In this document: piece by piece, positions 1-64,000 of the stretch | How positions within the stretch are numbered: position 1 is the first letter of the stretch | How the letters are laid out: each line of letters begins with the position of its first letter | Virus record (IMG/VR): IMGVR_UViG_3300028920_000023 | DNA from: a virus | Taxonomy: Duplodnaviria > Caudoviricetes | DNA: 64,000 nucleotides | Strand: one strand, 5' to 3' | Made by a program: the position numbers and the translations under genes | Notes under the pieces: model-generated | Seen by the model: the letters and a program-made list of their open reading frames with translations, nothing else | What the model was told of the DNA's origin: nothing | The model's database searches: none

Positions 1-132
1 CTTATCTTCCATCCAACCTAACAGATTATCAAGGTCCCGCAACCCACTATCAGAAGCAGCAACCTCATCAATCGTCTTGCCCTTATTATCACCAAAAGGG
101 ATCCTAAAATTTTTAGCCTGTTTGAAAGTCAT
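1..132 (-). CDS. Partial hypothetical protein with a PFGxxKG motif (DUF3820-like), running off the window edge
   Basis: Not in the ORF track. ATG at 132 overlaps the TGA of 129..377 (ATGA); reads MTFKQAKNFRIPFGDNKGKTIDEV... and is open to base 1. Confidence 0.55.
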   Translation of the reverse strand, partial: MTFKQAKNFRIPFGDNKGKTIDEVAASDSGLRDLDNLLGWMEDK

Positions 133-377
133 CCAAAAGACCTCGACACCTTAGGTTTAGGACTAGGAGAAACTGATTTGGGCCTGGACAAACCACTACG
201 GTGTTCCTCAATTATCTTAGCTAATGTTTGCCCTTCATCATAGGACACATTCTCACCTTTTTTCTTGAACCTCTCGCACAACTGCTCCGCATTAAGGGTG
301 TCCCCCAATTGACCACACATCTTCTTCGCTCTTACAGCAAGCGCTTTCATCCTCGGCGTCAAATCCCCACTCGGCAT
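129..377 (-). CDS. Hypothetical protein
   Basis: 82-aa ORF coupled to the next gene by an ATGA overlap. Confidence 0.55.
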   Translation of the reverse strand: MPSGDLTPRMKALAVRAKKMCGQLGDTLNAEQLCERFKKKGENVSYDEGQTLAKIIEEHRSGLSRPKSVSPSPKPKVSRSFG

Positions 378-1056
378 AATCTTGTCCTTTCATCAAAAAC
401 TTGTTAATCCTCATTTTTCTAAGGAACTCAACAGACCACTCCCCAAGCCCGAAATTGACCCCATAAAAACTCACATTATCATCCACACAACACTTAGAAA
501 TATAACGATCAATAACAGCATTAGTCTCAAACTTACACGTAGGAAAAACATCCACAGCCTCATCAGGTCTCAGATAATCTATAGAAACATCCCCAGAATG
601 ACCACGAGCATGCTCACATTGTAATAAAGCACTCAGATATGGGGCATGCGGTACCACATAATGTGAACCAGGATGACAAGACCTAGAGACCGTCTGTAAA
701 GAATCTAGCACCACATCATCAGCATAAACCAGCCCGTTATCAGACCGCAACAATTCTCTAAAGCTAACACCAGCACAACAAGTGGAAATAGTCAACTTCA
801 AAAGACCCTCTCTATCATAATTAAGAAATTCGGATAACCTGATGTAAATCAGTATCGTCGGACCCATACGGGTTAACGTAGAAGCCACACACTTAACACG
901 GCGGTCATAACTCCCATTAAGGAATTTCGTATTCCAAGATGATGGCATGAAAATAATGTTTTTGACCGGAGATGGCGGCACAGGACAATGTACAACTTTA
1001 ACAACTTGATCTGAGAATTCATCCCAGGTTCTATCCATCCATTGTTTCGGTTTCAT
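292..1056 (-). CDS. Hypothetical protein
   Basis: 254-aa ORF co-oriented with neighbours; no recognisable motif. Confidence 0.65.
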   Translation of the reverse strand: MKPKQWMDRTWDEFSDQVVKVVHCPVPPSPVKNIIFMPSSWNTKFLNGSYDRRVKCVASTLTRMGPTILIYIRLSEFLNYDREGLLKLTISTCCAGVSFRELLRSDNGLVYADDVVLDSLQTVSRSCHPGSHYVVPHAPYLSALLQCEHARGHSGDVSIDYLRPDEAVDVFPTCKFETNAVIDRYISKCCVDDNVSFYGVNFGLGEWSVEFLRKMRINKFLMKGQDYAEWGFDAEDESACCKSEEDVWSIGGHP

Positions 1057-2092
1057 ATTGTGCCTCTAAATCTTCCATTTCGTAAACATAATCACGTTGA
1101 GCCCTTCTAATATCACTCTCGAGCCGTTCCTCATCCGCTCTTGCTTGTCTCTCTTCTTTTCTAGCATTCACATCAATAATTACATGCTTCTTAAGAACAG
1201 AATCATCAACCTTTTGCGGAGCTGGCAGACTCATAGCAGGATTCAAACGTTTAAACAAAGTGGAAATAGCATTCTCATTCTGCATCATCTCCAGAACTTC
1301 CTGCACAGTGGGAATCGATTCCAATATCTCCTTTGCTTTGGAGCGAGTCAACCTCCCAGTTGTAACCAATTCCTCTGTAGCCCTATTCTCAGCGTCATTA
1401 ATAACATGTTTTACTCTATCCTTGCCTTGCTTCAGGATACTGGTCTGCATCCGGACTTTGTTTTCGATCTCCATTTCCTGTTCTCTACATGCGGCATATT
1501 GCTGTTGTAGATCAGATCGTTCTTTGATCAAGTGAGAGGCCAAATCCTTCTTTATAGAATTAACAACATCAGCCCTCTGTTCACGCAAAGCTTTCTTCTT
1601 CTGAGTCTTTTCCTCAAACAATCTCTTAATCTCTTCCTTGTGCCTTTCTTTCATTTCCTTCTCTTTACGTCGATATTCGTCATCCACATCGGCAAGCTGA
1701 ATATCTATCTGCGTAGTAGCTGATTCCTGGTGTTTCTCCACCAAATCGTCTATCTGGGAATCTTTTCTGGTTATAATGTCTTTTAATTGCTCCGATGTCA
1801 GCGTCAACCCAGCCTGGAGCCTAAGGCGATCCTCCAGTGTACTGGTTCCTTCTAGTTCATCTGACAAGGCCTTTCGAATGGTGTCTGCTCTGCTTTTTAT
1901 GAGGGATTTAAGTTGGTTTCTTTCCGTAGTGGAGGTTATAACTTCTTCTTGTACTTCCTGTACTTCCTGTACTTCCTGTACTTCCTGTACTTCCTGTACT
2001 TCCTGATCACCAGTACATTTCTTTTGATGATTTGTTAGAGCGAACTTCTTACTAAACGACCTATTACACTTATCACATACGAATTCAGACAT
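1031..2092 (-). CDS. N-terminal classical-type zinc finger (CCHC variant) plus coiled-coil protein
   Basis: CDKCNRSFSKKFALTNHQKKC fits C-x2-C-x3-F-x5-L-x2-H-x3-C; followed by a QEV repeat and a long coiled-coil-like region; AGGAG SD upstream. Confidence 0.75.
   Translation of the reverse strand: MSEFVCDKCNRSFSKKFALTNHQKKCTGDQEVQEVQEVQEVQEVQEVQEEVITSTTERNQLKSLIKSRADTIRKALSDELEGTSTLEDRLRLQAGLTLTSEQLKDIITRKDSQIDDLVEKHQESATTQIDIQLADVDDEYRRKEKEMKERHKEEIKRLFEEKTQKKKALREQRADVVNSIKKDLASHLIKERSDLQQQYAACREQEMEIENKVRMQTSILKQGKDRVKHVINDAENRATEELVTTGRLTRSKAKEILESIPTVQEVLEMMQNENAISTLFKRLNPAMSLPAPQKVDDSVLKKHVIIDVNARKEERQARADEERLESDIRRAQRDYVYEMEDLEAQYETETMDG
1951..2004. repeat. 9-bp tandem repeat (gtacttcct)x6 encoding QEV repeats
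   Basis: Six perfect copies, in frame within 1031..2092. Confidence 0.95.
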
Positions 2093-2142
2093 GCTTATCT
2101 CCTAGCATTTCGGCTGATGGGCATTTGTATCTGAGTGTTTCT

Positions 2143-2391
2143 TTATTTAAAGTTATAACGCCCAGGCGTTTTTCTTGACGGGGTCACCGGGCTTAATTTC
2201 CTGGATCTCAATATCGAAGCTATCGGTATTATGCTTTTAGCGAAGAACAGAGCTTGTCTTTTACAGTATGTCTTTAATTCAAATCCCTTTGTGCTCTGTA
2301 AAATGACAACATCTTCTTTATTCGTTACCGACCAATGCCAGTTATTATCTTGTCCGACATAGATCTTAATCAGATCCTTTTTTCTCTGCAT
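2143..2391 (-). CDS. DUF1508/YegP-like small protein
   Basis: KIYVGQDNNWHWSV...ILQSTKGFELKTYC resembles the YegP repeat pattern. Confidence 0.5.
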   Translation of the reverse strand: MQRKKDLIKIYVGQDNNWHWSVTNKEDVVILQSTKGFELKTYCKRQALFFAKSIIPIASILRSRKLSPVTPSRKTPGRYNFK

Positions 2392-2737
2392 CTTTTTTCT
2401 CCTCCCAATATTTCTTTATCTCTTCCTCGGATACCGGAAATGATTTTATACAAATTTCTAATTTAACCAGATTCGGGTAATCCATACCTTCGCGAAAATC
2501 CTTCAGACCCTTATCGTTTGGGTTCTGATAGGCCATTACAACCCATCCACTAGAGAATCTTATATTTCCAAGTAAATCAGATAACGTTAGAGATTTACCT
2601 GTTTTTATATTAGTCAACCATTCTGCATCAGCCCCTGCGGTTGGTATGAACGTTCCTTCTATTTTAGATTCCATTCTTCCTCCGAACACACAGAAGGCCG
2701 AGCGATCAACCTCGGCCTTCTGTCTTTGGGTACCCAA
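2366..2737 (-). CDS. Hypothetical protein
   Basis: 123-aa ORF in a packed run of minus-strand genes. Confidence 0.6.
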   Translation of the reverse strand: MGTQRQKAEVDRSAFCVFGGRMESKIEGTFIPTAGADAEWLTNIKTGKSLTLSDLLGNIRFSSGWVVMAYQNPNDKGLKDFREGMDYPNLVKLEICIKSFPVSEEEIKKYWEEKKDAEKKGSD

Positions 2738-2741
2738 TATT

Positions 2742-3128
2742 TTACCCTAGAACTTTTACTTCGTCTAGCGCATGTTTTCCTCTAGCGGTCCTGACGAATC
2801 TGGCTGTATTGTGTGCTGGCACTGGCAAGCAACTCGGTCTTTGTTCTGGATTAGCATAGAATGCGTGATCATCAAATTGGGCTGGATGACGGTAGTCCTG
2901 CACAATGAGCACAGAGCGAACCCTACTAGGGGGCTTCGTCACAATCTTATTCCCAACCTTTTTAACACGCCTCTCCAACCTAGCTCTCTTAAATCGACAA
3001 ATTGTAATGGCCTTAACCTTAAGACTCGCAGAAATATAATTTTTTCTTAACCTACCAAACCTCAAAGACTCGCTCGGGATCGCTGGACACACATAATTGT
3101 CTTCTGGAAGAATCGGTTGCTTAGCCAT
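2742..3128 (-). CDS. Hypothetical basic protein
   Basis: 128-aa ORF with AGGAGG SD. Confidence 0.7.
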   Translation of the reverse strand: MAKQPILPEDNYVCPAIPSESLRFGRLRKNYISASLKVKAITICRFKRARLERRVKKVGNKIVTKPPSRVRSVLIVQDYRHPAQFDDHAFYANPEQRPSCLPVPAHNTARFVRTARGKHALDEVKVLG

Positions 3129-3140
3129 ACTAGCCTCCTA

Positions 3141-3377
3141 TTATATATTTACAAAAACAACATAACCTACACCCATAATAAGAGCAGAAATAATCATACC
3201 ATCGCCAATATCAGCTAACTTCCGACCATCTCCATAACTATCCATACGATATAACCCATAATTATGAACAAAAAGGCCAAGGAACAGAATGAATATAATG
3301 AGACCTATTATCAGATGCTCTATTGCGGAAATCTGATCTCCGGTCATTCTCTGTTCTTCCTGATGGTCTTTTCGCAT
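3141..3377 (-). CDS. Small membrane protein (2 predicted TM segments)
   Basis: Hydrophobic stretches LIIGLIIFILFLGLFV and MIISALIMGVGYVVFV. Confidence 0.6.
   Translation of the reverse strand: MRKDHQEEQRMTGDQISAIEHLIIGLIIFILFLGLFVHNYGLYRMDSYGDGRKLADIGDGMIISALIMGVGYVVFVNI
3144..3151 (-). promoter_or_regulatory. Candidate late promoter TAAATATA
   Basis: YAAANATA instance 4 nt before the AGGAGG SD of 2742..3128. Confidence 0.5.
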
Positions 3378-3485
3378 CCTATCTTTGTATCATAAATAAC
3401 CAAATTATCATATAAATTTAATAATATCTGGAGCACGATAAAATAACGCAGAGCGTTACATCACCCATTATAAGGAGGGCAAATC

Positions 3486-3680
3486 ATGCCTAAACAACCA
3501 AAATTCTGTAAGTGGCTAAAGCGATACAGAGAACGCAAAGACCTGACCCAAAAGGAAACCGCAAACACCCTAGAGGTCTCCACGCCAAGAATATCCGAAT
3601 GGGAACGAAACACCCGCTCCCCAAAAATACTCACCCAAGAAGGAATCAAAGCAAGACTAATCAGCAAATACGGAGAATAA
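3486..3680 (+). CDS. XRE/Cro-like helix-turn-helix protein
   Basis: LKRYRERKDLTQKETANTLEVSTPRISEWERNTRSP is a typical HTH_3 pattern; AGGAGG SD upstream. Confidence 0.85.
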   Translation: MPKQPKFCKWLKRYRERKDLTQKETANTLEVSTPRISEWERNTRSPKILTQEGIKARLISKYGE

Positions 3681-3715
3681 ATTTCACACCGAGCAGAATC
3701 AGGTACGATACAAAC

Positions 3716-4162
3716 ATGAGATACCTGATTCTGCTCCCCCTGCTCTGCACCAACCTCTCAGCACGAGGAATCCGAATAACATACCAACCAGAAATAAAAA
3801 GATACCCAATAAGGACCCGCATCCAACCAAGCACAGCATCAAGACCACTCTGGCCAAGTCCCAAAACACCAAATATAAAACCACTACCAAGACTCAAACA
3901 ACAAAAACCAAAATTCGACGAATACAAATTCTACAAACTAAAACAAAAAATGGGATACAAAGAATACGACGACCAATACAACCGCTGGAAACAAAGCACA
4001 CAATATTTAACATATCTAGACAAGAAAAACAAACCAAAACCGACTAGAAAAGAAGATATCAGAGAAGAAGATATAGATAAGAAAAACCAAGCACTAATGC
4101 ATGCAATAACCACAACACCAAAAACCAGAAAAGATGAACTAGACGACATAGGCGACGAATAA
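3716..4162 (+). CDS. Putative exported basic protein (start re-assigned to ATG 3716)
   Basis: MRYLILLPLLCTNLSA is signal-peptide-like; in frame with track ORF 3512..4162. Confidence 0.55.
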   Translation: MRYLILLPLLCTNLSARGIRITYQPEIKRYPIRTRIQPSTASRPLWPSPKTPNIKPLPRLKQQKPKFDEYKFYKLKQKMGYKEYDDQYNRWKQSTQYLTYLDKKNKPKPTRKEDIREEDIDKKNQALMHAITTTPKTRKDELDDIGDE

Positions 4163-4507
4163 TCAAAGCCACCTACATAATCCAGAAACATTATTCGCTT
4201 TCAATTCTTTACCATCACCAGTCCTAACACCAGCATCACTCAGCAGAACCGCCAAATCCGCACAGGAAAAATACGGAGCAGCAAGTAATAAAAACTCCAC
4301 CAACTCAGAATTAGCCCTACCCAAAGTCAAATCAGATAAAAGAACACAGAACCTATACTCATTATTACCCTTACCAATAACTACCAGCTTATTATACTGA
4401 TCCAACCATTCTGGTTCAGAATCAGACAACATGGTCTTAGCTTTATCAACCTCTATATCACATAATCTACTACCGATCTGTGCAAAAAGCATTTGTCCAT
4501 CCCCCAT
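4163..4507 (-). CDS. Hypothetical protein
   Basis: 114-aa ORF, coupled to 4507..4743. Confidence 0.6.
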   Translation of the reverse strand: MGDGQMLFAQIGSRLCDIEVDKAKTMLSDSEPEWLDQYNKLVVIGKGNNEYRFCVLLSDLTLGRANSELVEFLLLAAPYFSCADLAVLLSDAGVRTGDGKELKANNVSGLCRWL

Positions 4508-4743
4508 TACTTGACCTTGATTTTTCTAAAACTCGTCTTGTTACTGACCTTGAATATCAAGTCATCCTCACTAATAAATAATACACCACGAACCCTAAAC
4601 CATTTGCACTCGATACAAGGATTGATCTTCCCAACAGCATCCTCCGGACATTCGGCACGAACGAAAATCTGCTCATCGATACTCGGACCCTCTTGCGGAA
4701 TGACCTCGTATATCATTACCCACCTCCCGCGTAATGATATCAA
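4507..4743 (-). CDS. Hypothetical protein
   Basis: 78-aa ORF. Confidence 0.55.
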   Translation of the reverse strand: MISLRGRWVMIYEVIPQEGPSIDEQIFVRAECPEDAVGKINPCIECKWFRVRGVLFISEDDLIFKVSNKTSFRKIKVK

Positions 4744-4968
4744 CCAACAAACAACAAAGAAATTAACTAAGAAATATCAATTCACAACACCCATCCATAT
4801 CACACTCAGGACAACAAACCCTAGATAAATCCTTACTCTCGACATATCCCTTCGGAGCATGCTCCGGACAACAACCGCCACAGACAGAACCGCACTTCTT
4901 GCAGACATAGACAGCAATATTCTTATCCGGGACTCGCACATCCCCCAGTGGTGTAACAACCCTATCAA

Positions 4969-5220
4969 TTAATCCTTATCAAGAAAATATTCAACAGTCT
5001 TCTTTAGAAGACAATCCGACCTATTATTTAGAAAATCAATCAAGAATTTCTTTTGAGCATTAACCTCCTTAATATGACGCTCAAGCTCATCTAACGGAAT
5101 ATCTATCTCATTTTGAACAATACCACGACATTTATTCATAAAAAATTTATAATGGTGATCGAATTCCTCCTGGAATCCAATCCAATCCTTCCATAATTGT
5201 TCCCTAGGATCAGAACTCAT
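4969..5220 (-). CDS. Hypothetical protein
   Basis: 83-aa ORF with ATGA coupling to the upstream gene. Confidence 0.6.
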   Translation of the reverse strand: MSSDPREQLWKDWIGFQEEFDHHYKFFMNKCRGIVQNEIDIPLDELERHIKEVNAQKKFLIDFLNNRSDCLLKKTVEYFLDKD

Positions 5221-5441
5221 TTCTTCTCCCTTTCCTCTGGCGAATCCTTGGGAGTACCATGTTTAATCACCTTAACCCTAATAGGACCACCCTTAGACTT
5301 CTTACTCTTATTATCCAAAGCACGATTAATAAGCCAATTCAACTCGCGCTCATCAATCTCGACAAGAACCACATCGCCAGTCGGTTCCCCAGATTTATCT
5401 TCCATAGAAAATTCAGAAGGCAATACACATCTAAAGGACAT
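5217..5441 (-). CDS. Hypothetical protein
   Basis: 74-aa ORF. Confidence 0.55.
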   Translation of the reverse strand: MSFRCVLPSEFSMEDKSGEPTGDVVLVEIDERELNWLINRALDNKSKKSKGGPIRVKVIKHGTPKDSPEEREKK

Positions 5442-5486
5442 CCCACAATCCCCATCCTTTTTTGAAAAAATCCTATCTCAAGTGAA

Positions 5487-5801
5487 TTAATCGACAATTC
5501 CGAGATTAGATATAATCTCCCTAGCCCTAGCCTTCCTCGCATCCTCTAAGAACGCCGGCTCACAGTTCTCCTCGTTGATCACGAAGCCGTTGTAGATCGT
5601 CCACGTGATCACGTGGTTGTAACCAAAGATGATGCTTGTTTCGTTAACGTGCTCGATCGAGAACTCCTCCTCGTAGCCCTTGAAGTAGCGCTTGGCCTCA
5701 CGGTACACGCTGGACATCAACTCTTCGATATTGTCCGCGTAGAACTCCAAGAACTCGTCCAGCTCTTCCTTCTCAAGCTCCGCCTTCGTCTTCTTCCCCA
5801 T
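5487..5801 (-). CDS. Hypothetical acidic protein in a GC-rich, C3-biased segment (start re-assigned to ATG 5801)
   Basis: GAGGAG SD before MGKKTKAELEKEE; codon usage differs from the flanks. Confidence 0.65.
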   Translation of the reverse strand: MGKKTKAELEKEELDEFLEFYADNIEELMSSVYREAKRYFKGYEEEFSIEHVNETSIIFGYNHVITWTIYNGFVINEENCEPAFLEDARKARAREIISNLGIVD

Positions 5802-5812
5802 GCTTCGTCTCC

Positions 5813-6058
5813 TCACGCGCCGGGCAAGGCGTCTATGATCATATCCGCATCAATATAGACATTCCAATCATAATCAGAACCTAACTCCCAAATCTGAAAT
5901 TTCTCATAATTTGGAGGAAAACCGGGGAACTTCGCCTCATCAATAACCTTAAAATCAGCACCAATACGACCAGCCCAAGACCTCATCAAAGGAAAAGTAA
6001 TATTACACAACTCCGGAAACCAATTATCAATAGCAATAGTATAAACACACTTCTCCAT
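5813..6058 (-). pseudogene. Truncated nucleotide-diphospho-sugar glycosyltransferase-like gene
   Basis: VYTIAI...FKVI...YEKFQIWE...VYIDADMI is a GT-A N-terminus with DxD; the ORF ends a few codons after DxD, where base composition changes. Confidence 0.5.
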
Positions 6059-6063
6059 AATCC

Positions 6064-6351
6064 CTACTCTTCCGATTGTGCCACAACCTTATTGTCCTTA
6101 ACAACCGCATTGGCCTTCTCCAAACATTCGCTGCAAATCCTAAAATATTCAGAAAGCGAACTAGAAGATCTGCGCGACGACATTTCAGCATTAATAGAAT
6201 AAACAATATCAACTTGTGGCTTGCCCCTCTGGCCACAAACATGACACCAATCAGAACTATTATGTTCAAGAAACTCAGGCATTATTCTCCTCCTTTTCGA
6301 ATGCGCAGCATGAAATACCTTTAGATTTATCTTTATCGGTAGCCGCCTCAT
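6064..6351 (-). CDS. Hypothetical Zn-binding protein
   Basis: CHVC...CSEC pairs. Confidence 0.55.
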   Translation of the reverse strand: MRRLPIKINLKVFHAAHSKRRRIMPEFLEHNSSDWCHVCGQRGKPQVDIVYSINAEMSSRRSSSSLSEYFRICSECLEKANAVVKDNKVVAQSEE

Positions 6352-6354
6352 CAG

Positions 6355-6819
6355 TCATTTGACTCGTAATGGTTCGTAATGGTGTTTAATCTGATGCAAA
6401 ACCCCTGGGCCAACAATACCCCAATCCACATAAGGACGCTTGCCCGCGTTTAACACCAAAGGACAACCAAAAGCGGCATCGTCCACGTAAACCCTCGCGT
6501 ACGCCTTCGGGGACGTCGTCCAATCCTGTGGGTTACAATTGGCATGTGTGAACAAATCGACGTTACTCATGCTTTGGATAAATTTCCAAGCCTCATCTAA
6601 CATGTTCCCGCCTTCTTGCCCGTTACTCCGCATCGTCCACAAAATCAGCGTAGCGCCCACATCATACCACTTCTCCAGCCAATAAAAAGCCCCAGGAACC
6701 GGTGCCCCAATACGGGGGAACTCGTGCTCAACGATAGTCCCATCGAAATCTACCGCTACAGGAAACTCGGCATATCTTGGGATCTTGATTTCATCAGCGT
6801 CCCCTTTTTCGTTAGGCAT
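6355..6819 (-). CDS. HAD-superfamily phosphatase (start re-assigned to ATG 6819)
   Basis: VAVDFDGTIV motif I, ILWTMR motif II, K...YVDD motifs III/IV; GAGGAG SD. Confidence 0.85.
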   Translation of the reverse strand: MPNEKGDADEIKIPRYAEFPVAVDFDGTIVEHEFPRIGAPVPGAFYWLEKWYDVGATLILWTMRSNGQEGGNMLDEAWKFIQSMSNVDLFTHANCNPQDWTTSPKAYARVYVDDAAFGCPLVLNAGKRPYVDWGIVGPGVLHQIKHHYEPLRVK

Positions 6820-6939
6820 AAACACTCCTCTTTGCTTGACAACTCGAACCCACACAAAGGACCGGGGACCGGAACAAGCTCCTGCTTGTAACTCATGGTC
6901 CCCGCTCCCGTCTTACAGCAGCATCTCAGACCAACACTT

Positions 6940-7542
6940 TCATCTGTCTTCCTTTCTGCGCTGTGCTTTCCAATCGATGCCAAAATCACCCGATTTGATC
7001 TTGACCATACGTCCATCTTTGTGATGCCAAACAATTCCTTCAATCCCTGCAGTTTCCAAGAACTCGCGAATGCCATCGAACGTCAGCTTGAATTCCATGT
7101 GGATGATGTGCTGCCCGTGCCCCAACAATACATGGTCTTTCAGTCCATACGGATTCCCTTGGACCTTTGGTCCGACAAGCTCATATGTCCCTGGACGCCA
7201 CGTACTGGTTCTGTTGAAAGCTTCCCAGTGCCATAGATCTTGAGAGATGCTGCCATTGTTTTCTGGTCCGTTACTGACAGGCACCCACCCATGCTTGTTG
7301 CCGGTCACAGGATCTTCAGGACCGGCCTGGACGAAGCCTTTAGGCGCATCCTTGCCCTTCTTCAACTGGTATCGCTTCCAGTAATTCTGACTCTCGTCAA
7401 CCATGCAGGATGTTCCATCCCATTTGACCGTCGGAGTTCCTCCACCAGCCAAAACCCATTCAGATCCTGGAACCACCTCATCGTAGACTTGTCGGTCACC
7501 ATCGTAATTCCGCTTGAACAAACTAGGAATCTTCTTCATCAT
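6940..7542 (-). CDS. RNA-ligase-like nucleotidyltransferase (DUF5565-like)
   Basis: MKKIPSLFKR...TVKWDGTSC (motif I KxDG), YELVG, IEGIVW...MVKIK. Confidence 0.7.
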   Translation of the reverse strand: MMKKIPSLFKRNYDGDRQVYDEVVPGSEWVLAGGGTPTVKWDGTSCMVDESQNYWKRYQLKKGKDAPKGFVQAGPEDPVTGNKHGWVPVSNGPENNGSISQDLWHWEAFNRTSTWRPGTYELVGPKVQGNPYGLKDHVLLGHGQHIIHMEFKLTFDGIREFLETAGIEGIVWHHKDGRMVKIKSGDFGIDWKAQRRKEDR

Positions 7543-7568
7543 TCTATCCTTTTATTCGTCCATGACCG

Positions 7569-7904
7569 CTACAACTCAATACGTGCCACGTTGATCTTTA
7601 GGGTATCGATTGCGCCGTTGAGATCTATTATTCTGTCCCGCAACTCCACCGCTAACGGCGTGGCATCTTCGAAAGCCTCCGTCTTCTTGTTGGCATCCTC
7701 CGGCGTATCATCCTCACGCATAACCGGCCTCGCCGATATCAACAAACGCTCATTCAGCTCCCGCAACTCGGAAATAGCCTTATTCAAATTGTGCAACTGC
7801 CTCGCTATGTGCCCCTCCCGCTCCGGATCCGGATACGGCTCGCCCCGTTCAACCAAACGATCCTCTTCTACTGTAAAAACCTCCCTCACTCTGCCCATAA
7901 TCAT
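7569..7904 (-). CDS. Hypothetical coiled-coil protein
   Basis: 111-aa ORF with AGGAG SD. Confidence 0.65.
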   Translation of the reverse strand: MIMGRVREVFTVEEDRLVERGEPYPDPEREGHIARQLHNLNKAISELRELNERLLISARPVMREDDTPEDANKKTEAFEDATPLAVELRDRIIDLNGAIDTLKINVARIEL

Positions 7905-7929
7905 GTCTCCTTAACCATTGGCTTTGGGA

Positions 7930-8120
7930 CTTCATATCCGGGTGCTCACGCAACGAAATATGGTTAGAGATCTATCTCGTATCCGTCTGCTGTCTACAAA
8001 GTATTATCTCCATCATCCTTCTCCCCGTTCATTACTGTTAATTAACATTAATCGGAAACCATATCTCGTGACTCCAAGCTGGGTTTGTCGCCTTCGTATC
8101 CAGATACTCGAACAACGAAA
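7930..8120. repeat. Imperfect 29-bp direct repeat (7930..7958 and 8092..8120)
   Basis: cttcatatccgggtgctcacgcaacgaaa vs cttcgtatccagatactcgaacaacgaaa, 22/29 identical by manual alignment. Confidence 0.6.
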
Positions 8121-8133
8121 ATAATTGACGATA

Positions 8134-10272
8134 TCACTTACCAAATATAAAGATCGGTTCGAACGTCCTTTCTCGGCCCATAAAGCTAGCTGTCTTCATA
8201 TCCACGGTCTTGATTAGTCTCCTCTTATTATTCCTGGCTATCTTCATACAAAGATCGGAATGTCTGCGTGGGACATTTAAGGCAACCAAACCCTCGAAGG
8301 ACATAATATTCTCATATATTCCCTCAGAAGATACACACTGGGAATCAAGACCACAATAGAATTCGGTGTCATCATAAGGAGGACTAGTAAATAACAAATC
8401 ACCTTTCACGAGACTCAATTTGGAACTGTCGCCGTGAATAAATTCAGGATTATGCTTAACTCTACAACCAACAAACTTCCTCATGTCTCGATGAGAATCA
8501 ACACACAATGGATTCAGGTCATATCCAACATATCTATAATCACTGTCCATAGTAGCTAAAAATCTGCCGCCCCAGCCCATACAAGGATCAACAATAACTC
8601 CACCATTAGGTAAAAACTCCTCGTATATATTACGGGCAACCCAAGGTTTGAACACAGATACGCTAGTAAAATCTTTAAAATACTTCGCAATGTACGAAAC
8701 TAAACCGTGGATATTCACCTCGCGGTCTCTATTCCATAAATTATTCAAAGCTTTTCGTAAAACAGATGTATTCCCAGCTTCCCACACTGAAGAAACTGGC
8801 AAGTAGTCTTTGTGATGAGAACTCCAAAAATGTTGTGAGAAATGTTTTATGAAATCCACAACCGGTTTATTGGGATAATTAGCATTTAGACTCCACCCGT
8901 TCTTCGCCTTATAAGCCTTACATCCCTTAATAGCTCTAGTCAGTACACCTTTGCGGAACTTAACACCTTTAAAACCATAATCTAACAACCAGTCACAACA
9001 AGCGTCAGGATCATTAAATATCAACTTCCAATTAGGACAATAATAGATATCGATATCTTCTAATTCAAAATCATAAAATTTGCCATTCCAAACTTTGACA
9101 ATGACATCGTTCTTGAAAGCAACCAAATATTGTTTAATAAGCCTAGACCTATCGACACCAGGAATCTCAGATTCCTCTCTAGACTTCACCTCGTAATAAT
9201 CACCGTTGATTAGAAAATCAATAAAACAAACACTACCATCACTCTCGAACTCAGCATTACGCAGAATTTCGCTATCTGGGGAAAGATTCATAGATTTAAG
9301 AAATTTCTTTTCTAATTTGGTATCAAGACGCAGACCCTTAAAATTGAAACTTTGGCTTCTTCTATTCAACAACAATTTGGTATATTCGGCTTTAGATCTT
9401 GCCTTGATACCATGTTTCTTCAAATGGTGAGAAACATTACCAAGCATAGTACCTACTTCATCTGCGATATCGGCCATACTCCTTTGTTTGTTAACGTACT
9501 GGTCAAACAACCAATCCTTATCGTTCAGCTGATAATATTTGGAGGGCCTAATAACCCCGCCTTGTTTCCTAATAGCAAAACCAAAATGCCTCAACCTATT
9601 GAGGACTGCGCTATATGACTTATTGAAATGTTCAGCGATCTTAGAAATAAGCCATCCCCTATCAACATACAATTCTTTCAATTCATCATAAGTAACATCG
9701 AAATTGCCAAAAGCAAATTCGGATTCAACACCAAATCTCTTAGCAGCCATACATACCGTATTAGCACGAACACCCAACTTATTAGCTATCTGTCTAAAAG
9801 AAAACTTTTGAGCCTCCTTAATAAAAGCCGCTTTATCATTCAATAAAGTAGGTCTCTTTGCTTCGTCCATATTCCTGAATTCCATATCTGGATAAGTCTT
9901 CTTTAATTTCCTCTTTAAAGTAGGAATAGCAACATCATAATCTTTTTTAAGGCGATCCAAACTAACGCCAGAATCATATTTGGCCTTTATCTCTTTCAAA
10001 GGAAGCTTCTTAGTAGCCATCTTGGACATATGGCTACTCTTAATATTATTCCTCTTAGCGAAAGCCGAAACACTGCCTACATTACAACCCAAAATCCTGG
10101 AAACCTCGGAAAAAGATTTCCCCTCAACCTCAACCATTTTTCTAATCATGTTAACATCCATAATATGCCTCCTAACGCATGTCTCCTGATCGCACTTATA
10201 TCGCCATATAGAATCGCGTAAATTAATTATGACACGGTATGGTAAAAAGTTAATGTCATAATATCTCAACAA
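8134..10272 (-). CDS. Multi-HTH + PD-(D/E)xK nuclease-like + amino-DNA methyltransferase fusion
   Basis: Several short HTH repeats (SFSEVSRILGC, SFRQIANKLGV, SKIAEHFNKS, SMADIADEVGT); FIDFLINGDYYEVKS; MTase motif I VDPCMGWGGR and motif IV FTSPPY. Confidence 0.75.
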   Translation of the reverse strand: MLRYYDINFLPYRVIINLRDSIWRYKCDQETCVRRHIMDVNMIRKMVEVEGKSFSEVSRILGCNVGSVSAFAKRNNIKSSHMSKMATKKLPLKEIKAKYDSGVSLDRLKKDYDVAIPTLKRKLKKTYPDMEFRNMDEAKRPTLLNDKAAFIKEAQKFSFRQIANKLGVRANTVCMAAKRFGVESEFAFGNFDVTYDELKELYVDRGWLISKIAEHFNKSYSAVLNRLRHFGFAIRKQGGVIRPSKYYQLNDKDWLFDQYVNKQRSMADIADEVGTMLGNVSHHLKKHGIKARSKAEYTKLLLNRRSQSFNFKGLRLDTKLEKKFLKSMNLSPDSEILRNAEFESDGSVCFIDFLINGDYYEVKSREESEIPGVDRSRLIKQYLVAFKNDVIVKVWNGKFYDFELEDIDIYYCPNWKLIFNDPDACCDWLLDYGFKGVKFRKGVLTRAIKGCKAYKAKNGWSLNANYPNKPVVDFIKHFSQHFWSSHHKDYLPVSSVWEAGNTSVLRKALNNLWNRDREVNIHGLVSYIAKYFKDFTSVSVFKPWVARNIYEEFLPNGGVIVDPCMGWGGRFLATMDSDYRYVGYDLNPLCVDSHRDMRKFVGCRVKHNPEFIHGDSSKLSLVKGDLLFTSPPYDDTEFYCGLDSQCVSSEGIYENIMSFEGLVALNVPRRHSDLCMKIARNNKRRLIKTVDMKTASFMGRERTFEPIFIFGK

Positions 10273-11926
10273 AATATTCTGTAGACAATTTATGATGATT
10301 CAAAGGAGAAAGCTCAACAATATCACAATCATATCTATCACGAATCCAATCACGAATATGTCTATCAACATGTAAAACAATCTTACGACCAGTATTACGT
10401 TTAATTAAACCACCAATAAAATTCTCACACCAATCCTCGAATCCTCCGTAATCAACACCATCTAAATAATCTTCCTTGTCATGAAAAGGAGGAGAAGTAA
10501 ACAAAAAATCATAATCAGACCAATCCAGATCTTCCCATCTAGATCCAAATAATGAAAAAGAAAATTTCTTCTTTGAAGACAACCACTCACCTAAATTAGT
10601 AAGATTCTCATAAGTATTAGGGTCAGTACCAACATACTCAATATTACCCAAACAAGAAGCAATTAACCTATTACCCCACCCAGCACAAGGATCAAACCAC
10701 CGACCACGTAAACCAAACTTCTCGATAACAGCCAAAATAACAGGAACACTCAACAAACTAGCCCTACTAAAACCCGCAAATAACAATTCCCTAACAAACC
10801 TAGACGGATACAAGCGCCTATTGGGAATTCCAAAAAAATTCTTACAAGCCCTACTAACCATCTTAGGATATTTAGATAAATTAGCAACAGCAGGACCATT
10901 CCTAGAGACGCACCAAATATTAGGACAAAAATCCAAAACAATATTATTACCATAAGGAAAACTATTAACGATCTTATCATCCCTCAAATAAGAATTCAAA
11001 TCAATCTTATTGAGCTTTTCAAATTCAGCATCAATATCATATCTCGGATTAATCCAGCCGGACTTAACCACGAAACCACAAAACACAGAACGAACAGCCT
11101 CAACCTCCACAATCTCATTCGACTTCATATCGAAAGAAAAATCTTGAATATTACGGAACCTAAACGAACCACAAACAACAAACCTAGACCTCTTTCTAAC
11201 AGAAAAAACACTACAATCAGAATATAACCAATCACCAATCAGTTTAACCTGCCTATTCCCACACCACCTGATAAAACATCTAGAACTACGAACCTTAACC
11301 CCATTCCTAGAAACACCAACATTAAAACAAACAACATCCTCTACAACACTCAACGCACCACCAGAAAACACAACAACGGCACAAACAGAACCATTGCTCT
11401 TAGATCTCAAACAAACACGACCACCACCATCAAATAACCCACGAACAAAATGACGAATCAAATCAGAAGGAACAACATCAAACAACCCAGAACCACCACC
11501 ATCCCTCCACTTCAGCAAACCATGACCAACCAGACAATCAGACATAACAACGCTATTAAAAACAACACCACAAGAACCATTAGAAAAATGAACCTTACCC
11601 TTATACTTAATATCAGAAACGAATCCACGTATAACACACTCATCCCTGACAGGTAAAAAGAAACGAACAGACCTCCTAGAACCAGCAGACTTAGCCAAAC
11701 AACCACGAGAAGCCAGAAAACCTAACCAATAAGCCTTCCTTTCACAATCAATAACATCAAAATAATGATCATCTACATCAACCTTAACGCCAGAAGAAGA
11801 CCCAGAAAGAGACAAAACCCTCATCCTACGTCTGACCGTAGATAAACTAATGCCAAGCTCAGAAGCAATCCTCTTTTGAGAAAACTTCTTCTTATATAAA
11901 CCAACAATAACATCATCTCGATTCAT
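10256..11926 (-). CDS. HTH + degenerate LAGLIDADG + amino-DNA methyltransferase fusion
   Basis: SQKRIASELGIS HTH; KAYWLGFLASRG and HFVRGLFDGGG (LAGLIDADG motifs lacking the catalytic Asp); motif I FDPCAGWGNR and motif IV FTSPPF. Confidence 0.75.
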   Translation of the reverse strand: MNRDDVIVGLYKKKFSQKRIASELGISLSTVRRRMRVLSLSGSSSGVKVDVDDHYFDVIDCERKAYWLGFLASRGCLAKSAGSRRSVRFFLPVRDECVIRGFVSDIKYKGKVHFSNGSCGVVFNSVVMSDCLVGHGLLKWRDGGGSGLFDVVPSDLIRHFVRGLFDGGGRVCLRSKSNGSVCAVVVFSGGALSVVEDVVCFNVGVSRNGVKVRSSRCFIRWCGNRQVKLIGDWLYSDCSVFSVRKRSRFVVCGSFRFRNIQDFSFDMKSNEIVEVEAVRSVFCGFVVKSGWINPRYDIDAEFEKLNKIDLNSYLRDDKIVNSFPYGNNIVLDFCPNIWCVSRNGPAVANLSKYPKMVSRACKNFFGIPNRRLYPSRFVRELLFAGFSRASLLSVPVILAVIEKFGLRGRWFDPCAGWGNRLIASCLGNIEYVGTDPNTYENLTNLGEWLSSKKKFSFSLFGSRWEDLDWSDYDFLFTSPPFHDKEDYLDGVDYGGFEDWCENFIGGLIKRNTGRKIVLHVDRHIRDWIRDRYDCDIVELSPLNHHKLSTEYFVEIL

Positions 11927-12653
11927 AATTATCCCTAATAACAGAAAGAAAAGACAAAAACTCAGAATCAGACCTACGCTTCTTAGCCCTATTCAAGGCT
12001 CTAAGAACCAACCTCACATTACCAATAACATGACCAACATCATTATCAACCCTATCAACAGACAAAGACAAACAAGGATGTCTATAACAACACATCCTAA
12101 TACCAGACAACGTACATCGTCCACCCTGTTTATCAAACAAATCCAATAAAAAATCCGTCGTCAAATCAGAATCCTCACCACGCATAACATTCCTTCTTAA
12201 AGAAGAAACGAAATCTCTAGAAACACAATCATCAGGAACAAACAAATCAGAATTAATCAAACAATCAACCAAAAACAATAAATCCTCAGTAGAACCCGTA
12301 TTACGAGCCAAATTCAAACCCATACAAATTAATTGAATATTACCAATAATATGACCAACATCATTATCAATCCTATCAATAGAAACAGAAAACAAAGAAC
12401 CATCATATACAAGCGGGGTATTAGAGACACAACACCGACCGTTATTCTTATGAAATAATTCTAGAACATATTCTCTATTAATAGAGAAATCTCTGCCTTT
12501 CTTACGATCCTCAAATTTAGCCGTACCAAGACATCTAGTAATATAATTATTCAAAGAAGTTTTATATCTATTAGAATCCCTATAAATCTGAGAAGCATTA
12601 CGCCGTGATCTACTTTTCTTTACATAACGTCTATTTCGTTCTTTCCTGTCCAT
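11913..12653 (-). CDS. Tandem HNH/His-Me finger endonuclease-like protein
   Basis: Two repeats: SIDRIDNDVGHIIGNIQLICMGLNLARN and SVDRVDNDVGHVIGNVRLVLRALNRAKK. Confidence 0.7.
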   Translation of the reverse strand: MDRKERNRRYVKKSRSRRNASQIYRDSNRYKTSLNNYITRCLGTAKFEDRKKGRDFSINREYVLELFHKNNGRCCVSNTPLVYDGSLFSVSIDRIDNDVGHIIGNIQLICMGLNLARNTGSTEDLLFLVDCLINSDLFVPDDCVSRDFVSSLRRNVMRGEDSDLTTDFLLDLFDKQGGRCTLSGIRMCCYRHPCLSLSVDRVDNDVGHVIGNVRLVLRALNRAKKRRSDSEFLSFLSVIRDNYESR

Positions 12654-12663
12654 AACATGTTCC

Positions 12664-12730
12664 TAATAAAAGTATTCATAAACAATAAAAAACAAACAAT
12701 ATCATATTTTTTATTTAATAAAAGTATTCA
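12664..12730. repeat. Perfect 15-bp direct repeat taataaaagtattca (12664..12678, 12716..12730)
   Basis: Read directly; intergenic, just upstream of the HNH/MTase cassette; 52-bp period. Confidence 0.85.
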
Positions 12731-12846
12731 CAGAATCGTAAAAATTGTTCTATTAGCCAATCAAACCAACATCACTAACCCGGTTATATAGACATTAATC
12801 CATCAGACAGACCAATTAAATACAGATGAGCTAAAACCAAATACAA

Positions 12847-12875
12847 AAACGGCCAGGATTTTGTCCTGGCCGTTT
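12847..12875 (-). terminator. Rho-independent terminator after the major capsid gene
   Basis: Perfect 12-bp stem aaacggccagga/tcctggccgttt with 5-nt loop; T-run follows on the minus strand. Confidence 0.85.
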
Positions 12876-12901
12876 CCGTTATCCAAAAAACCTGTAAAAT
12901 A

Positions 12902-14440
12902 TTACAGATTAGAGACAGTGACAGTTCCGTAGTATAAGCCACCATCCTCGATAAGTTTCTTACCGTAACGGGTCATGATGCCCTTATTCGGCGTGAAGCT
13001 ATTCGGGTCAAGAACCGTCGGCGTACTCAGCAGCGGAATATACGGCGCATAGAAATAACCGCTATCCAGCACAGAATTACCCTTGAAGCCCATCAGGATC
13101 TTACAATTCGGGAACAGAGGATCCTTGTACAGACGCAGCTTGCCCTGGATCGTACCCGCAGAAGTGATACCAATATCGATACCATCCTGCGCCAGAGCAT
13201 CACTACCACGGAAATCATTCAGCTGCTCAAACTTGCTGGCGATATCCGCAGACGTCACCATCCAGTTCGCCGGACCACGGAGCGTAGTACGATGAATGAT
13301 GTTCGCAACCTCAAGGACCTTGTACAGCAACGCAATGTTGCGATCCGTGAAGTTAACCGAAGCACCAGCAGCCGTGCCAAAATTATGCGTAGCACGAATA
13401 CTAGAAGCGATAATCAGATCGTTAATAATTTCACGATCGATCTCCGCAACCATCTCATCCGCCATCAGATCCGTCAAGGTGCCCTCAGCGTCGATATTAT
13501 GAACCGACTTAAGGTCCTGAGCAGCTTCCAAAGACCACGTGGTCTTCAACTTTCGAGCCACAGCACTCACCGAATCACTATCAATCGAGAGAGTGATCTC
13601 GGGCTGGAACGGGTTGTTCTCCAAATCGTACTCATAATCCGCTCGGACGATGGCCGTATCCGGAAGAGTACCGCTCGCCAACGTGATCACAACCTCACCA
13701 GTCTGGTGATTGAACGCCGTCGCACCACTAGTCGAAACATCAACCTCGACCGACGGACAATTCGTGTTGTCACCAGCAAACACGTTCTCGACTTCACCGG
13801 TGCTGTCAAAAGTGACCTGCAGACAGGGTTCTGCATCTTCACAATTGTCATCATCTTCGGCGTAGACGTTCACGAGCACCGTGCCGGCGAGAATCGGCTT
13901 ATGAATCAGCGTGCCGCGAATCACCGTACCACCGCTCTCGATATCAAGGCTTTCACCCTTTACCGTCTGAGAGCTGTAGTAAGGATCAAGTGCCCAACCA
14001 TTCTGACGGCTGAACTGCTGCGCCGTATTCTGACGCATGATCTGCGTACCGGCGAGCGTCTGACCCTTATTCAGAGCATAGCGGTACCTGATGTAGAAGA
14101 TCAGGCTTGCGGGGCTGCTCATGGGCTGTACACCGACAAGGTTATCTGCGATCAGTCGCGGATAGCTCTTGCGGATGAGGGGAAGGGCAAACCGGGTAAA
14201 GTCGGCGATGTTGCCGGTGGTGGTCGCTTCTTCCATTATCGGCGTGGAGTTGGCTTGGTAGCCATGCTGGTTTTCCATCATGGCCGCCATGAGGGCGAAC
14301 TTCGCGGGCTTGATTTCGGCACAGCGTTGCAGCACTGGTGCCCATTTTTCGACGAGTTGATTGCGTTTGGCCTCATGGATGAGATGGGCCTGGCGCTGTT
14401 GTCGTTTGCTTTCTATCAGGGTTGGTCTACCCGAACGCAT
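12902..14440 (-). CDS. gp23: Major capsid protein, T4 gp23-like
   Basis: LVGVQPMSSPASLIFYIRY, ARKLKTTWSLEAAQDLKSVHNIDAE and YFYAPYIPL are gp23 signatures. Confidence 0.95.
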   Translation of the reverse strand: MRSGRPTLIESKRQQRQAHLIHEAKRNQLVEKWAPVLQRCAEIKPAKFALMAAMMENQHGYQANSTPIMEEATTTGNIADFTRFALPLIRKSYPRLIADNLVGVQPMSSPASLIFYIRYRYALNKGQTLAGTQIMRQNTAQQFSRQNGWALDPYYSSQTVKGESLDIESGGTVIRGTLIHKPILAGTVLVNVYAEDDDNCEDAEPCLQVTFDSTGEVENVFAGDNTNCPSVEVDVSTSGATAFNHQTGEVVITLASGTLPDTAIVRADYEYDLENNPFQPEITLSIDSDSVSAVARKLKTTWSLEAAQDLKSVHNIDAEGTLTDLMADEMVAEIDREIINDLIIASSIRATHNFGTAAGASVNFTDRNIALLYKVLEVANIIHRTTLRGPANWMVTSADIASKFEQLNDFRGSDALAQDGIDIGITSAGTIQGKLRLYKDPLFPNCKILMGFKGNSVLDSGYFYAPYIPLLSTPTVLDPNSFTPNKGIMTRYGKKLIEDGGLYYGTVTVSNL

Positions 14441-14477
14441 TTCGTTTTCTCCTGCTGTGGTTTGTTTTCCCGAGCTG

Positions 14478-15158
14478 TTACTTCAGGTAAGCTGGACCCG
14501 AATCGATGCTTTTGGCAATTTCGTTAACTTGCGGATCGCTGCTAGTGAAGTTGCTGCTTCTTTTTACAGGAGCTGCCACAGCGTCCTCGTTTACCAATTT
14601 CTTCGTCTTGGGCTTGGACGATTCAGTCTTGACAACCTTTTTCTGGGGTCTTCCGACTGATTCGTTGATCTTGGGCCGTCTTGCCGTAAGCATCTTGTTT
14701 GCTTCGAGCAGTTTCTTTGCAAGGCCGTGACTTCGGCTTACTTTCTGCTCTAGGGCTTTTCTACCTTCCTCAAGTTTAGCAACCTTGAGGCGCAGCTTTT
14801 TGTTTTCCTCCACAGCCTGACCATCTTGGATGTCCAATTCGACGCCTTCGATCAATCGTTTGATGCCGGATAGCGTCTTGGAGTCCTTCGATTCGCCAAT
14901 TGCCGTTTGCTTCTGCGCTTCTCGTGTTACCGAATTAACCCGAGCCTCTAGGAAGATCTCTACCTTCCTAGCCAACTCGGCCTTATATTTCTCAGTACTC
15001 TCGATGCAGACTGCTTTCGCTTTCTGCAATCTATCCTTGAAAGTTTCTTCAAGCCGCTGTTCCTCAGACTTAACATAGCTCTCAACAGCCTCAATAAGAC
15101 CGTCGGCCATTTCCGCAGAACCACCCAGCTGCTTGACCAATTCTCGAATCTTATCCAT
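14478..15158 (-). CDS. Prohead scaffold/core protein (gp22 position)
   Basis: Coiled-coil protein between protease and MCP. Confidence 0.7.
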   Translation of the reverse strand: MDKIRELVKQLGGSAEMADGLIEAVESYVKSEEQRLEETFKDRLQKAKAVCIESTEKYKAELARKVEIFLEARVNSVTREAQKQTAIGESKDSKTLSGIKRLIEGVELDIQDGQAVEENKKLRLKVAKLEEGRKALEQKVSRSHGLAKKLLEANKMLTARRPKINESVGRPQKKVVKTESSKPKTKKLVNEDAVAAPVKRSSNFTSSDPQVNEIAKSIDSGPAYLK

Positions 15159-15187
15159 CGAGATCTCCCTTCAAAAATTAGTTTTGC

Positions 15188-16996
15188 TTAAGAATTAATT
15201 CTTAATTCTTTAAGCACCTCGTTCACCAACGCACACTCACGTAAACGACGCAAATCCCGCTTAGGCTTAGACTTAAGACGAGGACGTCTCCTATTGTCTT
15301 GGGACTCCATAAGACGAAGCTGAGCAGTCAAAACAGAAGGCTCAGCCACAGCATCAAAAGTTATAATCGAATATCCAGGTTGAACCTCATAACACTCCTC
15401 ATCGCCCTCTCTAACAAGGTCCATATCACCAACACCACGAGAGCTGATTCCAACCGGGATCTTCTTCTCAAACATATAAGCCAATTGTGCGCCATGCGGA
15501 GCACGAGCATCATTAAGGATCTCAGATTCACCATATACAGTCTTGCCATCCATCCACAATTTTGTTATTAGATGGCATATCTTATCCAAATGAATCTTCG
15601 AGTCACAATTACCAGTCCAGAACGAACAACCATTCTGCTCCATATAAAAATTGCCATGCTCAGTAGTCAAACACCAAATCTTGCCATCATACTGAGATGA
15701 CCCTATCTGCAAAAAACGATCATCAAGATGGATACCAGTAGTATGAGACAAAGTCAACTGATGAAGTGGCTTCTTATTCTCAGCCTTAATTATATGACCA
15801 GCAAACTCATAATCTTCATTAGTCGCAATCATCGTCCTATAACAACAATGACCAGCTTTGACCCAACACTCATGAAGATCATTAATCAACTTTTCAGACA
15901 CACTAAAAACATTAGAACGACCATGTTTCTGTCTGCCATCACCAAGCTGGAACCAATACACTAACTCCTCAAGATATTTCCCATCCAATTGCTTAACATC
16001 TTCAGGAATAAACTTAGAATACTTATCTCCAAGTTTTTCCAAATAAGTAGCTAATCGTCTATCAAAAGCTCTAAAGCCACGATCAGTCTCTACCCAACTC
16101 TTACCAGGAAGGACCTTCTCAAGAAGACCCCTAATCTGATCCTTGTAATCATCTTTAATCTGACTAATTTCAACCCTATAACTTCTAAGGTTCTTATCCG
16201 TCGCTGTAGAATCCCTATGAACACCACCCTCAGCAAGATACAGGCCAAGAAAAGCTGTAAAGACCTCAGTCGGGATTTGTAGAGGTTCGGACTCGTGTGC
16301 ATTGGGAGAATCTACGCCAGGAATAATGTAAACTTCCTCATCCTTCCCAATCCATTCTGCTGTTCTTGGTATACGATGTTTGTTGTATTGTTTACGGTTT
16401 TTATAGATGTTATCTGCGGTTGTTTCTAGTTGCTCTTGTACGTGATTCCCATCAGAACGAGTTACTGTAAGCACCTTGTGTGGTGCTGTGAATTTGGAAT
16501 CAATATGTCTTCCTTTGAAATGATATACCGTACCACTATAATCTTCGTCAATTACGGCATGTACCTTAGAAGGGATCATCTGTCCATTAACTCTGGAATA
16601 GACATAATCTCCTTCTTTGATATCATTATAGTCTTTCCATCCAGATGTAGTAAGGACACGAATCGGCCCATGATCTAAAGTCAGACATGGATGATCCAAT
16701 TCGCCCAAAACCCTACGCTCATTAACAGGCTTCTGGAGAGACTTCACAGCCTCACGCATAACATCCATAGGATAAATGCGCCCATTCTGATTCTTCTCAT
16801 CAGCAACCTGATAAATCCCCGTCACCTTCATGACGGGGGTCGTCTTAGTCCTGCCATCCACATCCTCTTTGATGGTTCCCTTCTTCATATCAACGATCTC
16901 TAATTTCCTAGCATCGTTGATCATCTTATAACCATTGGGAATTATACCATTACAGGCTAAATCCCGTACCTCGGAGATGGTGTAAAGCTTACGCAT
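15188..16996 (-). CDS. gp21: Prohead protease, T4 gp21-like, with one intein
   Basis: NQNGRIYP, LGELDHP (catalytic His), VGISSRGVG (catalytic Ser). Confidence 0.92.
   Translation of the reverse strand: MRKLYTISEVRDLACNGIIPNGYKMINDARKLEIVDMKKGTIKEDVDGRTKTTPVMKVTGIYQVADEKNQNGRIYPMDVMREAVKSLQKPVNERRVLGELDHPCLTLDHGPIRVLTTSGWKDYNDIKEGDYVYSRVNGQMIPSKVHAVIDEDYSGTVYHFKGRHIDSKFTAPHKVLTVTRSDGNHVQEQLETTADNIYKNRKQYNKHRIPRTAEWIGKDEEVYIIPGVDSPNAHESEPLQIPTEVFTAFLGLYLAEGGVHRDSTATDKNLRSYRVEISQIKDDYKDQIRGLLEKVLPGKSWVETDRGFRAFDRRLATYLEKLGDKYSKFIPEDVKQLDGKYLEELVYWFQLGDGRQKHGRSNVFSVSEKLINDLHECWVKAGHCCYRTMIATNEDYEFAGHIIKAENKKPLHQLTLSHTTGIHLDDRFLQIGSSQYDGKIWCLTTEHGNFYMEQNGCSFWTGNCDSKIHLDKICHLITKLWMDGKTVYGESEILNDARAPHGAQLAYMFEKKIPVGISSRGVGDMDLVREGDEECYEVQPGYSIITFDAVAEPSVLTAQLRLMESQDNRRRPRLKSKPKRDLRRLRECALVNEVLKELRINS
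15608..16687 (-). mobile_element. LAGLIDADG-containing intein (360 aa) in prohead protease
   Basis: DHP|CLTLD...FWTGN|CDSK; FLGLYLAEGG and WFQLGDG endonuclease blocks. Confidence 0.88.
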
Positions 16997-17007
16997 TCTT
17001 GATCTCC

Positions 17008-20004
17008 TTAGTCCTTCAGAGGACGAGCTAACTTAGCAGCCTTAGTGCCATCATAATCTTTATCAGAGAAAGTAGGTTTCGGATTCATCTGCTTACCATC
17101 ACCATCCTTGCGAGCAGCATCCGCACTGTCATGTCCAGAATCCTGGGGCTTACCAATATCATTGTCCTCAGAAACCGAACATTCATCTTCCTCACCCTCA
17201 CCATCTTCCTCACCATCTTCCTCACTCATAGAGCACTCATCAGTCTGAGCAGACCCGTCATCCTCATCTTCCGACTCGCCACTCTTCTTAAACTTATGCT
17301 TCTCTAAAGCCGGAGGAAGCTTACCCTCGCCAAACTCCTCAGGAGAGGACAACTCATTCTCCTCATCCTCCTCTTCCTCATCCTCCAACTCCTCTTCCTC
17401 ACCCTCCAATTCCTCTTCCTCACCCTCCAACTCATCCTCCTCACCTTCAATATAATCTTCCTGATCATCAAGGAACTCTTCCTTATCCTCAAGATCATCC
17501 TGCTCCTGATCAATTAACTCATCCTCATCGCCCATCTCGCCCTCCATATCCCCCATCTCGCCCTCCATATCCCCCATATCATCAATATCCGGAGGAAGAC
17601 CACCATCCTCAGCACTATTCAAAGCCTGAACAATCTCATCAATATCCTTATCCGTAACAATCGTCACAGCCTTCATCTCTTCCGAGACAGTCCTGCCACG
17701 ACGAGAAACGGACTCCTCCGTGGCATTCAAAGTAGCACGACCCTTAACAGGCATCGCCATCCGGCGTCTCCGAGTACCATCCTTGTACTGATCCTCGGAA
17801 GCCTCACCACCACCAGAACCAGCAGACTTGCCATCACTGCTAGTCATAGAAGCCGCAGCAATACTCTTACCATCCTGACCATCCATACCATCAGACTTGC
17901 CACCAAAACTGCGACCATCACTATCCTGCGTACCACAACCAGTCACACAATCCTGAGGGCCAATCTTCTCGATATCGACCTTCTTACCACCATCCCCACG
18001 ACCATCGCTCTTGGTCAAAGAACGCTGAGCAACACCCTTACCACCCTGGACATCCATCTCATGCCCAGCTCCGGCAATATTCTCAGCAATACCAAGAGAC
18101 TCCTCTACCTGAGTATAGATGTCAGCGCCACAAGCCGGGCAAACCGCACCATCCTCAGTAAGAGCCTCAGCTGGGTCGATATCCCCCTCACTACACTCCG
18201 GGCACACAATATTCTCACCAAGACCAGTCTTCTTCGGCGTATCGCCAGAATGACCAGCATCCTTCTTCACGTTCATCTCCGGCTCGCCCTGGCAACCCAT
18301 CGCATCACCCTTGGAGGGCTCTTTCTTGCCCTTCTGACCACCTTCCTTCGTCTGGGTAACCTTATTGGGCCAAGTAGAATGGTCTTCGCCAAAGCCATAC
18401 GAACCGATCTTGACATCTGGGCTATCATAAGCGTACTGATCCTCGCTCATGACCTTGCCTTCTCTCTCAGCGGACTCTAGAGAAAACTCTTCCTCTTCTT
18501 CCTCTTCTTCCCCAGGCTCCGCAAGAACACCAGCCAGATCCTCATCACCAAGATCTTCTTCCTCGCCCTCTAAGCCTTCATCACCAAACGGCAAATCAGC
18601 CCCAGGAGAACCACCAAGACCAAGGTCCTCATCACCGGCCTCATCACCCAGGTCCATATCACCGAACTCATCAGGCTCAGCATCTGGCTCAGGAATAGCA
18701 TCGAAATCGGACAACGTCATCGCATCATCCAGAAGATTCTCGCTAACAGACGCAACAAGCTCCTCAGCCTCCATGAGCGTCGCATCATCAATCTCATTAC
18801 CCTGCTCTTCCATACGCATGATCAGGTCTTCAAGAGATTCAGTTAATTCCTCATCTCCACCGCCAGAAATAACATCACGCATATCCTTGAGGGCAGTCAG
18901 GTAGATCTTAGCCTTTGCAGTGCGTGTATCGACATCTTCGTTAAAGACCATCCCCAGGAATATGCCATAATCGCTGGCGAAATTCTTGCTCTCACCAAGA
19001 AGCTTGACATTCTTAACCAACGGAGGATATTCTGCCTTACGAGCCGTAAGCTTCCAATCTTCCAGAATTGTATCGTGGTTGGCTACAGCATTCGTGCGAT
19101 ACATCAAAGTGCCCAAATCGTCGGCCAAACAATGGTTCATACAACCCTGTGCAGCCAACGCATTACCTACGAGGTCCTGTGTTTCCTGGAGAGTAAGGAG
19201 ACAAAATTCCTGGGATTCTACAAGGAAGGGCGTCAAATTCTTGATAGCGTTCTTCACACCTTCTCGACCCTCGGACACCAACGACGCACAATGCTTAATC
19301 CTCTTCTGGAAACCATCTGACTTATAAGCCTCTAGAGCAACCTTCTTCATCTTCCTAGCAATAATTCTGCGACGTGTAAACTCATTAACAGGAAGCTTAA
19401 TAGTAGAATTATTAAAAGTTCCCTCAACGATACGCCCTCGGGAAACCTTAACACTACCTTCTAAAACATCACAAATCTTTTTAATGATTTCAGGTTTTTT
19501 GTGTTCGTCAATGACATTAGTACGCATAGGAACAAAACGGTTAATACCATCTCTGGTAGTGATAATACCATGCTCAGGAATCACGCCTCGCTGGAAGCGA
19601 GCCATTGCGATCTTCTTGAAGTGGTTATCAGCTTTTTCGATATCGTCTTGCTTGATGGATTCGATGAGTCCGAGCAGGCTCTCTACGTAGTGCTTTTCTT
19701 TTTCTTCAGACTCGACCACTCTGACTTCTCTGATGCTCTCTATCTGCACCTGTGAGCGGCTTTTTTTGTTGATACTGGCGGTGTAGTACTTGCCTGTCGA
19801 TTGCTCCTGGAATATTAAGTTTTTGGGCTCAAGGGATACGAGCTCCCAGTTTTCGTTGACTTTTTTACCCATTTCTCGGATTCTTTCCGAGAATACGGCT
19901 ACCTGACTTTGTGCGCCTGCGTTTAAACGCCGCAGAAACTTCCTAGCATCCATCTCGACTACGGATACTGGTGTCTGTTTCTGATTAGCGATTTTCTTCG
20001 ACAT
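17008..20004 (-). CDS. Large acidic prohead core/scaffold-like protein
   Basis: 998 aa between portal and protease; D/E-rich C-terminal two-thirds, repeated xSE(D/E) and hydrophobic-x-E motifs, CPEC...CPAC Zn ribbon. Confidence 0.65.
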   Translation of the reverse strand: MSKKIANQKQTPVSVVEMDARKFLRRLNAGAQSQVAVFSERIREMGKKVNENWELVSLEPKNLIFQEQSTGKYYTASINKKSRSQVQIESIREVRVVESEEKEKHYVESLLGLIESIKQDDIEKADNHFKKIAMARFQRGVIPEHGIITTRDGINRFVPMRTNVIDEHKKPEIIKKICDVLEGSVKVSRGRIVEGTFNNSTIKLPVNEFTRRRIIARKMKKVALEAYKSDGFQKRIKHCASLVSEGREGVKNAIKNLTPFLVESQEFCLLTLQETQDLVGNALAAQGCMNHCLADDLGTLMYRTNAVANHDTILEDWKLTARKAEYPPLVKNVKLLGESKNFASDYGIFLGMVFNEDVDTRTAKAKIYLTALKDMRDVISGGGDEELTESLEDLIMRMEEQGNEIDDATLMEAEELVASVSENLLDDAMTLSDFDAIPEPDAEPDEFGDMDLGDEAGDEDLGLGGSPGADLPFGDEGLEGEEEDLGDEDLAGVLAEPGEEEEEEEEFSLESAEREGKVMSEDQYAYDSPDVKIGSYGFGEDHSTWPNKVTQTKEGGQKGKKEPSKGDAMGCQGEPEMNVKKDAGHSGDTPKKTGLGENIVCPECSEGDIDPAEALTEDGAVCPACGADIYTQVEESLGIAENIAGAGHEMDVQGGKGVAQRSLTKSDGRGDGGKKVDIEKIGPQDCVTGCGTQDSDGRSFGGKSDGMDGQDGKSIAAASMTSSDGKSAGSGGGEASEDQYKDGTRRRRMAMPVKGRATLNATEESVSRRGRTVSEEMKAVTIVTDKDIDEIVQALNSAEDGGLPPDIDDMGDMEGEMGDMEGEMGDEDELIDQEQDDLEDKEEFLDDQEDYIEGEEDELEGEEEELEGEEEELEDEEEEDEENELSSPEEFGEGKLPPALEKHKFKKSGESEDEDDGSAQTDECSMSEEDGEEDGEGEEDECSVSEDNDIGKPQDSGHDSADAARKDGDGKQMNPKPTFSDKDYDGTKAAKLARPLKD
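17370..17572. repeat. Coding 21-bp tandem repeats (LEGEEEE-type x3; GDMEGEM x2)
   Basis: 17370..17432 and 17531..17572, read directly. Confidence 0.75.
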
Positions 20005-20100
20005 CGCAAAATCCCCTGAGTTAAATGGTTATGTAATCCCTGGAAAATACCAGAATTTTCAGAGTAAATTTGATTTTAAAGTAGGCTTGAAATAGTGAGA

Positions 20101-23100
20101 TCACTCTGTGGCATAATCAGAGGTGTATTCCTCGACACCCTCGGCAATGGTCCTAGTCACCGGTTGAGACATAACAAAGGAATCATCCATTCTCTTAAGA
20201 GCAAGCAAATAATCTTCCTTAGCCTCCTCGATGACCTTGGTATCAACACTAACAGGACCAATAGACCCCTTCTCAATACCATCAAATTCATTCTTATTAA
20301 GGAAGGACTCAACAGACAAACCATAATCCTTTTCCGAATTCGTCTGTTCCTGTATCTTCTGAGCCTCATAGATAGACTTCATAGTCTCATTTAGAAGCTC
20401 CTTCTCATCCTCATCGAGATCCTCTTCCTTGATATCCGGCTCCTTCAAAGCATTATCGCTGTTAGCCTTCAGAGATAATATTTCATCAGGAGTAAGATCT
20501 GTAAATCTCTCAATAATCCATTCTGGAGGAAACCACCCAAGGTCCTTCAAATTACCCATAATATTAGACCTGGTATTCCACGTCTCGATACGATACAGCT
20601 CATCTATAGCTGAGGCAGCCGTCATATACAGGTCAAACTCACGCATATCGCTCACATCATGATTGCGAAGAGCTAGATGCACTAGACAAATCTTCTTAAG
20701 ACCCAAAACCACTTCACGTTGAATCCACTGAACACTCTTAGCGAACTCAGGAGAAACAGAAGACAAAGACTTGCCATCAGATTCGGAAGGATCGCCAATA
20801 CCAACACGGCTAAATGGAATCTTCAAACCAGAAACCATCTTCTTCTTGAAATATTCGATATCAGCAATCTTATCCAAATTCTCAGCACCAGGCAGCGTGT
20901 CTATGGACGGCCCGGTCCCATCGGGACGCTTTGGCATCCAGAAATCATCTTCCTGTATTAACGGATTCCAACGTTCATTAATCTCCCCAGTACCAGGATC
21001 TACAAACCTATGCTTCTTCATCTGTCTAGCAAGAAGCTGGATATATTGGGGTACTTGGTGCGGAGGGATCTGGCCAATTGGAATATTAAAAATTCTCTTT
21101 TCAGGAGCGCGGGTCTGATGCGTATAAATTCCGTTATAAATGACATTATGAACGTCATTCTCGACTGTTACATCATAAACCAGATCTTCTCCGATTTCTT
21201 CTACTCCGAGAATTCGTTCGTGTTCTGGTAGTTCTTCTTTTGTAAAATAAAGGACCCACGACTCTGTATCTGGCATTGTTCTATTGGTTTTCTTATCTAT
21301 AATATGTCCACCATCTCGTTTACGATGTGATATTAGGCCAGCAGACCAACCCATTCTATCAATAAGTTCTTTGAAGTCTTCGACAAGTTTTTCATTACAA
21401 CATTCTATTGTATGCCCCTCAGTTATGCCACCTTTGAAATATCTGCTATTTCCATCCGCGTCTAAATAACCATCAATAAATGCAATTTGTATTTTACGTG
21501 GTGATCTGTAGACCCAAGATGGTATTCTCTTGTTTTCCGCTCCTTGTATGAAGCCATTAATCAACATAAAATCGACAAGATGTTTGGAATAGACGTAATA
21601 AGATCCTAGTCTATAATCTTCATCCTGACCAAATGATACTTCCGTAACTATTTTCTCGAACAATTGTTTATATTGTTCGTTTATTTCACGGTCATCACCT
21701 AGGGCAAAACCAACCTGTTTAATTCGTCCCCTGGTGCTTACGTAACCGTCCCCTATCATGAAACCAAACCATTTTGCAAAATCCTCATCAGCAACTAATG
21801 GAACATTATATTGCCGACAAATTCGCTGAGGAAAATTATAACACCAACCTTTCATATATTCGAGATTTTGTTTAATATTAATTTCTTGTAAAATAGATTC
21901 GGCTAAATCCTTCTCAATATAGGCATGCTCGCTTAAAAAAGCTTTTATTGTGGTATTCGAGTCCTTCCCTATAGAACAATTTACAGGTTCACTTAGTCTA
22001 GCATAAATCGGAACATCCGGGTGTTCTAATTTTATTAATTCTTCGTTTTCTATTCGTGGCAATAAGAACCTATGACAATAATGCTTAGCACAAGTATTTT
22101 CTAGAGTTTTTAAATCTTGTGTATCAACATATTCTAATTTATCATGATAAAGTACACCATCTTTCTTATATGGCGATACAACAAGAATAGGATGAGTCGC
22201 ATTCGTGAATATCTCGCGATGTCGTGAAAATACACGATAAATTTTATGTCTTCCATTACAAACACAGTTAATGATTTTTGTTGGTTTTTGCTCTATATCC
22301 CGATCTAAACAAAAAGCTGTATCGCCGACCTCAATATCTCTAACATGCTTATAACCATCTGGTGTAGAAACCCTTGTATCTCCACGAACACATACCCTGT
22401 AGATGAGGGCTGCATCTTCCATAAGGCGCAACCTCTTATAATCTTTCCGACCTCCATCAAGAATAGAATTATGAACTACAGCACCATTTGCTACGAAATT
22501 ATGATAATTGGATTCGACTCCGATATCAAACACTTGCTTATTATCTCTTTTTTCTATTCTGCTGATACCCTCTACAACAATATTGTCCTTCTCTGGGACT
22601 ATTATCATATCCCCATGAGACAATTCATTTACTTGCTTATAGACAAGATTATTCCCTTGGTAAGTCATAACAGGATGATTGGATGTAAGATCTAGTCTCC
22701 TGCACGATGTGTGGATGCTATAGGTCTGCTTATACCCATTATCCACAAGATCTATAACTCTTGTAGGTACATTGTGCATACCATCAAAACTATAGACAAT
22801 CTCCCCACTACGAATTTCCTCAATCCTCTTTTGCCCATTAGGTGTGTCAACCAGAGTGCCCTCAATACAACACTTACCATACGGTTCATAAATATTCTCC
22901 AAACTGGTCAGACGCATATGCAGCACTTGCCAAGGGTACAAGAATTCAGGCTCGCCGGCAACAGCGTTTTGATAATAAAAACCGACTAAATCATCATATT
23001 TAGTATGAATTCTAGTAAAATTATAAATGTTCATGAAACGATACCCAGAAACACCATTACGGTGTTTCGTAGGCACAATCTCTGCAGCAAAATCACCAAA

Positions 23101-23502
23101 CTTGCACAAATATCTGATAATAGGACGAATTTCCCTATCAATCATCAGAGTATTATACAGAAAATCTTCAATTACCTTCTTGACTTTCTTGTTCTTTGCC
23201 TTAACCAACACACTGTGCTTGCGTTCTGGGTCAACAAGACTAGACTCATCTGCATAAATATCCAAAGCTAGAGAAATTTCCCCAGTCTGGTCCATCATAT
23301 CATAATCTTTGTAGCGCTCTAACCTGTTAATCTGTAGGTTGGTCTGTTCCAACAAAGCAGACTGCCTACCTACATTTAATAATTGACCACCCTGAGTGAC
23401 CCTCTCAACATCATCTTGGTCGGAATATAGGTTGTCCACCCGATATAGGTTGGCTTGCTTGAAGTAAGCACGTATCCGATCCCAAAGCTGAAAACTAGGC
23501 AT
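20101..23502 (-). CDS. gp20: Portal protein, T4 gp20-like, with two inteins (about 572 aa spliced)
   Basis: EISLALDIYADE, PYGK|SIL, RLMEDAALIYRV|TRAPEKRIFNI, QEDDFWMP, IADIEYFKKK. Confidence 0.93.
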   Translation of the reverse strand: MPSFQLWDRIRAYFKQANLYRVDNLYSDQDDVERVTQGGQLLNVGRQSALLEQTNLQINRLERYKDYDMMDQTGEISLALDIYADESSLVDPERKHSVLVKAKNKKVKKVIEDFLYNTLMIDREIRPIIRYLCKFGDFAAEIVPTKHRNGVSGYRFMNIYNFTRIHTKYDDLVGFYYQNAVAGEPEFLYPWQVLHMRLTSLENIYEPYGKCCIEGTLVDTPNGQKRIEEIRSGEIVYSFDGMHNVPTRVIDLVDNGYKQTYSIHTSCRRLDLTSNHPVMTYQGNNLVYKQVNELSHGDMIIVPEKDNIVVEGISRIEKRDNKQVFDIGVESNYHNFVANGAVVHNSILDGGRKDYKRLRLMEDAALIYRVCVRGDTRVSTPDGYKHVRDIEVGDTAFCLDRDIEQKPTKIINCVCNGRHKIYRVFSRHREIFTNATHPILVVSPYKKDGVLYHDKLEYVDTQDLKTLENTCAKHYCHRFLLPRIENEELIKLEHPDVPIYARLSEPVNCSIGKDSNTTIKAFLSEHAYIEKDLAESILQEINIKQNLEYMKGWCYNFPQRICRQYNVPLVADEDFAKWFGFMIGDGYVSTRGRIKQVGFALGDDREINEQYKQLFEKIVTEVSFGQDEDYRLGSYYVYSKHLVDFMLINGFIQGAENKRIPSWVYRSPRKIQIAFIDGYLDADGNSRYFKGGITEGHTIECCNEKLVEDFKELIDRMGWSAGLISHRKRDGGHIIDKKTNRTMPDTESWVLYFTKEELPEHERILGVEEIGEDLVYDVTVENDVHNVIYNGIYTHQTRAPEKRIFNIPIGQIPPHQVPQYIQLLARQMKKHRFVDPGTGEINERWNPLIQEDDFWMPKRPDGTGPSIDTLPGAENLDKIADIEYFKKKMVSGLKIPFSRVGIGDPSESDGKSLSSVSPEFAKSVQWIQREVVLGLKKICLVHLALRNHDVSDMREFDLYMTAASAIDELYRIETWNTRSNIMGNLKDLGWFPPEWIIERFTDLTPDEILSLKANSDNALKEPDIKEEDLDEDEKELLNETMKSIYEAQKIQEQTNSEKDYGLSVESFLNKNEFDGIEKGSIGPVSVDTKVIEEAKEDYLLALKRMDDSFVMSQPVTRTIAEGVEEYTSDYATE
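21115..22392 (-). mobile_element. LAGLIDADG-containing intein (426 aa) in portal, C-terminal His-Gln
   Basis: YRV|CVRGDT...GIYTHQ|TRAPE; FGFMIGDG and GYLDADG blocks. Confidence 0.88.
22468..22872 (-). mobile_element. Mini-intein (135 aa) in portal
   Basis: YGK|CCIEGT...GAVVHN|SILD; no endonuclease blocks. Confidence 0.88.
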
Positions 23503-23525
23503 AAGTATCCACCTCTTATTTTATG

Positions 23526-23533
23526 TATTTTTA
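23526..23533 (-). promoter_or_regulatory. Candidate late promoter TAAAAATA upstream of portal
   Basis: YAAANATA instance before the AAGAGG SD. Confidence 0.45.
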
Positions 23534-24826
23534 TTTCAATTTAAGGTGAAACTTGGACAAAGGAGGCGTTTTGTACTTTCTATAACCATAAGTACTCACA
23601 AATTCGGACTCAACCATATGAGCAGAACGAGCCTGATTATACAACGTCTTCTTATGCAACTTCCAACCATCCTCATTAACATAGAAATATGAAGGGGCAG
23701 TATAACCATCAAAAACCCAATTCGAGGCCCTATAGATCGTACCAGCATGTCCAGCAGAAGGATCTGAAAAACTAAACAAATAACGAATATTAGAAGGAAC
23801 CAACTTGACACACCTACTTAGAAAATAAGAAGCAAGATTCTTATTCCTAACAAAAGGAACAATAACAAACCTACTCAACTCCATAGCTTCATCCTTCCTG
23901 CAATACGATACATAAACCTCCCTACGGATAGGATGAGAAAAAACAGCACCACAAACCAACTTATCCCCAATATAACCACCAACATAAAAGCCCCTTCTGC
24001 CAAGAGAACCCATATAATGATAATTGCACATCAAATATTGCATTTCATCTTCATTAGCAATTTTAATACTTAAATCTTTAAGATCAATTTTCTCTGACTC
24101 TTTATAAAAACCAACCCACCTCTTCAACAAAGCTTGCATCTTATTAAAATCAAATAACTGATGCTCCCAGACCGTCTTTAACTCATAACCATCGAGCGTA
24201 GAAACATACGAACTCTTAGCCTCATCTTTCCTGGCAACATCGGGTCTGCGGTGCACCCAGTGGCTATTGACTTCTAACAGCAAATCTGTCTCGTCACGAT
24301 GAATAAGGAAATCGAAAGTATATGGACCCAAAACAACTTGATGCTTATACTCAATATTCAGAGAATCAAGAATCTCCTGCATCCTTTTCTCGGTATTTGG
24401 AGTACTAGTGAGTTGCTTCACTAAGGATACAGCGTGAGCTTTTCTATAATTTTCATCCATCCAAGCCTTTTTAGCAGCCTCGGAACACTTCCTCCTGGAC
24501 TCCACATCCCGTACTGACTCAGAGTGTTTACTGCGGTATTTCTCGTCTTTCCATAATTCTTGGGACGATTTCTTTCTCTTATCGACATAATCTTTCTTTT
24601 CCCATATTTTCTTTTGTATCGTGGAGTGTTTCTTTTTTATGTCTGGTTTATTACAGGCACATTTATAACATAACCAGTCAATATTATTGTTTCTTATGCG
24701 TGATTTAACTCTGATGGTTAGGTCTCTGGTCGCATTACAATTATCACATTTGGCTACTATTTTAGGACGTTTTTGGGACAGGTCTACGTTGCCGAATTTT
24801 TGTTTGGTGAGATTCCAGTCGATCAT
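23531..24826 (-). CDS. Zn-ribbon/helical repeat + Vsr/DUF559-like nuclease + Mom-like GNAT fusion (copy 1)
   Basis: CDNC/CYKC; TEKRMQEIL...GPYTFDFL...LLEVNSHWVH; YHYMG...MELSRF...FSFSDPSAGHAGTIYRASNW; ATGA-coupled to terminase. Confidence 0.8.
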   Translation of the reverse strand: MIDWNLTKQKFGNVDLSQKRPKIVAKCDNCNATRDLTIRVKSRIRNNNIDWLCYKCACNKPDIKKKHSTIQKKIWEKKDYVDKRKKSSQELWKDEKYRSKHSESVRDVESRRKCSEAAKKAWMDENYRKAHAVSLVKQLTSTPNTEKRMQEILDSLNIEYKHQVVLGPYTFDFLIHRDETDLLLEVNSHWVHRRPDVARKDEAKSSYVSTLDGYELKTVWEHQLFDFNKMQALLKRWVGFYKESEKIDLKDLSIKIANEDEMQYLMCNYHYMGSLGRRGFYVGGYIGDKLVCGAVFSHPIRREVYVSYCRKDEAMELSRFVIVPFVRNKNLASYFLSRCVKLVPSNIRYLFSFSDPSAGHAGTIYRASNWVFDGYTAPSYFYVNEDGWKLHKKTLYNQARSAHMVESEFVSTYGYRKYKTPPLSKFHLKLK

Positions 24827-27800
24827 CTCATTATGGGTCCGCCGTTATCTAATCGTATGGTTTTGATTTTCTGTGTTATCATGAATCTAGGATCGACCAA
24901 TTTAGAATTAGCTGGCAATCCTCCGAGGGTCATAATATATTCGTTGAATTCTTGTTCTGGGGTCTTATGTTCTGATAGTTCTGGGCATAAAATAACAGGA
25001 GCTAGAGCGTGTATTCCACCAGAATCGTTCAGTTGGCCTATTTGCCGTGCTGCGTCAGGTGGGTCTATTACGTCGTTGTTTAGGCTGGGCACATTGTGCA
25101 CAGGTATTAGTGAGGCGTGATCCGATATCACAGCCTCCGGAAGTCCAACCAGGGACATCCCCAGAGCCATTACGATATCACTGTGATTTCCTGGACCTGG
25201 AACGTGTCCAATTTTATTTCCACCTAGGTGTATAAAGATGTGCAACTGGTCTACGAGTTCTGCGCTGTATACTCTAACTCCATCCTCTACTCCGATGTTG
25301 TCTAATATTGCTTTTACTAGCGTTGGTTTGTGTGCAGGTGAAGTTGGAAAACCGACTTTGGCTGTTCTTTGTCCTTTGGCGGTCTTCATGTGGTAGACGT
25401 TGGAATATCCGAAGTTATTGTAGAATTGCTGGCATACGGGTATCCCGAGTCCTGTTCTTTCTGGGACCACAAAGGCATTGTTGAAGTATCTGGCCAAATA
25501 ATCCATCATACACATTAGGAAATACGGCTGAACTTGCATGTTCAATTCTGCTACTTGTTCACAGTCATTACAGTCGATTACTACTATTGCTGATAGGTCG
25601 TTATCTTCTCCGCTGGAGATATCGACGCCCATACTGTAGGTGTGGCCTGGTGCGCCTGGCCGTATTATTTTGCCTTGTTCTATGAGGTCTGGCTGCGGTT
25701 TGATTGGACGCTTCCAGATTTTGAGTTTACCATCGAAGTCCAGTTCTAGTTCTTCGCTTGTGGTTGGGTGTATATAGGGGACTTTTCCTACTACGAAGTA
25801 TTTCCGTCCCCCGTTGTTATCCAGGTCATCTACTAGGTATAACAGTTGATTTCTTGATAATACTGTGTTTCCGGTTCCTATGAATTCTGCTAGGATTTCT
25901 TGTCTAAAGAGGTGTGCTTCTCCTCTTTGCTGTAGTTGTCTGTATTGTTCTTCTAGCCAGGGTGAGTAGTATGGTCCCCATTTTTCTTTTTCTTCTTTTG
26001 TTCTGCATTTCCGGATTCCGTCTGTGGGGCATATTCTTCTTTTTTGACCTGTTTTTTGATCCTCGAATTCTATGGACCAGTCCATGTCCCACCAATTGAC
26101 TATGATGGGGTTAAAGTCGTTTCTTTTCTTTTCAGCGTCACTCCATGTTACTTCATACCAATTCCCTACTCCGTTACATGTACTAATAACTATCACAGAT
26201 CCACCATGTTGCAGTGTATTATGACTTATAAAACCGTTTGCTATGTAGGTATTGTTTTCGGGCACGCTAAGATCTAGAGTTTTTGCTTTACTTTCTCTTA
26301 TAGACTTAACTTTCATAGGCACTAGGCCATTACTTAGTATTCTACCTAGAGCAGTATCTTTGTTATCATCACAGAGCAGGTCTATTGCTCTGTTATATGG
26401 TATTCTATTATTCCTTTGATAGTATCTGGTTATAGATTTTTTATTTGATTTTCTACAAAATTCTTCAACTGCTTTATGTCGTATTGATAATCCGTGTTCC
26501 TGTTTAGGCGCATCTAGTATTACGTTCTTTCTATCTGATATGAATCCTATTTCGTTTATAAATCTTATATAATTTCTACGATCTATTGTTGATAATCTGT
26601 ATGATTTCTTGCTGTTGGTAAATCCTCCTCTTCCTTCAGATGTTCTAGTTATAATGCCCAATGAGAACAGAGATGATCTCACTTGGTCTATAAGAACCTT
26701 CGATACAGACGAACAAGTAATTCTTTTATTTGATGACGAGCCATCGGCTTCAAAATAACCTCTCAAAAATGCACATATGATTTCTGGGCCACTTGACAAA
26801 ATCGCCTTTGGGATTCTAGCGTGATATACATCTTCCTTAATCAATCCATGCCTAAACATCCAGTCTACAAATGGGGCATTATAGACTTTGATATCAACCG
26901 TATGACACGCATATTCGGTTTTTGGATTTAGTCCGATATTCTTTAGTTTAATTATTAATTTTTCATGTAGCTGTTTGTCTGTAGGACAGCAATGCGGTTT
27001 TATTCTTTTCGGTCTAGAGACGGAGGAACTTCCGTCTCCGATATAATAACCTATAATCTCAGCAAGATCAACGGTCATTATATCTGGCAATTTTTGTGGC
27101 TTATGATGTACACAAGATGGACAAATATATTTTTCTTTCTTCGATTTCCGTAAAGTTATAACCTTGAGAACAAATTTTTTGTAGCACTTATGACATATTA
27201 CCTCAGTATGATCTCTGTTCTTAAGGTTCCCAAGATTAATTAGGTCACATTCCGGCTCTACAAAAACATGTGGCTTTCCTCTACACGTATTTGGCAATAA
27301 GCAAACATAATCATCCTGTTTTAATTCTCTTAATTCTTTCCAGACATATTCTCCTTGTTCGTTAAATATTCTAAGTTTATGGTGTGGTGTTGCTTCAAAT
27401 TCATAACCCAATTCGGTCTCAATATGTAAAGTATTGGTATATCCACTATTGAAGATAGCAGAACATTGCTTATCTCCAGAGTCCGTAGGGAGATCGATAT
27501 CTAGATTCCCAAATTCCCCAATTCCAGTATTGTCATTAAGCATCTCCTTTATCTCTATCAAACCATCGTTTGTAGAGATAATTGAATCGTCAGAAACACA
27601 AGGCCAGCCTGCTGCCCACATCTCATCCATGTGCGGCATAAATCCAGCTTCATCAATAATATTCAAAGATGAAGAATTAGATCTCAGTGTTTCTTTAGAG
27701 GATGTCAGACTACTGATCTGTGATCCATTCGGAAACACGATCTCATGTTCATTGTATGTGGGTGGTGGATCGCCGTAGATCTGATGGAATTCTTTAGGCA

Positions 27801-29127
27801 GGTTATCATAGACGAATTTGATGTTCTTATCTAGGAAGGCTTTGGCGTCTCTGTCTCTTTTTGAGACGATTAAGATGGTTTTATGGGAGAAGAACATTCC
27901 ATTCCATAGGGCATATGCCCCGGATAATGTGCTTATGCCGCAATTATGAACAACGGCTCCATCTACGATATAATTATGAGTTTCTGGAATCGTAAGATCA
28001 TAAACTTCACTTTCTGTATCTACTGGTTTAACAGATTTAATCTGACCCTTAATTCTATTAAATATAAATCCTTTTGTGATTTCTTTTCTTGGTTTTTTGC
28101 CAAATATTCCTATATATTTTGTAAATAATTCAAAATCTCTACCACCTATAATCCTTAATTTAGATATGGTTCCCTTACCAGGATAAATTTTAGAATTTAT
28201 CCCGAATCTACTAAGAAGTTGTTTTAATTGATATAATATTATAACAGATTCCTGAGCTATTCCAGCTTCATTACAATCCTTACCGCTATACCACCCATCT
28301 CCAGAGAACATCCTGTTTATCAAAGTAGCTACTGAGTCATTGTTCCAAGAAAAAACTTCTGCTGGTATTCGTTTTTGCTTGCCTGTTTGTTTGTCTATTC
28401 CAAGAGAACGCAACCATTTTCTAGCTTCAGAATGATTTGTCTGCATCCTATAATTATTGCTATCTGGAGCAAACGAACTAGAATGTGGCCTGATCTTCAG
28501 ACGAACACCAAATTTTAATTCAAAATGCTTCTGGAATTCCAAAAGATATTTCCATCTCTTATTTGTAAAATTAATCCATCTACCATAACATCCGTCCGTG
28601 ATCAAATACCCCAACAAAATGGCATCGGACGTCATCCGGTTATTATAACAGCAGATGTCCGATACCTCTACAAGTACATCGTTTAAAGACAGATCAATTG
28701 CTTTTACCCAACCTTTGCTTGTTAAGAATTGATGATCGCCCGTACATATCGACCTATGGCCAGTTTTAGTCCTAACTTCGTAAAGATTCGTAGAAATTCC
28801 ATTATTATGAACATCAGATACTTTCTGCACATCGAGACGGTTGTCTTTGAGAGTATATACGATATCACCCTTCCTAATTTCTTCGATAGGACAAGGTCCG
28901 TTTGGCGTCCATACCATACTCCCTTTCACGAAGCACTGCCTCGTTTTTCTGTAAACGTTAAATCTGTATTTTTTGAAATCTTCTAAGCTCTTCTTTTGGT
29001 AATCAAATAATCCAAATGGTAAAATACCAGCAACCGGGTGTTTGATCTTACAAAAATTCTCTATAAAATACATTGGGCTTCTCTGGCAACGCCGGAGAAG
29101 ATCGGACATCAACTTTTTTCTATTCAT
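24823..29127 (-). CDS. terL: Terminase large subunit with two inteins (about 642 aa spliced)
   Basis: Walker A region KTRQ|CGIST, Walker B IIDEAGF, VISTCNG, nuclease MGVDISSG. Confidence 0.93.
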   Translation of the reverse strand: MNRKKLMSDLLRRCQRSPMYFIENFCKIKHPVAGILPFGLFDYQKKSLEDFKKYRFNVYRKTRQCFVKGSMVWTPNGPCPIEEIRKGDIVYTLKDNRLDVQKVSDVHNNGISTNLYEVRTKTGHRSICTGDHQFLTSKGWVKAIDLSLNDVLVEVSDICCYNNRMTSDAILLGYLITDGCYGRWINFTNKRWKYLLEFQKHFELKFGVRLKIRPHSSSFAPDSNNYRMQTNHSEARKWLRSLGIDKQTGKQKRIPAEVFSWNNDSVATLINRMFSGDGWYSGKDCNEAGIAQESVIILYQLKQLLSRFGINSKIYPGKGTISKLRIIGGRDFELFTKYIGIFGKKPRKEITKGFIFNRIKGQIKSVKPVDTESEVYDLTIPETHNYIVDGAVVHNCGISTLSGAYALWNGMFFSHKTILIVSKRDRDAKAFLDKNIKFVYDNLPKEFHQIYGDPPPTYNEHEIVFPNGSQISSLTSSKETLRSNSSSLNIIDEAGFMPHMDEMWAAGWPCVSDDSIISTNDGLIEIKEMLNDNTGIGEFGNLDIDLPTDSGDKQCSAIFNSGYTNTLHIETELGYEFEATPHHKLRIFNEQGEYVWKELRELKQDDYVCLLPNTCRGKPHVFVEPECDLINLGNLKNRDHTEVICHKCYKKFVLKVITLRKSKKEKYICPSCVHHKPQKLPDIMTVDLAEIIGYYIGDGSSSVSRPKRIKPHCCPTDKQLHEKLIIKLKNIGLNPKTEYACHTVDIKVYNAPFVDWMFRHGLIKEDVYHARIPKAILSSGPEIICAFLRGYFEADGSSSNKRITCSSVSKVLIDQVRSSLFSLGIITRTSEGRGGFTNSKKSYRLSTIDRRNYIRFINEIGFISDRKNVILDAPKQEHGLSIRHKAVEEFCRKSNKKSITRYYQRNNRIPYNRAIDLLCDDNKDTALGRILSNGLVPMKVKSIRESKAKTLDLSVPENNTYIANGFISHNTLQHGGSVIVISTCNGVGNWYEVTWSDAEKKRNDFNPIIVNWWDMDWSIEFEDQKTGQKRRICPTDGIRKCRTKEEKEKWGPYYSPWLEEQYRQLQQRGEAHLFRQEILAEFIGTGNTVLSRNQLLYLVDDLDNNGGRKYFVVGKVPYIHPTTSEELELDFDGKLKIWKRPIKPQPDLIEQGKIIRPGAPGHTYSMGVDISSGEDNDLSAIVVIDCNDCEQVAELNMQVQPYFLMCMMDYLARYFNNAFVVPERTGLGIPVCQQFYNNFGYSNVYHMKTAKGQRTAKVGFPTSPAHKPTLVKAILDNIGVEDGVRVYSAELVDQLHIFIHLGGNKIGHVPGPGNHSDIVMALGMSLVGLPEAVISDHASLIPVHNVPSLNNDVIDPPDAARQIGQLNDSGGIHALAPVILCPELSEHKTPEQEFNEYIMTLGGLPANSKLVDPRFMITQKIKTIRLDNGGPIMR
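26218..27600 (-). mobile_element. LAGLIDADG-containing intein (461 aa) in terminase, with an internal Zn ribbon
   Basis: AGWP|CVSDDS...FISHN|TLQH; IIGYYIGDG and RGYFEADG; CHKC...CPSC insert. Confidence 0.88.
27943..28935 (-). mobile_element. LAGLIDADG-containing intein (331 aa) in the terminase Walker A motif
   Basis: KTRQ|CFVKGS...AVVHN|CGIST; LLGYLITDG and MFSGDG. Confidence 0.9.
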
Positions 29128-29701
29128 CTTGTTTCTTCGGTTGCGATAGAAGCGCCACTAAATCAAGATCACCAGTAATATGCTCACCCCCCTGTACATT
29201 AACAATCACATCGTTGTTCTTTACAGAAGCCATCAACTTCGCAACCGAGTCCAATGCCCTACTAGCATTAGAATTAATATCAGACTTAACCTGCAATGCC
29301 TTAATATAATTATCAAGTAAAGGAGTCAACCCTTTTTGATCAGAATTCTGTAACTTAGCATTCAATGCACTCTTAATAGTCTGTATAGCCTCTTCCACCT
29401 GGTCTCTATCACTTCTCTGATTATTGATTATCTCGTCTACAGACACGGAGAATTTAGTTAACATCTCTGCCACACCCTGAGAGAATTCTGATTTCTCTGG
29501 TGAAGCATCAATATCTAAAGGAGCTGGAAGCGGCTCGAAGTATGGATCTACTAATTCAGGTTCAGCTACCTGATGCTGTAGCGGCGGTGCTTCTGGTGGT
29601 GGATCTGGACATTCTTCTATTTCTTCTAGTATATCTTGCAATTCATCTGGACTGATACTTCCTTCTTCGAAATCGTCTGGATGCGATTCTTCAGACATCA
29701 C
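29120..29701 (-). CDS. Probable terminase small subunit
   Basis: Helical protein immediately upstream of, and overlapping, terL; inferred from position only. Confidence 0.45.
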   Translation of the reverse strand: MMSEESHPDDFEEGSISPDELQDILEEIEECPDPPPEAPPLQHQVAEPELVDPYFEPLPAPLDIDASPEKSEFSQGVAEMLTKFSVSVDEIINNQRSDRDQVEEAIQTIKSALNAKLQNSDQKGLTPLLDNYIKALQVKSDINSNASRALDSVAKLMASVKNNDVIVNVQGGEHITGDLDLVALLSQPKKQDE

Positions 29702-30272
29702 AAGCTTCTCTGAACTTATGTAGGGTATCTAAATCAAATCTGCATGGTCTTCTATTTCTTGAGACCAGCCACCCTCTATTTATATCCCAGATTGTCTTAT
29801 CTGCTCTGTGGCCACTGCCGTTTTCATAAGATTCTCCTATATCCCTCCATCCGCCCATATTTAGGGCTATGATTCTATTGACAAATTTTTTGAGCGTTTC
29901 TGTGTGTTTGAATCCAGATAAAGATTCTCTGATTTGTGATATGGTCTTGGTGTGGTTGTCACACAGAAATAATATTGCTTCTCTAAGGTTGTCCGCTACG
30001 TCTCGCTGTATTCTGTGTCCGCTTCTGGTTGGGTCTGTATCTGCTGATTTCTTGGGTACTATTCTTGATTTCATATTAATTGTCTTTGGTCTTGCGTTCT
30101 TCATTCTTGTTTTTCTATACATTTTTTCTCTGGCCGATTTTGGTGTACTTTCTGAGAGGGCCTTGTCGATTTGTTTCATGTTATCGTCCAGTTCTTGTCC
30201 TGAGGCCGAGATATAAGACCATAATATATCTTTTAGTAGTTTCTTTTGATCAGTACTCAGGGTCTTGCTCAT
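29691..30272 (-). CDS. Hypothetical protein
   Basis: 193-aa ORF overlapping both neighbours. Confidence 0.7.
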   Translation of the reverse strand: MSKTLSTDQKKLLKDILWSYISASGQELDDNMKQIDKALSESTPKSAREKMYRKTRMKNARPKTINMKSRIVPKKSADTDPTRSGHRIQRDVADNLREAILFLCDNHTKTISQIRESLSGFKHTETLKKFVNRIIALNMGGWRDIGESYENGSGHRADKTIWDINRGWLVSRNRRPCRFDLDTLHKFREACDV

Positions 30273-31197
30273 TGTCGTCTGACTTCCTTTTGAACATTTG
30301 ATCTTCTTCGTTCATTGGGGAATCAGTAAATTCCTCTGACCTAAGACGTATAAATTTTAGGAAGTTTGTAATGGTTTGACGACTCAGATCAGTTTCATCA
30401 ACCAGTTTCCCTATCATGCCATCATGTGCGCGGTCGTCTTTGTCATAGAGCTCCTCTAGAGCTTCTATGATCCTGTTATATTCCTGGTTATATTTGCAGA
30501 TTTGTTTGGCTTCATTTAAGAAACGCTCAAGTGCAAAGCTTTTGTTTTGTGCTTTATTCTCTAGGTGATTTTGTAGAAGAGGACTGTTTTTCTTATCTCT
30601 GTTCTCTTTCTTAATATGGGCCAGAATCACGGTTCGACCTATCTGCGACCACAGGTTGAATATCTTGGAGGTGCCTCTATAATAAATATTACACTCAACA
30701 ACTTCCTCATCATCACGATCATCATCAAAACCCAACCAAAGCGATTCTATATTACCACGCGTGAACTTATTACCACACTTTTTGCACCTCTTAAAACGCT
30801 TAACAACATCATCAATAAATACAAACTCATCAGCAATCAAAGAATCATTTGGCCTCTGAGTATTATAACATAATTTACAGTGTGGCCTAGCCTCATACTT
30901 GTATAAAGCACTCTCTATCTGCACCCATGCAACCTGATAGAGATCATTAATAGACGCATCATCCTTACCTGGGCATATCTGCCCCAAATTATGCGCTTTG
31001 ATTAAGTTGTCGATGAGATCACCAGCTGAGACCATAATCTGGTCTCTCAAATCCACATCCGTGCAGCTTGTCTCATGATATCTGTATAATAACCTCTCTA
31101 CCTTCTCATTATCAAAATAATAATTAGATTTATATATTTCGTGTCTGTGGCTATTTTTTCGGGATTTTGTACCTGGACTTGATGAACTTTTTGCCAT
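30250..31197 (-). CDS. Late-transcription sigma factor, T4 gp55-like, with a Zn-ribbon insert
   Basis: YYFDNEKVERLL, DLYQVAWVQIESALYKY, FNLWSQIGRTVILAHIKKENRDKK (region 2-like); no clear region 4; CKLC...CKKC insert. Confidence 0.65.
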   Translation of the reverse strand: MAKSSSSPGTKSRKNSHRHEIYKSNYYFDNEKVERLLYRYHETSCTDVDLRDQIMVSAGDLIDNLIKAHNLGQICPGKDDASINDLYQVAWVQIESALYKYEARPHCKLCYNTQRPNDSLIADEFVFIDDVVKRFKRCKKCGNKFTRGNIESLWLGFDDDRDDEEVVECNIYYRGTSKIFNLWSQIGRTVILAHIKKENRDKKNSPLLQNHLENKAQNKSFALERFLNEAKQICKYNQEYNRIIEALEELYDKDDRAHDGMIGKLVDETDLSRQTITNFLKFIRLRSEEFTDSPMNEEDQMFKRKSDDNEQDPEY

Positions 31198-32866
31198 CTA
31201 TTTCTGCCTTAGATGTGATAACTTTTGTTGGGTAACCCATCTCGACCACAGTCTTAAGGTTTTCCCTAGAATGCTTATATAAATATTTATTTGTGAGATG
31301 AAAGAATCCAAATACCCTTGCCCAACCTCGTTTGTTCCTACGAACCGACCTACCGACCTTCTGGTCAAACTGAGACCATTGCCCACCACCCCCAATAATA
31401 ACCAAATTCTCCACACCACACTTCAAATCAAAACCACGACCAACAATCTTACTACCAATCAAACACTTCAAATCTCTACGCTCAAACGCCTCAACACACT
31501 CTCGGCGATACTTCTTAGAAGATTTACCATATATAAACACAGAACCAGGAATATGCTCCTGTAGACCAAAACCAAGAGGCTCAATAGGAGAAGTATCAAT
31601 CAAAATAAGCGTACCTTCCTCTCCAAACTGCAGAGGAATAGTAGCAACCAAAGAATGAAAATCATCATTATCAACAATATCTTCCTTCAAAGCAATATCA
31701 TAAGCACGACCATCACGCCTATCCCCATCCTCGATAGCAATGAAAAACATCCTAATAGGAATAATCCGCCCAGCCGCCTGAACCTCCTCCCTACTCGTCT
31801 CCGAAATAATACTACCCATATGCTCCTTCAAAATCAAATTCTTAACAGGCTTAGAACGCTCATAAGGAGTTGCACTAAAACCAAACTTTCTACGCCCCTT
31901 AAAATACCTCTTAAACAACTTAGCATACTGCTTAGTCGTAGCCAAATCCACCTCATCGACCAATAACAAATCACATTTCGATACCATCCCCTGTATTTCT
32001 CTAGCATGTTCCAACCTAGTCTTATAAGCCTTCATCCTAATCTCAAAATCAACCTCAGCACAATAATTGCGGAGTAATAAAGAAACAGGACCACTTAACT
32101 CAGAAACAGCCTCCGGATTATCCAACAACGCCTCACCAACCGCAGTAGGCAAAGCCCTGCGGATATGTCCCAAAGCATTCTCCGATTTGCTAGACAACCA
32201 TCTCTCCAACATAGACAAAGCACGCTTGACTTTCATTTTCTTGCATATATCATCAAATTCAGGCTTAGTAGGAGAAGATAAAGACTGAATACTACCTATA
32301 ATCACCTGATTCCCATTCGGCATATTCCCAAAACAGAACATACCAACATCATTATTATGGACAACATTACGAAGATTAACTCTCTCTACGATCTGTTCGA
32401 GAACAACAACCTGCTCCGTAATAACCACAGTAGGACAACGAAACATCTTAATCAAACCACAAGCAACCTCGGTCTTACCACTGCCCGTAGTCGATTTGAT
32501 AATACCTATTTCCTTCTCACAACACACCTTAAGAGCATCAACCTGATACTTCAGAAGCGTAATACCATCCAACAGCGTCTCAGTTATCTGATCACGATTA
32601 GGAGCCGGATATTTCGGCGCAGGTCTCTCGTCAGAGATCTCCAGAGGTATTCTATTCTGCTCACAACATATCTTAAGTTCATCTAGGAAAGATAATTCAA
32701 GTCTAGCGTGTTTCTGGTTGTATTTCCTGACCCACCCATCCCAATCGCTTGTGGAATATCTTGCTCTTGGGTCTAATACTGAAAAATGGGATTTAACTAC
32801 GTCTTCATTGTCTGATGTTAGTTGCTCTAGATAGATGTGTCTGTTATCAATTATCCTTGCCAGCAC
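31151..32866 (-). CDS. uvsW: SF2 DNA helicase, UvsW-like
   Basis: STTGSGKT, LLVDEVD, FGFSATP, GRGFDL, QKVGRSVR. Confidence 0.85.
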   Translation of the reverse strand: MLARIIDNRHIYLEQLTSDNEDVVKSHFSVLDPRARYSTSDWDGWVRKYNQKHARLELSFLDELKICCEQNRIPLEISDERPAPKYPAPNRDQITETLLDGITLLKYQVDALKVCCEKEIGIIKSTTGSGKTEVACGLIKMFRCPTVVITEQVVVLEQIVERVNLRNVVHNNDVGMFCFGNMPNGNQVIIGSIQSLSSPTKPEFDDICKKMKVKRALSMLERWLSSKSENALGHIRRALPTAVGEALLDNPEAVSELSGPVSLLLRNYCAEVDFEIRMKAYKTRLEHAREIQGMVSKCDLLLVDEVDLATTKQYAKLFKRYFKGRRKFGFSATPYERSKPVKNLILKEHMGSIISETSREEVQAAGRIIPIRMFFIAIEDGDRRDGRAYDIALKEDIVDNDDFHSLVATIPLQFGEEGTLILIDTSPIEPLGFGLQEHIPGSVFIYGKSSKKYRRECVEAFERRDLKCLIGSKIVGRGFDLKCGVENLVIIGGGGQWSQFDQKVGRSVRRNKRGWARVFGFFHLTNKYLYKHSRENLKTVVEMGYPTKVITSKAEIDGKKFIKSRYKIPKK

Positions 32867-33116
32867 GTTTAATCCCCTTCTTCTGTCCTGATTGGGCCTC
32901 TGTATAGTAGCGTACTTCTGTGGCGTTTACCCACTTGAAATCGCCCCTGATGTTTGGTATCAAGAATTCTGTGCGAAGAACTTCGTCTTTTTCATTAGTT
33001 ACAGTTTCTATTTTGAATACCGGGAAGAGTTTACGTATAGCAAAACCATAATCTTTAGCAGTTTTCTCGTTCTTGAAAACAACCCGACATATCGGGTTGT
33101 GTATCGGCGCATCCAT
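32847..33116 (-). CDS. Hypothetical protein
   Basis: 89-aa ORF. Confidence 0.55.
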   Translation of the reverse strand: MDAPIHNPICRVVFKNEKTAKDYGFAIRKLFPVFKIETVTNEKDEVLRTEFLIPNIRGDFKWVNATEVRYYTEAQSGQKKGIKRAGKDN

Positions 33117-33429
33117 GTTTCATCCCCAATATAAGAAAAATGGTCAAAAGCACAAGAATAATCCAGGCAAAAATGACCTTTTTGCCTGGTACAAAATATT
33201 CCCTTATGCCTATTATTGGCGGTTTTCGACTGTAGTCGAAACTATATGATATCCTTTTAGAAACCCTGAGTAAATTATTCTTATTATCTTGTACCACAGC
33301 GTGCAGAGGGCAATCCATCTTGCTGATCTCTTCATCTAGAGCAGCAATAGCATCCTCAGAAGAATCGAACCTATCCCCTAATACGTGTTTGACATTATCC
33401 TTATCAGTAATAGAAACAGACCATCTCAT
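33055..33429 (-). CDS. Hypothetical membrane-anchored protein
   Basis: Hydrophobic segment VIFAWIILVLLTIFLILGM. Confidence 0.55.
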   Translation of the reverse strand: MRWSVSITDKDNVKHVLGDRFDSSEDAIAALDEEISKMDCPLHAVVQDNKNNLLRVSKRISYSFDYSRKPPIIGIREYFVPGKKVIFAWIILVLLTIFLILGMKHGCADTQPDMSGCFQERENC

Positions 33430-33719
33430 GACTTCTTCCTAGATTTAGTCTTCTTTATACTCTTAACCGGATTCAATAAAGCAAGTTTAAGCTGTACCAA
33501 AATAGAAGCAAACTTCCCCCTAATCACACACTCATCCAAAGTCTGCAAAACAAACTTAGTAACATCATCACTAATATTAACAACCTCTTTATCCTTAGAT
33601 TCTTCCAAAGATTTACTAAGTAACAACACCTTATCGGCATCGCTACCGCGAATCTCGGTATTCTCAATGATTCTGGATAGAAAGTCTTTCTGGATTTCAC
33701 TTATATTATAATTAGGCAT
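33426..33719 (-). CDS. Hypothetical protein
   Basis: 97-aa ORF with SD. Confidence 0.6.
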   Translation of the reverse strand: MPNYNISEIQKDFLSRIIENTEIRGSDADKVLLLSKSLEESKDKEVVNISDDVTKFVLQTLDECVIRGKFASILVQLKLALLNPVKSIKKTKSRKKS

Positions 33720-33753
33720 ATCAGTCTCCCTAAATTAGATACGCCTAAACAAC

Positions 33754-34077
33754 TCATTCAGAATCTTTCAGAATCTTCCTTAACTCATCATAAGTAACAT
33801 ATCTTCCCTTAGCTTTCTGCACATCCTTCTCCTGAGCAGCACGACCAACCTTATGCACATCGGAATCTTTAGCCTTACCGACAGGCTTCATGGTCGTATC
33901 TTCCTGCTCACTAATACTATAATCATCAACAGAAACATGCAACTCCAAATTACCACACTTAATAAAACTACCAAACTGCTCCGTAGAGACTATCTCCGCC
34001 TCTCCTAGCAAATCCGGAAGATACGCAACAGCCTTCTTGAGACCCTTCTCATTCAAGAATTTTTTACTCATCATCAC
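33754..34077 (-). CDS. Hypothetical protein
   Basis: 107-aa ORF coupled to the upstream gene. Confidence 0.6.
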   Translation of the reverse strand: MMMSKKFLNEKGLKKAVAYLPDLLGEAEIVSTEQFGSFIKCGNLELHVSVDDYSISEQEDTTMKPVGKAKDSDVHKVGRAAQEKDVQKAKGRYVTYDELRKILKDSE

Positions 34078-34910
34078 CCCACAGTCAAATTAAATCTTGG
34101 ACTAACCCTAGTCTCGCCATTCGGTAATTCAACCTCAATCTGATAAAGATAAGTCCCTCTAAGAAGCATACTAGTATCAATCTTAGTTTTAAGAACAAAA
34201 GGATTAGTCCTATAGGAGCCCTGCCTCAAACCAATATCCATAGGAATATCCTGGAAATCCTCGAGAACCTCACAATTCTCCGTGAAGATAGTCAAAGTAG
34301 CACAAAGACGAGGCAAAATAGGAGCAATCTTATTATAATCGTAATCATATAACGGAAGAGGCATCAAACCGACCTCAAGATTCCTAATCTCTGGTTTATG
34401 GAATTTGACATCTAGAGCCTCAAAACCAAGTCTAATAGTGCTTAGGTCGCTATCACAATAAGTGCTATTTGGTTGTAACCAGAACTCGTTACAGCATCTT
34501 TTCCAATTATCTTCATCATCAAGAAAAGCTTCCTTTTCCTCCGCAGACCAGCTATCCCATCCTTCCGGCTCTTCTGGAATATAATTCCAAACGTCAAAAT
34601 AAATCTCAGGAGCAGGTAAATCCTCCGGAACATCCCATATCAGACTAAATTGCCCAGGAAGTATATTATCATCTTCATCAATATCACGCGTAACCGGAGA
34701 AGGATACCCCGTCTCATCAGGATACAACATCGGAAATTGTGCTAATAAATTCTCATCTTGAACAGAAGTCCTATAAATATCCACACGACGTATCGCGAAT
34801 GGTTCTGTAGGTATGCCATTCTTATAAAAGGTTACATTCAGACGTAATTTACTACCGGTTCTTCCGCTAATACGCGTCAGAACATCAGTGTCAGTTCCTG
34901 GACATGCCAT
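34074..34910 (-). CDS. Putative virion structural protein (beta-rich)
   Basis: 278 aa, AGGAGG SD, preceded by a late-promoter candidate. Confidence 0.65.
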   Translation of the reverse strand: MACPGTDTDVLTRISGRTGSKLRLNVTFYKNGIPTEPFAIRRVDIYRTSVQDENLLAQFPMLYPDETGYPSPVTRDIDEDDNILPGQFSLIWDVPEDLPAPEIYFDVWNYIPEEPEGWDSWSAEEKEAFLDDEDNWKRCCNEFWLQPNSTYCDSDLSTIRLGFEALDVKFHKPEIRNLEVGLMPLPLYDYDYNKIAPILPRLCATLTIFTENCEVLEDFQDIPMDIGLRQGSYRTNPFVLKTKIDTSMLLRGTYLYQIEVELPNGETRVSPRFNLTVG

Positions 34911-34927
34911 AATTATACCTCCTGTGA

Positions 34928-34935
34928 TATGTTTG
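34928..34935 (-). promoter_or_regulatory. Candidate late promoter CAAACATA
   Basis: 4 nt before the AGGAGG SD of 34074..34910. Confidence 0.55.
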
Positions 34936-34937
34936 AA

Positions 34938-35138
34938 TTATCGGGAGGTATTTTTGGTAGCTTCTTTGTTCCTTCTCTCATTCTCTTTCGAAATACGATC
35001 CAACCACCACTGACGGGTCTCAGCCGTCATAGTATTAATCTCAAATAGGGAAAGGTGCCCATACGTCTTAAGCAAAAATTCCTGCTCTAGTAAATGTTTA
35101 TATTCCCTCTCGCATGCCTCGTGATTTCGGCGTTCGAA
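34938..35138 (-). CDS. gp51-like C-terminal extension, probably reached by +1/-2 frameshift from 35098..36129
   Basis: FERRNHEACEREYKHLLEQEFLLKTYGHLSLFEINTMTAETRQWWLDRISKENERRNKEATKNTSR*; no start codon between the upstream in-frame TGA and the conserved block; entry at GAC-TTT-TTT-C. Confidence 0.65.
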   Translation of the reverse strand, partial: FERRNHEACEREYKHLLEQEFLLKTYGHLSLFEINTMTAETRQWWLDRISKENERRNKEATKNTSR

Positions 35139-36129
35139 AAAAGTCTGTCGTAAACGGCAACCCCATTTTCATATCCTCATCACAATGTGGGCAAGTAACC
35201 TCTATATCAGTATCAATACCAGGCATATTATCATCCATAGCCTGCCTGATTACAGAAGTGTCCCTAGCATGCATCTTCCTAACAATCTGAGCAATTTTGC
35301 CCCGATCATCATCACCATTAATACTAACAATAGCTAGATCCAAATTCTGTTCAATAGTCTCATTCAACACAACCGGAGCCTTTTGTTTAGCAAAAGGCCT
35401 AGGACCCTTGTGCGCCGTTCTAGCCTGCTTAGGCATAGAAGCAGAAATAGCCTTGGTGCGCTTAGTGATCTCCCGCACATCCCTCCATCGCATAAACCTA
35501 ACAGCAACATAAACCCTTCTACCAGTAATCTCAGAAAAATAAGGAAGATCGACCTCAAAAGGCTCATTCTTAGAAGGACCCTTCAAAGTATCAGCAAGTT
35601 CATTCAGATCATACTCATGCACACTATCCCGAGCACAATCCTCATTCGTGCATTTGACCGTGAACTCATAAATATTACCATACGAAATACCACGAAGATA
35701 ATAAAGAAGAAACGTCCAATCACCAATAATAAGATCAGTAGAAGAAAAACCATTTGGAAATCTAACATGATTATCCATAATATAATCTAAAGCTTGTCCA
35801 GAACCAGTTAACCTAGATGTCGCTAATATCTTGTCAGCTTTAATAGTCATCGGGAGGACTTCTATCTTACCATCCGGAAGCCTATCAGAATAATATCTGC
35901 CCTGACTTGGGAGAGTAACCTTCTCCCACGGAATAAGCTGCTCCGACGGAGTATTAGCTATAAAATCAACTAATTCAGCAGAAGACAAACTAGATTGCGT
36001 CTGCAATTTGTTAGTACTGGCCTGAAAACGCAGACGTGCTTTTCTAGCTACCTCGGCATTTTCTTGGGGAGCAACGGGATCTACAGGATCCGTATCCACA
36101 GAATTAAGGTCAATCTCTTTTTCTGACAT
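35098..36129 (-). CDS. gp26-like baseplate hub / tail assembly chaperone
   Basis: VTLPSQGRYY, PMTIKADKIL, DLIIGDWTFLLYYLRGISYG, PGID...CPHC, ends ...TTDFF; directly after the tube genes. Confidence 0.75.
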   Translation of the reverse strand: MSEKEIDLNSVDTDPVDPVAPQENAEVARKARLRFQASTNKLQTQSSLSSAELVDFIANTPSEQLIPWEKVTLPSQGRYYSDRLPDGKIEVLPMTIKADKILATSRLTGSGQALDYIMDNHVRFPNGFSSTDLIIGDWTFLLYYLRGISYGNIYEFTVKCTNEDCARDSVHEYDLNELADTLKGPSKNEPFEVDLPYFSEITGRRVYVAVRFMRWRDVREITKRTKAISASMPKQARTAHKGPRPFAKQKAPVVLNETIEQNLDLAIVSINGDDDRGKIAQIVRKMHARDTSVIRQAMDDNMPGIDTDIEVTCPHCDEDMKMGLPFTTDFFRTPKSRGMREGI

Positions 36130-36160
36130 ATTCTTCTCCTTATAATTCGATAATTATATA

Positions 36161-36670
36161 CTAATCTTGCTTTTCAATCTGTGCATCATCATAAGACAAC
36201 GTAACAGTAACTATTTTAATCTCCGAATTCGTAAACGATAAATCACCATGAGAAATACGATATGGCCAAGCACCGCTCAAAGTGACCCTAATAACAACAA
36301 CACCAGTCCCATCCAGCAACTCAAACCTGCAATTCTGTTTATAATTGTTATGTAACTTTATACCAGAATCACTTTCATAGACCTGATCCTTCCATTTTTG
36401 GAGTTCCTGAGTAACCTCACCATCATCATAAAGCGTAACTCGCAAATCTGGCCAATTAACAGATTTAGCATATTTATAAACTATCAAACCACCAAGAATT
36501 TCTTGTTTGTCTACCAAAGATTCCGGTAATTGCAATTCCTTGGCTAGTACTAATGGAAATCTCGATACCGGACCTAAGCGCGCAATTCTCCATCTGTGAT
36601 TGCGTAGAGTTTCGATGGTATTTGCAGGTGTGTTTTGGTCGCCAACGCTACCGACAATAAACCCTGGCAT
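36161..36670 (-). CDS. Second tail tube protein, gp19-like (start re-assigned to ATG 36670)
   Basis: MPGFIVG...HRWRI...VNWPDLRVTLYD...LSGAWP...VTLSYD; GGAGGTG SD. Confidence 0.85.
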   Translation of the reverse strand: MPGFIVGSVGDQNTPANTIETLRNHRWRIARLGPVSRFPLVLAKELQLPESLVDKQEILGGLIVYKYAKSVNWPDLRVTLYDDGEVTQELQKWKDQVYESDSGIKLHNNYKQNCRFELLDGTGVVVIRVTLSGAWPYRISHGDLSFTNSEIKIVTVTLSYDDAQIEKQD

Positions 36671-36692
36671 CGTTACACCTCCGGATAAGTAA

Positions 36693-36714
36693 AGAGCCAC
36701 CCTAAGGTGGCTCT
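36693..36714 (-). terminator. Hairpin/terminator between the two tube genes
   Basis: agagccacc-ctaa-ggtggctct 9-bp stem; minus strand continues TTACTT. Confidence 0.65.
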
Positions 36715-36741
36715 CTTATCTATCACCAAAACAAGAAAATT

Positions 36742-37284
36742 TTAGGTTGCACGATTAGCTCTATCAAATCTCATCGTGCACTCAATCGTCTGAATCTCAG
36801 TATCAGTATAATCCAAACCACCCCAATCAATATCTTGCGGCCAACATCCAAATAATTGCCAACGTTCACTCTCGCTTCCATCACCCTGGCGCATAATAAG
36901 GCTACCTTCCTGCTTATAAGCGCTAGGAATATACACCGGAATATTGCCAGTGTGAATACCAATCACACCATTCAGCCAATACCAGATCTCCTGTGATACG
37001 TCATTAGGTTGCTCGCCATCATACCACACCAGAGAAATCGGATCCCAATGGTGCTTGCCGGCGAAGTACGCTTGTTCTTGGTTGTGGTGCATCTCCGGCT
37101 CTTCGATGGTCGGATGAGGCCTAGACGCTTCCTTGAGGATCAGGAGAATCTCGCTAGGGAATTGGCCTGTGCCACCCCCTCCGGTGCCTCTTCCGAGTGT
37201 CTGGAATATCCACCTATGCTTGCGGCGCGTTTCCATCTTATGGTCAGGACCTTCGCCGACACCACCAATTATGAATCCAGGCAT
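36742..37284 (-). CDS. gp19: Tail tube protein, T4 gp19-like
   Basis: ETRRKHRWIF, ASRPHPTIEEPEMHH, YFAGKHHWDPISLVWYD, WQLFGCWP, IECTMRFD. Confidence 0.9.
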   Translation of the reverse strand: MPGFIIGGVGEGPDHKMETRRKHRWIFQTLGRGTGGGGTGQFPSEILLILKEASRPHPTIEEPEMHHNQEQAYFAGKHHWDPISLVWYDGEQPNDVSQEIWYWLNGVIGIHTGNIPVYIPSAYKQEGSLIMRQGDGSESERWQLFGCWPQDIDWGGLDYTDTEIQTIECTMRFDRANRAT

Positions 37285-37302
37285 GATCTTCTCCTTAACA
37301 TT

Positions 37303-38064
37303 CTATATTATTTTTGCGCACTTCTCATACTCCTTTATTAAACTACATAAATTCGAAATATCCTCAATAAACTTATCCTTTCTAGATTCAACACACATGT
37401 TCCTAGGAGAAGGATGATAGATCGGATATACATCCACACCAAACTTATCAGAATGAACGATACTACCTAAATGATTACTCATCTTCTCATCGTCAAAAAA
37501 CACATCGAAGCCGACGGCACCCAATGTGATCACCAGAATAGGTCTCAATAAAGTCAACTCAATTTCTAAGAAAGGACGACAACGTCCAGATTCCTCAATA
37601 GAAGGTTTCCTGTTTTCCGGAGTATAACATTTTACAGAATTCGTAATATAGAAATGATCTCTGGAAAGACCGAATTTTTCTACGGTTTCATTAAAAAATT
37701 TCCCAGCATCCCCGACAAATGGAATTCCGCACTGACATTCGTTATAACCGGGATTCTGCCCAACTATAAACCATCTCGAGACGTTCTTTGTGCTAAAAAC
37801 ATGCGGGTCGAAATCTTGTTGTCTACCAAGGCTACACATTGTGCAAGCATGGACAGTATCGCCCAATGGTCCCAACATTTTCTCTACTCTATGCATTTTA
37901 TTGCCTTTATTACATTGAAGTTTACTCGGATCCCAATGGAAGTTAAGTAGCTCCTGCCACATAGCTTCGTCCCTGGCGTCTGCCTCTTCTTTGAGACGCT
38001 TAAACTCTTCTTGTTCTTGTTTTTTCTTTTTGCGTTTGGCAAGGAAATCAGCAGGAAGTTTCAT
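37303..38064 (-). CDS. Family 4 uracil-DNA glycosylase ([4Fe-4S])
   Basis: CTMC, IVGQNPG, PFVGDAG, ITNSVKC, CRPFL, YHPSP. Confidence 0.88.
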   Translation of the reverse strand: MKLPADFLAKRKKKKQEQEEFKRLKEEADARDEAMWQELLNFHWDPSKLQCNKGNKMHRVEKMLGPLGDTVHACTMCSLGRQQDFDPHVFSTKNVSRWFIVGQNPGYNECQCGIPFVGDAGKFFNETVEKFGLSRDHFYITNSVKCYTPENRKPSIEESGRCRPFLEIELTLLRPILVITLGAVGFDVFFDDEKMSNHLGSIVHSDKFGVDVYPIYHPSPRNMCVESRKDKFIEDISNLCSLIKEYEKCAKII

Positions 38065-38098
38065 AAAGGGGCTAATATCGGATAATTATAAAACGACA

Positions 38099-38127
38099 AT
38101 ACCCGCTCTGGCCCCTAGAGCGGGTAT
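38099..38127. terminator. Intergenic hairpin (probable terminator)
   Basis: atacccgctct-ggcccct-agagcgggtat 11-bp perfect stem. Confidence 0.7.
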
Positions 38128-38239
38128 CGTATTAAGAAAGGAGGAACAAACGCACAAACGCGCTAAGCATGTTATTGGGTATTCGGGACCAAGGCGAAAC
38201 CCCACACAAAGGCACATGCAAGCCCTGCGATTATCCGCC

Positions 38240-38494
38240 TCACGAATCTCTTAACAACCTGGAGATTTCCGGGTCTATCAACTCAAGGACATCCGGGTCT
38301 ATAGCATGACCCTTCTCCAGGACCTCAGCTACCCATTTGGCCGTCTGGGGATCGACCGGAGTAGGGATATCTACACCCCTGATCTCTTTCGCAAGGGAAT
38401 ACAGACCGAAACCAATCAGACCAATCCCCGCCACAGCAGCCCAACAGGGAACCGCTAAAGCAATCCCATGACCAACAACGCCAAAAGCCATCAT
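38240..38494 (-). CDS. Small membrane protein
   Basis: N-terminal hydrophobic segments. Confidence 0.6.
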   Translation of the reverse strand: MMAFGVVGHGIALAVPCWAAVAGIGLIGFGLYSLAKEIRGVDIPTPVDPQTAKWVAEVLEKGHAIDPDVLELIDPEISRLLRDS

Positions 38495-38574
38495 CGACTC
38501 CTTATGACGATCTCACCCTTGCTGGAATGACACAAACACAACAGAACAAACAACAACAAACACAACAAAGCCAC
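38491..38574 (-). CDS. 27-aa hydrophobic peptide MALLCLLLFVLLCLCHSSKGEIVIRSR
   Basis: GGAGGG SD 7 nt before GTG; TGA overlaps the ATG of 38240..38494. Confidence 0.5.
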   Translation of the reverse strand: MALLCLLLFVLLCLCHSSKGEIVIRSR

Positions 38575-38638
38575 GATATAACCCTCCGTTAACAACCGAC
38601 CACTACCCTGTTGTATCGACCAAGCAACATGCAGACAG

Positions 38639-39532
38639 TTAGAGAGCGTCGTCACCATAACACCGTTCATCCATCTGCTCCCCAGTCCTCATATTAACCC
38701 ACACCTTGCGCTCATGATCACACCAAATCGCAAGAGTCGAACCATTATCTCGTTTTTGCCACTCCTTAACCCACACCCGAGATTGCCTCGTCTTCCACTC
38801 ATTATAAGACGGTTTATCGTCAAGTATAGATCTAACCTCAGCACAGCCCTCCTCGTCATCAACAGCTCCAAAAACAGCATCAAAACTTTCCTTGTAAGGC
38901 TGCATCGGATCAACAAAATATTCATCAACCCCAATTTCAGCAAGACGTCCCGTAAACTCAGCCGCGAAAGATTCGCTCCACACAGGAAGAATAGGGCTCA
39001 CATTCACATGAACCCTAATACCAGCTTCCTTAAGCTCACGTACAGCCTTAAATCTCCGTTCCGTTAGGATCGGAACTGGTTCTAACTTGGTCAAGACTGA
39101 TCTGGGGAAAGGCGTAATGGTGAAATGGACCCTAGCCCGAGGTAGCTGTTTGATCAAGTCAATATCATCAAGCACAAAAGGTGATCTTGTGAAGATGCCA
39201 ACCTTGTTCAGTTTGCCGTGCTTCAAAATAATTTCCAAAGCAGCGCTGGTCAATCTGCTTTTGCGTTCTTGGGGTTGATAGGGGTCAGTCATCGTACCAA
39301 AGACCAACCTCATGCCATCATATTTCGGCAATTCCTTCACGAGTTTGTCTCGGATATGGTCCCTTGTCCGTACGAACTCCCCCCAGTCGTTGTCTTTGTC
39401 CTTGATGAAGAACCGCACATAACAGTATGTGCAGCCAAATTGACACCCCACATATGGATTCAGACAAATATCGTAATTCTTGAATCCAGATTTGGAGATG
39501 AGTGTGCCTCTTCTTGCCGTGACAACCTGCAT
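38639..39532 (-). CDS. Radical SAM protein, spore-photoproduct-lyase-like family
   Basis: LNPYVGCQFGCTYCY (Cx3Cx2C), GTMTDPYQPQE, FTRSP. Confidence 0.85.
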   Translation of the reverse strand: MQVVTARRGTLISKSGFKNYDICLNPYVGCQFGCTYCYVRFFIKDKDNDWGEFVRTRDHIRDKLVKELPKYDGMRLVFGTMTDPYQPQERKSRLTSAALEIILKHGKLNKVGIFTRSPFVLDDIDLIKQLPRARVHFTITPFPRSVLTKLEPVPILTERRFKAVRELKEAGIRVHVNVSPILPVWSESFAAEFTGRLAEIGVDEYFVDPMQPYKESFDAVFGAVDDEEGCAEVRSILDDKPSYNEWKTRQSRVWVKEWQKRDNGSTLAIWCDHERKVWVNMRTGEQMDERCYGDDAL

Positions 39533-39598
39533 GCTTTGGGCCTCCCAGCCTTTGCACGGTTGTATCGTCGAAGAGTATCACAGAAAGTTAATTATGCT

Positions 39599-40201
39599 CT
39601 ATAACTCTTCCCTAATACCTTCATAATAAACCGCCCTCTTCTCAACACCACAAACAAAACGATACAAGAGACCCTCAGCAGACTTTACCAAATTCCGGCC
39701 CTCAGAAACTTCCTTGACAAAACCCTTTGGTAACTCAACATCCTCATCCTCAGTCTCCGTCTCAATCTCCGCAACAACACCAACCTTATCCTTCGGAGAC
39801 CGAATATCATCCACGACCCAATCACCATAACGATACCGAGTCTTCTCCATCCTAGTAGCCTTAATAGTCTCAGGCCACAACTTATCAAACATTTCTGAAG
39901 TAATAAAAGTCTCAGCCTCATCACTTTTCTTATAAAACTTGCACGTAATACTATACTCCGGGTCGTTCCCCTTGGACTTCTCCCTCCTAATACGCAAACT
40001 AAAACCAGGCTTATCAAAGAGCAAAGCCTGTTTGATCTCGGAAGGTTTCCCAACGCCATTCGGGACCTCCTTCAATTCAAACCTCTGCTCATATTCCTTA
40101 GTAACATCACCAGTAACCTCTTCTAAAATCGAAGAATATAACAGAGGAACAACATCTGGGAATTTATTATTGACCTCTTGGATATGTTCAGAAATATTCA
40201 T
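39599..40201 (-). CDS. CYTH-like triphosphatase/cyclase
   Basis: EYEQRF, SLRIRR, EAET, MEKTRY, VAEIE...LPKGFVKEVS. Confidence 0.75.
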   Translation of the reverse strand: MNISEHIQEVNNKFPDVVPLLYSSILEEVTGDVTKEYEQRFELKEVPNGVGKPSEIKQALLFDKPGFSLRIRREKSKGNDPEYSITCKFYKKSDEAETFITSEMFDKLWPETIKATRMEKTRYRYGDWVVDDIRSPKDKVGVVAEIETETEDEDVELPKGFVKEVSEGRNLVKSAEGLLYRFVCGVEKRAVYYEGIREEL

Positions 40202-40215
40202 TGAAGCTCCTTTTA

Positions 40216-40227
40216 CAAATATATTTA
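40216..40227. promoter_or_regulatory. Overlapping divergent late-promoter candidates (CAAATATA on +, TAAATATA on -)
   Basis: Between divergent ORFs 39599..40201 and 40229..40423. Confidence 0.45.
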
Positions 40228-40228
40228 T

Positions 40229-40423
40229 ATGACAAAATTTGAGAAAAAACTAGACAAAATACTATCAGAAATGCTCGGGACGCATATAAAAGCACCAACA
40301 CGAGCATTCCGAAGAGCAGGACTAACACTCAGAATAGGCAAAAGATTCGACGGACCGCCAGAAACACGATACAAGAAAATGATGACAACAAATTTCAAGA
40401 ACCAGATGACATTCTACATATAA
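40229..40423 (+). CDS. Small basic hypothetical protein (possibly leaderless)
   Basis: 64 aa; ATG 5 nt after CAAATATA, no SD. Confidence 0.5.
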   Translation: MTKFEKKLDKILSEMLGTHIKAPTRAFRRAGLTLRIGKRFDGPPETRYKKMMTTNFKNQMTFYI

Positions 40424-42150
40424 TATATAAACCTTTTCTTCTCATACCCCCATACCTTGTGATATCCGAACTTCTCACAATATTCTGATTCAGGCATTCT
40501 CATCTTGGATGCCTTATTCCACAGTGTTTTCTTATGGCAGACATACCCGAGATGATCTACATACCAGTAACTAGGTTTTACTATGCCGTCCAATCTCCAG
40601 TTAGATGCTTTATATATAGTTCCATGATGATTAAAAGTTAGATCTGCAAATGTAATTAAACATTTTATATCTGAGCGGTAAGATTTTATGGCTTTAATAG
40701 ATCGTGAAATCATAAAACTAGCAAAATTTTTCTTCTGATAAGAAGGATGTATACACAACCTTGTAAGTTCCAACATTTCTTTTGGTTTAAATCCTTGCTT
40801 ATCCGCAGATTCTTTGCGAGTTAAGGGACCATAACAAACGACTCCGATTAAAATCTCGTCACAATAGAAGCCAATATAGGTCCCTCTTTTACCTAATCTA
40901 CCAGAATAATGATATTTTCCGACGAACAAAGTAGCTTCGTCCACATCAACTGGCCTAATTACAACATCTTTAAATTCAAAATCTGTCTTCTTTACTTCCC
41001 CAATATTCAACCAATATCGGATTGTGTCCATGACCCTATCTTGGTTATCAAATTCATGCTCCCATATATACTTGATATCATACTTTGGATGATACCTTTT
41101 GGTGAATGTGGCTTTAGACCGATCTTTTGAAACAGTATGTGGTAAAGAATGCCAATAATCTCCATTTATATCAATCAATAAAGGCCTATGTATACCAAGT
41201 GATTTTTGTGGATCTATCCTACAATCCCAAATATAATAACCAACTTTGCACATCTCTGATGTATCGTCGTGATATTCTATCCCAAGATCTGCTAACATGC
41301 TGTAGAATACCTTCTGGATCAAACTTGTTCTAGGTTGGTGTAACCTGATTATTGCCATTTTCTCCCTAAATGATGATGAATTAATGATCTCTAACATTTT
41401 GTCTCTGTATTCCGGATCTTGCCATCTCTTTTTAGATGCCAGAGAAGCTTTTTTCCTCATAACATCATCACGCCACATTTCCCGTGATTTTTTAGCAATT
41501 CGTTCCCATGGTATCGTCTCTTTCCATTTACGGACCCATTCTGGATCAGAAAATAAAAGTTTATTTCGATCAGAACTTAATTTAGCCATCTTCTTTTTAT
41601 ATTCTGGATTAAGCCAGGGCATCTTACCATATTCTGACATCTGTTTACGAAAATCATCAGTAACCAGAAAATCTCTCCAATTTCCACGCATATTCCTCCA
41701 GAAAGTTGAAGAAGATTCACTCAACTTCTTCTTAAATTCCGGAGTATAGATGCCATCAAATTTCCCTTCTTTATGTGCTCTGGAACCAGAGCAAGACTGA
41801 CACGAAAAACGACCATCATTTCTACGTTTATTAGCTAAATAATTTCTGTATTTAAGAGTAATTTTACTCTTGCAAACACTACATTCTCTGGTGATAATAT
41901 CAGAATGCAAAGTCCTCCCAGAATCCTTGGCCTTCTTGGCCAACTTCCTACCAATTGCTTTTCCATTTTCTTTGACTTTACAAGAATGACAAACATATTC
42001 TTTTCTTGATAAAGTATTGACATAATATCTTATTCGCATTACCTTAATCTCTCGTATAGAACCACATCTCACACAACCCAAAGGCACTTTATCATGACTG
42101 GTAAGGTTCTCTATCGACTTTATCTCAAATATTCCTTTTGATGTCAACAT
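40414..42150 (-). CDS. Zn-ribbon/helical repeat + Vsr/DUF559-like nuclease + Mom-like GNAT fusion (copy 2)
   Basis: Two CxxC...CxxC units, W-x-(D/N)-P-E-Y repeats; YIWDCRI...IDINGDYWH...IWEHEF; YHYSG...LELTRL...ITFADLTFNHHGTIYKASNW. Confidence 0.8.
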   Translation of the reverse strand: MLTSKGIFEIKSIENLTSHDKVPLGCVRCGSIREIKVMRIRYYVNTLSRKEYVCHSCKVKENGKAIGRKLAKKAKDSGRTLHSDIITRECSVCKSKITLKYRNYLANKRRNDGRFSCQSCSGSRAHKEGKFDGIYTPEFKKKLSESSSTFWRNMRGNWRDFLVTDDFRKQMSEYGKMPWLNPEYKKKMAKLSSDRNKLLFSDPEWVRKWKETIPWERIAKKSREMWRDDVMRKKASLASKKRWQDPEYRDKMLEIINSSSFREKMAIIRLHQPRTSLIQKVFYSMLADLGIEYHDDTSEMCKVGYYIWDCRIDPQKSLGIHRPLLIDINGDYWHSLPHTVSKDRSKATFTKRYHPKYDIKYIWEHEFDNQDRVMDTIRYWLNIGEVKKTDFEFKDVVIRPVDVDEATLFVGKYHYSGRLGKRGTYIGFYCDEILIGVVCYGPLTRKESADKQGFKPKEMLELTRLCIHPSYQKKNFASFMISRSIKAIKSYRSDIKCLITFADLTFNHHGTIYKASNWRLDGIVKPSYWYVDHLGYVCHKKTLWNKASKMRMPESEYCEKFGYHKVWGYEKKRFIYYM

Positions 42151-42210
42151 GTTCTTTATCCTTCCTATGTCTTGTCACGTCCTTGATGATTCGGTAAGTA
42201 TATACATCAA

Positions 42211-42237
42211 AAAACCCAGCCTGTTGAGCTGGGTTTT
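42211..42237 (-). terminator. Rho-independent terminator after tail sheath
   Basis: aaaacccagc/gctgggtttt 10-bp stem, 7-nt loop, T-run on the minus strand. Confidence 0.85.
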
Positions 42238-42266
42238 CTGTTAAGCTGGATTTGAATGACAAAATC

Positions 42267-45122
42267 CTAGGCAGACGTAACAACACCACCAGCCTGCAAA
42301 ACTTCCTCACTGCTAAAGCTAGCCTCTGTACGGAGAACTACCAAATTAAGCTGGATGAACTCAGCAGCGCGCGTCGGCTTAAGGAAGTAAGCCACGTGTA
42401 ACTCGTTCCTATCTATTCTCTCCGGAGTATTATTGCGCTCATCACAAACCACCAAGAACGCAGTCAACCCACGGCGAGCCTGAATATCAGCCAAGAAAGG
42501 ATTACTCGCACTAACCACCCTGGCCCGGGTAATCGCATCATTCGGCTCAAAAACGAACTCACGCAAGAAATTAGTAGCATTCTTCTTAATGTAAATCAAC
42601 AACATCCGAACATTCACACGATCCAACGCAGACTGACGACGCTGCAAAGTCCTCTGACCCCAAACCGTAATCCCATCCTGCGGGAAATTCACAATCGGGT
42701 TCACAGCATTACCACTACCGTACATCAAATCCCGCTCGCCCTGAGTCAAATCAACCTCAACATCAAGCGGAGTAAGAAGACGACCACGAACAATACCAGC
42801 AGGCGCAAACCAAGTCTCAGCAACATTCTCAGTACGAGCAAAAACACTGCTCACATGCCCACTCGGAGGAATGAAAATATTCCCACCATTGAACTGGTCA
42901 AACACCTTCAACCACGGATGATACAAAGCACCATAACTGGAATTAATCGTCTGAGTCAAATCACTGAACAAAATACCATTATGCCAATCAACAACCTGCT
43001 GAGCGCGAAGACCAAACGGAGAATCCACAATGTACAAACAATCTCCACGACCCTCACAAAGCTGCAACCCCTGGCCAATCACAGCACCAGAAGTAAAGCC
43101 AGGAATCACCAGAACACTAATATCATAAACCTCCGGATTGGAGAAAGCAAAAATCCCCGTCTCCAAAGAAGGATTACCAATCACAGCACGATCAAGCTCA
43201 GAAGAATAAGCCGGATCAGTCGGAATACCATCAGCCTGACCACTCATCGCAGTACGGAAGAACGAACCAGGAGTCCGAATCTCGAAACTAGAATCATTAG
43301 GATCATTATTCAAGAACGAAGGTCTCGGAATCCACTGAACGTACGAATTACCATTCTCACCACCGTATCGAGAACCTTCATTAATCACATTACCAATGTA
43401 ACGATCATCAGTAGGATTAAAAGAAATATCCTCGATCCGATCTAGAACCTGAAGATTCCCATCCTCAATCAGCAAGACGAACCGGCCAGCAACATCACCA
43501 GCAGCCTCGCCAGCCGAGAAAATATCCAAGCTATACAACAGATTATCAACCCAAGTACCCGGAGTCTTAGCAACAAGCCAGCCTACAATATTCTGGAAGT
43601 AAGCCGAATCCAACGCACACTCATCACTAACCGGATCAACCTCACAAGAAAGAGGAGAACTTGGAGTCGTAGCACCAGCATCCGGAAGAGTCGTACGAGC
43701 ATCAAAGTAAACCCGATAAGCTTGCTTATACGGGAACTGGATACCCAACGTCTCAGCAAAACGAAGAGTTTTGAAATTAGAGGAAGTAGCCTGTAATTCT
43801 AATTGATCAAATTGATGACCAACCGAAGTCTCAACCACTACCTGCACTTCACCACCAGGAGTTATGATCGAGTAAACATCGAAGTATCTGTCCCCACCAG
43901 AAATACCACCAAGATCAATAGCGTTAGCTACCTGCTCAGCAGTTTGGGACAGACCAACCGGGATACTGAACTCGATATCCTCGGTTTCTTCTTGGCCTAC
44001 CACCTTGATCCTAACTCGGTTGTTCTCGGTTGTGATGTCGTAATACTCGGTTATTGTCGAGATGAGGTTGGACCTGGGTATGTCGTAAGCATAGAGCGTT
44101 TGTCCAACTTCCAGAGAAAATCCTTCTGTACTCACCAGCTGGATGCTCTCACCTGCCGTATCGGTCCGGAAGCACACTGTGTTGTCGGATTGTGCTACCG
44201 CGATATATGGTTCGCTGCTGGGGATGAGGGCGTTGATTGCGTCTGCGAAGTCCTCTGCAGAGTCAAAGGAGGTTCCATCAGCGATTGTGTATTCGTTTAT
44301 TGTAGACGAGTCTTGTCTGTCTACGTTGAATGAGAAGATTCTGTTGTCGGGACGTACGGTGAAGGTGAAGGTGTCGTTTGCCCCGATCGGTACGGTTCCG
44401 GTGACGACTACGGTGAAGACGAGGCCGTCTCCGATGTCGATTGGTTCACTGGTTCCGAGGGTTCCGCTTTCTACGAGGGTGTCTACTAGGACGGTTATTC
44501 CGTCGGAGTTTCGGATTACTTCGAAGTCGGCTCCGTCAAGCAGGGATCCTCCGGTTTCGGTGGGATCGCTGGTGAGGATGATGGTGTAACTGTCGTCGAT
44601 TGCACCTTCGTAGGCTGTGGGGTCTGCGAAGACGAGCGTGGCGGATGCTGGTCCTTCTGTGGTGTTGATTTCTATGTCGTTATAGTCGATGTTGCCGACG
44701 TCTGCTTCATGGAAGTTCAGGGCGTTGTCTTCGTCGATGATTCTGGTGCAGATTTTGCCGAAGTCGATGCCGGTGAATACGGGTACTCTGCCCCATCCTG
44801 ATTCTCTGGCTCCGCTGTTGTCGATGCAAATGTCGGAAAGTTCTTCCGGTTGTCCTTCTTCGCATTCGACTCCTACTCGGAGTATCCAGGCACGGGAGCC
44901 CTCTTCGAAGTATGCTAGGGCTGCGTAGCCCATAAAGCTTTCGGGAAAGGGTTGACCGAACGTATCGATATATTGCTGTGAGTTCGATACGAATGTGGGC
45001 GTTTGTAATGGCCCTCTGTTAGCTGTTCCTATAAACGCAGGGGTTAGCGCTCCTGTCGCTGTCGGAATTACGCTGAGGTCAATTTCCCGTGTAAAGACGC
45101 CAGGCGAGAGGTATACTGCCAT
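42267..45122 (-). CDS. gp18: Tail sheath protein, T4 gp18-like (start re-assigned to ATG 45122)
   Basis: MAVYLSPGVFTREID, YGALYHPWLKV, WFAPAG..RG, WGQRTL...DRVNVRML, FEPND, PTRAAEFI. Confidence 0.95.
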   Translation of the reverse strand: MAVYLSPGVFTREIDLSVIPTATGALTPAFIGTANRGPLQTPTFVSNSQQYIDTFGQPFPESFMGYAALAYFEEGSRAWILRVGVECEEGQPEELSDICIDNSGARESGWGRVPVFTGIDFGKICTRIIDEDNALNFHEADVGNIDYNDIEINTTEGPASATLVFADPTAYEGAIDDSYTIILTSDPTETGGSLLDGADFEVIRNSDGITVLVDTLVESGTLGTSEPIDIGDGLVFTVVVTGTVPIGANDTFTFTVRPDNRIFSFNVDRQDSSTINEYTIADGTSFDSAEDFADAINALIPSSEPYIAVAQSDNTVCFRTDTAGESIQLVSTEGFSLEVGQTLYAYDIPRSNLISTITEYYDITTENNRVRIKVVGQEETEDIEFSIPVGLSQTAEQVANAIDLGGISGGDRYFDVYSIITPGGEVQVVVETSVGHQFDQLELQATSSNFKTLRFAETLGIQFPYKQAYRVYFDARTTLPDAGATTPSSPLSCEVDPVSDECALDSAYFQNIVGWLVAKTPGTWVDNLLYSLDIFSAGEAAGDVAGRFVLLIEDGNLQVLDRIEDISFNPTDDRYIGNVINEGSRYGGENGNSYVQWIPRPSFLNNDPNDSSFEIRTPGSFFRTAMSGQADGIPTDPAYSSELDRAVIGNPSLETGIFAFSNPEVYDISVLVIPGFTSGAVIGQGLQLCEGRGDCLYIVDSPFGLRAQQVVDWHNGILFSDLTQTINSSYGALYHPWLKVFDQFNGGNIFIPPSGHVSSVFARTENVAETWFAPAGIVRGRLLTPLDVEVDLTQGERDLMYGSGNAVNPIVNFPQDGITVWGQRTLQRRQSALDRVNVRMLLIYIKKNATNFLREFVFEPNDAITRARVVSASNPFLADIQARRGLTAFLVVCDERNNTPERIDRNELHVAYFLKPTRAAEFIQLNLVVLRTEASFSSEEVLQAGGVVTSA

Positions 45123-45166
45123 GATCAATTCTCCTAGTTCGGCATCAAACCGCCGTTAATCATACT

Positions 45167-45174
45167 TATATTTG
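45167..45174 (-). promoter_or_regulatory. Candidate late promoter CAAATATA upstream of sheath
   Basis: YAAANATA instance in the intergenic gap. Confidence 0.55.
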
Positions 45175-45212
45175 CAGAGACTTTTTAAGATGATTAACTA
45201 GGAGAAGTCATG

Positions 45213-45509
45213 TTATGATTCTAGGTTAGAGGTATCCAATATTACTCTGATCATTCCTCTTTTAGATAAGCGCTCGATTTGCGATTCCCATAATCTGTCT
45301 TTAACGACCTCGATATGCTGATTTGGTCGTATGGGCTTATCCACAGCACCTAAAAAGAAATCCACTCTCTTGCCGTCTTCTTTCTTTGGAGATCGGAGAT
45401 GGATGGTTACCAACTGCTTGGATGTGTTCAGTATACGAACAATATCAGCCGTTTCTTTCTTGGCTTTTCTGGCTTGCATTTCCCGTACTGTTAATGGTCT
45501 CTTAGCCAT
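45213..45509 (-). CDS. Hypothetical protein
   Basis: 98 aa, AGGAGGAG SD. Confidence 0.7.
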   Translation of the reverse strand: MAKRPLTVREMQARKAKKETADIVRILNTSKQLVTIHLRSPKKEDGKRVDFFLGAVDKPIRPNQHIEVVKDRLWESQIERLSKRGMIRVILDTSNLES

Positions 45510-46386
45510 CTCTCCTCCTCGTTTCGGCTAAAGGTAGGTCCTTTTTGCCGGAAATTGTTCCTAGTAATTCTCCGGTGGCAAGTTTGCCATCACCTTCCCG
45601 TAGAGTAGTTACTGTGCCGAGAATAGTAGGAACAACTTTATTCGGAAGAGGAATCCAACCTTCCATAGTAATCCTATAATCATGACGTTTATTCTGACGT
45701 TGCTCCGCAGGAACCTCATCATCAACAGCAAAAGTCACACCATCATACGTCATAAACACCGAACCACGCAAATGATCATCCTCAACAAGAAACTCCGCAG
45801 TAGGGAAAAAACGCCTATGCAACTGATAACCAATAACCTCCAAATCCCTCTTATGCTCAGCCCACACAGACAACAAATAAGAAATCTTAGCCGGTATAGG
45901 ACGATATACAAGAGCAACCCTACTCGCATCCGAGTCAAGATACCTCTTATTCATATAATGACCCTCAGGACTAAACTTCTCATAATGAAACTCACTAGAC
46001 TCCCTAGTAATAGACATAACAGGAAGACTAATCCTACCCTTCCTAAGATCCTGCGCCCAAACCAAATAAGGCTTATCCCCACCACTAATCCTAACCTGCA
46101 ACATCCGGACACTATCCTGCGTAGGAACAGGCATACCAGCAAAATAATTCTTAATACCCCTATCCATAGTACGAAACCCAGGCTCCATGATCTCATGAAC
46201 TTCCTGGGAGATGTCTACATTCTGTCTCTCAAATAGAATATCATCCCTAGCCGTACCCTCATTCTTCATCTTCTGAAGCATAGCAGGACGGGGCTGTTCC
46301 AAACCCTTACCATCCTTCGGCGTCTCATATTGAGACGTCTGAACTATCGGATTGGACTCGTTGAAGTCAAAATCATATACTGGCAT
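45502..46386 (-). CDS. Tail terminator/completion protein, gp15-like
   Basis: ISLPVMSITR...EKFSP...PIPAKISYLLSVWAEHKRDLEVIGYQL. Confidence 0.7.
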   Translation of the reverse strand: MPVYDFDFNESNPIVQTSQYETPKDGKGLEQPRPAMLQKMKNEGTARDDILFERQNVDISQEVHEIMEPGFRTMDRGIKNYFAGMPVPTQDSVRMLQVRISGGDKPYLVWAQDLRKGRISLPVMSITRESSEFHYEKFSPEGHYMNKRYLDSDASRVALVYRPIPAKISYLLSVWAEHKRDLEVIGYQLHRRFFPTAEFLVEDDHLRGSVFMTYDGVTFAVDDEVPAEQRQNKRHDYRITMEGWIPLPNKVVPTILGTVTTLREGDGKLATGELLGTISGKKDLPLAETRRRDG

Positions 46387-46703
46387 TATTTCTTCCTATC
46401 AACGAGGTCAATGATCGTAGACTTCTTAGAAAGACGTTCAAAAGCAAACTTCACCGCCGAAGTCTGTTGCTCCACCTGCTGAGCCTTAGAACCAGACGGA
46501 TCCTGCTTGGTTTTCGGAATACCAACAGTCACACCGCTCGGCTTAAAACGCACTAGGGGCACCAACCTACCCTCTGATTTGGTTTTTATTGTCTGTTCTG
46601 CATCCTTGGCCGCAGACACAATGATCTTCTTTTTAAGATCTTTCATCTTAGCTGTAGCTAATCTTCGTATATCTTTAGTCGATTTAACAATTATTTTGGA
46701 CAT
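46386..46703 (-). CDS. Hypothetical protein
   Basis: 105 aa, AGGAGG SD. Confidence 0.7.
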   Translation of the reverse strand: MSKIIVKSTKDIRRLATAKMKDLKKKIIVSAAKDAEQTIKTKSEGRLVPLVRFKPSGVTVGIPKTKQDPSGSKAQQVEQQTSAVKFAFERLSKKSTIIDLVDRKK

Positions 46704-46717
46704 ATTATCCTCCTTTT

Positions 46718-46725
46718 TATTTTTG
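46718..46725 (-). promoter_or_regulatory. Candidate late promoter CAAAAATA
   Basis: 3 nt before the AGGAGG SD of 46386..46703. Confidence 0.55.
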
Positions 46726-46730
46726 GAGGA

Positions 46731-47399
46731 TTACGTGACAGGAAAACCCGACCCGATATGCAGTTTAAGTTTACCACGATCTAATTCCAACATCTCCATT
46801 CCGGCTACCTTAGCTGCTCGAGACGCAATAGAAACTATTTCCTTCTCCAATGTCTCAGACATACTGTCCATCATATCCTGAATCTTTACTAACTCTACGA
46901 TTATATTCTGTAGGTACTCTACAGAGAATTCTGGATCATGAATTTCTTTTATTTGTATCGTAATGACAGAATAAGACCCTCTTGGCTTTATTTGTAGTTC
47001 CGTATCTGTAAGTCTATAAGAGAAACTATCTATTAGGAATTTCCTTGTAGCATAACGCAATATACGCATTTTTGGTATTCTTTTAGACAATTCTTTTAAC
47101 ATATGAAGATGTACTTCAAACGTCATTTTAGTTTCATTTAATATTTCTTTTATCTTATTTAGAAAGATCTCGACATCTCTTGTTTTTTGAACCACATGCG
47201 TAGAGATCTTGATTGGCCCATTCTGATCTACCAGGACATGTTCCAATCGGATCTCTTTCGTTGTTTCCTTCAATATAATCTTACTTCTATCTCCCGGTCC
47301 AAATACAGATTTACTGCTAGTTCTATAGCCTTTCTCTTTCGCGGCAGATAAAATATGTGCAACTGTTACTGGTTTCGCAATCTGTATCGATTTCGTCAT
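46731..47399 (-). CDS. Hypothetical protein (AT-rich)
   Basis: 222-aa ORF. Confidence 0.65.
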   Translation of the reverse strand: MTKSIQIAKPVTVAHILSAAKEKGYRTSSKSVFGPGDRSKIILKETTKEIRLEHVLVDQNGPIKISTHVVQKTRDVEIFLNKIKEILNETKMTFEVHLHMLKELSKRIPKMRILRYATRKFLIDSFSYRLTDTELQIKPRGSYSVITIQIKEIHDPEFSVEYLQNIIVELVKIQDMMDSMSETLEKEIVSIASRAAKVAGMEMLELDRGKLKLHIGSGFPVT

Positions 47400-47434
47400 A
47401 CCATATTATATCAAGTTCCGGTATTCTCGGAATT

Positions 47435-48835
47435 TCACTTTATCAATAACTTAATCTGTTCCTGTAATTGTGTTATCTGATCTGTCAATCTAGAATTCTC
47501 TTCCTCTGTTTTTCGAATCACACTCTGGATAGCGGCCGCCAATATCGGCGTAACTCGTGCATAATCTACCATCTGATACTTAGGATCGCCATCATCATCT
47601 ACCTCATTCGGTTCCCCAGTAACAGCTGTTGGGACAACCTGCTGTAATTCATCCGCTATAAACCCTAATTGCACAATATCTGATTCTTTAAATTCAAATA
47701 ATCTGGGTTTTATCTGCATAATCTGTTGTATCGCTTCGGAATCAGATAGATCATGAATATTGCGCTTTAATCGCCTATCTGACGATGTGTTATAAGCTAT
47801 ATTGGTGCCATCTGTCGAGATACTACCTTTCAACCCGCCGTTATACCAAATCGCCACCAGATCCCCCGTAGTAGTTCGTCTACCTATATTCATACAATTA
47901 CCACTGTCTCTAGATAATATCGCGTAGCCATTCACTGGCTGAAAACCAACGTAACTACCAGTATCGCTTATTATACTCGGAACAACAGCATACCCATTGA
48001 AAGTCACATCACCAAGACTTGTAATCCGCATACGCTCAGTAGGTGATGATGCACCATCCGATGACGTCCAAAAAGACAACCTACCAGGCATATCAGACCC
48101 ATTACTTGGCGTATTATCCACATAACACCGTATACTACCAGCATCCTTAAACCCGGTTCCATCATTACCACTAAAATTAATACCCCCAATATTATCACCA
48201 TTTTGAACTATCGTATTATTACCAACCACACTACCACGAGATTTATTAAATGACAGAAATGAGCCAGTAGCACTATTCTCGGTAATAATGAAAGCACCAG
48301 AAGCTGTTGCAAAATTCGTACCTTCAACCTGGAACCTAGAAGTCGTAGAACCATTAAACAAATTGTTACGCAAATTGCCTATCCCAAAATTACCATTAGT
48401 GTCAAAACGAGCACTCTCAGTAAACTCACCCCTCGTAAAAATAACACAACTGGCAGTACTAACATGAGAATCTCCACACACCGTAACACCAGCACCCTTA
48501 TTATAAGCAGTACCACCATAAATAGACAAAGCATTATTATCAACATCTCTAAAAACATCTTGCTGATATAACCTCAATCCCAAAGTCTCGACTTGCATAA
48601 CCGTCTGAGGATTCGTAGAATCCGTCAAATTATTAATCTGCAAATTACCATTATCACTAGTAAGTTCCCATCCCGGAGAAGTATTATCTTCCTGGATCAG
48701 TAGGGATGGAGACGAACTGAATAAGGTCAAGCTCTCAAGCGTCGGATTTTGGTCTAATGGACCTGCTGGACCTGTTGGACCAGTTGGACCAATATTGCCA
48801 GTCTTCTCAGAGCCGTCAGAAGTTATAATTTTCAT
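47435..48835 (-). CDS. Fibre protein with C-terminal peptidase S74 intramolecular chaperone
   Basis: GNIGPTGPTGPAGP; beta-repeat body; TSSDRRLKRNI...LGFIADELQQVVPTAV...VDYARVTPIL. Confidence 0.85.
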   Translation of the reverse strand: MKIITSDGSEKTGNIGPTGPTGPAGPLDQNPTLESLTLFSSSPSLLIQEDNTSPGWELTSDNGNLQINNLTDSTNPQTVMQVETLGLRLYQQDVFRDVDNNALSIYGGTAYNKGAGVTVCGDSHVSTASCVIFTRGEFTESARFDTNGNFGIGNLRNNLFNGSTTSRFQVEGTNFATASGAFIITENSATGSFLSFNKSRGSVVGNNTIVQNGDNIGGINFSGNDGTGFKDAGSIRCYVDNTPSNGSDMPGRLSFWTSSDGASSPTERMRITSLGDVTFNGYAVVPSIISDTGSYVGFQPVNGYAILSRDSGNCMNIGRRTTTGDLVAIWYNGGLKGSISTDGTNIAYNTSSDRRLKRNIHDLSDSEAIQQIMQIKPRLFEFKESDIVQLGFIADELQQVVPTAVTGEPNEVDDDGDPKYQMVDYARVTPILAAAIQSVIRKTEEENSRLTDQITQLQEQIKLLIK

Positions 48836-48844
48836 GGATTGTCC

Positions 48845-49459
48845 TTATCCGTCAGCTTGATTTGCCTTCGTAGGAAGAAGAGAAATGTCGCCACTGATAT
48901 TTTGAACCAAACAAGACCAGTAAAGCCAGCGATATTTGAAATTTCCTGTATCACTAGACTTAATAACCCTATAAGTATCAATACTATTACCCTTATCCTG
49001 CCTCAAATCCGTAAACTGGGTAACAGCTAAGGTATTATGAGGAACAATTAGAACATCACCCTCAGCAATCATCCTCCTACCAAACAACCTCAACACAGAT
49101 GCCCTAGAGAAGTGCACCGTAGTCTCATTCTCAACATCTACGCCCCACTTCTTGATCTCGATCTCAGCGGGCTCTGGCTCGAACATCCCCTTCAATTTTT
49201 TGGGGGCAAGGTATGTTGGATCAGCATCTTCTTCCCATACTTCGTCTCTACGATCTGATCTGGTTCTTGGATAGATTTCTATCCATGCTCCAGATATGTT
49301 CACGATCTCTTCGGCTTGTCTTTCTGCGAATGAGATATCCGGGCTACCATGGTTATAGGTAGAAAGTAGAGAATTTTGCTTTTCCTCATCAGAACGATAA
49401 TCGGGAAGATTATCCCTAGTATCGTATTGCTGATTAAAGTCGAAATTTATAATAGACAT
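48845..49459 (-). CDS. Neck/head completion protein, gp14-like
   Basis: AEEIVNISGAWIEIYPR...EVWEED...KKWGVD...IAEGDVLIVP; lies in the neck cluster. Confidence 0.65.
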   Translation of the reverse strand: MSIINFDFNQQYDTRDNLPDYRSDEEKQNSLLSTYNHGSPDISFAERQAEEIVNISGAWIEIYPRTRSDRRDEVWEEDADPTYLAPKKLKGMFEPEPAEIEIKKWGVDVENETTVHFSRASVLRLFGRRMIAEGDVLIVPHNTLAVTQFTDLRQDKGNSIDTYRVIKSSDTGNFKYRWLYWSCLVQNISGDISLLPTKANQADG

Positions 49460-49983
49460 CAGTAGAACTCCGCACTAAGCCTGCCCTGTGGATCAACAGG
49501 TTCAAGTGGGCCAGGAACTGGCGTCAAAGAAGCCCTCAGAGGATCATTTGGGATCAGATCCGGGTCTGGTGCTCTCCTGAGCGGATCTTCTGTGGTAACG
49601 CACCCCGTGAAGTTAGACCCTTCGCTACTGCACAGTGGGTCTTCCGGATTTTCTGGTTCTCTTACCTTGGCATTATCTTTCAGAATTTTGTACCAATCCT
49701 CGACACAATTCTTAGGACAAAAATTGCCGTTTGGGGGTGGTCCTTCCGGTAGTTCAAAAAAGATCCCGGTGCTATTCTGTCCTCTTGGGAGTAGAGTTCT
49801 AACCAATCTGGATCCTGGTATAAGCTCTAGTGCATCTTCGACTGGTATTATAGAGGCATTACAGTTGATGTTTCTACTTAGGGCTAGTCCTGTTAGACTG
49901 CTTGTGGGTTCACATCCTGGTACTTGTAGGACGTTTCCTGGTTTGACTTCTAGTTTGTTTCGTATAGTTATTGTAGTACTCAT
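49459..49983 (-). CDS. Hypothetical virion-associated protein (possibly leaderless)
   Basis: 174 aa; ATG 4 nt after CAAAGATA, no SD. Confidence 0.65.
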   Translation of the reverse strand: MSTTITIRNKLEVKPGNVLQVPGCEPTSSLTGLALSRNINCNASIIPVEDALELIPGSRLVRTLLPRGQNSTGIFFELPEGPPPNGNFCPKNCVEDWYKILKDNAKVREPENPEDPLCSSEGSNFTGCVTTEDPLRRAPDPDLIPNDPLRASLTPVPGPLEPVDPQGRLSAEFY

Positions 49984-49987
49984 ATCT

Positions 49988-49995
49988 TATCTTTG
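49988..49995 (-). promoter_or_regulatory. Candidate late promoter CAAAGATA
   Basis: 4 nt before ATG 49983. Confidence 0.55.
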
Positions 49996-49999
49996 AATA

Positions 50000-50521
50000 T
50001 TATCGGTAAGCTCCAACGCCTCTCTTGTATCGAACAATCCCCTGCGCAGTAGCACTAGGATTCATCAAAATCTTAGCAGCAATACCAAAATGAACATTAG
50101 ACTCAAGATCCTCAATCTCAATATTATCGCTCGGATCCACATCATTCTCTAAAAGAAAATCACGAATACTAGACAACTTATCATCCGTAAAACCATACAT
50201 CTGAAAAGCATTATTCTGAACCCTAATCCACCCCATCTCAATCATAGCATAATCACGTGGATCAGAACCATCCCTGAAAAACTCCACGGCTCTCTCATCA
50301 GCACCATTCTCCAGAAGCCACTCCGCAACCTCATCAGACAGAGGCTCCAGAGGTATAATTTCAGGCGTATCTGGATCATCCAAATCCACACCGAGAGCAC
50401 TGGATAAAGCAATCATCATATGATTATAATCACTAATATCCCCATCAGCAAAGGTCTCTTGACCACTATCATCAAGCCACCATTCGCCGGATATAGACTC
50501 AGCTATCTGCCACATGTTCAT
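50000..50521 (-). CDS. Hypothetical acidic protein (possibly leaderless)
   Basis: 173 aa; ATG 4 nt after CAAACATA, no SD. Confidence 0.7.
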   Translation of the reverse strand: MNMWQIAESISGEWWLDDSGQETFADGDISDYNHMMIALSSALGVDLDDPDTPEIIPLEPLSDEVAEWLLENGADERAVEFFRDGSDPRDYAMIEMGWIRVQNNAFQMYGFTDDKLSSIRDFLLENDVDPSDNIEIEDLESNVHFGIAAKILMNPSATAQGIVRYKRGVGAYR

Positions 50522-50525
50522 GTCT

Positions 50526-50533
50526 TATGTTTG
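50526..50533 (-). promoter_or_regulatory. Candidate late promoter CAAACATA
   Basis: 4 nt before ATG 50521. Confidence 0.55.
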
Positions 50534-50568
50534 TTTATCCGAATCGTAAATAAGCTAGGAACAACGTT

Positions 50569-50988
50569 GTGGTAACGTTGTTAAAAGCTAAGGGGAAAGA
50601 AATGAAAAAACTGTCTAAAGCCAAAAAAGAATGGATAAGAAGCACCACAGGATGGGACCAATACTCAAATTCCACCAAATTCTCAATAATTTATAGAGCA
50701 TTATCTGGAATACGAAACCCACACCGGACAACAGAGACATTATTGGACGAGGCTCTACGAGCAGATAAGCTCCATGACGGGCATCCTCAGATAATAGTAG
50801 AAGCTATAGAGGATTTAATTCCTGATTTCTTCAAGGATCTACCTACGGAAGGAACCCCGGATATGATCAGGAAAAAGGCTTTTATTTCCGAGTTTATAAC
50901 CTGTGAAGTCCGGAACGGAGAGACACGATACGATAAACCGAACCTCAGAAAAAACAAGTCAAAAGCGAAATGGGCAGATGATTTCTAA
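50569..50988 (+). CDS. Hypothetical protein (likely start MKKLSK)
   Basis: Plus-strand ORF in a gap between minus-strand genes. Confidence 0.55.
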   Translation: MVTLLKAKGKEMKKLSKAKKEWIRSTTGWDQYSNSTKFSIIYRALSGIRNPHRTTETLLDEALRADKLHDGHPQIIVEAIEDLIPDFFKDLPTEGTPDMIRKKAFISEFITCEVRNGETRYDKPNLRKNKSKAKWADDF

Positions 50989-51446
50989 CCTTCGGACTCT
51001 GCTTCCTTTACGCCTAGCCCGTGATATAGAAGCAGAAGAGCAATACCAACTTCTGGGTCTAACGTTAATATTTCTTTTCTCAAGCGCTCCTCGAGTTTGT
51101 TCTTGAATCTCAACATGTCCTCAGTAACTAGATCATATACTTGCTCTTCGATATCATCTAGATTACTGATGTTTAAACCAGTAATCTTTCTTGCATCCCT
51201 GACCAATTCGTCATAAAATCCTAGGGGGTATTTCGGGATAATGGTCCATTCGCCGGTCTCATCTGGGTCAGTATTCGGGACGACTATGTTAAGATCCATC
51301 TCGTCGCGAGGTGACAATTTACCAGACTTTCTAAGATGGTCCGTGATCTCGTCTTCCGATAGTTTGGTAATCTTCGATATCCCTCCGAGGTCAAGATTGT
51401 TATCCCAAAGCAGAGCCAAGATCTCGAGAGCTTCTTCTTTCTTCAT
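50985..51446 (-). CDS. Hypothetical protein (start re-assigned to ATG 51446)
   Basis: GGAGGG SD before MKKEEALEIL. Confidence 0.6.
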   Translation of the reverse strand: MKKEEALEILALLWDNNLDLGGISKITKLSEDEITDHLRKSGKLSPRDEMDLNIVVPNTDPDETGEWTIIPKYPLGFYDELVRDARKITGLNISNLDDIEEQVYDLVTEDMLRFKNKLEERLRKEILTLDPEVGIALLLLYHGLGVKEAESEG

Positions 51447-51464
51447 GCCACCACCCTCCAAATG

Positions 51465-51492
51465 GAGAGCATGGACGAAAGTCCATGCTCTC
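51465..51492. other. Perfect 12-bp hairpin with a GAAA tetraloop on the plus strand
   Basis: gagagcatggac-gaaa-gtccatgctctc. Confidence 0.8.
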
Positions 51493-51498
51493 TCTATA

Positions 51499-51576
51499 TC
51501 ATCGCTTAATGACGATGACCTCGGAACTGCTCGCAAGACAGCAACCAACAATCACCCCAAGTATGAACCAAGGCAT
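51499..51576 (-). CDS. 25-aa hydrophobic peptide MPWFILGVIVGCCLASSSEVIVIKR
   Basis: GAGGAG SD; translated by hand. Confidence 0.5.
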   Translation of the reverse strand: MPWFILGVIVGCCLASSSEVIVIKR

Positions 51577-51585
51577 GACGACTCC

Positions 51586-51666
51586 TCACATTTTATCGAT
51601 GTGCTTTCTCGCAGCCTCCCTGATGGGCTCGGTGGCGATAAGCACAAGAACAACGAACCAAGGCAT
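51586..51666 (-). CDS. 26-aa peptide MPWFVVLVLIATEPIREAARKHIDKM
   Basis: GAGGG SD; same first 12 nt (atgccttggttc) as 51499..51576. Confidence 0.45.
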   Translation of the reverse strand: MPWFVVLVLIATEPIREAARKHIDKM

Positions 51667-51881
51667 GGCTATCCCTCTACCCAAAGCAAGACCGCAATCG
51701 AACACGACAACAATCAAAAAACAAACGCGCCTGTCTATGTCGTTGTATCGCCGTGTCATCTAACAAACAGTCATCGCCCAATCCACAAAACACCCAACAA
51801 ACATTGGCGTTCAACCCATAAACCAGATGAAGGCAATCCTGCTAGATACGCAAGAATAAAAATGAAGACTTACGAAGACAA

Positions 51882-53012
51882 CTAATGAAGAATGGGACCC
51901 AAAGGTTCAGAATGCAAAATTGCGTCCTGAACTGTCTTTTCTTTCTCCTGTTGTCCCTCGGTCCTCATCTGTTCACCATTCAGACTCAAAGAACCACCGC
52001 CAGGAGCAGGTATATTACCGAACTTGCTCCTGACATTTCCAATCATAATCTTAGCTTCTGCAATCAGAGCTCTCTTAGTAAGTTCTCTAGCCCAAGGGCT
52101 TCTGAAATGGTTAACAACCGGGATGTATTCTATAACTACAGGAAAACTGCCACGTGGTGTTGGAAACAACCTAATCTTATTATCTCCTTTAACTTCCCAT
52201 TGTCCCTCGGTACCCAATATTCGCTGACTGAATTTGCGATACGATAACAACATGTGGTAATCAAGGAGTAAATTCTGAATGCCAGTAACGTTTCCTATAT
52301 TGAACAGGAAACTATTATGTACGACAAAATCGTTTGCAATTAAATTATGAAATTCTTTGGTTTCAAAATCATATGTCTCAAATTCACCAACTTCTACAAT
52401 TGATGATATTTTAGCTAAGATTACAGTATCTGATTTCCTCATATAAAGGCGCTGATCAACTGTGAGGTCCTTTGCTAACTTCCAACCATTTTCACTCATA
52501 AACTTATGATTAAATGATGCAACAACAGTAGAATCATCTGCGGTTATCTCTAAACATTTCTTCATACCTGATTCTTTTCTACTGATAATCTCATCTTCTA
52601 CAATATTGCCGTTACTATATGACAATATCTTAGACCCTACCTGTAGGTCTCTCGCTTGTATTTTCCCATCATACAACGAAATAAGACAATCACCGCGCAG
52701 ACATTCAGCTCCAAATATGTCACCAATACGCGTGGTCGCCGGATCCCACGAAACATTCTGAACCCAATAAGCGTCCTGGGGCAGATTATAACCATTAACC
52801 AAAGGCTGAGTATTAAAGTACGCATACTTCTGTTCAGAAGGAAAGTAAGTAGCTATAAAATCACAAGTGGATCTTATAGCCTGTTCCAATTGCGGTTCTG
52901 TAATCTCATTAGCAATTACAGGGTGGCCAAGTGTCGATAATACCTCGAATTTGGTCTCGTCGTTGTTCTTACGTAGTACAACGGGTAATTTATCAGGACC
53001 AATAATAGCCAT
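51882..53012 (-). CDS. Neck protein, gp13-like, with a mini-intein (about 246 aa spliced)
   Basis: LSTLGHPVIANEITEPQLEQAI, WARELTKRALIAEAK...RSKFGNIPAPGG...LNG. Confidence 0.8.
   Translation of the reverse strand: MAIIGPDKLPVVLRKNNDETKFEVLSTLGHPVIANEITEPQLEQAIRSTCDFIATYFPSEQKYAYFNTQPLVNGYNLPQDAYWVQNVSWDPATTRIGDIFGAECLRGDCLISLYDGKIQARDLQVGSKILSYSNGNIVEDEIISRKESGMKKCLEITADDSTVVASFNHKFMSENGWKLAKDLTVDQRLYMRKSDTVILAKISSIVEVGEFETYDFETKEFHNLIANDFVVHNSFLFNIGNVTGIQNLLLDYHMLLSYRKFSQRILGTEGQWEVKGDNKIRLFPTPRGSFPVVIEYIPVVNHFRSPWARELTKRALIAEAKIMIGNVRSKFGNIPAPGGGSLSLNGEQMRTEGQQEKEKTVQDAILHSEPLGPILH
52314..52703 (-). mobile_element. Mini-intein (130 aa) in neck protein
   Basis: GAE|CLRGDC...TYDFETKEFHNLIANDFVVHN|SFLF. 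Confidence 0.88.
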
Positions 53013-53030
53013 TCAAAAATCCTCCTTTCC

Positions 53031-53038
53031 TATTTTTA
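53031..53038 (-). promoter_or_regulatory. Candidate late promoter TAAAAATA
   Basis: 4 nt before the AGGAGG SD of the neck gene. Confidence 0.5.
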
Positions 53039-53076
53039 ATTTACATAAAGAAAGGAGACAGACGAAAGGAGAAAAT

Positions 53077-53487
53077 ATGGCCGAATACAAGATAGAATAC
53101 CAGAAAATAGACCAAGCACGATCTTTCCCGATACCCACATGGTCAGAAAAATTCGAAAAGATCGACGACGAATGGCTATGGATCTGGAAACAAGACCCAA
53201 AATGGTCCTTCCCCCTACAGGAAGTAAGAGACAATTATAAACTAGCATTACAATGCTCAAGAGATATACTCGACATATTCACAGAAGCAGCCGAAAGAAC
53301 AAAAAGAGAAATATCTCTCAAACACAAATGTCCAAACTTCAACTTAACAGAAATAGAAGCCGGAGAAACAGGAGCAGAATTCTGCAGATGCTTTCCAGAA
53401 TGCGAAAACAGACATGAAAAAGCCGAAAAACTCGAAGAACACATCTACACCTGGTCCGAATTACTCTGCACCACCATCGGGGTCTAG
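53077..53487 (+). CDS. Hypothetical protein (start re-assigned to ATG 53077)
   Basis: AAGGAG SD before MAEYKIEY. Confidence 0.65.
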   Translation: MAEYKIEYQKIDQARSFPIPTWSEKFEKIDDEWLWIWKQDPKWSFPLQEVRDNYKLALQCSRDILDIFTEAAERTKREISLKHKCPNFNLTEIEAGETGAEFCRCFPECENRHEKAEKLEEHIYTWSELLCTTIGV

Positions 53488-53488
53488 C

Positions 53489-53794
53489 ATGATTGGCGGG
53501 ATCATCATAGAAGTAGCAGAAACAGACAACAAAATCTTCGTAGACGTACATAGCACAATAAACACCCAGACCATCGGAATACTACTCGAAAAAGACGAAA
53601 ACAGTTCCCAAATAGAAATCGGGGACCTGGTTTGGTGGCATGGAAAATATGCATTTTGGACACCAGCAGAAAACCACACCAAAAGCAGAATGCAACTCAA
53701 ATGCAACTTCGACTATGACGTACAACTAAATAAAATAGGACCTAGCGGAGTGATATTGCCCAACAGACCACAAGACAGAGTATATAAGGGATGA
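53489..53794 (+). CDS. Hypothetical protein (start re-assigned to ATG 53489)
   Basis: Begins 1 nt after the previous stop. Confidence 0.55.
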   Translation: MIGGIIIEVAETDNKIFVDVHSTINTQTIGILLEKDENSSQIEIGDLVWWHGKYAFWTPAENHTKSRMQLKCNFDYDVQLNKIGPSGVILPNRPQDRVYKG

Positions 53795-53974
53795 AATGAA
53801 TACCAAAATACCAGGCATATGCGCCAAGAAACTCCACATAAAGAAAGACTGTGTAGAATTTAGAGGGAAACAGGGTGTTATATCAAACAGGAAATATCAG
53901 AATGTTTAGAGGAGTGTATAAATGAGGACAACAAGAATTCTGAGGTGTATGTAGTTGTGACAGTGAATCACAAG

Positions 53975-54046
53975 GCCACCATGGCTCAGCGGTAGAGCAG
54001 TGCCTTAGTAAGGCTCAGGTCGCAGGTTCGAATCCTGCTGGTGGCT
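53975..54046 (+). tRNA. tRNA-Thr, anticodon AGT; CCA not encoded
   Basis: Acceptor GCCACCA/TGGTGGC, D-arm GCTC/GAGC, anticodon stem GTGCC/GGCTC (one T-T mismatch) with loop TT-AGT-AA, T-arm GCAGG-TTCGAAT-CCTGC. Confidence 0.88.
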
Positions 54047-54048
54047 CT

Positions 54049-54555
54049 TTAAATTGGGAAGTGAAAACCACCCTCGCCATAAATAACACCATTAACTTCC
54101 ATCTTAAATACATCTAAAGAAATTATAGATTCCAATTTATTCTTTAATTCCGTTACGATAGCGTCAAGTTTTATATCAGGCTGTCGGAAACCATTATGTA
54201 GACTTGGCCCAGTCTTGAATTCGCCCGAGTTTATAACAGTTTGTGTTCCTACTGGAGTTCCGGGGACTAGGGTATCGGCCATAGCACAATAATGCCCACT
54301 TATTGTGAAACGGGCTGGTCTATCACCGAATTGTCTAGTAAATGCGACTGGTTTGGCGAAGTAAAAGGGCAGGTCCGTACATACGTCATCATCAAGCAGA
54401 GCTTCTATTGTGTCTGCTTGTCGTTCTAGATCACGTATGGTCTCGAACCTCTTGCCACGTATCGGAACCACCCTAAGATATGCCGTAAATGGGACCTTCC
54501 TGTCTAATGGCCCATGTGGCTTCGTTCCTGGTGCTTCTGATAGTTGTTGTGGCAT
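54049..54555 (-). CDS. Hypothetical protein
   Basis: 168 aa, convergent on the tRNA. Confidence 0.7.
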   Translation of the reverse strand: MPQQLSEAPGTKPHGPLDRKVPFTAYLRVVPIRGKRFETIRDLERQADTIEALLDDDVCTDLPFYFAKPVAFTRQFGDRPARFTISGHYCAMADTLVPGTPVGTQTVINSGEFKTGPSLHNGFRQPDIKLDAIVTELKNKLESIISLDVFKMEVNGVIYGEGGFHFPI

Positions 54556-54626
54556 TGGTACACCTTACCATTGTCGGAGCAACGTTTTTACACGTTGCTC
54601 CGTTTTTATTCAATGGTTAAGAGGCT

Positions 54627-55049
54627 CTACGCAGTGAAGGCGTCGCTGGGACAAGCAGTCCGAAGCTCGCCGTACAGATCGTCAGTGATGTTGGCCTCTG
54701 TCTTCTGGATTTGGATCTCACGGGGGTTGCCCGGAAGACGTACCGGAAGATCAAGACCGCTGACGCCTGCGTATACCTCGCTAAGGGTGCACGGATCACG
54801 CGGCGCAACAACAACCGGATGACCGTAACGGAACGCATCCGTCCGGAAACTGGAATCACGCGTCTCGACCACCAGATTCTCTTCACCTGGTACAGTCACA
54901 AGCACCTCATCGAACGGAGTCGTCAGATGCTTGATGGACGTGTGACGTCGGTTGTCGTACGTCGTCTTGGCTCTGCGAAAAACCGAGATCGTAGCGTTAG
55001 CTGGCTGAGCAGCACCCATCTTATAATCCTCCATTGCGTCAGGTACCAT
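54627..55049 (-). CDS. Hypothetical, possibly abundant virion protein
   Basis: 140 aa; GC-rich codon usage like the MCP; late-promoter candidate upstream. Confidence 0.65.
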   Translation of the reverse strand: MVPDAMEDYKMGAAQPANATISVFRRAKTTYDNRRHTSIKHLTTPFDEVLVTVPGEENLVVETRDSSFRTDAFRYGHPVVVAPRDPCTLSEVYAGVSGLDLPVRLPGNPREIQIQKTEANITDDLYGELRTACPSDAFTA

Positions 55050-55069
55050 TCCCTGACCAAGTTCAATAT

Positions 55070-55077
55070 TATTTTTG
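55070..55077 (-). promoter_or_regulatory. Candidate late promoter CAAAAATA
   Basis: Intergenic, upstream of 54627..55049. Confidence 0.5.
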
Positions 55078-55093
55078 CACGGCGTAGATATTC

Positions 55094-55741
55094 CTAGTGA
55101 ATATCAAGCGACAAAGGAGACTCGTCATACTCCTCATCATATTCCTCATCATAATCATCCTCGGGCAATCCACTGCGATCAATACCATCTCTATCAGTAG
55201 AACCTAGCCCGTGTTCCTCAGCCTTCTTGCTATCAAATTTCTTCTCTTTAAAGATACACTCATCCGGAATAGCCATAAACCTATCAACCGCATTTTTCAA
55301 CTTATGCCCAGTAGCACCAGGAAAACTACATAACTCAACACAGACACCCTTGCTCTTAAGAGACTCAACAAGAGGAGTCATCTCGTTATCCCCAGAACAA
55401 AGAACAACCGTATCCAACCGAGAAGCAATCTCAAGAACCTCTACAGCAATACCAACATTCCAGTTGCCTCTGGCCTTCATCTTCCCATCACTGCCTTCTC
55501 GGATCTTAAGTTCTTTGACCCGTAATTCATACCCAAACCTCTGCAGAGCCTCCTTGAAGGCGCTTTGATTGACATCGGCTTTCTGTACAATATAAGCTAT
55601 CGCCCTTACGAGTTGCCTTCCCTGGACCAACTCCTCAAGGAATTTACCATATTCGATTTTGCCACAATGAATAGTCTTTGCTGAATAGAACATATTTTGA
55701 ACATCAACAAAGATACCCACACGCTGTGAATTGTGTGTCAT
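55094..55741 (-). CDS. NYN domain (LabA/DUF88-like) protein
   Basis: RVGIFVDVQNMFY, LVRAIAY, VVLCSGDNEMTPLVESLKSKGVCVEL. Confidence 0.85.
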   Translation of the reverse strand: MTHNSQRVGIFVDVQNMFYSAKTIHCGKIEYGKFLEELVQGRQLVRAIAYIVQKADVNQSAFKEALQRFGYELRVKELKIREGSDGKMKARGNWNVGIAVEVLEIASRLDTVVLCSGDNEMTPLVESLKSKGVCVELCSFPGATGHKLKNAVDRFMAIPDECIFKEKKFDSKKAEEHGLGSTDRDGIDRSGLPEDDYDEEYDEEYDESPLSLDIH

Positions 55742-55750
55742 AACTTCCCC

Positions 55751-56281
55751 CTATAGGCTGCTGTACAGCCCCATTAACCAAGACATCAGTGCGAGCTTAG
55801 CCTTCCCAAGACCATTCTCAGACACCCACTGAACGTCCAAAAAACCATCAATGAAAACCGCCTTAACTGGTTCATTCACAACAATAACACGATCACAAAA
55901 GAACCAATCAGGGCACTTGTCCAAGGACATATCGATTTCTTCGCCATTCGGAAGTACATCCAGAGCTTCAGCAACCAGAATCTCATCCGGGTTCATCTCT
56001 ATAAAAGCAACCATATCATGTCTTTGATTTGGTCTCATTCTAGACGAAATAGGCAGATGCTTTTCATCCCCAATCGCACAATAAGCCAAAAACAATCTGG
56101 CTAAATGCTCTTTTCTCAGCTCATTAAAAGCCCATGACAAAGCACGAGACTCGTCCTGATGCTGTTTTGTCACATTCTCCGGATTCCCTCTCATATCCGC
56201 CAAAGAGGAGAGCCTCACACCCAGATTACGTAACAAAGCCAAGTTACGGATTATCCTACTCATTTTGTCCCCTGGAAACAT
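55751..56281 (-). CDS. Hypothetical protein
   Basis: 176-aa ORF. Confidence 0.65.
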   Translation of the reverse strand: MFPGDKMSRIIRNLALLRNLGVRLSSLADMRGNPENVTKQHQDESRALSWAFNELRKEHLARLFLAYCAIGDEKHLPISSRMRPNQRHDMVAFIEMNPDEILVAEALDVLPNGEEIDMSLDKCPDWFFCDRVIVVNEPVKAVFIDGFLDVQWVSENGLGKAKLALMSWLMGLYSSL

Positions 56282-56308
56282 AGTATCAATAGGAATATGT
56301 CGTGAAAA

Positions 56309-58003
56309 TTATCTAGGATCCACAGGAGGAACTTTGAAATTACCCTTCTCAAAAAAGAACTTCAGATCTAGATTACCGAGCGTGATCACCTCATTAAAAC
56401 CAACGCCAGGATTATCCGGATCAGCGATCTTATTAGTCTCAATAATATCATCAGCAGGACTGAAGATATTCGTATAAGAAACACCAGGAACATTCTGAAT
56501 CACATCATATAAATTAGACAAAAACATCCCAGTACCCATCTCAAAATTATTAATATTGAAGAAATCACGAATAGCATCTTCAACAGCCACCTTGACAGTA
56601 CCAGAATCAGCATTCCGGCTCATAACAACACTAGCCTCAACATCAATAGGCTTAATAGCACCATCATAAATCCTAACCTCATCCGTCAAAACATTAATAC
56701 GACTGAAGAAATCAACCAAACCCCTCTTAAGCCCACTATTAGGTCTGACAGGAGTCTGATCAGGACCCTCAGCAAGAGCATAAACCTCCACAATATTCCT
56801 ATTCACGAAATCATTCTGAATAATAGCAACACCTTCTGCAACAGAAGGAGCAGCCTGCACAGCCTTTACTACAGAATCAAAATCCTGATCAACACCCGTC
56901 CTGAGAGTACCAATAGCCTTAGAAACAGAACCAAAAACCGGATGTGTAAAATTCTTAGCTAAAATACCATAATCCTCACTAGTAACAGCATTCTCCTGCG
57001 TAGAGAACTCTCTAGGAGCACGCCTTTTAGCCTCCTCAACCGTCTCAGCATCAGTACCACCAGAAGACGGATTCGGATTCCTAAACAAAGCCTCAACAGC
57101 AGCATTATAAGGAGCATCAGGAATAACTGGTCTAGTATCGTTAATAGCACCAGAACCAATACGACCACGAATACCACCACCAGTACGATACCTAACCGTA
57201 ATCTCCTGGCCAGTTAAAGGAGACTTACCAGCAATATCATTGCCAAATCGAATCCTAGAGCTATTCTCCAGATGAATAACCTCGTATACCTCCTCATCTG
57301 CAGAAGCTTTCTCTAGGATATCGACCCTGCGCCATACAGACACTTCAGAACCAGTTCTAACCTCAACCCTAATCGGTTCATCAAGAACATTGCTTTGTTC
57401 AATCTCAATACTCTGATCTGTACCACCGGGCGAGCTAATAATGAGAGGAGTGCCGGTCTTACCCTCTATACCATAAGCTACAATGCCCTTCTTGCCAGCG
57501 GGTACAATTATATCCGAAGTAAAATCGCCCGGAGCCCTAAATATCTCATATGTCAAAGGCTGGTTATCCGGACCTCTAATACTAAAGCTAGTGCCAGCGG
57601 GGACTTTAATCTCAGTCGGCAGAGGAGAATCTATGGTAATCAGCACATCCACCGTAGCTGGGGTAGCTCTCTGGATATCTTGGTTGATTAACTGAAGGTG
57701 ATTGGATACGGCTTCTCTTGTCTGGGCCGTCGGCAGGAACGATTCGTCCACAAGAATGTCTGCACGTTGTGATAAATTACCGCCTATAAAAGACAGTAAT
57801 TCAAGAAGCATAATTATACCATTATTAGCTACATAATCATTAAAGTCATTCGGATAATACGTTCGTAAGTATTCGATACCAGCTCTGCGGAACGCCTCAA
57901 AATCAAGCGCGGAATAATCCAGCCTACGCAGCTCCGCAGGATCTAAAACGACACCGAATTCCTCCGGAGCATTAGGAAGTTTAAATAAAACATTCTCAGC
58001 CAT
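56309..58003 (-). CDS. Baseplate wedge subunit (gp6/J-like)
   Basis: LDYSALDFEAFR...DYVANNGIIMLLELL...ESFLPTAQTRE, IRFGND, SSGGTDAET.EE.KRRAP...AVTSEDY. Confidence 0.88.
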   Translation of the reverse strand: MAENVLFKLPNAPEEFGVVLDPAELRRLDYSALDFEAFRRAGIEYLRTYYPNDFNDYVANNGIIMLLELLSFIGGNLSQRADILVDESFLPTAQTREAVSNHLQLINQDIQRATPATVDVLITIDSPLPTEIKVPAGTSFSIRGPDNQPLTYEIFRAPGDFTSDIIVPAGKKGIVAYGIEGKTGTPLIISSPGGTDQSIEIEQSNVLDEPIRVEVRTGSEVSVWRRVDILEKASADEEVYEVIHLENSSRIRFGNDIAGKSPLTGQEITVRYRTGGGIRGRIGSGAINDTRPVIPDAPYNAAVEALFRNPNPSSGGTDAETVEEAKRRAPREFSTQENAVTSEDYGILAKNFTHPVFGSVSKAIGTLRTGVDQDFDSVVKAVQAAPSVAEGVAIIQNDFVNRNIVEVYALAEGPDQTPVRPNSGLKRGLVDFFSRINVLTDEVRIYDGAIKPIDVEASVVMSRNADSGTVKVAVEDAIRDFFNINNFEMGTGMFLSNLYDVIQNVPGVSYTNIFSPADDIIETNKIADPDNPGVGFNEVITLGNLDLKFFFEKGNFKVPPVDPR

Positions 58004-59453
58004 ATAATTCCTTTACAAATCTTATTCTTCTTCCAGTGTATATTTTTCTATATCCGAACTTTACTGCAAAATCTGATTCTTTCATCCTTATCGATCTAGC
58101 ATGAACATATAAAGTTTTCTTATGTATAATATGCCCGTTGGAATCTACATACCAATAACTAGGCTTGTTACAACCGTCTTCCATCCATCCAGACGCTTTA
58201 TAAATGGTCCCCAAATGTTGGAAGGCCTCATCAGAAAATGCCAATAGATATTTCACATATGTTCTGTTCTTTTTTATAAACTTCACACATCTGGACAAAA
58301 ACCAAGACGATAAATTATGAGAATAATACCCAGGATTAAGACAGAATTTATTTAATTCTAATACCTGGTGAGGCTCTGCCCCTAACCTATCAGCGCTCTC
58401 TTTTCTAGTAATCGAGGAAAAAGAAGATACACCAATAAGTATAGTACGATGATAAATTCCAAAGTATGTTCCTCCTCTCCCACCTTTTGTCATATAATGA
58501 TACTTCGATAAAAATTCATCGCCCTCCTTACGATTAATTACGCAGAAATTTATAGATTCCTTGTCAATATGTCTTATTTCCTCCGTCTTTCCCAAGATTT
58601 CGAATATTCTATCTCTAATTCTATTCTTAGCTAAGAATTCGTGTTCCCATAATATCAACAAATCGTAATCCTTCGCCAATTTCTCATTATAGAACTTCAT
58701 AAATTTCTTATCTTTCTCAACCCGTTCCGGTATAAACCTGTGATGGTAATCTCCATTTACGAATATAATACACGGCCTATCGGACAAGATCATCGCATCA
58801 CATCTATAAGAACCAAAAGATAATTTTCTAATATCTTCAGGCTCCTTATAATATTCTAAACCTAAATCATCTAGTATCGAATATAAAATTAATTGATTAG
58901 AACTGATCCAATTGTGGTTGTTGCTTATTCTTTCCATCCCAGAAAACCAAGCTTCTCTAAATTTTTTAGTTCTCCATAATTCTTTCATCTTAACTGACGC
59001 AGATCTTCTCATCTCCTCTGTATAGGGCTTCCTCAACTTCATCTTTGCTGCTTTAACAGGATCACAATATGCTTTATTAACAGCATCGGATATTTTACGT
59101 CTAAAATCCTCGGTCACTAATGATAAAGACATTTTACGACTTAGTTCGCGGTTTTCCTGTCTACGCTGAGTAGAGGCCGAAGCACTGTGGGCATTCTTTC
59201 TTTGCTCTTCTGTAAGAGATAACAATTTCATAATACTTTTACTCTTATCAATCTTACTAATCATATTGTGTCTATATTTCTCATCTTTCCATAGTCTCTT
59301 TAAATTCTGGGAATTTTTATTTCCTATTTTCTCATACATACATTTTCTGCAATTTTTCGTACCTTTCGATCTTCTATTATATAGAGCCCTCTTAGTTAAC
59401 TCGATATTCCTATTGCAATTAGGGCAAGAAATAATCACCTTCTCAGACATCAT
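57996..59453 (-). CDS. Zn-ribbon/helical repeat + degenerate Vsr/DUF559-like nuclease + Mom-like GNAT fusion (copy 3)
   Basis: CPNC...CRKC, LWKDEKYR; SYRCDAMI...IIFVNGDYHH...LWEHEF; YHYM...LELNKF...LAFSDEAFQHLGTIYKASGW; overlaps both neighbours. Confidence 0.8.
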   Translation of the reverse strand: MMSEKVIISCPNCNRNIELTKRALYNRRSKGTKNCRKCMYEKIGNKNSQNLKRLWKDEKYRHNMISKIDKSKSIMKLLSLTEEQRKNAHSASASTQRRQENRELSRKMSLSLVTEDFRRKISDAVNKAYCDPVKAAKMKLRKPYTEEMRRSASVKMKELWRTKKFREAWFSGMERISNNHNWISSNQLILYSILDDLGLEYYKEPEDIRKLSFGSYRCDAMILSDRPCIIFVNGDYHHRFIPERVEKDKKFMKFYNEKLAKDYDLLILWEHEFLAKNRIRDRIFEILGKTEEIRHIDKESINFCVINRKEGDEFLSKYHYMTKGGRGGTYFGIYHRTILIGVSSFSSITRKESADRLGAEPHQVLELNKFCLNPGYYSHNLSSWFLSRCVKFIKKNRTYVKYLLAFSDEAFQHLGTIYKASGWMEDGCNKPSYWYVDSNGHIIHKKTLYVHARSIRMKESDFAVKFGYRKIYTGRRIRFVKELYG

Positions 59454-59896
59454 CTAGCCGTCTCCAACCTAGCCGTAGGTATATCAAGCTCCACTAAAAG
59501 ATCATAATTCCCCGGATTACCACTAGGATCAAATAATTCCTCAGCCTCATCCGGAGTAAATTTATCCAACTTAAAATAACCATAAATCTTAATCTCCAAT
59601 AAATTCCTAGAATCATCAGAATTCAAAACAACCTCTCTAACCTGCACTCTCCTCTCATACGTGCTAATAGCCTCACGAATATCATTCTCCAACTCATCCA
59701 AAGACTGTTCATCCATATTATCGAACACAAATGTACGAATCCGAGTACCAAAATCAGGCCGCATCACCCGTTCATCAGGAGCTGTAAGCAACAACTGGAC
59801 AAGATCATTCTTTATAAGACGCTCACCCTCCTGCCTAGATAAAATATTCTCCTGACCACCAATAAAAGGCGCATTATAGCCAAAATACTTGATCAT
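59450..59896 (-). CDS. gp25: Baseplate wedge / sheath initiator, gp25-like
   Basis: IKNDLVQLLLTAPDERVMRPDFGTRIRTFVFD...AISTYERRV. Confidence 0.88.
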   Translation of the reverse strand: MIKYFGYNAPFIGGQENILSRQEGERLIKNDLVQLLLTAPDERVMRPDFGTRIRTFVFDNMDEQSLDELENDIREAISTYERRVQVREVVLNSDDSRNLLEIKIYGYFKLDKFTPDEAEELFDPSGNPGNYDLLVELDIPTARLETAR

Positions 59897-60609
59897 CGCA
59901 CCATCTCCCTAACAACCAAAATCTCATCATAAACATCCTTAGCCAATTCATTCAGATCATTCCCATACTCAATCAAACGATCTCTCTCAGCAACCAACTC
60001 CTCCTCCCTCTGAACCAATTTCTCATATATCTCAGACCCAGTAGCCCCTATAACAGCAGAAGCTGCGTTCTTGATCTTCCTAACCTCACTGAGCTGCTTA
60101 TTAGAGTCAGAAATCTTGGTCTCATTATCCTTGATATCAGACTGAATCTCGTTATAATCTTTAATCAACTCATTAAGCTGGTCCTGCGACTTCTGTATAA
60201 GCTCAGAAGCTTCCTCTTCTGTGAGGCCGGCAGCCTCCAAATTCAAACGATTCGTGTTCTGCTGCAGTTCCAAAACAGCCGGAATCTCTGGGAAAGAAAG
60301 CTCAGGCACGTCCTCATCACCAAATTCAAGAACCTGGCCGACCTCATAACCCTTCTGGCCATCGCCAACCAAAGTATTGGCACCAGAAGAAACATTAAAA
60401 ATATAATCCCCATACGTAGAACGCCTCTGATTATAAGTATAAATCTTGGGAGGGAGAGGCCTTAATTCCTCACCCCTAAACAATTGTCTAGTGATACTCG
60501 TATCCCTTGGAGGATCTTCACTGCTTATAATAAAAGTTACACTCTGATTATCAGAAGCCTCTTTAGGTAATAGAGGAGAATATAAAGCCGTAGGAAATTC
60601 AATTATCAA
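59893..60609 (-). CDS. Hypothetical baseplate-region protein
   Basis: 238 aa with a C-terminal coiled coil. Confidence 0.7.
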   Translation of the reverse strand: MIIEFPTALYSPLLPKEASDNQSVTFIISSEDPPRDTSITRQLFRGEELRPLPPKIYTYNQRRSTYGDYIFNVSSGANTLVGDGQKGYEVGQVLEFGDEDVPELSFPEIPAVLELQQNTNRLNLEAAGLTEEEASELIQKSQDQLNELIKDYNEIQSDIKDNETKISDSNKQLSEVRKIKNAASAVIGATGSEIYEKLVQREEELVAERDRLIEYGNDLNELAKDVYDEILVVREMVR

Positions 60610-60619
60610 AGCATTCTCC

Positions 60620-62794
60620 TCAGTCGCAGGAAGTTATAACGTTCTCGTCTACTTCCTCAGGAGTATATTCGACAAACGCCCTATCCTCTGGCTTCCTCTT
60701 ATCCTGTTTGATCTCCTGCGGATCAAGCGGTGTATTTCCACTACCAGCTTCTTCTTGTGCGCCCCCACCAGGTGCAGCACCGGGAAGAAAACCATTCAAT
60801 TCAGGAGCATTCACAGCCACATCAGTATTAACACCATTACCAGCCAACTGCAAATGCCCAGAACCAGAAGACTCGAAATCTATATTAGAACCAGCTTTGA
60901 ATGAAATCCTGTTAGCAGCCTTAAATGCTATATTCCTACCAGAGACAATCTCGATATCCTGTTGACAATAAATCTGAATCTTACCATTCTCATTATTCCG
61001 GATAATAACTGTATCGTTCTTATCATTAATGACGATATACTGTTCTTTACCCTCTTTAGCCCTAAGAACACTTATACCCTCGTTCTTAGATAGCCATAAA
61101 CCACGATCCTCAATATCGACAACCTCAGTCCATGCACCATCCTGACCTACCCTACCATCACGAGCCTCCAAACCCTGGTTAATACCACCCTCCGCAGAAG
61201 CCAAACCAAGAGGCTCGTCTCTCCTACCATTATCTCCTCCGGCAGCTGTCTTTAGTCTAAGATAACCATTATGCTTATCTAACTTAAAATGATAAGTATC
61301 CTTCTCAGGTTCTTCCGTCATCGCTACCTTAGTAGCAAATTCGTTCTCTTCTAATTTCTTCCATTCACGAGATACCTCCGAGTCGGTATCTGTGCACGCC
61401 ATAATATAATCTTCTCTATCATTTAATTCTACGATCTTGGATTTAGGAGAATACCATCTTGTTGTATTTAATTCGTCTTTATCGATAGCTTCAAAACCAA
61501 AACCCCTCGCTGCTCCAGGGCTGTCCGTCCAGCTTCTTCTGGTTTTAAGCAGCCAGCCATTACCTCTGGGGAGTTCCTCTGCCTCAGCATCTGTTGGACT
61601 TGTCCCCCTATCATCTAATACAAACTTAAACCCATATCTTGTCACAAAACGCATCTGCCGAGAGTCACGTTTTGTCCAACCATGCTCTTCCTCTAAATCA
61701 CCCTTAGATCCTACTTCATCTATAAGTTTCTTCTTATAGAATTCATCCTCCGAGGGATGGAAACCTATGTCCATTAACTGGATCAGATGTCCACCTTTAG
61801 TTCTCCATTTCATCCATCTCTCATCAGATTTTGCATTTCTAGATAATATCCTCTGTGGGCCATACTCATCGGATCTACTGGTGCCACCTACGGCACTACA
61901 CCCGGACATCGATCCGCCTTGTTGCGCCCATCCTACGTCTCTCATTTCGAATTTATGACCAGCTCTAGTTAGAATTAGGTATTTTCTTTGGTCCTGCTCA
62001 TTAGAGTCTGGTTGATCTTCGTTCAATAGTCTAGTTAGGTATTTGCTGCGTTCTATTTCAAAATCCCGGTCTTTCTCAAAATCGCCTTCGAATTCTCCTA
62101 ATGATCCTTCTTTTTTCCAATAGTACCCCACATCTGATTGTAGAACCAATATTCCGTATTTGGTTACTTCTGTAACGTATTTCCTGTCTGGGTTGTTTAT
62201 TTCGGGTTTTGCGCCTATGTCGAAGTTTCGTCTGGCTATGGCGTCTGTGTCTGGATCGGCTGGTTTTATATCGTGTTCTACTGGGAAGTATCCTACGGAA
62301 CTTGCTATTTTGTAGTTTCCATAACGGTCTCTTTGGCCGTTTGACATTGGTCTGTAGTCTTTTGGTAGGTATTCTTGTAGGTAATCGTCTGGTGTTTCGT
62401 CGGCACTTCCGTCTAGTTTGAGTGCTAGTGGGCTTGGGTGATATATGGATTCTAGTGGGTATCGTTTTCTTCTTGTTCCAGATGCGAATCCGCACCAGAT
62501 TGGTCCGTAGGGGTGGTTTTTCTCCCAGGTTATCCAGATTATGTCGCCGATTATGGGGTGTGTCCAGGACCCGGCGTTTTTACCTCCTAGGTAGGGTGCT
62601 GGTATTGCCCATGGACATTCTGTGTTTCTGATGTCTTCGTCGTGTAGTTCGGGGCATTTGAATCTTACTCGGTATATCTGTAGTGGGTCGTTTGTGTCTA
62701 TAACTAGGGCGCGATACCAGCCTGGAAAGCGGTTGAATAAGTCTTTAACTCTATTCTGGTGGAATTTCCCCCATACTTGTCCTAGATTGTCCAT
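60620..62794 (-). CDS. Baseplate hub/spike protein, gp5/VgrG-like
   Basis: N-terminal OB-fold signature YRALVIDTNDPLQIYRVRF...WAIP...PIIGDIIWITWE; C-terminal beta-helix-like region. Confidence 0.8.
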   Translation of the reverse strand: MDNLGQVWGKFHQNRVKDLFNRFPGWYRALVIDTNDPLQIYRVRFKCPELHDEDIRNTECPWAIPAPYLGGKNAGSWTHPIIGDIIWITWEKNHPYGPIWCGFASGTRRKRYPLESIYHPSPLALKLDGSADETPDDYLQEYLPKDYRPMSNGQRDRYGNYKIASSVGYFPVEHDIKPADPDTDAIARRNFDIGAKPEINNPDRKYVTEVTKYGILVLQSDVGYYWKKEGSLGEFEGDFEKDRDFEIERSKYLTRLLNEDQPDSNEQDQRKYLILTRAGHKFEMRDVGWAQQGGSMSGCSAVGGTSRSDEYGPQRILSRNAKSDERWMKWRTKGGHLIQLMDIGFHPSEDEFYKKKLIDEVGSKGDLEEEHGWTKRDSRQMRFVTRYGFKFVLDDRGTSPTDAEAEELPRGNGWLLKTRRSWTDSPGAARGFGFEAIDKDELNTTRWYSPKSKIVELNDREDYIMACTDTDSEVSREWKKLEENEFATKVAMTEEPEKDTYHFKLDKHNGYLRLKTAAGGDNGRRDEPLGLASAEGGINQGLEARDGRVGQDGAWTEVVDIEDRGLWLSKNEGISVLRAKEGKEQYIVINDKNDTVIIRNNENGKIQIYCQQDIEIVSGRNIAFKAANRISFKAGSNIDFESSGSGHLQLAGNGVNTDVAVNAPELNGFLPGAAPGGGAQEEAGSGNTPLDPQEIKQDKRKPEDRAFVEYTPEEVDENVITSCD

Positions 62795-63111
62795 TATAAT
62801 AGCCTCATTACTGAATCCTTATTGGGGAATTGTATTGTTTCCCCTGCTTGTGGCCATCCTAATGTATTTAGTGGTCTGTTGAACATTGTGATTACCCAGA
62901 ATAGGGATGGTGTTCCGTAATATTCTTGTGATATTAGGTCTGGTCTTCCTTGGTTAATTTGGTCTATTTTGATGGTTGTTATTTGTTCGTCGTTGAGGTT
63001 TTTTCTTTCTAGTTCTGGTGGTCTGTTCCATAGTCCGAATGTTTCTTTGCCGTCTTTTATGACGGGTTCGGTGTCTTTAAATCTTGAGAATTCGCTGGTT
63101 AGTATAGGCAT
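62794..63111 (-). CDS. Baseplate wedge gp53-like / LysM-type protein
   Basis: GRPDLISQEYYGTPSLFWVITMFN...AGETIQFP. Confidence 0.8.
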   Translation of the reverse strand: MPILTSEFSRFKDTEPVIKDGKETFGLWNRPPELERKNLNDEQITTIKIDQINQGRPDLISQEYYGTPSLFWVITMFNRPLNTLGWPQAGETIQFPNKDSVMRLL

Positions 63112-63114
63112 GTT

Positions 63115-63660
63115 TTAGTACCATGTGAGTGCTGGTTTCTGGAGATTCTTGTTTATTATCTTAGGGTCACTTGTCTTGGTGGCTAGATTCGTGGCCAGCT
63201 CTAGTAAGACAGCTACCTTAGTGTAAAGCGGGTGTATTCCTTGGTTTTCTATAATTTCTGGTCCAAAAGTTATATTGACGTCCCTTATTCTAAATTGGGT
63301 ATTTTGCGGTATTGTCTTAGTATATCTTACCTGCACAGTAGGATAAATCCGTTTATTTTTTATTTCAAATTCGAAGAAATAAGATTTTAGTTTCTTGAGT
63401 TCTAAACCGACTTTTGAACAATTGAATTTCCTATCCGAGGCCAAATATTCCCATTCCATATTGACCCTTCGGCCTTGAGATCCCTTATGAATTCTCAGTG
63501 GTTCATAAGACCATTGTGGTACTTCCATCCATAAGGAACTGTTGTTCTCAGAAACTAGCTTAGGAGCAAATTGAAATTCTATGCGCTTAGAATTATACAA
63601 TTTAAACCAACATTGCTCAGCTAATTTCTTATCAAATTGTCTCAATGATGAGTCTGGCAT
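63115..63660 (-). CDS. Tail tube initiator-like (gp48/gp54/Pvc7-type) protein
   Basis: IEFQFAP...NSSLW...EPLRIHKGSQGRRVNMEW; located after the tape-measure candidate. Confidence 0.55.
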   Translation of the reverse strand: MPDSSLRQFDKKLAEQCWFKLYNSKRIEFQFAPKLVSENNSSLWMEVPQWSYEPLRIHKGSQGRRVNMEWEYLASDRKFNCSKVGLELKKLKSYFFEFEIKNKRIYPTVQVRYTKTIPQNTQFRIRDVNITFGPEIIENQGIHPLYTKVAVLLELATNLATKTSDPKIINKNLQKPALTWY

Positions 63661-63661
63661 T

Positions 63662-64000
63662 TTAGGAGACCCACTGATTCGCTTGGACAGTCAAACCCGA
63701 ACTCGTTTCTTGTTTTGCCTCCAAAAGATCCCTTATCGAGATCAGGATCTCGGCAACATCCTTGTTAGATGATTTGTTTGAAATGTCATTCAGCAAGGTA
63801 TTCGTTGTTTGAAGTTCTTTGTTCTCTTCTTTTGGTGGTCTTGCACTATCTTCATCTATTTTGACCTTCGCTACTTCATTTGGACGTGCTCTCATTTTCT
63901 CCGTAGCTTTTTCTGCTTCATTAACTTTACCCATAGCTTTATTTTTTTGGTTTTTCAATGCTTGTTCTGCTTTTACTAATTCTCTGCGCCATTGTTCTAG
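63662..64000 (-). CDS. C-terminal part of a large gene, possibly tape measure
   Basis: Frame of track ORF 63662..63958 stays open to base 64000; helical, low-complexity. Confidence 0.5.
   Translation of the reverse strand, partial: LEQWRRELVKAEQALKNQKNKAMGKVNEAEKATEKMRARPNEVAKVKIDEDSARPPKEENKELQTTNTLLNDISNKSSNKDVAEILISIRDLLEAKQETSSGLTVQANQWVS

Follow-up and report, generated by a model that had tools for sequence, protein, structure and literature searches.

Sub-gene patches of strand-specific skew at third codon positions in a T4-like giant phage

Patches, switches and bland islands along the window

The stretch analysed here, called the window, comprises 64 kb of the ~355-kb genome of an uncultured marine-sediment T4-like giant phage. 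Its freely variable codon letters are nearly all G or T for hundreds of bases and then nearly all A or C, even in the middle of a gene. We expressed this as K3, the keto skew (G+T versus A+C) at third codon positions on the coding strand. The longest intense G/T-ending block lies at 10295-12399 (K3 +0.75, plus strand about 75% A+C), and the most intense one at 50033-50480 (K3 +0.81). The strongest flipped patch, with a G+T-rich plus strand and minus-strand genes ending their codons in A/C, is found at 44169-45619. It crosses two gene borders, spanning the last ~40 codons of gene 45502-46386, all of gene 45213-45509, the spacer and codons 1-320 of the sheath gene, and reaches a K3 of -0.76 in its core (44169-44931). 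An intense G/T-ending block (45622-46569, K3 +0.76) abuts the upstream side of a sharp switch (about 45622-45643), where the step D is -1.1 to -1.16. Within the sheath gene, a gradual transition of ~400 nt (43764-44166, K3 about 0.10) separates the A/C-ending part from the G/T-ending part at 42429-43761, in which K3 is +0.76 and the plus strand is A+C-rich.

The most intense G/T-ending block ends at the sharpest switch (50030-50036, D = -1.5). Gene 49459-49983 starts 30-50 nt beyond this switch and forms the flipped patch 49196-50030 together with the first ~88 codons of gene 48845-49459. The minus-strand gene 49459-49983 is real, being supported by 52 relatives, and a public record annotates the plus-strand shadow ORF 49592-49996 in its place; as already proposed in a preliminary description of this DNA, the skew accounts for such stop-poor shadow ORFs. 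The flipped patch at 62084-63130 (K3 -0.68) includes all of the baseplate-wedge-like gene 62794-63111 plus some 235 codons from the start of the gp5-like gene; beyond it, codons gradually go back to ending in G/T (62081-61334, K3 0.02). The patch at 24512-26686 (K3 -0.35) takes in the C-extein (K3 -0.39) of the large terminase gene, which bears an intein, and about 100 codons at the start of the gene that follows. Further flipped patches are located at 19606-19918, in the 5' part of gene 17008-20004 (K3 -0.43), at 29537-30682, a weaker one with gene 29691-30272 and its neighbours (K3 -0.23), at 14081-15051, with some 120 codons at the 5' end of the gp23-type major capsid gene and with the gene upstream of it (K3 -0.15), and at 32624-33250, at the 5' end of the helicase-like gene 31151-32866 and upstream of it (K3 -0.10).

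Mobile inserts stand out as bland islands, all on the minus strand. The island at 21043-22720 (K3 0.07) coincides with the portal-gene intein, whose own K3 is 0.11 between exteins of 0.38 and 0.50, with which it shares mRNA and protein precursor. Two of the three Mom-like genes are bland as well, namely the one at 40414-42150 (K3 0.17, flanks 0.71 and 0.63) and the Mom-like/homing-endonuclease-like gene at 57996-59453 (K3 0.17, flanks 0.72 and 0.75). The presence of bland inserts within skewed flanks indicates that the imprint is set by residence time rather than by place or expression.

The switches are polar. Steps from G/T-ending to A/C-ending codons reach a D of -1.5 while the reverse steps never exceed 1.0. 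Of 21 steps in the former direction, 14 fall no more than 150 nt from a gene start (29% by chance), an enrichment that reverse steps do not show. Over about 1 kb downstream of the former steps, K3 remains lower than the mean of the window. Flipped patches have a sharp onset and a gradual recovery over 0.3-1.2 kb along the direction of transcription. A search of the sharp switches revealed no nick or break site, no origin and no promoter motif. Anchoring at gene starts also fits a reading based on selection.

Third-position skew and the DNA strand

The skew is confirmed as real, local, strand-specific, mostly synonymous and flipping inside genes. All five 60-mers counted by hand in the preliminary description were exact (49/60 A+C at 11461, within the longest block; in the sheath gene 41/60 A+C at 43081 and 38/60 G+T at 44581; in the gp5-like gene 39/60 A+C at 60781 and 45/60 G+T at 62341), and each of its named flips was recovered to within about 100 nt by change-point segmentation (19603, 24509, 29534, 32621, 43761-44166, for which 43.9-44.0 kb had been given, and 49193). 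In 300-nt windows the standard deviation of the plus-strand keto skew was 0.163, versus 0.057 in shuffled sequence; overdispersion was seen at every scale and was greater for keto skew than for purine skew or GC content. The (G-C) and (T-A) skews were correlated (r=0.51 for 300-nt windows and, over the whole window, r=0.43 for 150-nt windows). Since the standard deviation in 60-codon windows was 0.39 for K3, well above the 0.17 for K1 and 0.15 for K2 (binomial expectation 0.13), the signal is located at third codon positions. Along the octiles of the sheath gene, K3 runs -0.45, -0.83, -0.48, 0.23, 0.70, 0.80, 0.83 and 0.57. The summed CUSUM range was 133, a value never reached by within-gene synonymous shuffles (70.6 +- 2.0; z about 31), and that of the sheath gene alone was 9.45 versus a shuffle maximum of 2.53. 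Across genes, K3 is 0.15 at the 5' end and climbs to 0.40 in the 3' direction, in line with the described tendency of 5' parts to end codons in A/C and of 3' parts to end them in G/T.

Heterogeneity at third positions far above shuffles was thus borne out, but the expected two clean states were not: K3 forms a broad continuum with a left tail, and a two-component mixture barely improves on a single component (BIC 283.6 versus 292.4). Segmentation yields 39 segments with about 20 sign changes across the 64 kb. At 4-fold sites, base frequencies are A.06, C.09, G.19 and T.66 in G/T-ending stretches and A.52, C.32, G.07 and T.09 in A/C-ending ones, roughly the complement, with C in the A/C-ending patches relatively above the mirror prediction. 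The flips affect both the C/T and the A/G two-fold codon families, Leu alternates between TTG and CTN, and no directional amino-acid replacement was found in the sheath gene.

The skew follows the DNA strand and not gene direction, as judged from a small sample of three ORFans outside the window. These opposite-strand ORFs without homologues lie just to its left in the same genome and have own-frame K3 values of -0.64, -0.81 and -0.78; apart from the called frame none is open in them, their amino-acid composition resembles that of coding sequence, and the same DNA strand is G+T-rich in them as in their co-directional neighbours. Plus-strand genes within the window are few and uncertain. Patches also run across gene borders, and the neighbour-base dependence of A/C-ending and G/T-ending patches agrees better when one of them is read on the opposite strand (r 0.73) than on the coding strand (r 0.24), with a bootstrap probability of 0.96 for mirrored above unmirrored, that is, about P = 0.04 one-sided only.

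Most of the 77 relatives have a K3 standard deviation of 0.10-0.16, which is binomial scatter only, while the window (0.38) and the relatives L003, L004, L031, L008 and L042 (0.32-0.42) are patchy. An A/C-ending patch in the 5' region of the sheath gene recurs in several relatives, and K3 is lower in the 5' than in the 3' part of this gene in 52 of 70; the sheath gene of L004 is A/C-ended almost throughout. The 5'-anchored patch of the capsid gene recurs in only 3 of 63 relatives. The trait thus changes readily in evolution, as a mutational regime would be expected to make it do. No relative above 75% amino-acid identity was found, at which distance silent sites are saturated and no substitution could be polarised, and the contigs of the sequencing runs compared offered too few variants.

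Explanations for the patches

What the data show is a real, synonymous pattern that is tied to the DNA strand, depends on time and occurs in some lineages only, and it is best read as a compositional imprint rather than a programme of codon choice. We give about an even chance to a strand-specific mutation bias of the deamination type, acting at the level of DNA that is transiently single-stranded, with its polarity reset near gene starts. A mutational process at the DNA level had been among the first suggestions, and it remains the best fit to the strand-bound skew, the mirrored context and the bland inserts. According to this reading, one strand per stretch would be driven towards G+T at free sites over evolutionary time, leaving an A+C-rich complement. 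The changes would be C to T and A to G, deamination-type transitions on transiently single-stranded DNA, a direction that we infer from equilibrium composition only and whose marginals A/T and C/G transversions would give equally. The driven strand would mostly be the minus strand of the window whatever the gene direction, and the plus strand in patches of 0.3-2 kb that set in abruptly, no more than about 150 nt from a gene start, and taper off over a distance between a few hundred and about 1200 nt. A polar event at fixed sites near gene starts may expose varying lengths of the plus strand. It might be a nick or break of the minus strand with subsequent 5'-3' resection, as in recombination-dependent replication, or the passage of forks that oppose transcription and halt at gene starts.

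More tentatively, the skew map might be a fossil record of the start sites and reach of single-stranded intermediates, a possibility we would not yet favour. Fixed nick/break or fork-arrest sites near late-gene starts would then launch polar resection or recombination-dependent replication, and something particular to the lineage, be it an enzyme, a modification of the DNA or a trait of lifestyle, would make deamination of the exposed strand fast enough to saturate silent sites. A causal role of encoded base-modifying enzymes had been suggested before; for the Mom-like, radical-SAM and UDG-family genes present here it could not be shown, and relatives with a Mom-like gene are not consistently the patchy ones. 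Evasion of restriction through palindrome loss is an unlikely driver, because the loss caused by patchiness amounts to only 5% for 4-bp and 9% for 6-bp palindromes, and neither class showed a significant deficit in the window beyond local composition. Likewise, the switch points were found to have no fixed period and not to coincide with a T4 late-promoter motif, the preliminary description having proposed tests for a period and for alignment with promoters, and no motif other than Shine-Dalgarno-like words was enriched upstream of them.

Among the alternatives, strand-biased repair or gene conversion is unlikely but survives best. Heteroduplex or gap repair from fixed sites, with a preference for base and strand, would write the skew through repeated conversion, and this would fit all DNA-level evidence as well as the deamination reading does. 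Recombination is the replication mode of T4-like phages. The relative L042 carries three tandem paralogues in which the intensely A/C-ended 5' 300 nt are 90-92% identical and the remainder has diverged, and the same type of skew is coupled to gene conversion in GRINS (PMC8256042). The window, however, contains no repeat >61 nt, hence no internal conversion partner was seen, and the genome-wide background skew on one strand is left unexplained. Moreover, we know of no repair system with the required combination of base and strand specificity.

Selection on mRNA is improbable. It would keep A+C-rich 5' stretches unstructured for ribosome or Rho loading, or for the avoidance of RNA-targeting factors, with the rest of each gene in a G/U-ending dialect. 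The resetting of polarity near gene starts, the rise of K3 along genes, and the lower 5' K3 of the sheath gene in most relatives speak for it, as do 120-nt mRNA windows of equal GC, in which A+C-rich stretches fold at -11 kcal/mol and G+U-rich ones at -26 to -27. However, the folding of start regions (-30 to +60) is no weaker than that of their synonymous shuffles (p = 0.45), patches begin in the preceding gene and extend for up to 320 codons, and that of the terminase sits at the 3' end of its gene. Furthermore, the opposite-strand genes are A/C-ended over their full length and obey the DNA-strand rule, the neighbour-base profile reappears in mirror image on the opposite strand, the portal intein is bland though translated with its exteins, and the pattern is absent from close relatives with the same proteins.

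Rather less probable still is mosaicism, in which patches would have been imported by recombination from relatives of opposite skew. T4-like phages are mosaic, mobile inserts differ in skew from their flanks, and skew varies widely among relatives, as the sheath gene of L004 illustrates. Nevertheless, mosaicism was not found at the protein level: the same relatives were nearest in every segment of the sheath protein, at similar identity in both patch types. The extremes of the window also exceed those of every sampled relative, a patch start linked to the same gene start is seen in several lineages, and an import merely shifts the origin of the skew to another genome.

We attach very little weight to translational codon dialects tuned to the tRNA pool, including phage tRNAs, in which A/C-ending codons would pair in Watson-Crick fashion with G34/U34 and G/T-ending ones by wobble. 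The tRNA-Thr of the window has the anticodon AGT, matching ACT, the dominant Thr codon in G/T-ending stretches, but this tRNA more plausibly adapted to the skew than caused it, and the mid-gene switch, the bland in-frame intein and the opposite dialect of opposite-strand genes do not fit.

An artefact from chimeric joins, or from strand-specific base-calling errors on DNA modified by the encoded enzymes (Mom-like, radical SAM, UDG-family), is scarcely credible even for a metagenomic contig, since the skew respects the reading frame, which errors would not, and independent assemblies (Logan, ENA and JGI; 100%, 99.99% and 100% identical over 32267-55122) agree. Single contigs from three runs bridge the switches at 43.9, 45.6 and 50.0 kb with no differences and at even depth, so that these are not assembly joins, and a wetland run from a separate study yielded identical 151-nt contigs across 45512-45662.

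Comparison with known systems

We found no phage case of such sub-gene strand-skew patches described in the literature. Transcription is reportedly associated with an excess of C to T changes on the non-template strand (as attributed to Beletskii and Bhagwat, 1996, and to Francino and Ochman, 1997). The phage resembles this asymmetry in its mostly G+T-rich coding strand and in the resets near gene starts. A coding-strand G+T excess in both gene directions was nevertheless not found: opposite-strand genes reverse the sign, and flipped patches make the template strand G+T-rich, for which reason transcription alone cannot set the sign.

In bacterial chromosomes the leading strand is G+T-rich, a weak skew of a few percent that changes sign only at the origin and terminus (PMC3269016, PMC2099444). 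In common with it, G exceeds C and T exceeds A on the same strand of the phage, as a property of the DNA strand and not of the coding strand. The phage skew, in contrast, is near-saturating and flips at sub-gene scale, with the roughly 20 sign changes in the window showing no period. For mitochondrial DNA it is established that single-strand deamination yields A+C and G+T strands, most strongly at third positions (PMC3269015). Vertebrate mitochondrial DNA and the phage are alike in having one A+C-rich and one G+T-rich strand, with an effect that is strongest at third and 4-fold sites, does not depend on gene direction and is of similar magnitude (85-95% of free sites). The mitochondrial skew has a single polarity over the genome and a smooth gradient from one origin, whereas polarity in the 64 kb of the phage flips at least 20 times, and the onsets near gene starts are sharp.

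Of published cases, GRINS come closest, although their defining repeats are absent from the window. GC and TA skews are correlated in GRINS (r 0.70 inside, 0.09 outside), which consist of repeats >500 bp with >80% identity to another copy in the cluster or genome and are tied to gene conversion (PMC8256042). Both systems have G+T or C+A stretches with positively correlated skews that are strongest at third positions, and in both, abrupt switches take 1 kb or less within functional genes and amino-acid use is slightly shifted (Gly/Val versus Pro/Thr/His/Gln). Ten regions >500 bp, 8.3 kb in total, pass the GRINS skew threshold (same-sign skews 0.2-0.5), but self-blastn of the 64-kb window, a part of the ~355-kb genome, revealed only one 61-nt repeat pair; there are no paralogues within the window, and repeats combined with skew occur in one relative, L042. 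GRINS reside in actinobacterial PKS clusters and the patches described here in a T4-like phage, which differs further in a region-wide background skew bound to one DNA strand and in flips anchored near gene starts. If the skew map is indeed a fossil record of single-stranded intermediates, sites at which recombination and replication start would be readable from sequence alone, and GRINS and the phage patches would share one mechanism.

Third-position skew in a late-gene region

The imprint in the window, a late-gene region from an uncultured T4-like myovirus, is real, synonymous, bound to the DNA strand, slowly accumulating and limited to some lineages, and its polarity flips have a sharp onset near gene starts and fade downstream. 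Nearly all genes are carried by the minus strand, among them those for the gp23-type major capsid protein (12902-14440), the prohead protease (15188-16996), the tail sheath (42267-45128, with the real start at the ATG at 45122, two codons downstream of the TTG start), a gp5-like spike (60620-62794), and tube, baseplate and gp13-like proteins.

The plus-strand keto skew in 300-nt windows had a standard deviation of 0.163 compared with 0.057 in shuffled sequence, and was the most overdispersed composition axis at all scales from 100 to 2000 nt; the five hand counts of 60-mers behind the alternating blocks of the preliminary description proved exact. Third codon positions carry the signal, since the standard deviation of K3, the coding-strand keto skew at these positions (positive for G/T-ending, negative for A/C-ending codons), was 0.39 in 60-codon windows, while its counterparts at the first and second positions reached 0.17 and 0.15 at a binomial expectation of 0.13. 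A single axis, A and C versus G and T, accounts for 71% of the third-position variance, and the extremes in the window range from A3.45, C3.38, G3.07 and T3.09 to A3.05, C3.06, G3.30 and T3.59. In the sheath gene, approximately 95% of codons 100-320 have A or C in third position, and approximately 93% of codons 400-900 have G or T there. The flip was seen in all two-fold families (GAC/GAT, GAA/GAG, AAA/AAG and the rest), and leucine shifts between CTA/CTC and TTG/CTT. Shuffling synonymous codons within each gene gave a summed CUSUM range of 70.6 ± 2.0 versus 133 observed, and the shuffles never came near the observed value.

An assembly or sequencing artefact was ruled out by agreeing assemblies, bridging contigs and the frame-bound skew. 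Exact matches to the sheath protein were present in nine contigs of Logan, ENA and JGI assemblies, the longest of 354,787 bp, and window positions 32267-55122 were 100%, 99.99% and 100% identical to three of them. The switches at 43.9, 45.6 and 50.0 kb are bridged by contigs of three runs with zero differences and flat depth, and identical 151-nt contigs from a wetland metagenome of another study cover 45512-45662 and 49103-49253. Furthermore, the skew keeps to the reading frame, which errors would ignore. The runs containing window sequence are marine-sediment metagenomes; in the separate wetland study of 2020, short contigs match scattered parts of 44753-51364 at 95-100% identity, with few differences, indicating that this phage, or one very closely related to it, occurs beyond marine-sediment samples.

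Given that all stop codons need T and A, stretches of two letters lack stops in many frames, and the shadow ORFs are indeed explained by the skew, as had been supposed from the sequence. One of them has entered public databases: the ENA and Logan gene calls contain a 134-aa plus-strand ORF (49592-49996) instead of the real gene on the minus strand (49459-49983), for which 52 related loci contain homologues. In this stretch (49459-49996) it was the skew flip that led the gene caller to the wrong strand. Such skew also distorts host prediction from codon usage and conflicts with the assumption of stationarity behind phylogenetics and dN/dS analysis.

Several further features of the window were recorded. 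Its sole tRNA gene, a tRNA-Thr with anticodon AGT (A34) at 53975-54047, lies on the plus strand, opposite to nearly all genes. Apart from Arg, A34 tRNAs are unusual in bacteria and phages; the AGT anticodon fits ACT, which dominates among the Thr codons of G/T-ending stretches with 159 of 300. Two large proteins of 712 and 556 aa with several sigma-70 region-4 or HTH-like matches are encoded at 8134-11926 (minus strand), the second inside the longest of the intense G/T-ending blocks (K3 0.72-0.75). The minus strand of the intergenic segment 38495-38638, upstream of gene 38240-38494, consists nearly entirely of G and T, with runs such as TTGTTGTGTTTGTTGTTGTTTG. The sole internal repeat is a 61-nt pair of 88.5% identity (12018-12078 and 12339-12398) within gene 11913-12653.

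Patch geometry and dependence on the DNA strand

Segmentation resulted in about 39 segments with K3 from -0.76 to +0.81, including every flip named in the preliminary description, although the distribution of K3 is a broad continuum rather than two clean states. The background consists of G/T-ending codons in the minus-strand genes, leaving the plus strand A+C-rich, in which A/C-ending patches of 0.3-2 kb are embedded. These ignore gene borders: the strongest takes in the final ~40 codons of gene 45502-46386, all of gene 45213-45509 and the following spacer, and reaches codon 320 of the sheath gene. In coding direction, switches from G/T- to A/C-ending codons are sharp, with steps in K3 down to -1.5 and the sharpest at 50030-50036 and 45622-45643, and 14 of 21 are no farther than 150 nt from a gene start, mostly slightly upstream (29% by chance). 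The return is gradual, never exceeds a step of 1.0 and is located inside genes. For about 1 kb after a reset to A/C-ending codons K3 remains lower than average, and it climbs from 0.15 to 0.40 across genes.

The ideas that the switch points follow a fixed period or mark a promoter or other motif found no support. No spectral peak rose above an AR(1) null, and autocorrelation was gone by about 1.2 kb. The T4 late promoter TATAAATA occurred five times versus 4.4 expected and never at a switch, hexamers enriched upstream of genes were Shine-Dalgarno-like words only, and TATAAT-like words were not enriched near switches. Restriction evasion through palindrome avoidance, likewise suggested at first, is unlikely to drive the pattern. 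Compared with genome-wide synonymous shuffles, 4-bp palindromes are 5% and 6-bp palindromes 9% fewer owing to patchiness, and versus 40-codon-block shuffles that keep local composition no deficit was significant (z = -0.2, -1.8 and -1.2 for 4-, 6- and 8-mers). This loss is a by-product, too small to drive the pattern.

The skew is a property of the DNA and not of the mRNA, as orientation, neighbour context, complementarity and bland inserts indicate. Plus-strand ORFs within the window had no Pfam match and no conserved homologue in relatives, and most score as shadows; the orientation test was therefore taken to L084, a locus of the same genome that continues for 10 kb beyond the left end of the window. 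The test rests on three opposite-strand ORFans outside the window (3959-4480, 8057-8566 and 9366-9779 of L084), which are open only in the called frame and coding-like in amino-acid composition, and which had no PHROG match, only sub-threshold Pfam matches and zero homologues in a set of 5.8 billion proteins. Their own-frame third positions are extremely skewed (K3 -0.64, -0.81 and -0.78), so that the same DNA strand is G+T-rich as in the flanking co-directional genes. Moreover, the neighbour-base dependence of A/C-ending patches correlated with that of G/T-ending patches at r 0.73 when read on the opposite strand versus r 0.24 on the coding strand (bootstrap P 0.96), and the two patch types have 4-fold compositions that roughly complement each other.

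Inserted genes point in the same direction. The portal gene (20101-23502, minus strand) contains one intein with a LAGLIDADG domain, and the large terminase gene (24823-29127, minus strand) two inteins. K3 of the portal intein is 0.11 compared with 0.38 and 0.50 in the exteins, although they are transcribed and translated together. Three paralogous Mom-like proteins (PF25680/phrog_1384, with a homing-endonuclease PHROG too) are encoded on the minus strand at 23531-24826, 40414-42150 and 57996-59453, between conserved structural genes and resembling free-standing mobile genes. Two of the three are bland (K3 0.17, flanks 0.63-0.75), whereas the one at 23531-24826 is not (K3 0.35). The imprint is tied to residence time and not to position or expression, as mutational pressure predicts, and bland islands flag recently arrived mobile DNA such as inteins and Mom-like genes, thus serving as a marker of residence time that needs no reference genome. 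L084 also contains the most extreme G/T-ending gene in this analysis, a 288-codon gene without family match (9816-10682, K3 +0.94, K1 +0.45).

Distribution among relatives

None of the 191 IMG/VR relatives of the sheath gene exceeded 75% amino-acid identity; silent sites are therefore saturated and substitutions cannot be polarised. At the DNA level the sheath gene matched none of 50,697 phage records, and an exact 40-mer scan of IMG/VR was likewise negative. Most of 77 loci had binomial scatter only (standard deviation 0.10-0.16), while the window (0.38) and the related loci L003, L004, L031, L008 and L042 (0.32-0.42) are patchy. Since similarly close relatives such as L001, L005 and L006 are not patchy, the trait is labile. 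In patchy relatives an A/C-ending patch of differing length again begins near the sheath start, where it persists in L008 and L031 with another gene inserted upstream, and a weak form of this 5' trend was present in 52 of 70 relatives. The 5' patch of the capsid gene recurs in three relatives only, and no general 5'-anchored pattern was found when the relatives' loci for capsid and gp5-like genes were compared.

On the minus strand of the window, the tube and sheath genes have as neighbours a gene of the UDG family (37303-38064) and one for a radical-SAM protein (38639-39532). Patchy and bland relatives are not told apart by having Mom-like, radical-SAM or UDG-family genes in their 20-kb loci. 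Of 80 related loci, only L004, one of the most skewed relatives, was found to have the radical-SAM gene.

Possible origin and comparison with known systems

Silent sites that are 90-95% two-letter, with the letters swapping mid-gene, go far beyond the replication and transcription skews described for phages and suggest that T4-like giant phages have a strand-specific DNA process not described before; full-text literature searches on keto skew and strand asymmetry in phages returned no description of such patches. Damage to single-stranded DNA has, in our view, about an even chance of being the cause. Single-stranded DNA deaminates much faster than duplex, and the presumed amino-to-keto changes (C to T, A to G) would be deamination transitions, silent at almost all third positions. 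For the A+C and G+T strands of mitochondrial DNA, single-strand deamination is the accepted cause (PMC3269015). With this precedent, the background is read as one strand being exposed more often, which might be the lagging-strand template of forks moving with the late genes, and flipped patches would be sites where the other strand is exposed. The latter have a sharp edge at their transcription-upstream (high-coordinate) end and decay downstream. This shape could arise where the DNA is nicked or broken at a fixed position close to the gene start and the minus strand is then removed 5'-3' over a variable distance, for which the recombination-dependent replication of T4-type phages would provide a setting, or where forks travelling against transcription halt at gene starts.

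Strand-biased repair or conversion, a less likely source of the skew, would give the same patch geometry, and the link of GRINS, the skewed, repeated tracts of actinobacterial PKS clusters, with gene conversion counts in its favour. Selection on mRNA is improbable: although A+C-rich message windows fold weakly, start regions fold no more weakly than shuffles, and the skew belongs to the DNA. Mosaicism, tRNA-driven dialects or artefact are less probable still. The nearest relatives remain unchanged along the length of the sheath protein, and patch type did not bias those of its amino-acid replacements that are specific to the window (p = 0.89).

The skew of the window resembles mitochondrial strand asymmetry in magnitude and independence from gene direction, but differs in its many local flips. 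GRINS (PMC8256042) are the closest published case, and the skew of the window is within their skew criteria; however, the defining repeat was not found in the window, which is therefore not classed as GRINS. A GRINS-like case combining repeat and skew is present within the phage family: L042 contains three tandem paralogous genes (17604-21425) whose proteins are 84% identical, whose 5' 300 nt share 90-92% identity and are almost exclusively A/C-ended, and whose 3' parts have 78-nt tandem repeats. For the mechanism behind GRINS, a phage family that mixes carriers with close non-carriers provides a comparative way to find the gene responsible.

What the first reader, a model, noticed from the sequence alone, without database searches (positions are those of the whole stretch)
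8134..59453. Unifying pattern: five genes couple endonuclease-derived DNA-binding modules to DNA-modifying enzymes
Seen: besides the three Mom fusions, 10256..11926 (HTH + LAGLIDADG + MTase) and 8134..10272 (multi-HTH + PD-(D/E)xK + MTase) have the same layout with different parts: homing-endonuclease-type N-terminus, modifier C-terminus. Inference: this lineage repeatedly recruited homing endonuclease scaffolds as targeting modules for base modification, either as locus-specific genome marking or as single-polypeptide R-M/exclusion elements used against co-infecting relatives. I do not recognise this as a described system.
Basis: inference. Interest (0 to 1): 0.75.

Follow-up and report, generated by a model that had tools for sequence, protein, structure and literature searches.

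The report
Mobile phage nucleases fused to DNA modifiers
Five genes of a giant T4-like phage each join a homing-type DNA cutter or binder to a DNA-modifying enzyme; they are mobile selfish inserts built from interchangeable parts, of which the Mom type is already described and the methyltransferase type seems not to be.

Summary
All five genes encode DNA-binding repeats, a nuclease-type domain and a C-terminal base modifier. Three are Zn-ribbon + Vsr/EDxHD nuclease + Mom. One is five HTH + PD-ExK + amino-methyltransferase (MTase). One is HTH + LAGLIDADG + MTase.

- Four of the five keep every nuclease catalytic residue. Only the LAGLIDADG copy has lost both catalytic Asp, so only it is a mere "DNA-binding module".
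- This lineage did not invent the fusions. Each architecture has 40-80 full-length metagenomic homologs, and the three Mom fusions fall in three separate clades.
- All five are AT-rich inserts, absent from the same gene junctions in the relatives compared.
- In related phages the flank behind the capsid gene is empty or holds HNH, HNH-MTase, HTH-PD-ExK-MTase, LAGLIDADG-MTase, LAGLIDADG-Mom or Vsr-Mom.
- The Mom fusions are the known "Hef-like homing endonucleases"; REase-Mom fusions in jumbo phages were predicted in 2021. This scan has also met them before on other DNA.
- I found no paper describing the nuclease-MTase fusions.

Most likely these are free-standing homing elements whose modifier marks their own target site. 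That immunity step is an inference and remains untested.

The parts
8134..10161 (-). Gene B, 675 aa (the ORF is open to the TTG at 10272): five HTH units + PD-ExK nuclease + helical linker + amino-MTase
   Evidence: 78 homologs; start inferred from homolog starts.
9397..10161 (-). Gene B: array of five tri-helical HTH modules (residues 1-255)
   Evidence: Pfam HTH hits; helices of the AF2 model.
9064..9378 (-). Gene B: PD-(D/E)xK nuclease core (residues 262-366) with E284, D315, E324, K326
   Evidence: These residues are invariant in alignment A2. The model has alpha-beta-beta-beta-alpha-beta topology. Atlas look-alikes are DUF7487, TnsA-like, Endo I and DUF559. Weak Bax1 hit.
8137..8676 (-). 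Gene B: MTase catalytic domain (motif I DPCMGWGGR, motif IV TSPPY), with no target-recognition domain
   Evidence: Z 15-16 to Trm14, Trm11, TrmN, METTL5.
10256..11926 (-). Gene A, 556 aa: HTH + double-motif LAGLIDADG (both catalytic Asp lost) + linker + amino-MTase
11177..11764 (-). Gene A: LAGLIDADG domain. Motif 1 reads GFLASRG and motif 2 reads LFDGGG, where the family has LADG and FDGDG
   Evidence: Alignment A1: D74 and D168 are kept in 90% or more of the rows, and among those printed only the window copy lacks both. Motifs are intact in seven of eight related loci; the first motif of L053 was not matched.
10259..10711 (-). Gene A: MTase catalytic domain (DPCAGWGNR, TSPPF, K-E-x-Y)
   Evidence: Invariant columns in A1 and A4; fold matches.
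11913..12653 (-). Tandem HNH / EndoVII-like gene (246 aa), first gene of the AT-rich cassette behind the capsid-gene terminator
   Evidence: PHROG endonuclease and endonuclease VII hits. Homologs stand alone or are fused to the MTase in relatives. Terminator at 12843-12879.
23531..24826 (-). Hef-like gene 1 (431 aa) between the terminase and portal genes: Zn ribbon and basic repeats, Vsr/EDxHD nuclease (24107-24406), Mom domain (23534-24094)
   Evidence: Absent from this junction in three relatives.
40414..42150 (-). Hef-like gene 2 (578 aa) behind the tail sheath gene: Zn ribbons and repeats, Vsr/EDxHD nuclease (40996-41328), Mom domain (40417-40983)
   Evidence: In G001 the sheath gene runs straight into the next gene; in G004 a 1.2-kb gap lies there without this gene.
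57996..59453 (-). Hef-like gene 3 (485 aa) between the gp25-like and gp6-like baseplate genes: Zn ribbon and repeats, Vsr/EDxHD nuclease (58584-58916), Mom domain (57999-58562; has K where Mu Mom has R111)
   Evidence: In the 20 related contigs that show gp25 it runs straight into gp6, with no Hef-like gene in any of the 21.

Best explanation
The five genes, and the HNH gene beside two of them, are free-standing, horizontally mobile homing-endonuclease-type elements in the structural module of a roughly 355-kb T4-like phage.

Each protein has three parts: a long-site DNA reader (HTH array, Zn ribbon with basic repeats, or LAGLIDADG saddle), a nuclease, and a base modifier. The modifier has little or no target-recognition part of its own. 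It is either an amino-methyltransferase without a recognition domain or a Mom-type adenine-N6 aminoacyl transferase.

Proposed mechanism:
2. In a mixed infection the nuclease cuts the unmodified allele of a relative that lacks the element.
3. Repair by recombination copies the element and its flanks into that genome.
4. The modifier marks the site on the carrier's own DNA so that it is not cut. This makes the protein a one-chain restriction-modification unit with homing behaviour.

Gene A has lost its nuclease residues but keeps the fold and the MTase. It is best read as an "antidote-only" derivative, a LAGLIDADG-guided methyltransferase.

Shown here: the architectures, the residue conservation, the insertion polymorphism, the module shuffling and the separate origins of the copies. 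Inferred: cutting, homing, DNA as the MTase substrate, and the self-immunity role of the modifier.
For: **Domains.** Pfam Mom hits. Family profile against 8bv8 and 3r3p. LAGLIDADG and MTase folds. PD-ExK core.

**Active sites kept.**
- The Vsr-type residues D219 and D248 are invariant and H238 nearly so; the equivalents of Mom H58/Y59, S124, D149 and Y159 are invariant in 25 sequences (mapped through and PMC13219725).
- PD-ExK residues E284, D315, E324, K326 and MTase motifs I and IV are invariant in 26 sequences.

**Mobility.**
- gp25 runs straight into gp6 in the 20 related contigs that show it.
- The terminase-portal junction is uninterrupted in three relatives, and sheath runs straight into the next gene in G001.
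- The contig with the second most similar capsid gene (82%) has nothing behind that gene.
- Mom copy number is 0, 3 and 5 in three complete relatives.
- GC is 0.34-0.38 in these genes against 0.49-0.53 in the capsid and sheath genes.
- The three Mom fusions lie in three clades separated by well-supported branches.

**Modularity.** Of 44 related loci with at least 2.5 kb behind the capsid gene, 18 hold none of these modules within 4.5 kb and 26 hold HNH, HNH-MT, HTH-PD-ExK-MT, HTH-MT, LAGLIDADG-MT or Vsr-Mom. LAGLIDADG-Mom occurs in two shorter loci. All start about 20-300 nt after the capsid stop codon.

**Literature.**
- Hef of phage U5 is described as a unique endonuclease that cleaves nrdB (PMC2988022).
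- Hef-type enzymes belong to the Vsr-like EDxHD family (PMC3239194).
- REase-Mom fusions in jumbo phages were predicted to pair restriction with protective momylation (PMC7824862).
Against: - No cleavage, homing or modification was measured, and no target site is known.
- Classical free-standing homing endonucleases manage without a modifier, so self-immunity is not required by the homing model.
- Gene A keeps its MTase although its nuclease is dead. This shows that the MTase is useful apart from its own nuclease. That fits antidote-only immunity, but it fits general anti-restriction equally well.
- Mu Mom R151, which is essential in Mu, is not conserved in this family. The R111 equivalent is K in gene 3, and R111K is strongly impaired in Mu (PMC13219725). 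The chemistry may therefore differ or be weak.
- The best structural matches of the MTase are RNA m2G/m6A enzymes, and no Pfam DNA-MTase model reaches its threshold on the window's two proteins.
- I could not read the original Hef paper, so I cannot say that U5 Hef itself carries a Mom domain.
Confidence: 0.55

Rival explanations
1. Anti-restriction cargo. The modifier domains protect the whole phage genome against host restriction, as Mu Mom or orphan Dam-type methylases do. The nuclease and DNA-binding part serves only to spread the gene or to attack host or rival DNA, so the modification is not matched to the nuclease's own target.
For: - Mu Mom protects DNA broadly (PMC13219725, PMC7261163).
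- PMC7824862 reads multiple Mom genes as a way to overcome several host systems.
- Gene A keeps its MTase after losing the nuclease residues.
- Short, possibly stand-alone members of the MTase family and a 288-aa Mom ORF occur.
Against: - The MTase has no recognition domain and in most of the 150 best hits sits at the C-terminal end of a protein of about 400 aa or more.
- A complete relative of 395 kb has no Mom gene at all, so genome-wide momylation is not a core need of this clade.
- Three to five divergent copies per genome, each with its own reader, are hard to explain by bulk protection.
Confidence: 0.25
2. Domesticated site-specific epigenetic regulators. The nuclease-type modules are only DNA readers, and the fusions mark particular phage loci to control packaging, transcription or replication.
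For: - Gene A has a dead LAGLIDADG with an otherwise well conserved fold.
- Inactive LAGLIDADG domains do serve as DNA binders in WhiA, which is among the fold matches.
- LAGLIDADG-MT lies directly behind the capsid gene in several divergent phages.
Against: - Four of the five keep complete nuclease active sites.
- The genes are absent from the same junctions in relatives.
- Their composition looks foreign.
- The capsid-gene flank holds many alternative occupants or none. That is the pattern of a homing hot spot, not of a conserved regulator.
Confidence: 0.08
3. The methyltransferase domains of genes A and B act on RNA (m2G or m6A of tRNA or rRNA) rather than DNA, so the pairing with nucleases has nothing to do with restriction-modification logic.
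For: - The best fold matches are Trm14, Trm11, TrmN, METTL5, Tgs1 and RsmC.
- The HNH-MTase homolog has a weak Pfam hit to the cap guanine-N2 MTase family.
Against: - The domain is tethered to HTH arrays, LAGLIDADG, PD-ExK or HNH modules, all of which bind or cut DNA.
- Distant family members match Pfam N6_N4_Mtase, a DNA methylase family.
- The motif (T)SPP(Y/F) is typical of N4-C and N6-A DNA enzymes (from my own knowledge).
Confidence: 0.07

Closest known systems
Hef and 'Hef-like' free-standing homing endonucleases of T4-related, Campylobacter, Klebsiella RaK2-like, Vibrio and Caulobacter phages (Sandegren 2005; PMC3296691; annotations)
   Same: Genes 23531-24826, 40414-42150 and 57996-59453 match genes annotated as Hef-like across both the nuclease and the Mom parts, and match PHROG 3339 'homing endonuclease' nearly end to end. 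They also share the free-standing position beside baseplate, tail and packaging genes.
   Different: Identity to the phage isolates is only 23-27%. The N-terminal Zn-ribbon and repeat regions differ. I could not check whether the tested enzyme, U5 Hef, has the Mom domain.
I-Bth0305I, prototype of the EDxHD (Vsr-like) homing endonucleases (PDB 3r3p; PMC3239194)
   Same: The family profile hits 3r3p at E 5e-9. The equivalents of D196, N208 (here N, Q or H), H213 and D222 are conserved.
   Different: I-Bth0305I is intron-encoded, uses NUMOD/HTH readers and has no modifier domain.
Phage Mu Mom, a tRNA-Gly-dependent adenine-N6 modifier (PDB 8bv8; PMC13219725), and the REase-Mom fusions predicted in jumbo phages (PMC7824862)
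   Same: The proteins exceed the Pfam Mom threshold. The equivalents of H58/Y59, S124, D149 and Y159 are invariant. Nuclease fusions present in several copies per jumbo phage are already described, together with the 'restriction plus protective momylation' reading.
   Different: R151 is not conserved, and the R111 equivalent is K in one copy. The domain is tethered to a site-specific reader and nuclease rather than standing alone.
Type IIG / IIC single-chain restriction-modification enzymes such as BpuSI (PDB 3s1s) and MmeI
   Same: Gene B has a PD-ExK nuclease followed by an amino-MTase in one chain. BpuSI is among the Foldseek matches (rank 33).
   Different: There is no C-terminal target-recognition domain; recognition would come from five N-terminal HTH units. 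The gene sits as a mobile insert in phage structural operons. The MTase family is not captured by Pfam.
WhiA/DUF199, a LAGLIDADG domain reused as a DNA binder (PDB 3hyi)
   Same: Gene A keeps the LAGLIDADG fold but lacks both catalytic Asp.
   Different: In gene A the loss is confined to this one copy of an otherwise active-looking family, and the domain is fused to an MTase.

Membership tests
EDxHD / Vsr-like (Hef-type) homing endonucleases | Vsr-like nuclease domain with conserved Asp, Asn/His, His and Asp | tested here: met
   A3 profile against 3r3p, E 5.4e-9. D219 and D248 are invariant and H238 nearly so, with N/Q/H at the middle position, in all three window copies.
EDxHD / Vsr-like (Hef-type) homing endonucleases | Gene present or absent at a fixed site between conserved genes | tested here: met
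   Absent between gp25 and gp6 in the 20 related contigs that show the junction. Absent between terminase and portal in three relatives, and behind the sheath gene in G001.
EDxHD / Vsr-like (Hef-type) homing endonucleases | Site-specific double-strand cleavage and homing | not testable with these tools
   Needs cleavage assays and mixed infections.
Mom (PF25680) | Match above Pfam's gathering score | tested here: met
   70-109 bits against a cut-off of 27.1.
Mom (PF25680) | Residues essential in Mu Mom: R111, S124, D149, R151 | tested here: inconclusive
   S124 and D149 equivalents are invariant. The R111 equivalent is R in two copies and K in 57996-59453. The R151 equivalent is S, T or A (PMC13219725).
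Mom (PF25680) | Glycyl transfer from Gly-tRNA to adenine N6 in dsDNA | not testable with these tools
   A biochemical assay is required.
LAGLIDADG homing endonucleases | Double alpha-beta-beta-alpha-beta-beta-alpha fold with two LAGLIDADG helices | tested here: met
   Foldseek matches to I-AniI, I-OnuI, I-LtrI and WhiA, probability 1.0. A1 profile against I-Tsp061I, E 3e-4.
LAGLIDADG homing endonucleases | Catalytic acidic residue at the end of each LAGLIDADG helix | tested here: not met
   The window copy has R74 and G168, where 90% or more of the 23 aligned family members keep Asp.
PD-(D/E)xK nucleases | E ... D ... (D/E)xK motif on an alpha-beta-beta-beta-alpha-beta core | tested here: met
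   E284, D315, E324 and K326 are invariant in 26 sequences. Model topology. Atlas structural look-alikes with TM 0.54-0.64 to DUF7487, DUF1064 and DUF559 clusters.
N6-A / N4-C amino-methyltransferases (Pfam N6_N4_Mtase and relatives) | SAM-binding motif I and catalytic (D/N/S)PP(Y/F) motif IV on a Rossmann fold | tested here: met
   DPCxGWGxR and TSPP(Y/F) are invariant. Z 15-16 to Trm14, Trm11, TrmN and METTL5.
N6-A / N4-C amino-methyltransferases (Pfam N6_N4_Mtase and relatives) | Match to a curated DNA-MTase model above threshold | tested here: not met
   No Pfam hit for either window protein, even at E <= 1. Only distant family members hit PF01555.
Type IIG / IIC single-chain R-M enzymes | Nuclease and MTase in one polypeptide | tested here: met
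   Gene B.
Type IIG / IIC single-chain R-M enzymes | Target-recognition domain after the MTase | tested here: not met
   The protein ends about 85 residues after motif IV (residues 593-596 of 675); no further domain appears in the model.

The most novel reading that the evidence does not exclude
A general, undescribed class of self-immunising homing endonucleases. Four unrelated nuclease modules (HNH, LAGLIDADG, PD-ExK, Vsr/EDxHD) are swapped freely against two unrelated base modifiers (an amino-methyltransferase without a recognition domain, and Mom) behind one long-site DNA reader. Each protein would cut the unmarked allele of a rival phage and mark its own. The nuclease-dead LAGLIDADG-MTase of this window would be a natural antidote-only derivative, that is, a naturally programmable site-specific DNA methyltransferase.
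Probability: 0.35. Interest if true: 0.75.

Novelty: new variant of a known kind. Interest (0 to 1): 0.55.

Why it matters
If the modifier gives the element immunity at its own target, this shows how a homing endonuclease can aim at a sequence that cannot mutate, such as the end of a capsid gene, without cutting its own genome. It would also blur the line between homing endonucleases and restriction-modification systems.

The MTase fusions are numerous in metagenomic phages, and I found no paper that describes them. They would be natural examples of long-site, protein-guided DNA methyltransferases (LAGLIDADG- or HTH-guided), a design that engineers build by hand.

For annotation, the three Mom fusions should simply be called Hef-like homing endonucleases with a Mom domain.

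Tried and rejected
- Megablast of 8134-14440 against phage isolates found nothing.
- A viral-contig scan with the 485-aa Mom fusion found no relatives, because the peptide patterns were too specific.
- The window's own genome is not held, so copies elsewhere in the phage could not be counted.
- The original Hef paper, PMC1275590, is not held.
- Pfam gives no MTase or nuclease hit for the cut-out domains of genes A and B. Single-sequence PDB searches gave nothing for gene A, only a weak Tgs1 hit for gene B, and hits to Mu Mom (E 4e-5) and, weakly, 3r3p for the 578-aa Mom fusion.
- The whole-model fold searches of gene B were filled by the MTase domain, so the PD-ExK core was not tested that way. 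It rests on motif, topology and Atlas look-alikes.
- Rejected: the dead LAGLIDADG goes with an adjacent HNH that replaces it. Two relatives with an adjacent HNH keep LAGLIDADG motifs (both in L020, at least the second in L053).
- Rejected: the three Mom fusions arose by duplication within this genome.
- Rejected: the fusions are assembly artefacts.
The only variable position, E/D/F before V-N-G, is Phe in E. coli Vsr as far as I recall (my own knowledge), and the D/H/D set is intact.
- Paper searches for LAGLIDADG-MTase fusions and for DUF7487 found nothing relevant.


Full report
**What the window is.** Nearly all genes lie on the minus strand. They form the structural module of a T4-like phage:
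- Gp23-type capsid protein at 12902-14440
- prohead protease, Gp20-type portal and large terminase
- tail sheath and tail tube
- gp5-, gp25- and gp6-like baseplate proteins

The contig that carries these proteins is 354,787 bp long. No phage isolate is close at the DNA level.

**Checking the observation.** Three genes carry a C-terminal Mom domain above Pfam's threshold: 23531-24826 (431 aa), 40414-42150 (578 aa) and 57996-59453 (485 aa).
- In front of the Mom domain each has a CxxC...CxxC Zn ribbon, basic W-x-D-x-x-Y-R-x-K repeats and a block of the form D...(E/D/F)-V/I-N-G-D-Y-W-H...D-K...W-E-H-E.
- A profile of 25 family members hits the EDxHD homing endonuclease I-Bth0305I (3r3p, E 5e-9) and Mu Mom (8bv8, E 3e-13).

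Gene 10256-11926 gives an AF2 model of pLDDT 88.9. Its parts match monomeric LAGLIDADG enzymes and class-I amino-methyltransferases.

Gene 8134-10161 gives a model of pLDDT 88.1. It has:
- five tri-helical HTH units
- an alpha-beta-beta-beta-alpha-beta core carrying E284, D315 and E324-x-K326
- a helical linker
- an MTase with DPCMGWGGR and TSPPY

The collection's gene call and the homolog starts place its start at the ATG at 10161, not the TTG at 10272. The two MTase modules are homologous to each other at 22-27% identity.

**Are the nuclease modules only DNA binders?** Mostly not.
- In the Mom-fusion family D219 and D248 (numbering of the 485-aa protein) are invariant and H238 nearly so. These correspond to D196, H213 and D222 of I-Bth0305I. 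The fourth position is N, Q or H, as in I-Bth0305I (N208) and Vsr (H64) (PMC3239194). All three window copies have the full set.
- In the HTH-PD-ExK-MTase family the E/D/E/K set is invariant, including in the window copy.
- The LAGLIDADG-MTase family as a whole keeps LADG and FDGDG. The window copy reads LASRG and FDGGG, so it lacks both catalytic Asp, while every invariant MTase residue is retained. Seven of eight related loci checked have both motifs intact.

The modifier sites look active as well.
- The equivalents of Mu Mom H58/Y59, S124, D149 and Y159 are invariant. These residues matter in Mu (PMC13219725).
- R151 is not conserved.
- The R111 equivalent is K in the 485-aa copy.

**Are they inventions of this lineage?** No.
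- Each architecture has many full-length homologs on independent metagenomic contigs. There are about 40 for LAGLIDADG-MTase (30-55% identity), 78 for HTH-PD-ExK-MTase and 57 for the Mom fusion.
- A profile of the MTase module finds 6,439 cluster representatives. Among the best 150 the module mostly sits at the C-terminal end of proteins of about 400 aa or more. The sampled N-termini were HTH arrays or LAGLIDADG domains in five of ten, and in distant members the module is recognised by Pfam's DNA methylase model.
- The three Mom fusions of the window are only about 31-33% identical to one another. In a maximum-likelihood tree they fall in three clades separated by well-supported branches.

**Are they mobile?** The evidence is strong.
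- The six nuclease-type genes have GC 0.34-0.38. The capsid gene has 0.525 and the sheath gene 0.49.
- In the 20 related viral contigs that show gp25, it runs straight into gp6. The window has the 485-aa Mom fusion exactly there.
- In three relatives the terminase gene is followed directly by the portal gene. In G001 the sheath gene is followed directly by the next tail gene. The window has Mom fusions at both places, the second together with a radical-SAM gene and a 200-aa gene.
- Three complete relatives carry 0, 3 and 5 Mom genes.

The flank behind the capsid gene is the most telling site. I examined 44 related loci (capsid proteins 72-83% identical) with at least 2.5 kb downstream.
- 18 hold none of these modules within 4.5 kb.
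- 26 hold one or two genes starting about 20-300 nt after the stop codon. These are HNH alone, HNH-MTase, HTH-PD-ExK-MTase, HTH-MTase, LAGLIDADG-MTase or Vsr-Mom.
- Two shorter loci hold LAGLIDADG-Mom.
- HNH-MTase (L011 9681-11186) and LAGLIDADG-Mom (L040 3301-4719) are single open reading frames.
- B-type MTase modules also occur behind LAGLIDADG domains.

This is a homing hot spot used by several nuclease families. T4-type phages show the same thing at nrdB, which is targeted by both MobE and Hef (PMC2988022). The hot spot also shows that nuclease and modifier modules are exchanged freely.

**How it most likely works.** The proteins are free-standing homing-type endonucleases with a built-in modifier. 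I propose that the shared DNA reader directs both activities to one long site in or next to the adjacent conserved gene. The unmodified allele of a co-infecting relative is cut and converted, and the carrier's own copy is marked and spared.

Three points favour this over bulk anti-restriction:
- The MTase lacks any recognition domain and in most of the best hits is tethered behind a longer N-terminal part.
- Two unrelated modification chemistries sit in the same slot behind four unrelated nucleases. What these combinations have in common is a cutter plus a blocking mark.
- Genomes hold several divergent copies, each with its own reader, while a complete relative has no Mom gene at all.

The dead-nuclease gene A then looks like an orphan "antidote". 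However, it equally shows that the MTase is useful on its own. I therefore give the anti-restriction reading a quarter of the weight. None of the activities was measured here.

**Comparison with what is known.**
- The Mom fusions are what phage annotators call Hef-like homing endonucleases. tblastn matches cover both the nuclease and Mom parts in Campylobacter, Klebsiella RaK2-like, Vibrio and Caulobacter phages, and PHROG 3339 matches nearly end to end.
- Hef-type enzymes were placed in the Vsr-like EDxHD family in 2011 (PMC3239194).
- Iyer et al. [quoted passage not shown]
- Earlier follow-ups of this scan reached the same verdict on other phages (e1-1889775, e1-370594, e1-1993838).
- For the nuclease-MTase fusions I found no description. 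The nearest analogues are Type IIG/IIC enzymes such as BpuSI, a fold match, but those have a C-terminal recognition domain and are not mobile inserts in phage structural operons. WhiA is the precedent for a LAGLIDADG domain reused as a DNA binder.

**Verdict.** The Mom part is already known. The MTase part, and the combinatorial nuclease-by-modifier hot spot, are a new variant of a known kind. Interest is moderate (0.55). It would be higher if the self-immunity mechanism or the LAGLIDADG-guided methyltransferase were shown experimentally.

Noticed in passing
window 20101-23502 (-), about 21115-22785: The portal gene encodes 1133 aa, against 581-658 aa in relatives. It contains an intein with a LAGLIDADG domain (Pfam Intein_splicing, Hint, LAGLIDADG_3). 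Residues of about 240-796 have no counterpart in three relatives.
   Followed up: partly
window 24823-29127 (-), about 27943-28932 and 26221-27558: The large terminase encodes 1434 aa and seems to hold two inteins (Intein_splicing at residues 87-395; LAGLIDADG_3 at 783-861). Both stretches are missing from the terminases of G001 and G004. G002 aligns through the second stretch.
   Followed up: partly
window 51882-53012 (-): A 376-aa protein has weak Hint / intein-splicing hits and a head-tail adaptor PHROG match. It may be another intein-bearing structural gene.
   Followed up: no
window 38639-40201 (-): A radical-SAM gene (297 aa) and a 200-aa gene of unknown family lie between Hef-like gene 2 and the tail genes. 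The whole block is absent in G001, where the sheath gene runs straight into the p253 homolog. They may have been brought in together with the endonuclease gene.
   Followed up: partly
window 12843-12879 (-): A strong terminator-like hairpin (16-bp stem, T run) lies directly after the capsid gene. The AT-rich HNH / gene A / gene B cassette starts about 190 nt further on.
   Followed up: no
L006 7705-9679: In a related 147-kb contig the LAGLIDADG-MTase gene is followed by a 401-aa multi-HTH ORF that overlaps a 268-aa Mom ORF. This may be a split or frameshifted HTH-Mom fusion.
   Followed up: no
L004 7787-8488: In a 242-kb contig the LAGLIDADG-MTase homolog lies away from the capsid gene and is followed by an S-adenosylmethionine lyase gene. 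That is an odd neighbour for a SAM-dependent enzyme.
   Followed up: no

Follow-up and report, generated by a model that had tools for sequence, protein, structure and literature searches.

Why would a phage carry, three times over and each time between conserved late genes, a gene that joins a nuclease to a putative DNA-modification domain? The question is raised by a 64,000-nucleotide stretch of DNA (the window) from a marine-sediment jumbo phage of ~355 kb, in which three ORFs, all on the minus strand, had been predicted to share this architecture:

23531..24826, minus strand: copy 1, predicted free-standing Hef-type homing endonuclease gene with a Mom domain, 431 aa, at the terL–portal junction
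40414..42150, minus strand: copy 2, like architecture with two Zn ribbons, 578 aa, directly after the tail sheath gene
57996..59453, minus strand: copy 3, like architecture, 485 aa, at the junction of gp25 and the gp6-like Baseplate_J wedge gene

ORF calling returned the same coordinates as the original prediction, and the flanking genes were likewise identified as those for a T4-type portal, terL, tail sheath, gp19-type tubes, gp25 and Baseplate_J/gp6. The terL gene carries an intein and owes its identification to 49–56% matches to terminases of related phages. The start/stop overlaps (ATGA) of copies 1 and 3 were verified in the sequence, with copy 3 overlapping the gp6 start by 8 nt. Copy 2, on the other hand, had been placed between sheath and tubes, which is only half accurate: it directly follows the sheath gene, but three genes (weakly CYTH-like, radical-SAM and family-4 uracil-DNA-glycosylase-like) separate it from the tail tubes.

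The three proteins are 32–33% identical to each other overall and follow the single layout that had been proposed: one or two Zn ribbons lead into W-x-D-x-E-Y-R helical repeats and a Vsr-like nuclease, and a Mom domain forms the C-terminus. All of the motif blocks listed for them (YHY, ELxR/K, F(S/A)D...H.GTIY(K/R)AS(N/G)W and PSY(F/W)YV...HKKTL...ES(E/D)...GY.K) could be found in the alignment. The N-terminal modules are as follows:

24407..24763, minus strand: copy 1 module, a 4-Cys Zn ribbon (residues ~22–58) and five consecutive ~15-residue helices (61–140)
41302..42150, minus strand: copy 2 module, residues 1–283, two 4-Cys Zn ribbons and helical repeats (WLNPEYK, WQDPEYR)
58899..59453, minus strand: copy 3 module, residues 1–185, one Zn ribbon and helical repeats (WKDEKYR, WRTKKFR)

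Copy 1 has its CxxC motifs at residues 27 and 53 and copy 3 at 10 and 35, while copy 2, with two ribbons, has four of them, at 26, 54, 90 and 117; each of the three proteins also contains W..D/N.E/K-Y/F-R/K repeats. The helices of copy 1 carry W..D.(E/K)Y(R/V) motifs at residues 75, 92 and 122, and AF2 modeling of this copy (pLDDT 90.9) yielded β-hairpins together with helices spanning residues 61–140. The module presumably binds DNA. Its mean pairwise identity is only 23%, compared with 45% for each of the catalytic domains. A relationship to NUMOD3, suggested earlier, was not supported, as there was no Pfam NUMOD match at E ≤ 1.

The middle domain belongs to the Vsr/DUF559 type, as anticipated, and both sequence and fold identify the homing endonuclease I-Bth0305I as its nearest solved relative:

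24107..24400, minus strand: copy 1 Vsr-like (EDxHD) nuclease, residues 143–240
40996..41301, minus strand: copy 2 Vsr-like nuclease, residues ~284–385, catalytic set E D D N H D
58587..58898, minus strand: copy 3 Vsr-like nuclease, residues ~186–289, catalytic set E D F N H D

For copy 1, the best Foldseek match was the I-Bth0305I catalytic domain (3r3p; E = 4.5e-5, TM-score 0.80, rmsd 2.9 Å, 28% identity), followed by a DUF559-like protein and then by Vsr. Its residues E159, D172, E185, N187, H192 and D201 correspond to E170, D196, E206, N208, H213 and D222 of I-Bth0305I. Copy 2 matched the same structure in a PDB sequence search (E = 0.03), with a residue-level alignment over IDINGDYWH...SKD. 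In copy 3 the extra acidic position is occupied by Phe, the same as in Vsr. The EDxHD catalytic residues are thus intact in all three copies, and the D/E/N(Q,H)/H/D set is retained in nearly all of ~55 homologs.

I-Bth0305I, the EDxHD prototype and a proven dimeric homing endonuclease (PMC3239194), shares with the window proteins both the E-D-(E)-N-H-D constellation and a bipartite organization, in which an N-terminal DNA-binding region precedes the nuclease. It differs in being intron-encoded, in having a NUMOD/HTH-like N-terminus and in ending after the nuclease, without a GNAT/Mom domain. Hef and Hef-like proteins, by contrast, are homologous in both the nuclease and the C-terminal GNAT/Mom-like domain; hhalign aligned a Campylobacter Hef-like homing endonuclease across the two domains with 99.4% probability. 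Therefore, the three genes do not form an isolated three-copy family but represent a branch of a known kind: the large, named and widespread Hef-like (EDxHD) homing endonuclease family of cultured phages. Members include Hef of phage U5 and proteins of Campylobacter phages CP8/CPX, Acinetobacter phages Acj9 and 133, Proteus phage Pm5461, Bacillus phage AR9, Pseudomonas phage Cassandra and Lak phages. Hef-like genes are found in 424 phage records at classic homing sites, and U5 Hef cleaves nrdB (PMC2988022). Like the window genes, they are free-standing and lie between or inside conserved genes, for example between nrdA and nrdB, between gp24 and gp23, or in split polymerases. N-terminal DNA-binding modules are variable: the Hef clade has HTH, DUF723 or DUF7487 in place of the Zn ribbon and W-x-D-x-E-Y-R repeats of the window clade. 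In addition, copy 1 is matched by PHROG 3339 'homing endonuclease' and by PADLOC HEase, and the PHROG 3339 match covers residues 8–481 of copy 3. We are highly confident that the three ORFs are mobile homing endonuclease genes of the Hef type and that they carry a Mom-family domain. Among the papers that could be searched, none connects Hef with Mom.

Are the genes in fact mobile? All three junctions vary in occupancy among related genomes, in keeping with free-standing homing endonuclease genes and contrary to the possibility that all relatives carry them at identical sites. The terL–portal junction is occupied in two relatives (G005 and L126) and empty in two others (G001 and G002), and of 21 related loci, 20 lack an insertion between gp25 and gp6. 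At the sheath junction, orthologous occupants were found in ~17 of 71 scored relatives and the remaining 54 are empty; on the sheath tree this distribution requires a minimum of 11 changes, and the two members of each of the sister pairs L026/L027 and L086/L089 differ in state. Each of the three window copies belongs to a lineage that follows its insertion site, and decay is seen as well, in the form of a truncated remnant and a copy interrupted by a stop. An alternative is that the genes are immobile, domesticated or decaying passengers inherited vertically, their patchiness being solely due to repeated loss. Occupancy changes on trees may equally be losses or gains, and this reading would also accommodate the remnants as well as the orthologs P0002 and P0004, which occupy gp25–gp6 with the identical 8-nt overlap, as expected from descent. 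Nor were empty-site alleles found in contigs of the three metagenomes holding the phage, a result uninformative for rare variants. However, there are at least 10 well-supported state changes among the 71 genomes, some of them between sisters ~90% identical in DNA; the sheath junction hosts two unrelated lineages, and at terL–portal there is one sequence from the post-sheath clade. Conservation of both the nuclease and the Mom active sites and a foreign base composition (the GC content of copies 2 and 3 is below that of neighboring genes) point the same way, making strictly vertical inheritance highly improbable.

The C-terminal domain had been likened to Mom of phage Mu, and Pfam, PDB sequence searches and fold comparison all assign it to the Mom-family GNATs:

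23534..24106, minus strand: copy 1 Mom-type GNAT, residues 241–431, PF25680 at 252–403 (70.2 bits)
40417..40995, minus strand: copy 2 Mom-type domain, residues ~386–578, PF25680 at 396–576 (108.6 bits)
57999..58586, minus strand: copy 3 Mom-type domain, residues ~290–485, PF25680 at 304–454 (89.2 bits)

All three scores (70–109 bits) are well above the Pfam Mom cutoff of 27.1 bits. The crystal structure of Mu Mom (8bv8) was the best Foldseek match for copy 1 (E = 1.5e-10) and was also matched by copy 2 in the PDB sequence search (E = 3.8e-5); the Mu Mom motifs quoted in the original prediction agree with the actual Mu Mom sequence. Copies 1 and 2 retain all of Mom H58, Y59, R111, S124, D149 and Y159, whereas the set in copy 3 is H Y K S D Y, with a lineage-wide Lys at position 111. 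The same R111K substitution drastically lowers Mu Mom activity (PMC13219725). Across ~55 homologs nearly all members retain the set, S124 and D149 being nearly invariant. Mu Mom itself differs from the window domains in being a standalone dimer of 231–241 aa and in having R151 and W48. W48 is missing from the window domains, in which R151 is replaced by S/T/A and His is present at position 154; six standalone phage Mom-like proteins also lack R151 and have His154, a residue common to most other phage Mom-like proteins. The Hef clade, unlike the window clade, is below the Pfam cutoff and has lost Y59 (L/I/M/F) and often D149 (D149N), although H58, R111 and Y159 are kept throughout. Retention of the mainstream Mom catalytic residues is what distinguishes the window branch.

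Mu Mom uses Gly-tRNA to modify dsDNA, by aminoacylation of adenine N6 followed by on-base rearrangement (PMC13219725). Since the full residue set is near-invariant and agrees with the one found in standalone Mom-like proteins, retained catalysis is the simplest reading, and the window domains are probably active on DNA. A non-modifying domain, such as a DNA clamp, a base-flipping recognition module or a charged-tRNA/CoA sensor gating the nuclease, seems unlikely. In that case the conserved residues would reflect ligand binding rather than catalysis on DNA, and the pattern in the Hef clade, with H58, R111 and Y159 kept but Y59 and often D149 lost, may indicate a non-Mom role common to the wider family. 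Because this sister clade includes the characterized endonuclease Hef despite these losses, Mom-type catalysis is probably not needed for homing in general, which also speaks against the reading preferred below. R111K in copy 3 would fit such a role, as would the high conservation in the window clade of the segment corresponding to the HTH-like insertion of Mom, proposed to bind the DNA major groove (PMC13219725). Yet retained catalysis accounts most simply for the near-invariance of the set, S124 and D149 included. A dimerization module is not required either, because the I-Bth0305I nuclease domain dimerizes alone, and W48, a residue of the Mu dimer, is not conserved.

Our preferred reading, to which we assign a probability of about 45%, is that these are selfish Hef/EDxHD genes lodged between conserved late genes, with a Mom domain that marks their own site. 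The fast-evolving array of Zn ribbons and helical repeats would bind a long, lineage-specific DNA target. The Vsr-like nuclease, probably dimeric like I-Bth0305I, would then cut a co-infecting relative at its unoccupied junction, as suggested by the intact catalytic residues and by what has been published on the activity of Hef and I-Bth0305I. Recombinational repair would copy the gene into the cut junction, and the pattern expected from this step, site-specific lineages with sporadic occupancy, is observed. The Mom-type GNAT, as a putative charged-tRNA-dependent adenine-N6 modifier, would be brought by the shared DNA-binding module to the nuclease's own locus and mark one or more adenines within the recognition site or close to it. 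In a carrier, the target would be part of a flanking gene that remains intact, and the mark may spare this genome from its own nuclease.

Such self-protection is plausible, though we hold it only tentatively. Conventional free-standing homing endonucleases gain immunity by target-site polymorphism, so an epigenetic mark would be unnecessary. Moreover, cutting and marking of one site by a fused enzyme would be in kinetic conflict, and the R111K change might cripple the domain in the copy 3 lineage as it does in Mu Mom. If self-protection is true, each gene would encode both halves of a 'cut-and-mark' element in one polypeptide, in analogy to restriction-modification enzymes of Type IIG. In Type IIG/IIL enzymes such as MmeI, a DNA-recognition module and a nuclease likewise share a polypeptide with a DNA-modifying domain that could protect 'self' DNA. 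The analogy is functional only and implies no membership: the folds are unrelated, and Type IIG/IIL enzymes methylate in a SAM-dependent manner, recognize short sites and are cellular defense genes rather than homing elements.

Alternatively, the Mom domain could be beneficial cargo that modifies adenines genome-wide and shields the phage from host restriction, repaying it for keeping a selfish gene. Restriction evasion is the known role of Mu Mom (PMC13219725), and standalone phage Mom-like proteins show the same conservation of the catalytic set. Several paralogs whose DNA-binding modules differ would broaden the range of protected motifs, which corresponds to the 'multiplied modification system' considered originally; in line with this, related genomes have three to six divergent copies, and the copies stay unchanged in three metagenome samples. 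Still, we regard this explanation as doubtful. Copy number in complete relatives ranges from six (98% complete) down to zero in a close relative that is 99% complete. Tethering to a module for long targets favors local over global action, and conservation of the nuclease site would be unneeded were modification the main function. Finally, lineages track single insertion sites: 11 changes of site were counted, compared with a mean of 18 after shuffling, and none of the 200 shuffles matched the observed value.

Three ORFs of one architecture had been predicted in the window, and we found all three at exactly the predicted positions. They are listed here together with the neighboring genes that matter for their interpretation.

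Copies of the family and selected neighboring genes
23531–24826, minus strand: copy 1, ORF of 431 aa
40414–42150, minus strand: copy 2, ORF of 578 aa
57996–59453, minus strand: copy 3, ORF of 485 aa
20101–23502: portal gene with two inteins, 1133 aa (Intein_splicing at two stretches plus LAGLIDADG_3)
24823–29127: terL with two inteins, 1434 aa (Intein_splicing at two stretches plus LAGLIDADG_3)
37303–38064: family-4 UDG-like gene, between copy 2 and the tail tubes
38639–39532: PA0069/SPL-like radical-SAM gene, between copy 2 and the tail tubes
39599–40201: weak CYTH-like gene, between copy 2 and the tail tubes

The copies are collinear, with an overall identity of 32–33% in the alignment. Each has one or two four-cysteine Zn ribbons (CxxC at residues 27/53 in copy 1, 26/54/90/117 in copy 2 and 10/35 in copy 3), repeated W..D/N.(E/K)(Y/F)(R/K) helices, a segment with W-E-H at its end and, following it, a C-terminal domain of ~190 residues with all the expected motif blocks. 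The overlaps proposed between copies 1 and 3 and adjacent start and stop codons are real ATGA overlaps; copy 3 also overlaps the gp6 start codon by 8 nt. The neighbors were likewise named correctly as portal, terL, tail sheath, gp19-type tubes, gp25 and the Baseplate_J/gp6-like wedge, except that copy 2 does not directly adjoin the tubes, from which three genes separate it. This CYTH-like, radical-SAM and UDG-like trio is DNA-repair/modification-flavored. The closest relatives, too, have the UDG-like gene behind that of the sheath. The portal is of the T4 type, and both it and terL carry two inteins; the corresponding intein-free proteins of relatives have 582–641 aa (portal) and 632–676 aa (terL). 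Since Pfam detects the inteins alone in terL, its identity rests on 49–56% matches to terminases of related phages. Inteins also occur in terL of the related phages G005 and L126 and in the portal of G002. The virion module of the window is heavily colonized by selfish elements. The minus-strand tail/baseplate module encloses a solitary tRNA-Thr (AGT) gene in plus orientation (53975–54047). In a contig of the marine-sediment run X1, a low-confidence joint (54043 to 54734; shorter side 22 nt) begins at the 3′ end of this tRNA gene.

The middle domain had been assigned to the Vsr/DUF559 type, and structural modeling bears this out. Using an AF2 model of copy 1 residues 1–245 (pLDDT 93.5), Foldseek returned as the best match the catalytic domain of the homing endonuclease I-Bth0305I (3r3p; TM 0.80, rmsd 2.9 Å, 28% identity), followed by the DUF559-like 3hrl and then by E. 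coli Vsr (1vsr/1cw0), consistent with a Vsr-like, PD-(D/E)xK-derived fold. The label of homing endonuclease is shared by a PADLOC model and by PHROG 3339, the latter spanning residues 8–481 of copy 3. In I-Bth0305I, the EDxHD residues are E170, D196, the extra acidic E206, N208, H213 and D222 (PMC3239194), and their equivalents in copy 1 are E159, D172, E185, N187, H192 and D201. The same positions read E, D, D, N, H, D in copy 2 and E, D, F, N, H, D in copy 3, so that variation is confined to the accessory acidic position, where Vsr itself has Phe. The predicted EDxHD active site therefore looks intact in all three copies, and a decay of the nuclease sites from one paralog to the next is not supported. 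No Pfam NUMOD domain matched the copies at E ≤ 1; a Zn ribbon and the repeated helix motif are present instead.

The C-terminal domain had been proposed to resemble phage Mu Mom, a GNAT-fold enzyme, and several lines of evidence agree. The Pfam Mom family (PF25680, curated cutoff 27.1 bits) matches copies 1, 2 and 3 with 70.2, 108.6 and 89.2 bits, respectively, and copy 2 directly matches the sequence of the Mu Mom chain 8bv8 (E 3.8e-5). With an AlphaFold2 model of copy 1 built from 46 homologs (pLDDT 90.9), the Mu Mom crystal structure 8bv8 was the first Foldseek match (E 1.5e-10, TM 0.63 normalized to Mom), ahead of generic GNATs. Moreover, the Mom-specific insertion, aligned to Mu residues 170–215, is present and conserved in the clade to which the window's copies belong.

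According to Silva et al. 2026 (PMC13219725), Mom moves glycine from Gly-tRNA(Gly) onto the adenine N6 of dsDNA, after which an on-base rearrangement of the adduct yields 6-NcmdA. This mechanism supersedes the 2020 acetyl-CoA/iron model, with the same residues still important. The study found R111, S124 and R151 essential in Mu Mom, strong impairment by R111K, H58A, Y59A, Y159A and W181A, a requirement for the HTH-like insertion, and dimerization via W48 (PMC13219725). Cooperation of the radical-SAM neighbor with Mom, as in Elp3, was considered and dropped, because the 2026 mechanism needs no radical chemistry and because such a gene lies near a family member in just one of the 80 related sheath loci searched. 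In that locus (L029), the radical-SAM gene is 65% identical to that of the window. A main role of the Mom domain as a dimerization module was also rejected, since the I-Bth0305I nuclease domain dimerizes by itself and Mu W48 is not conserved.

We then compared the residues that matter in Mu. Copies 1 and 2 retain H58, Y59, R111, S124, D149 and Y159, and copy 3 differs only by R111K. An alignment of 62 sequences (metagenomic homologs, Mu Mom and copies 1 and 2) shows the complete set in 51. Mu R151 is not kept, being S, T or A in the three copies, and it is also missing from six standalone Mom-like proteins of other phages. These six share a His at Mu position 154, which is invariant in the window's clade; R151 therefore looks specific to Mu and not family-defining. 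As far as sequence comparison goes, the window's C-terminal domain matches the mainstream Mom family, with Mu the outlier at position 151, and its active site looks intact. Mean pairwise identity across the family is 23% in the N-terminal module versus 45% in each catalytic domain, which is what one would predict for diverging DNA specificity combined with two preserved catalytic functions. R111K in copy 3 could be read as a sign of a non-catalytic domain with a DNA-binding or sensor role; with the mainstream Mom residue set kept in the clade, we regard this as unlikely.

How do these proteins relate to known families? A family profile aligned with Campylobacter CPX gp132, annotated as a Hef-like homing endonuclease, at an hhalign probability of 99.4% over 269 columns, covering the nuclease and the C-terminal domain to its end. 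CPX gp132 in turn matches 424 cultured-phage records over both domains, including T4-like phages, AR9, phiYS40, Lak and phiKZ-like phages; one of these records is annotated as 'nuclease/acetyltransferase'. The Hef-like genes occupy classic homing sites, such as nrdA–nrdB, gp24–gp23 and a split DNA polymerase. Hef itself is a member of the EDxHD family (PMC3239194), and passages in two reviews describe cleavage of nrdB by Hef of phage U5 (PMC2988022, PMC3322345). In the Hef clade, the C-terminal domain falls below the Pfam Mom cutoff, Y59 is replaced by L, I, M or F, and D149N is frequent, whereas the window's clade retains a mainstream Mom domain. The latter clade comprises 580 clusters at 50% identity (E ≤ 1e-30), and both domains are present in all of the best 150 of the 580. 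Judged by these similarities, it is a large metagenomic sister branch of the Hef clade. The window's genes thus belong to a branch of a known selfish gene family. Our literature search found no paper linking a Mom or GNAT domain with Hef or homing endonucleases; the family joins two literatures, on Hef-like nucleases and on Mom.

The original prediction also held that the genes are mobile, and the three loci are indeed occupied in some relatives and empty in others. Of 21 related IMG/VR loci, 20 have an empty gp25–gp6 junction, the closest locus (gp6 identity 61%) among them. P0002 (56%) and P0004 (45%), the nearest homologs of copy 3, occupy this junction in other phages known from metagenomes and show the 8-nt overlap as well. 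A family member immediately follows the sheath gene in 17 of 71 scorable relatives and is absent there from the other 54. On the sheath protein tree, no fewer than 11 changes are needed to explain these states, and branches with good support force 10 of these changes; such occupancy trees cannot tell gains from losses. Two sister pairs have opposite states: in L026/L027 (~80% DNA identity), 53 bp in one correspond to ~2.25 kb in the other, and in L086/L089 (~90%), the interval measures 211 versus 1,825 nt, with homology ending at the sheath stop codon and picking up again at the tube start. The terL C-terminus used as a query against viral contigs gave no match, and the terL–portal junction was read from the whole records of relatives. 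G005 (occupant 46% identical to copy 1) and L126 have a family member there, and the gap is too short for such a gene in G001 and G002. The number of Pfam Mom matches ranges from none in a 99%-complete relative of 388 kb to six in a 98%-complete one of 354 kb. In addition, the GC content of copies 2 and 3 is 34–35.5%, against 43–49% in their neighbors. This sporadic, site-specific occurrence between conserved genes upholds the reading of mobile genes. Extra DNA without a Mom match was also seen at other junctions in relatives, ~0.7 kb before gp25 in L024 (4839–5561) and ~1 kb between terL and portal in G004 (G004:C1, ~368000–369100), and may represent other selfish genes.

Contigs of three marine-sediment runs, in which rare variants are not visible, contain occupied alleles only, with no joints at the copies. 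The runs come from three studies and their contigs are identical to the window across copies 1–3; in two of them there are contig holes over 18–38 kb.

In a tree of the nuclease-plus-Mom region, copy 1 clusters with the gene at the G005 terL–portal junction (support 100/100), copy 3 with the genes located at gp25–gp6 (100/99) and copy 2 with genes that follow the sheath (100/99); the tree also contains a separate pre-sheath clade and a second, unrelated post-sheath clade. Site labels change 11 times on this tree against a mean of 18 after shuffling, and none of 200 shuffles was as low. Since site tracks lineage, copies 1–3 are old site-specific lineages and not recent duplicates of each other. 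P0028 (L126, 5001–6488), a member of the post-sheath lineage, seems to have changed its insertion site, as it lies between terL and portal behind a 59-aa ORF. Decay occurs as well: before the sheath gene of L038 (7559–7900) only the last ~100 residues are left, and the post-sheath copy of L047 (8036–10171) is broken by a single in-frame TAA (8993–8995). It is nonetheless improbable that the window's own genes, with their seemingly intact active sites and variably occupied junctions, are immobile relics.

The three ORFs are real, and their domain identities and the mobility reading are right. The explanation we propose, with a probability of roughly 30%, is a single-polypeptide cut-and-mark homing element, in which one DNA-binding module would serve both a nuclease and a charged-tRNA-dependent adenine aminoacylase, guiding the two to a single locus; the carrier's intact target would be covalently marked and spared, and unmarked co-infecting genomes would be cut and converted. 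By analogy with characterized relatives, the N-terminal array would bind a long DNA target, the Vsr-like domain would cut empty alleles, and repair would copy the gene into the cut allele. The Mom domain would be catalytically active, modifying adenine with the help of charged tRNA at the locus to which it is tethered together with the nuclease. Self-protection of the carrier's intact target is the role that we favor for this domain, if tentatively. Against it, the Hef clade, home of the characterized endonuclease Hef, lacks a full Mom site, and copy 3 has R111K. Furthermore, immunity usually comes from target polymorphism: sequence differences at the target are generally held to keep a homing endonuclease from cutting the genome that encodes it. 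The domain could alternatively be anti-restriction cargo acting genome-wide, which we find doubtful for a domain tethered to a DNA-binding module.

If true, the cut-and-mark proposal would describe an epigenetic form of homing-endonuclease immunity that follows a new principle, in which the nuclease protein itself sets a covalent mark on the DNA. The same protein would be a naturally occurring enzyme for site-directed DNA hypermodification, with a repeat array that might be programmable, and no earlier natural example would exist of tRNA-dependent hypermodification of the Mom type being directed to particular sites. If the Mom domain is inactive or generic, the window's genes would merely be more members of a known selfish gene family, and the value of the finding would rise if site-directed DNA hypermodification were demonstrated. 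As Mom chemistry was solved only in 2026, assays for cut-and-mark now exist.

The helical module itself varies in length. A family member of 1272 aa (L029, 10940–14758, the same as L112, 4238–8056; also in G005) has 22 tandem W-(E/A)-D-P-E-F-R repeats, one every ~30 residues, which makes the module an expandable array, possibly a modular DNA-reading domain. An expandable tandem helical-repeat array for DNA binding may be of interest for engineering. Partial architectures also occur among relatives. Mom-only proteins are encoded in L116 (3025–3885, 286 aa) and L122 (347–1945, 532 aa, where the N-terminus is a different one). In L064 (7436–8971) and L097 (10895–12733), the proteins have the nuclease but a C-terminus barely matching Mom. 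Family members may thus have lost or exchanged domains.
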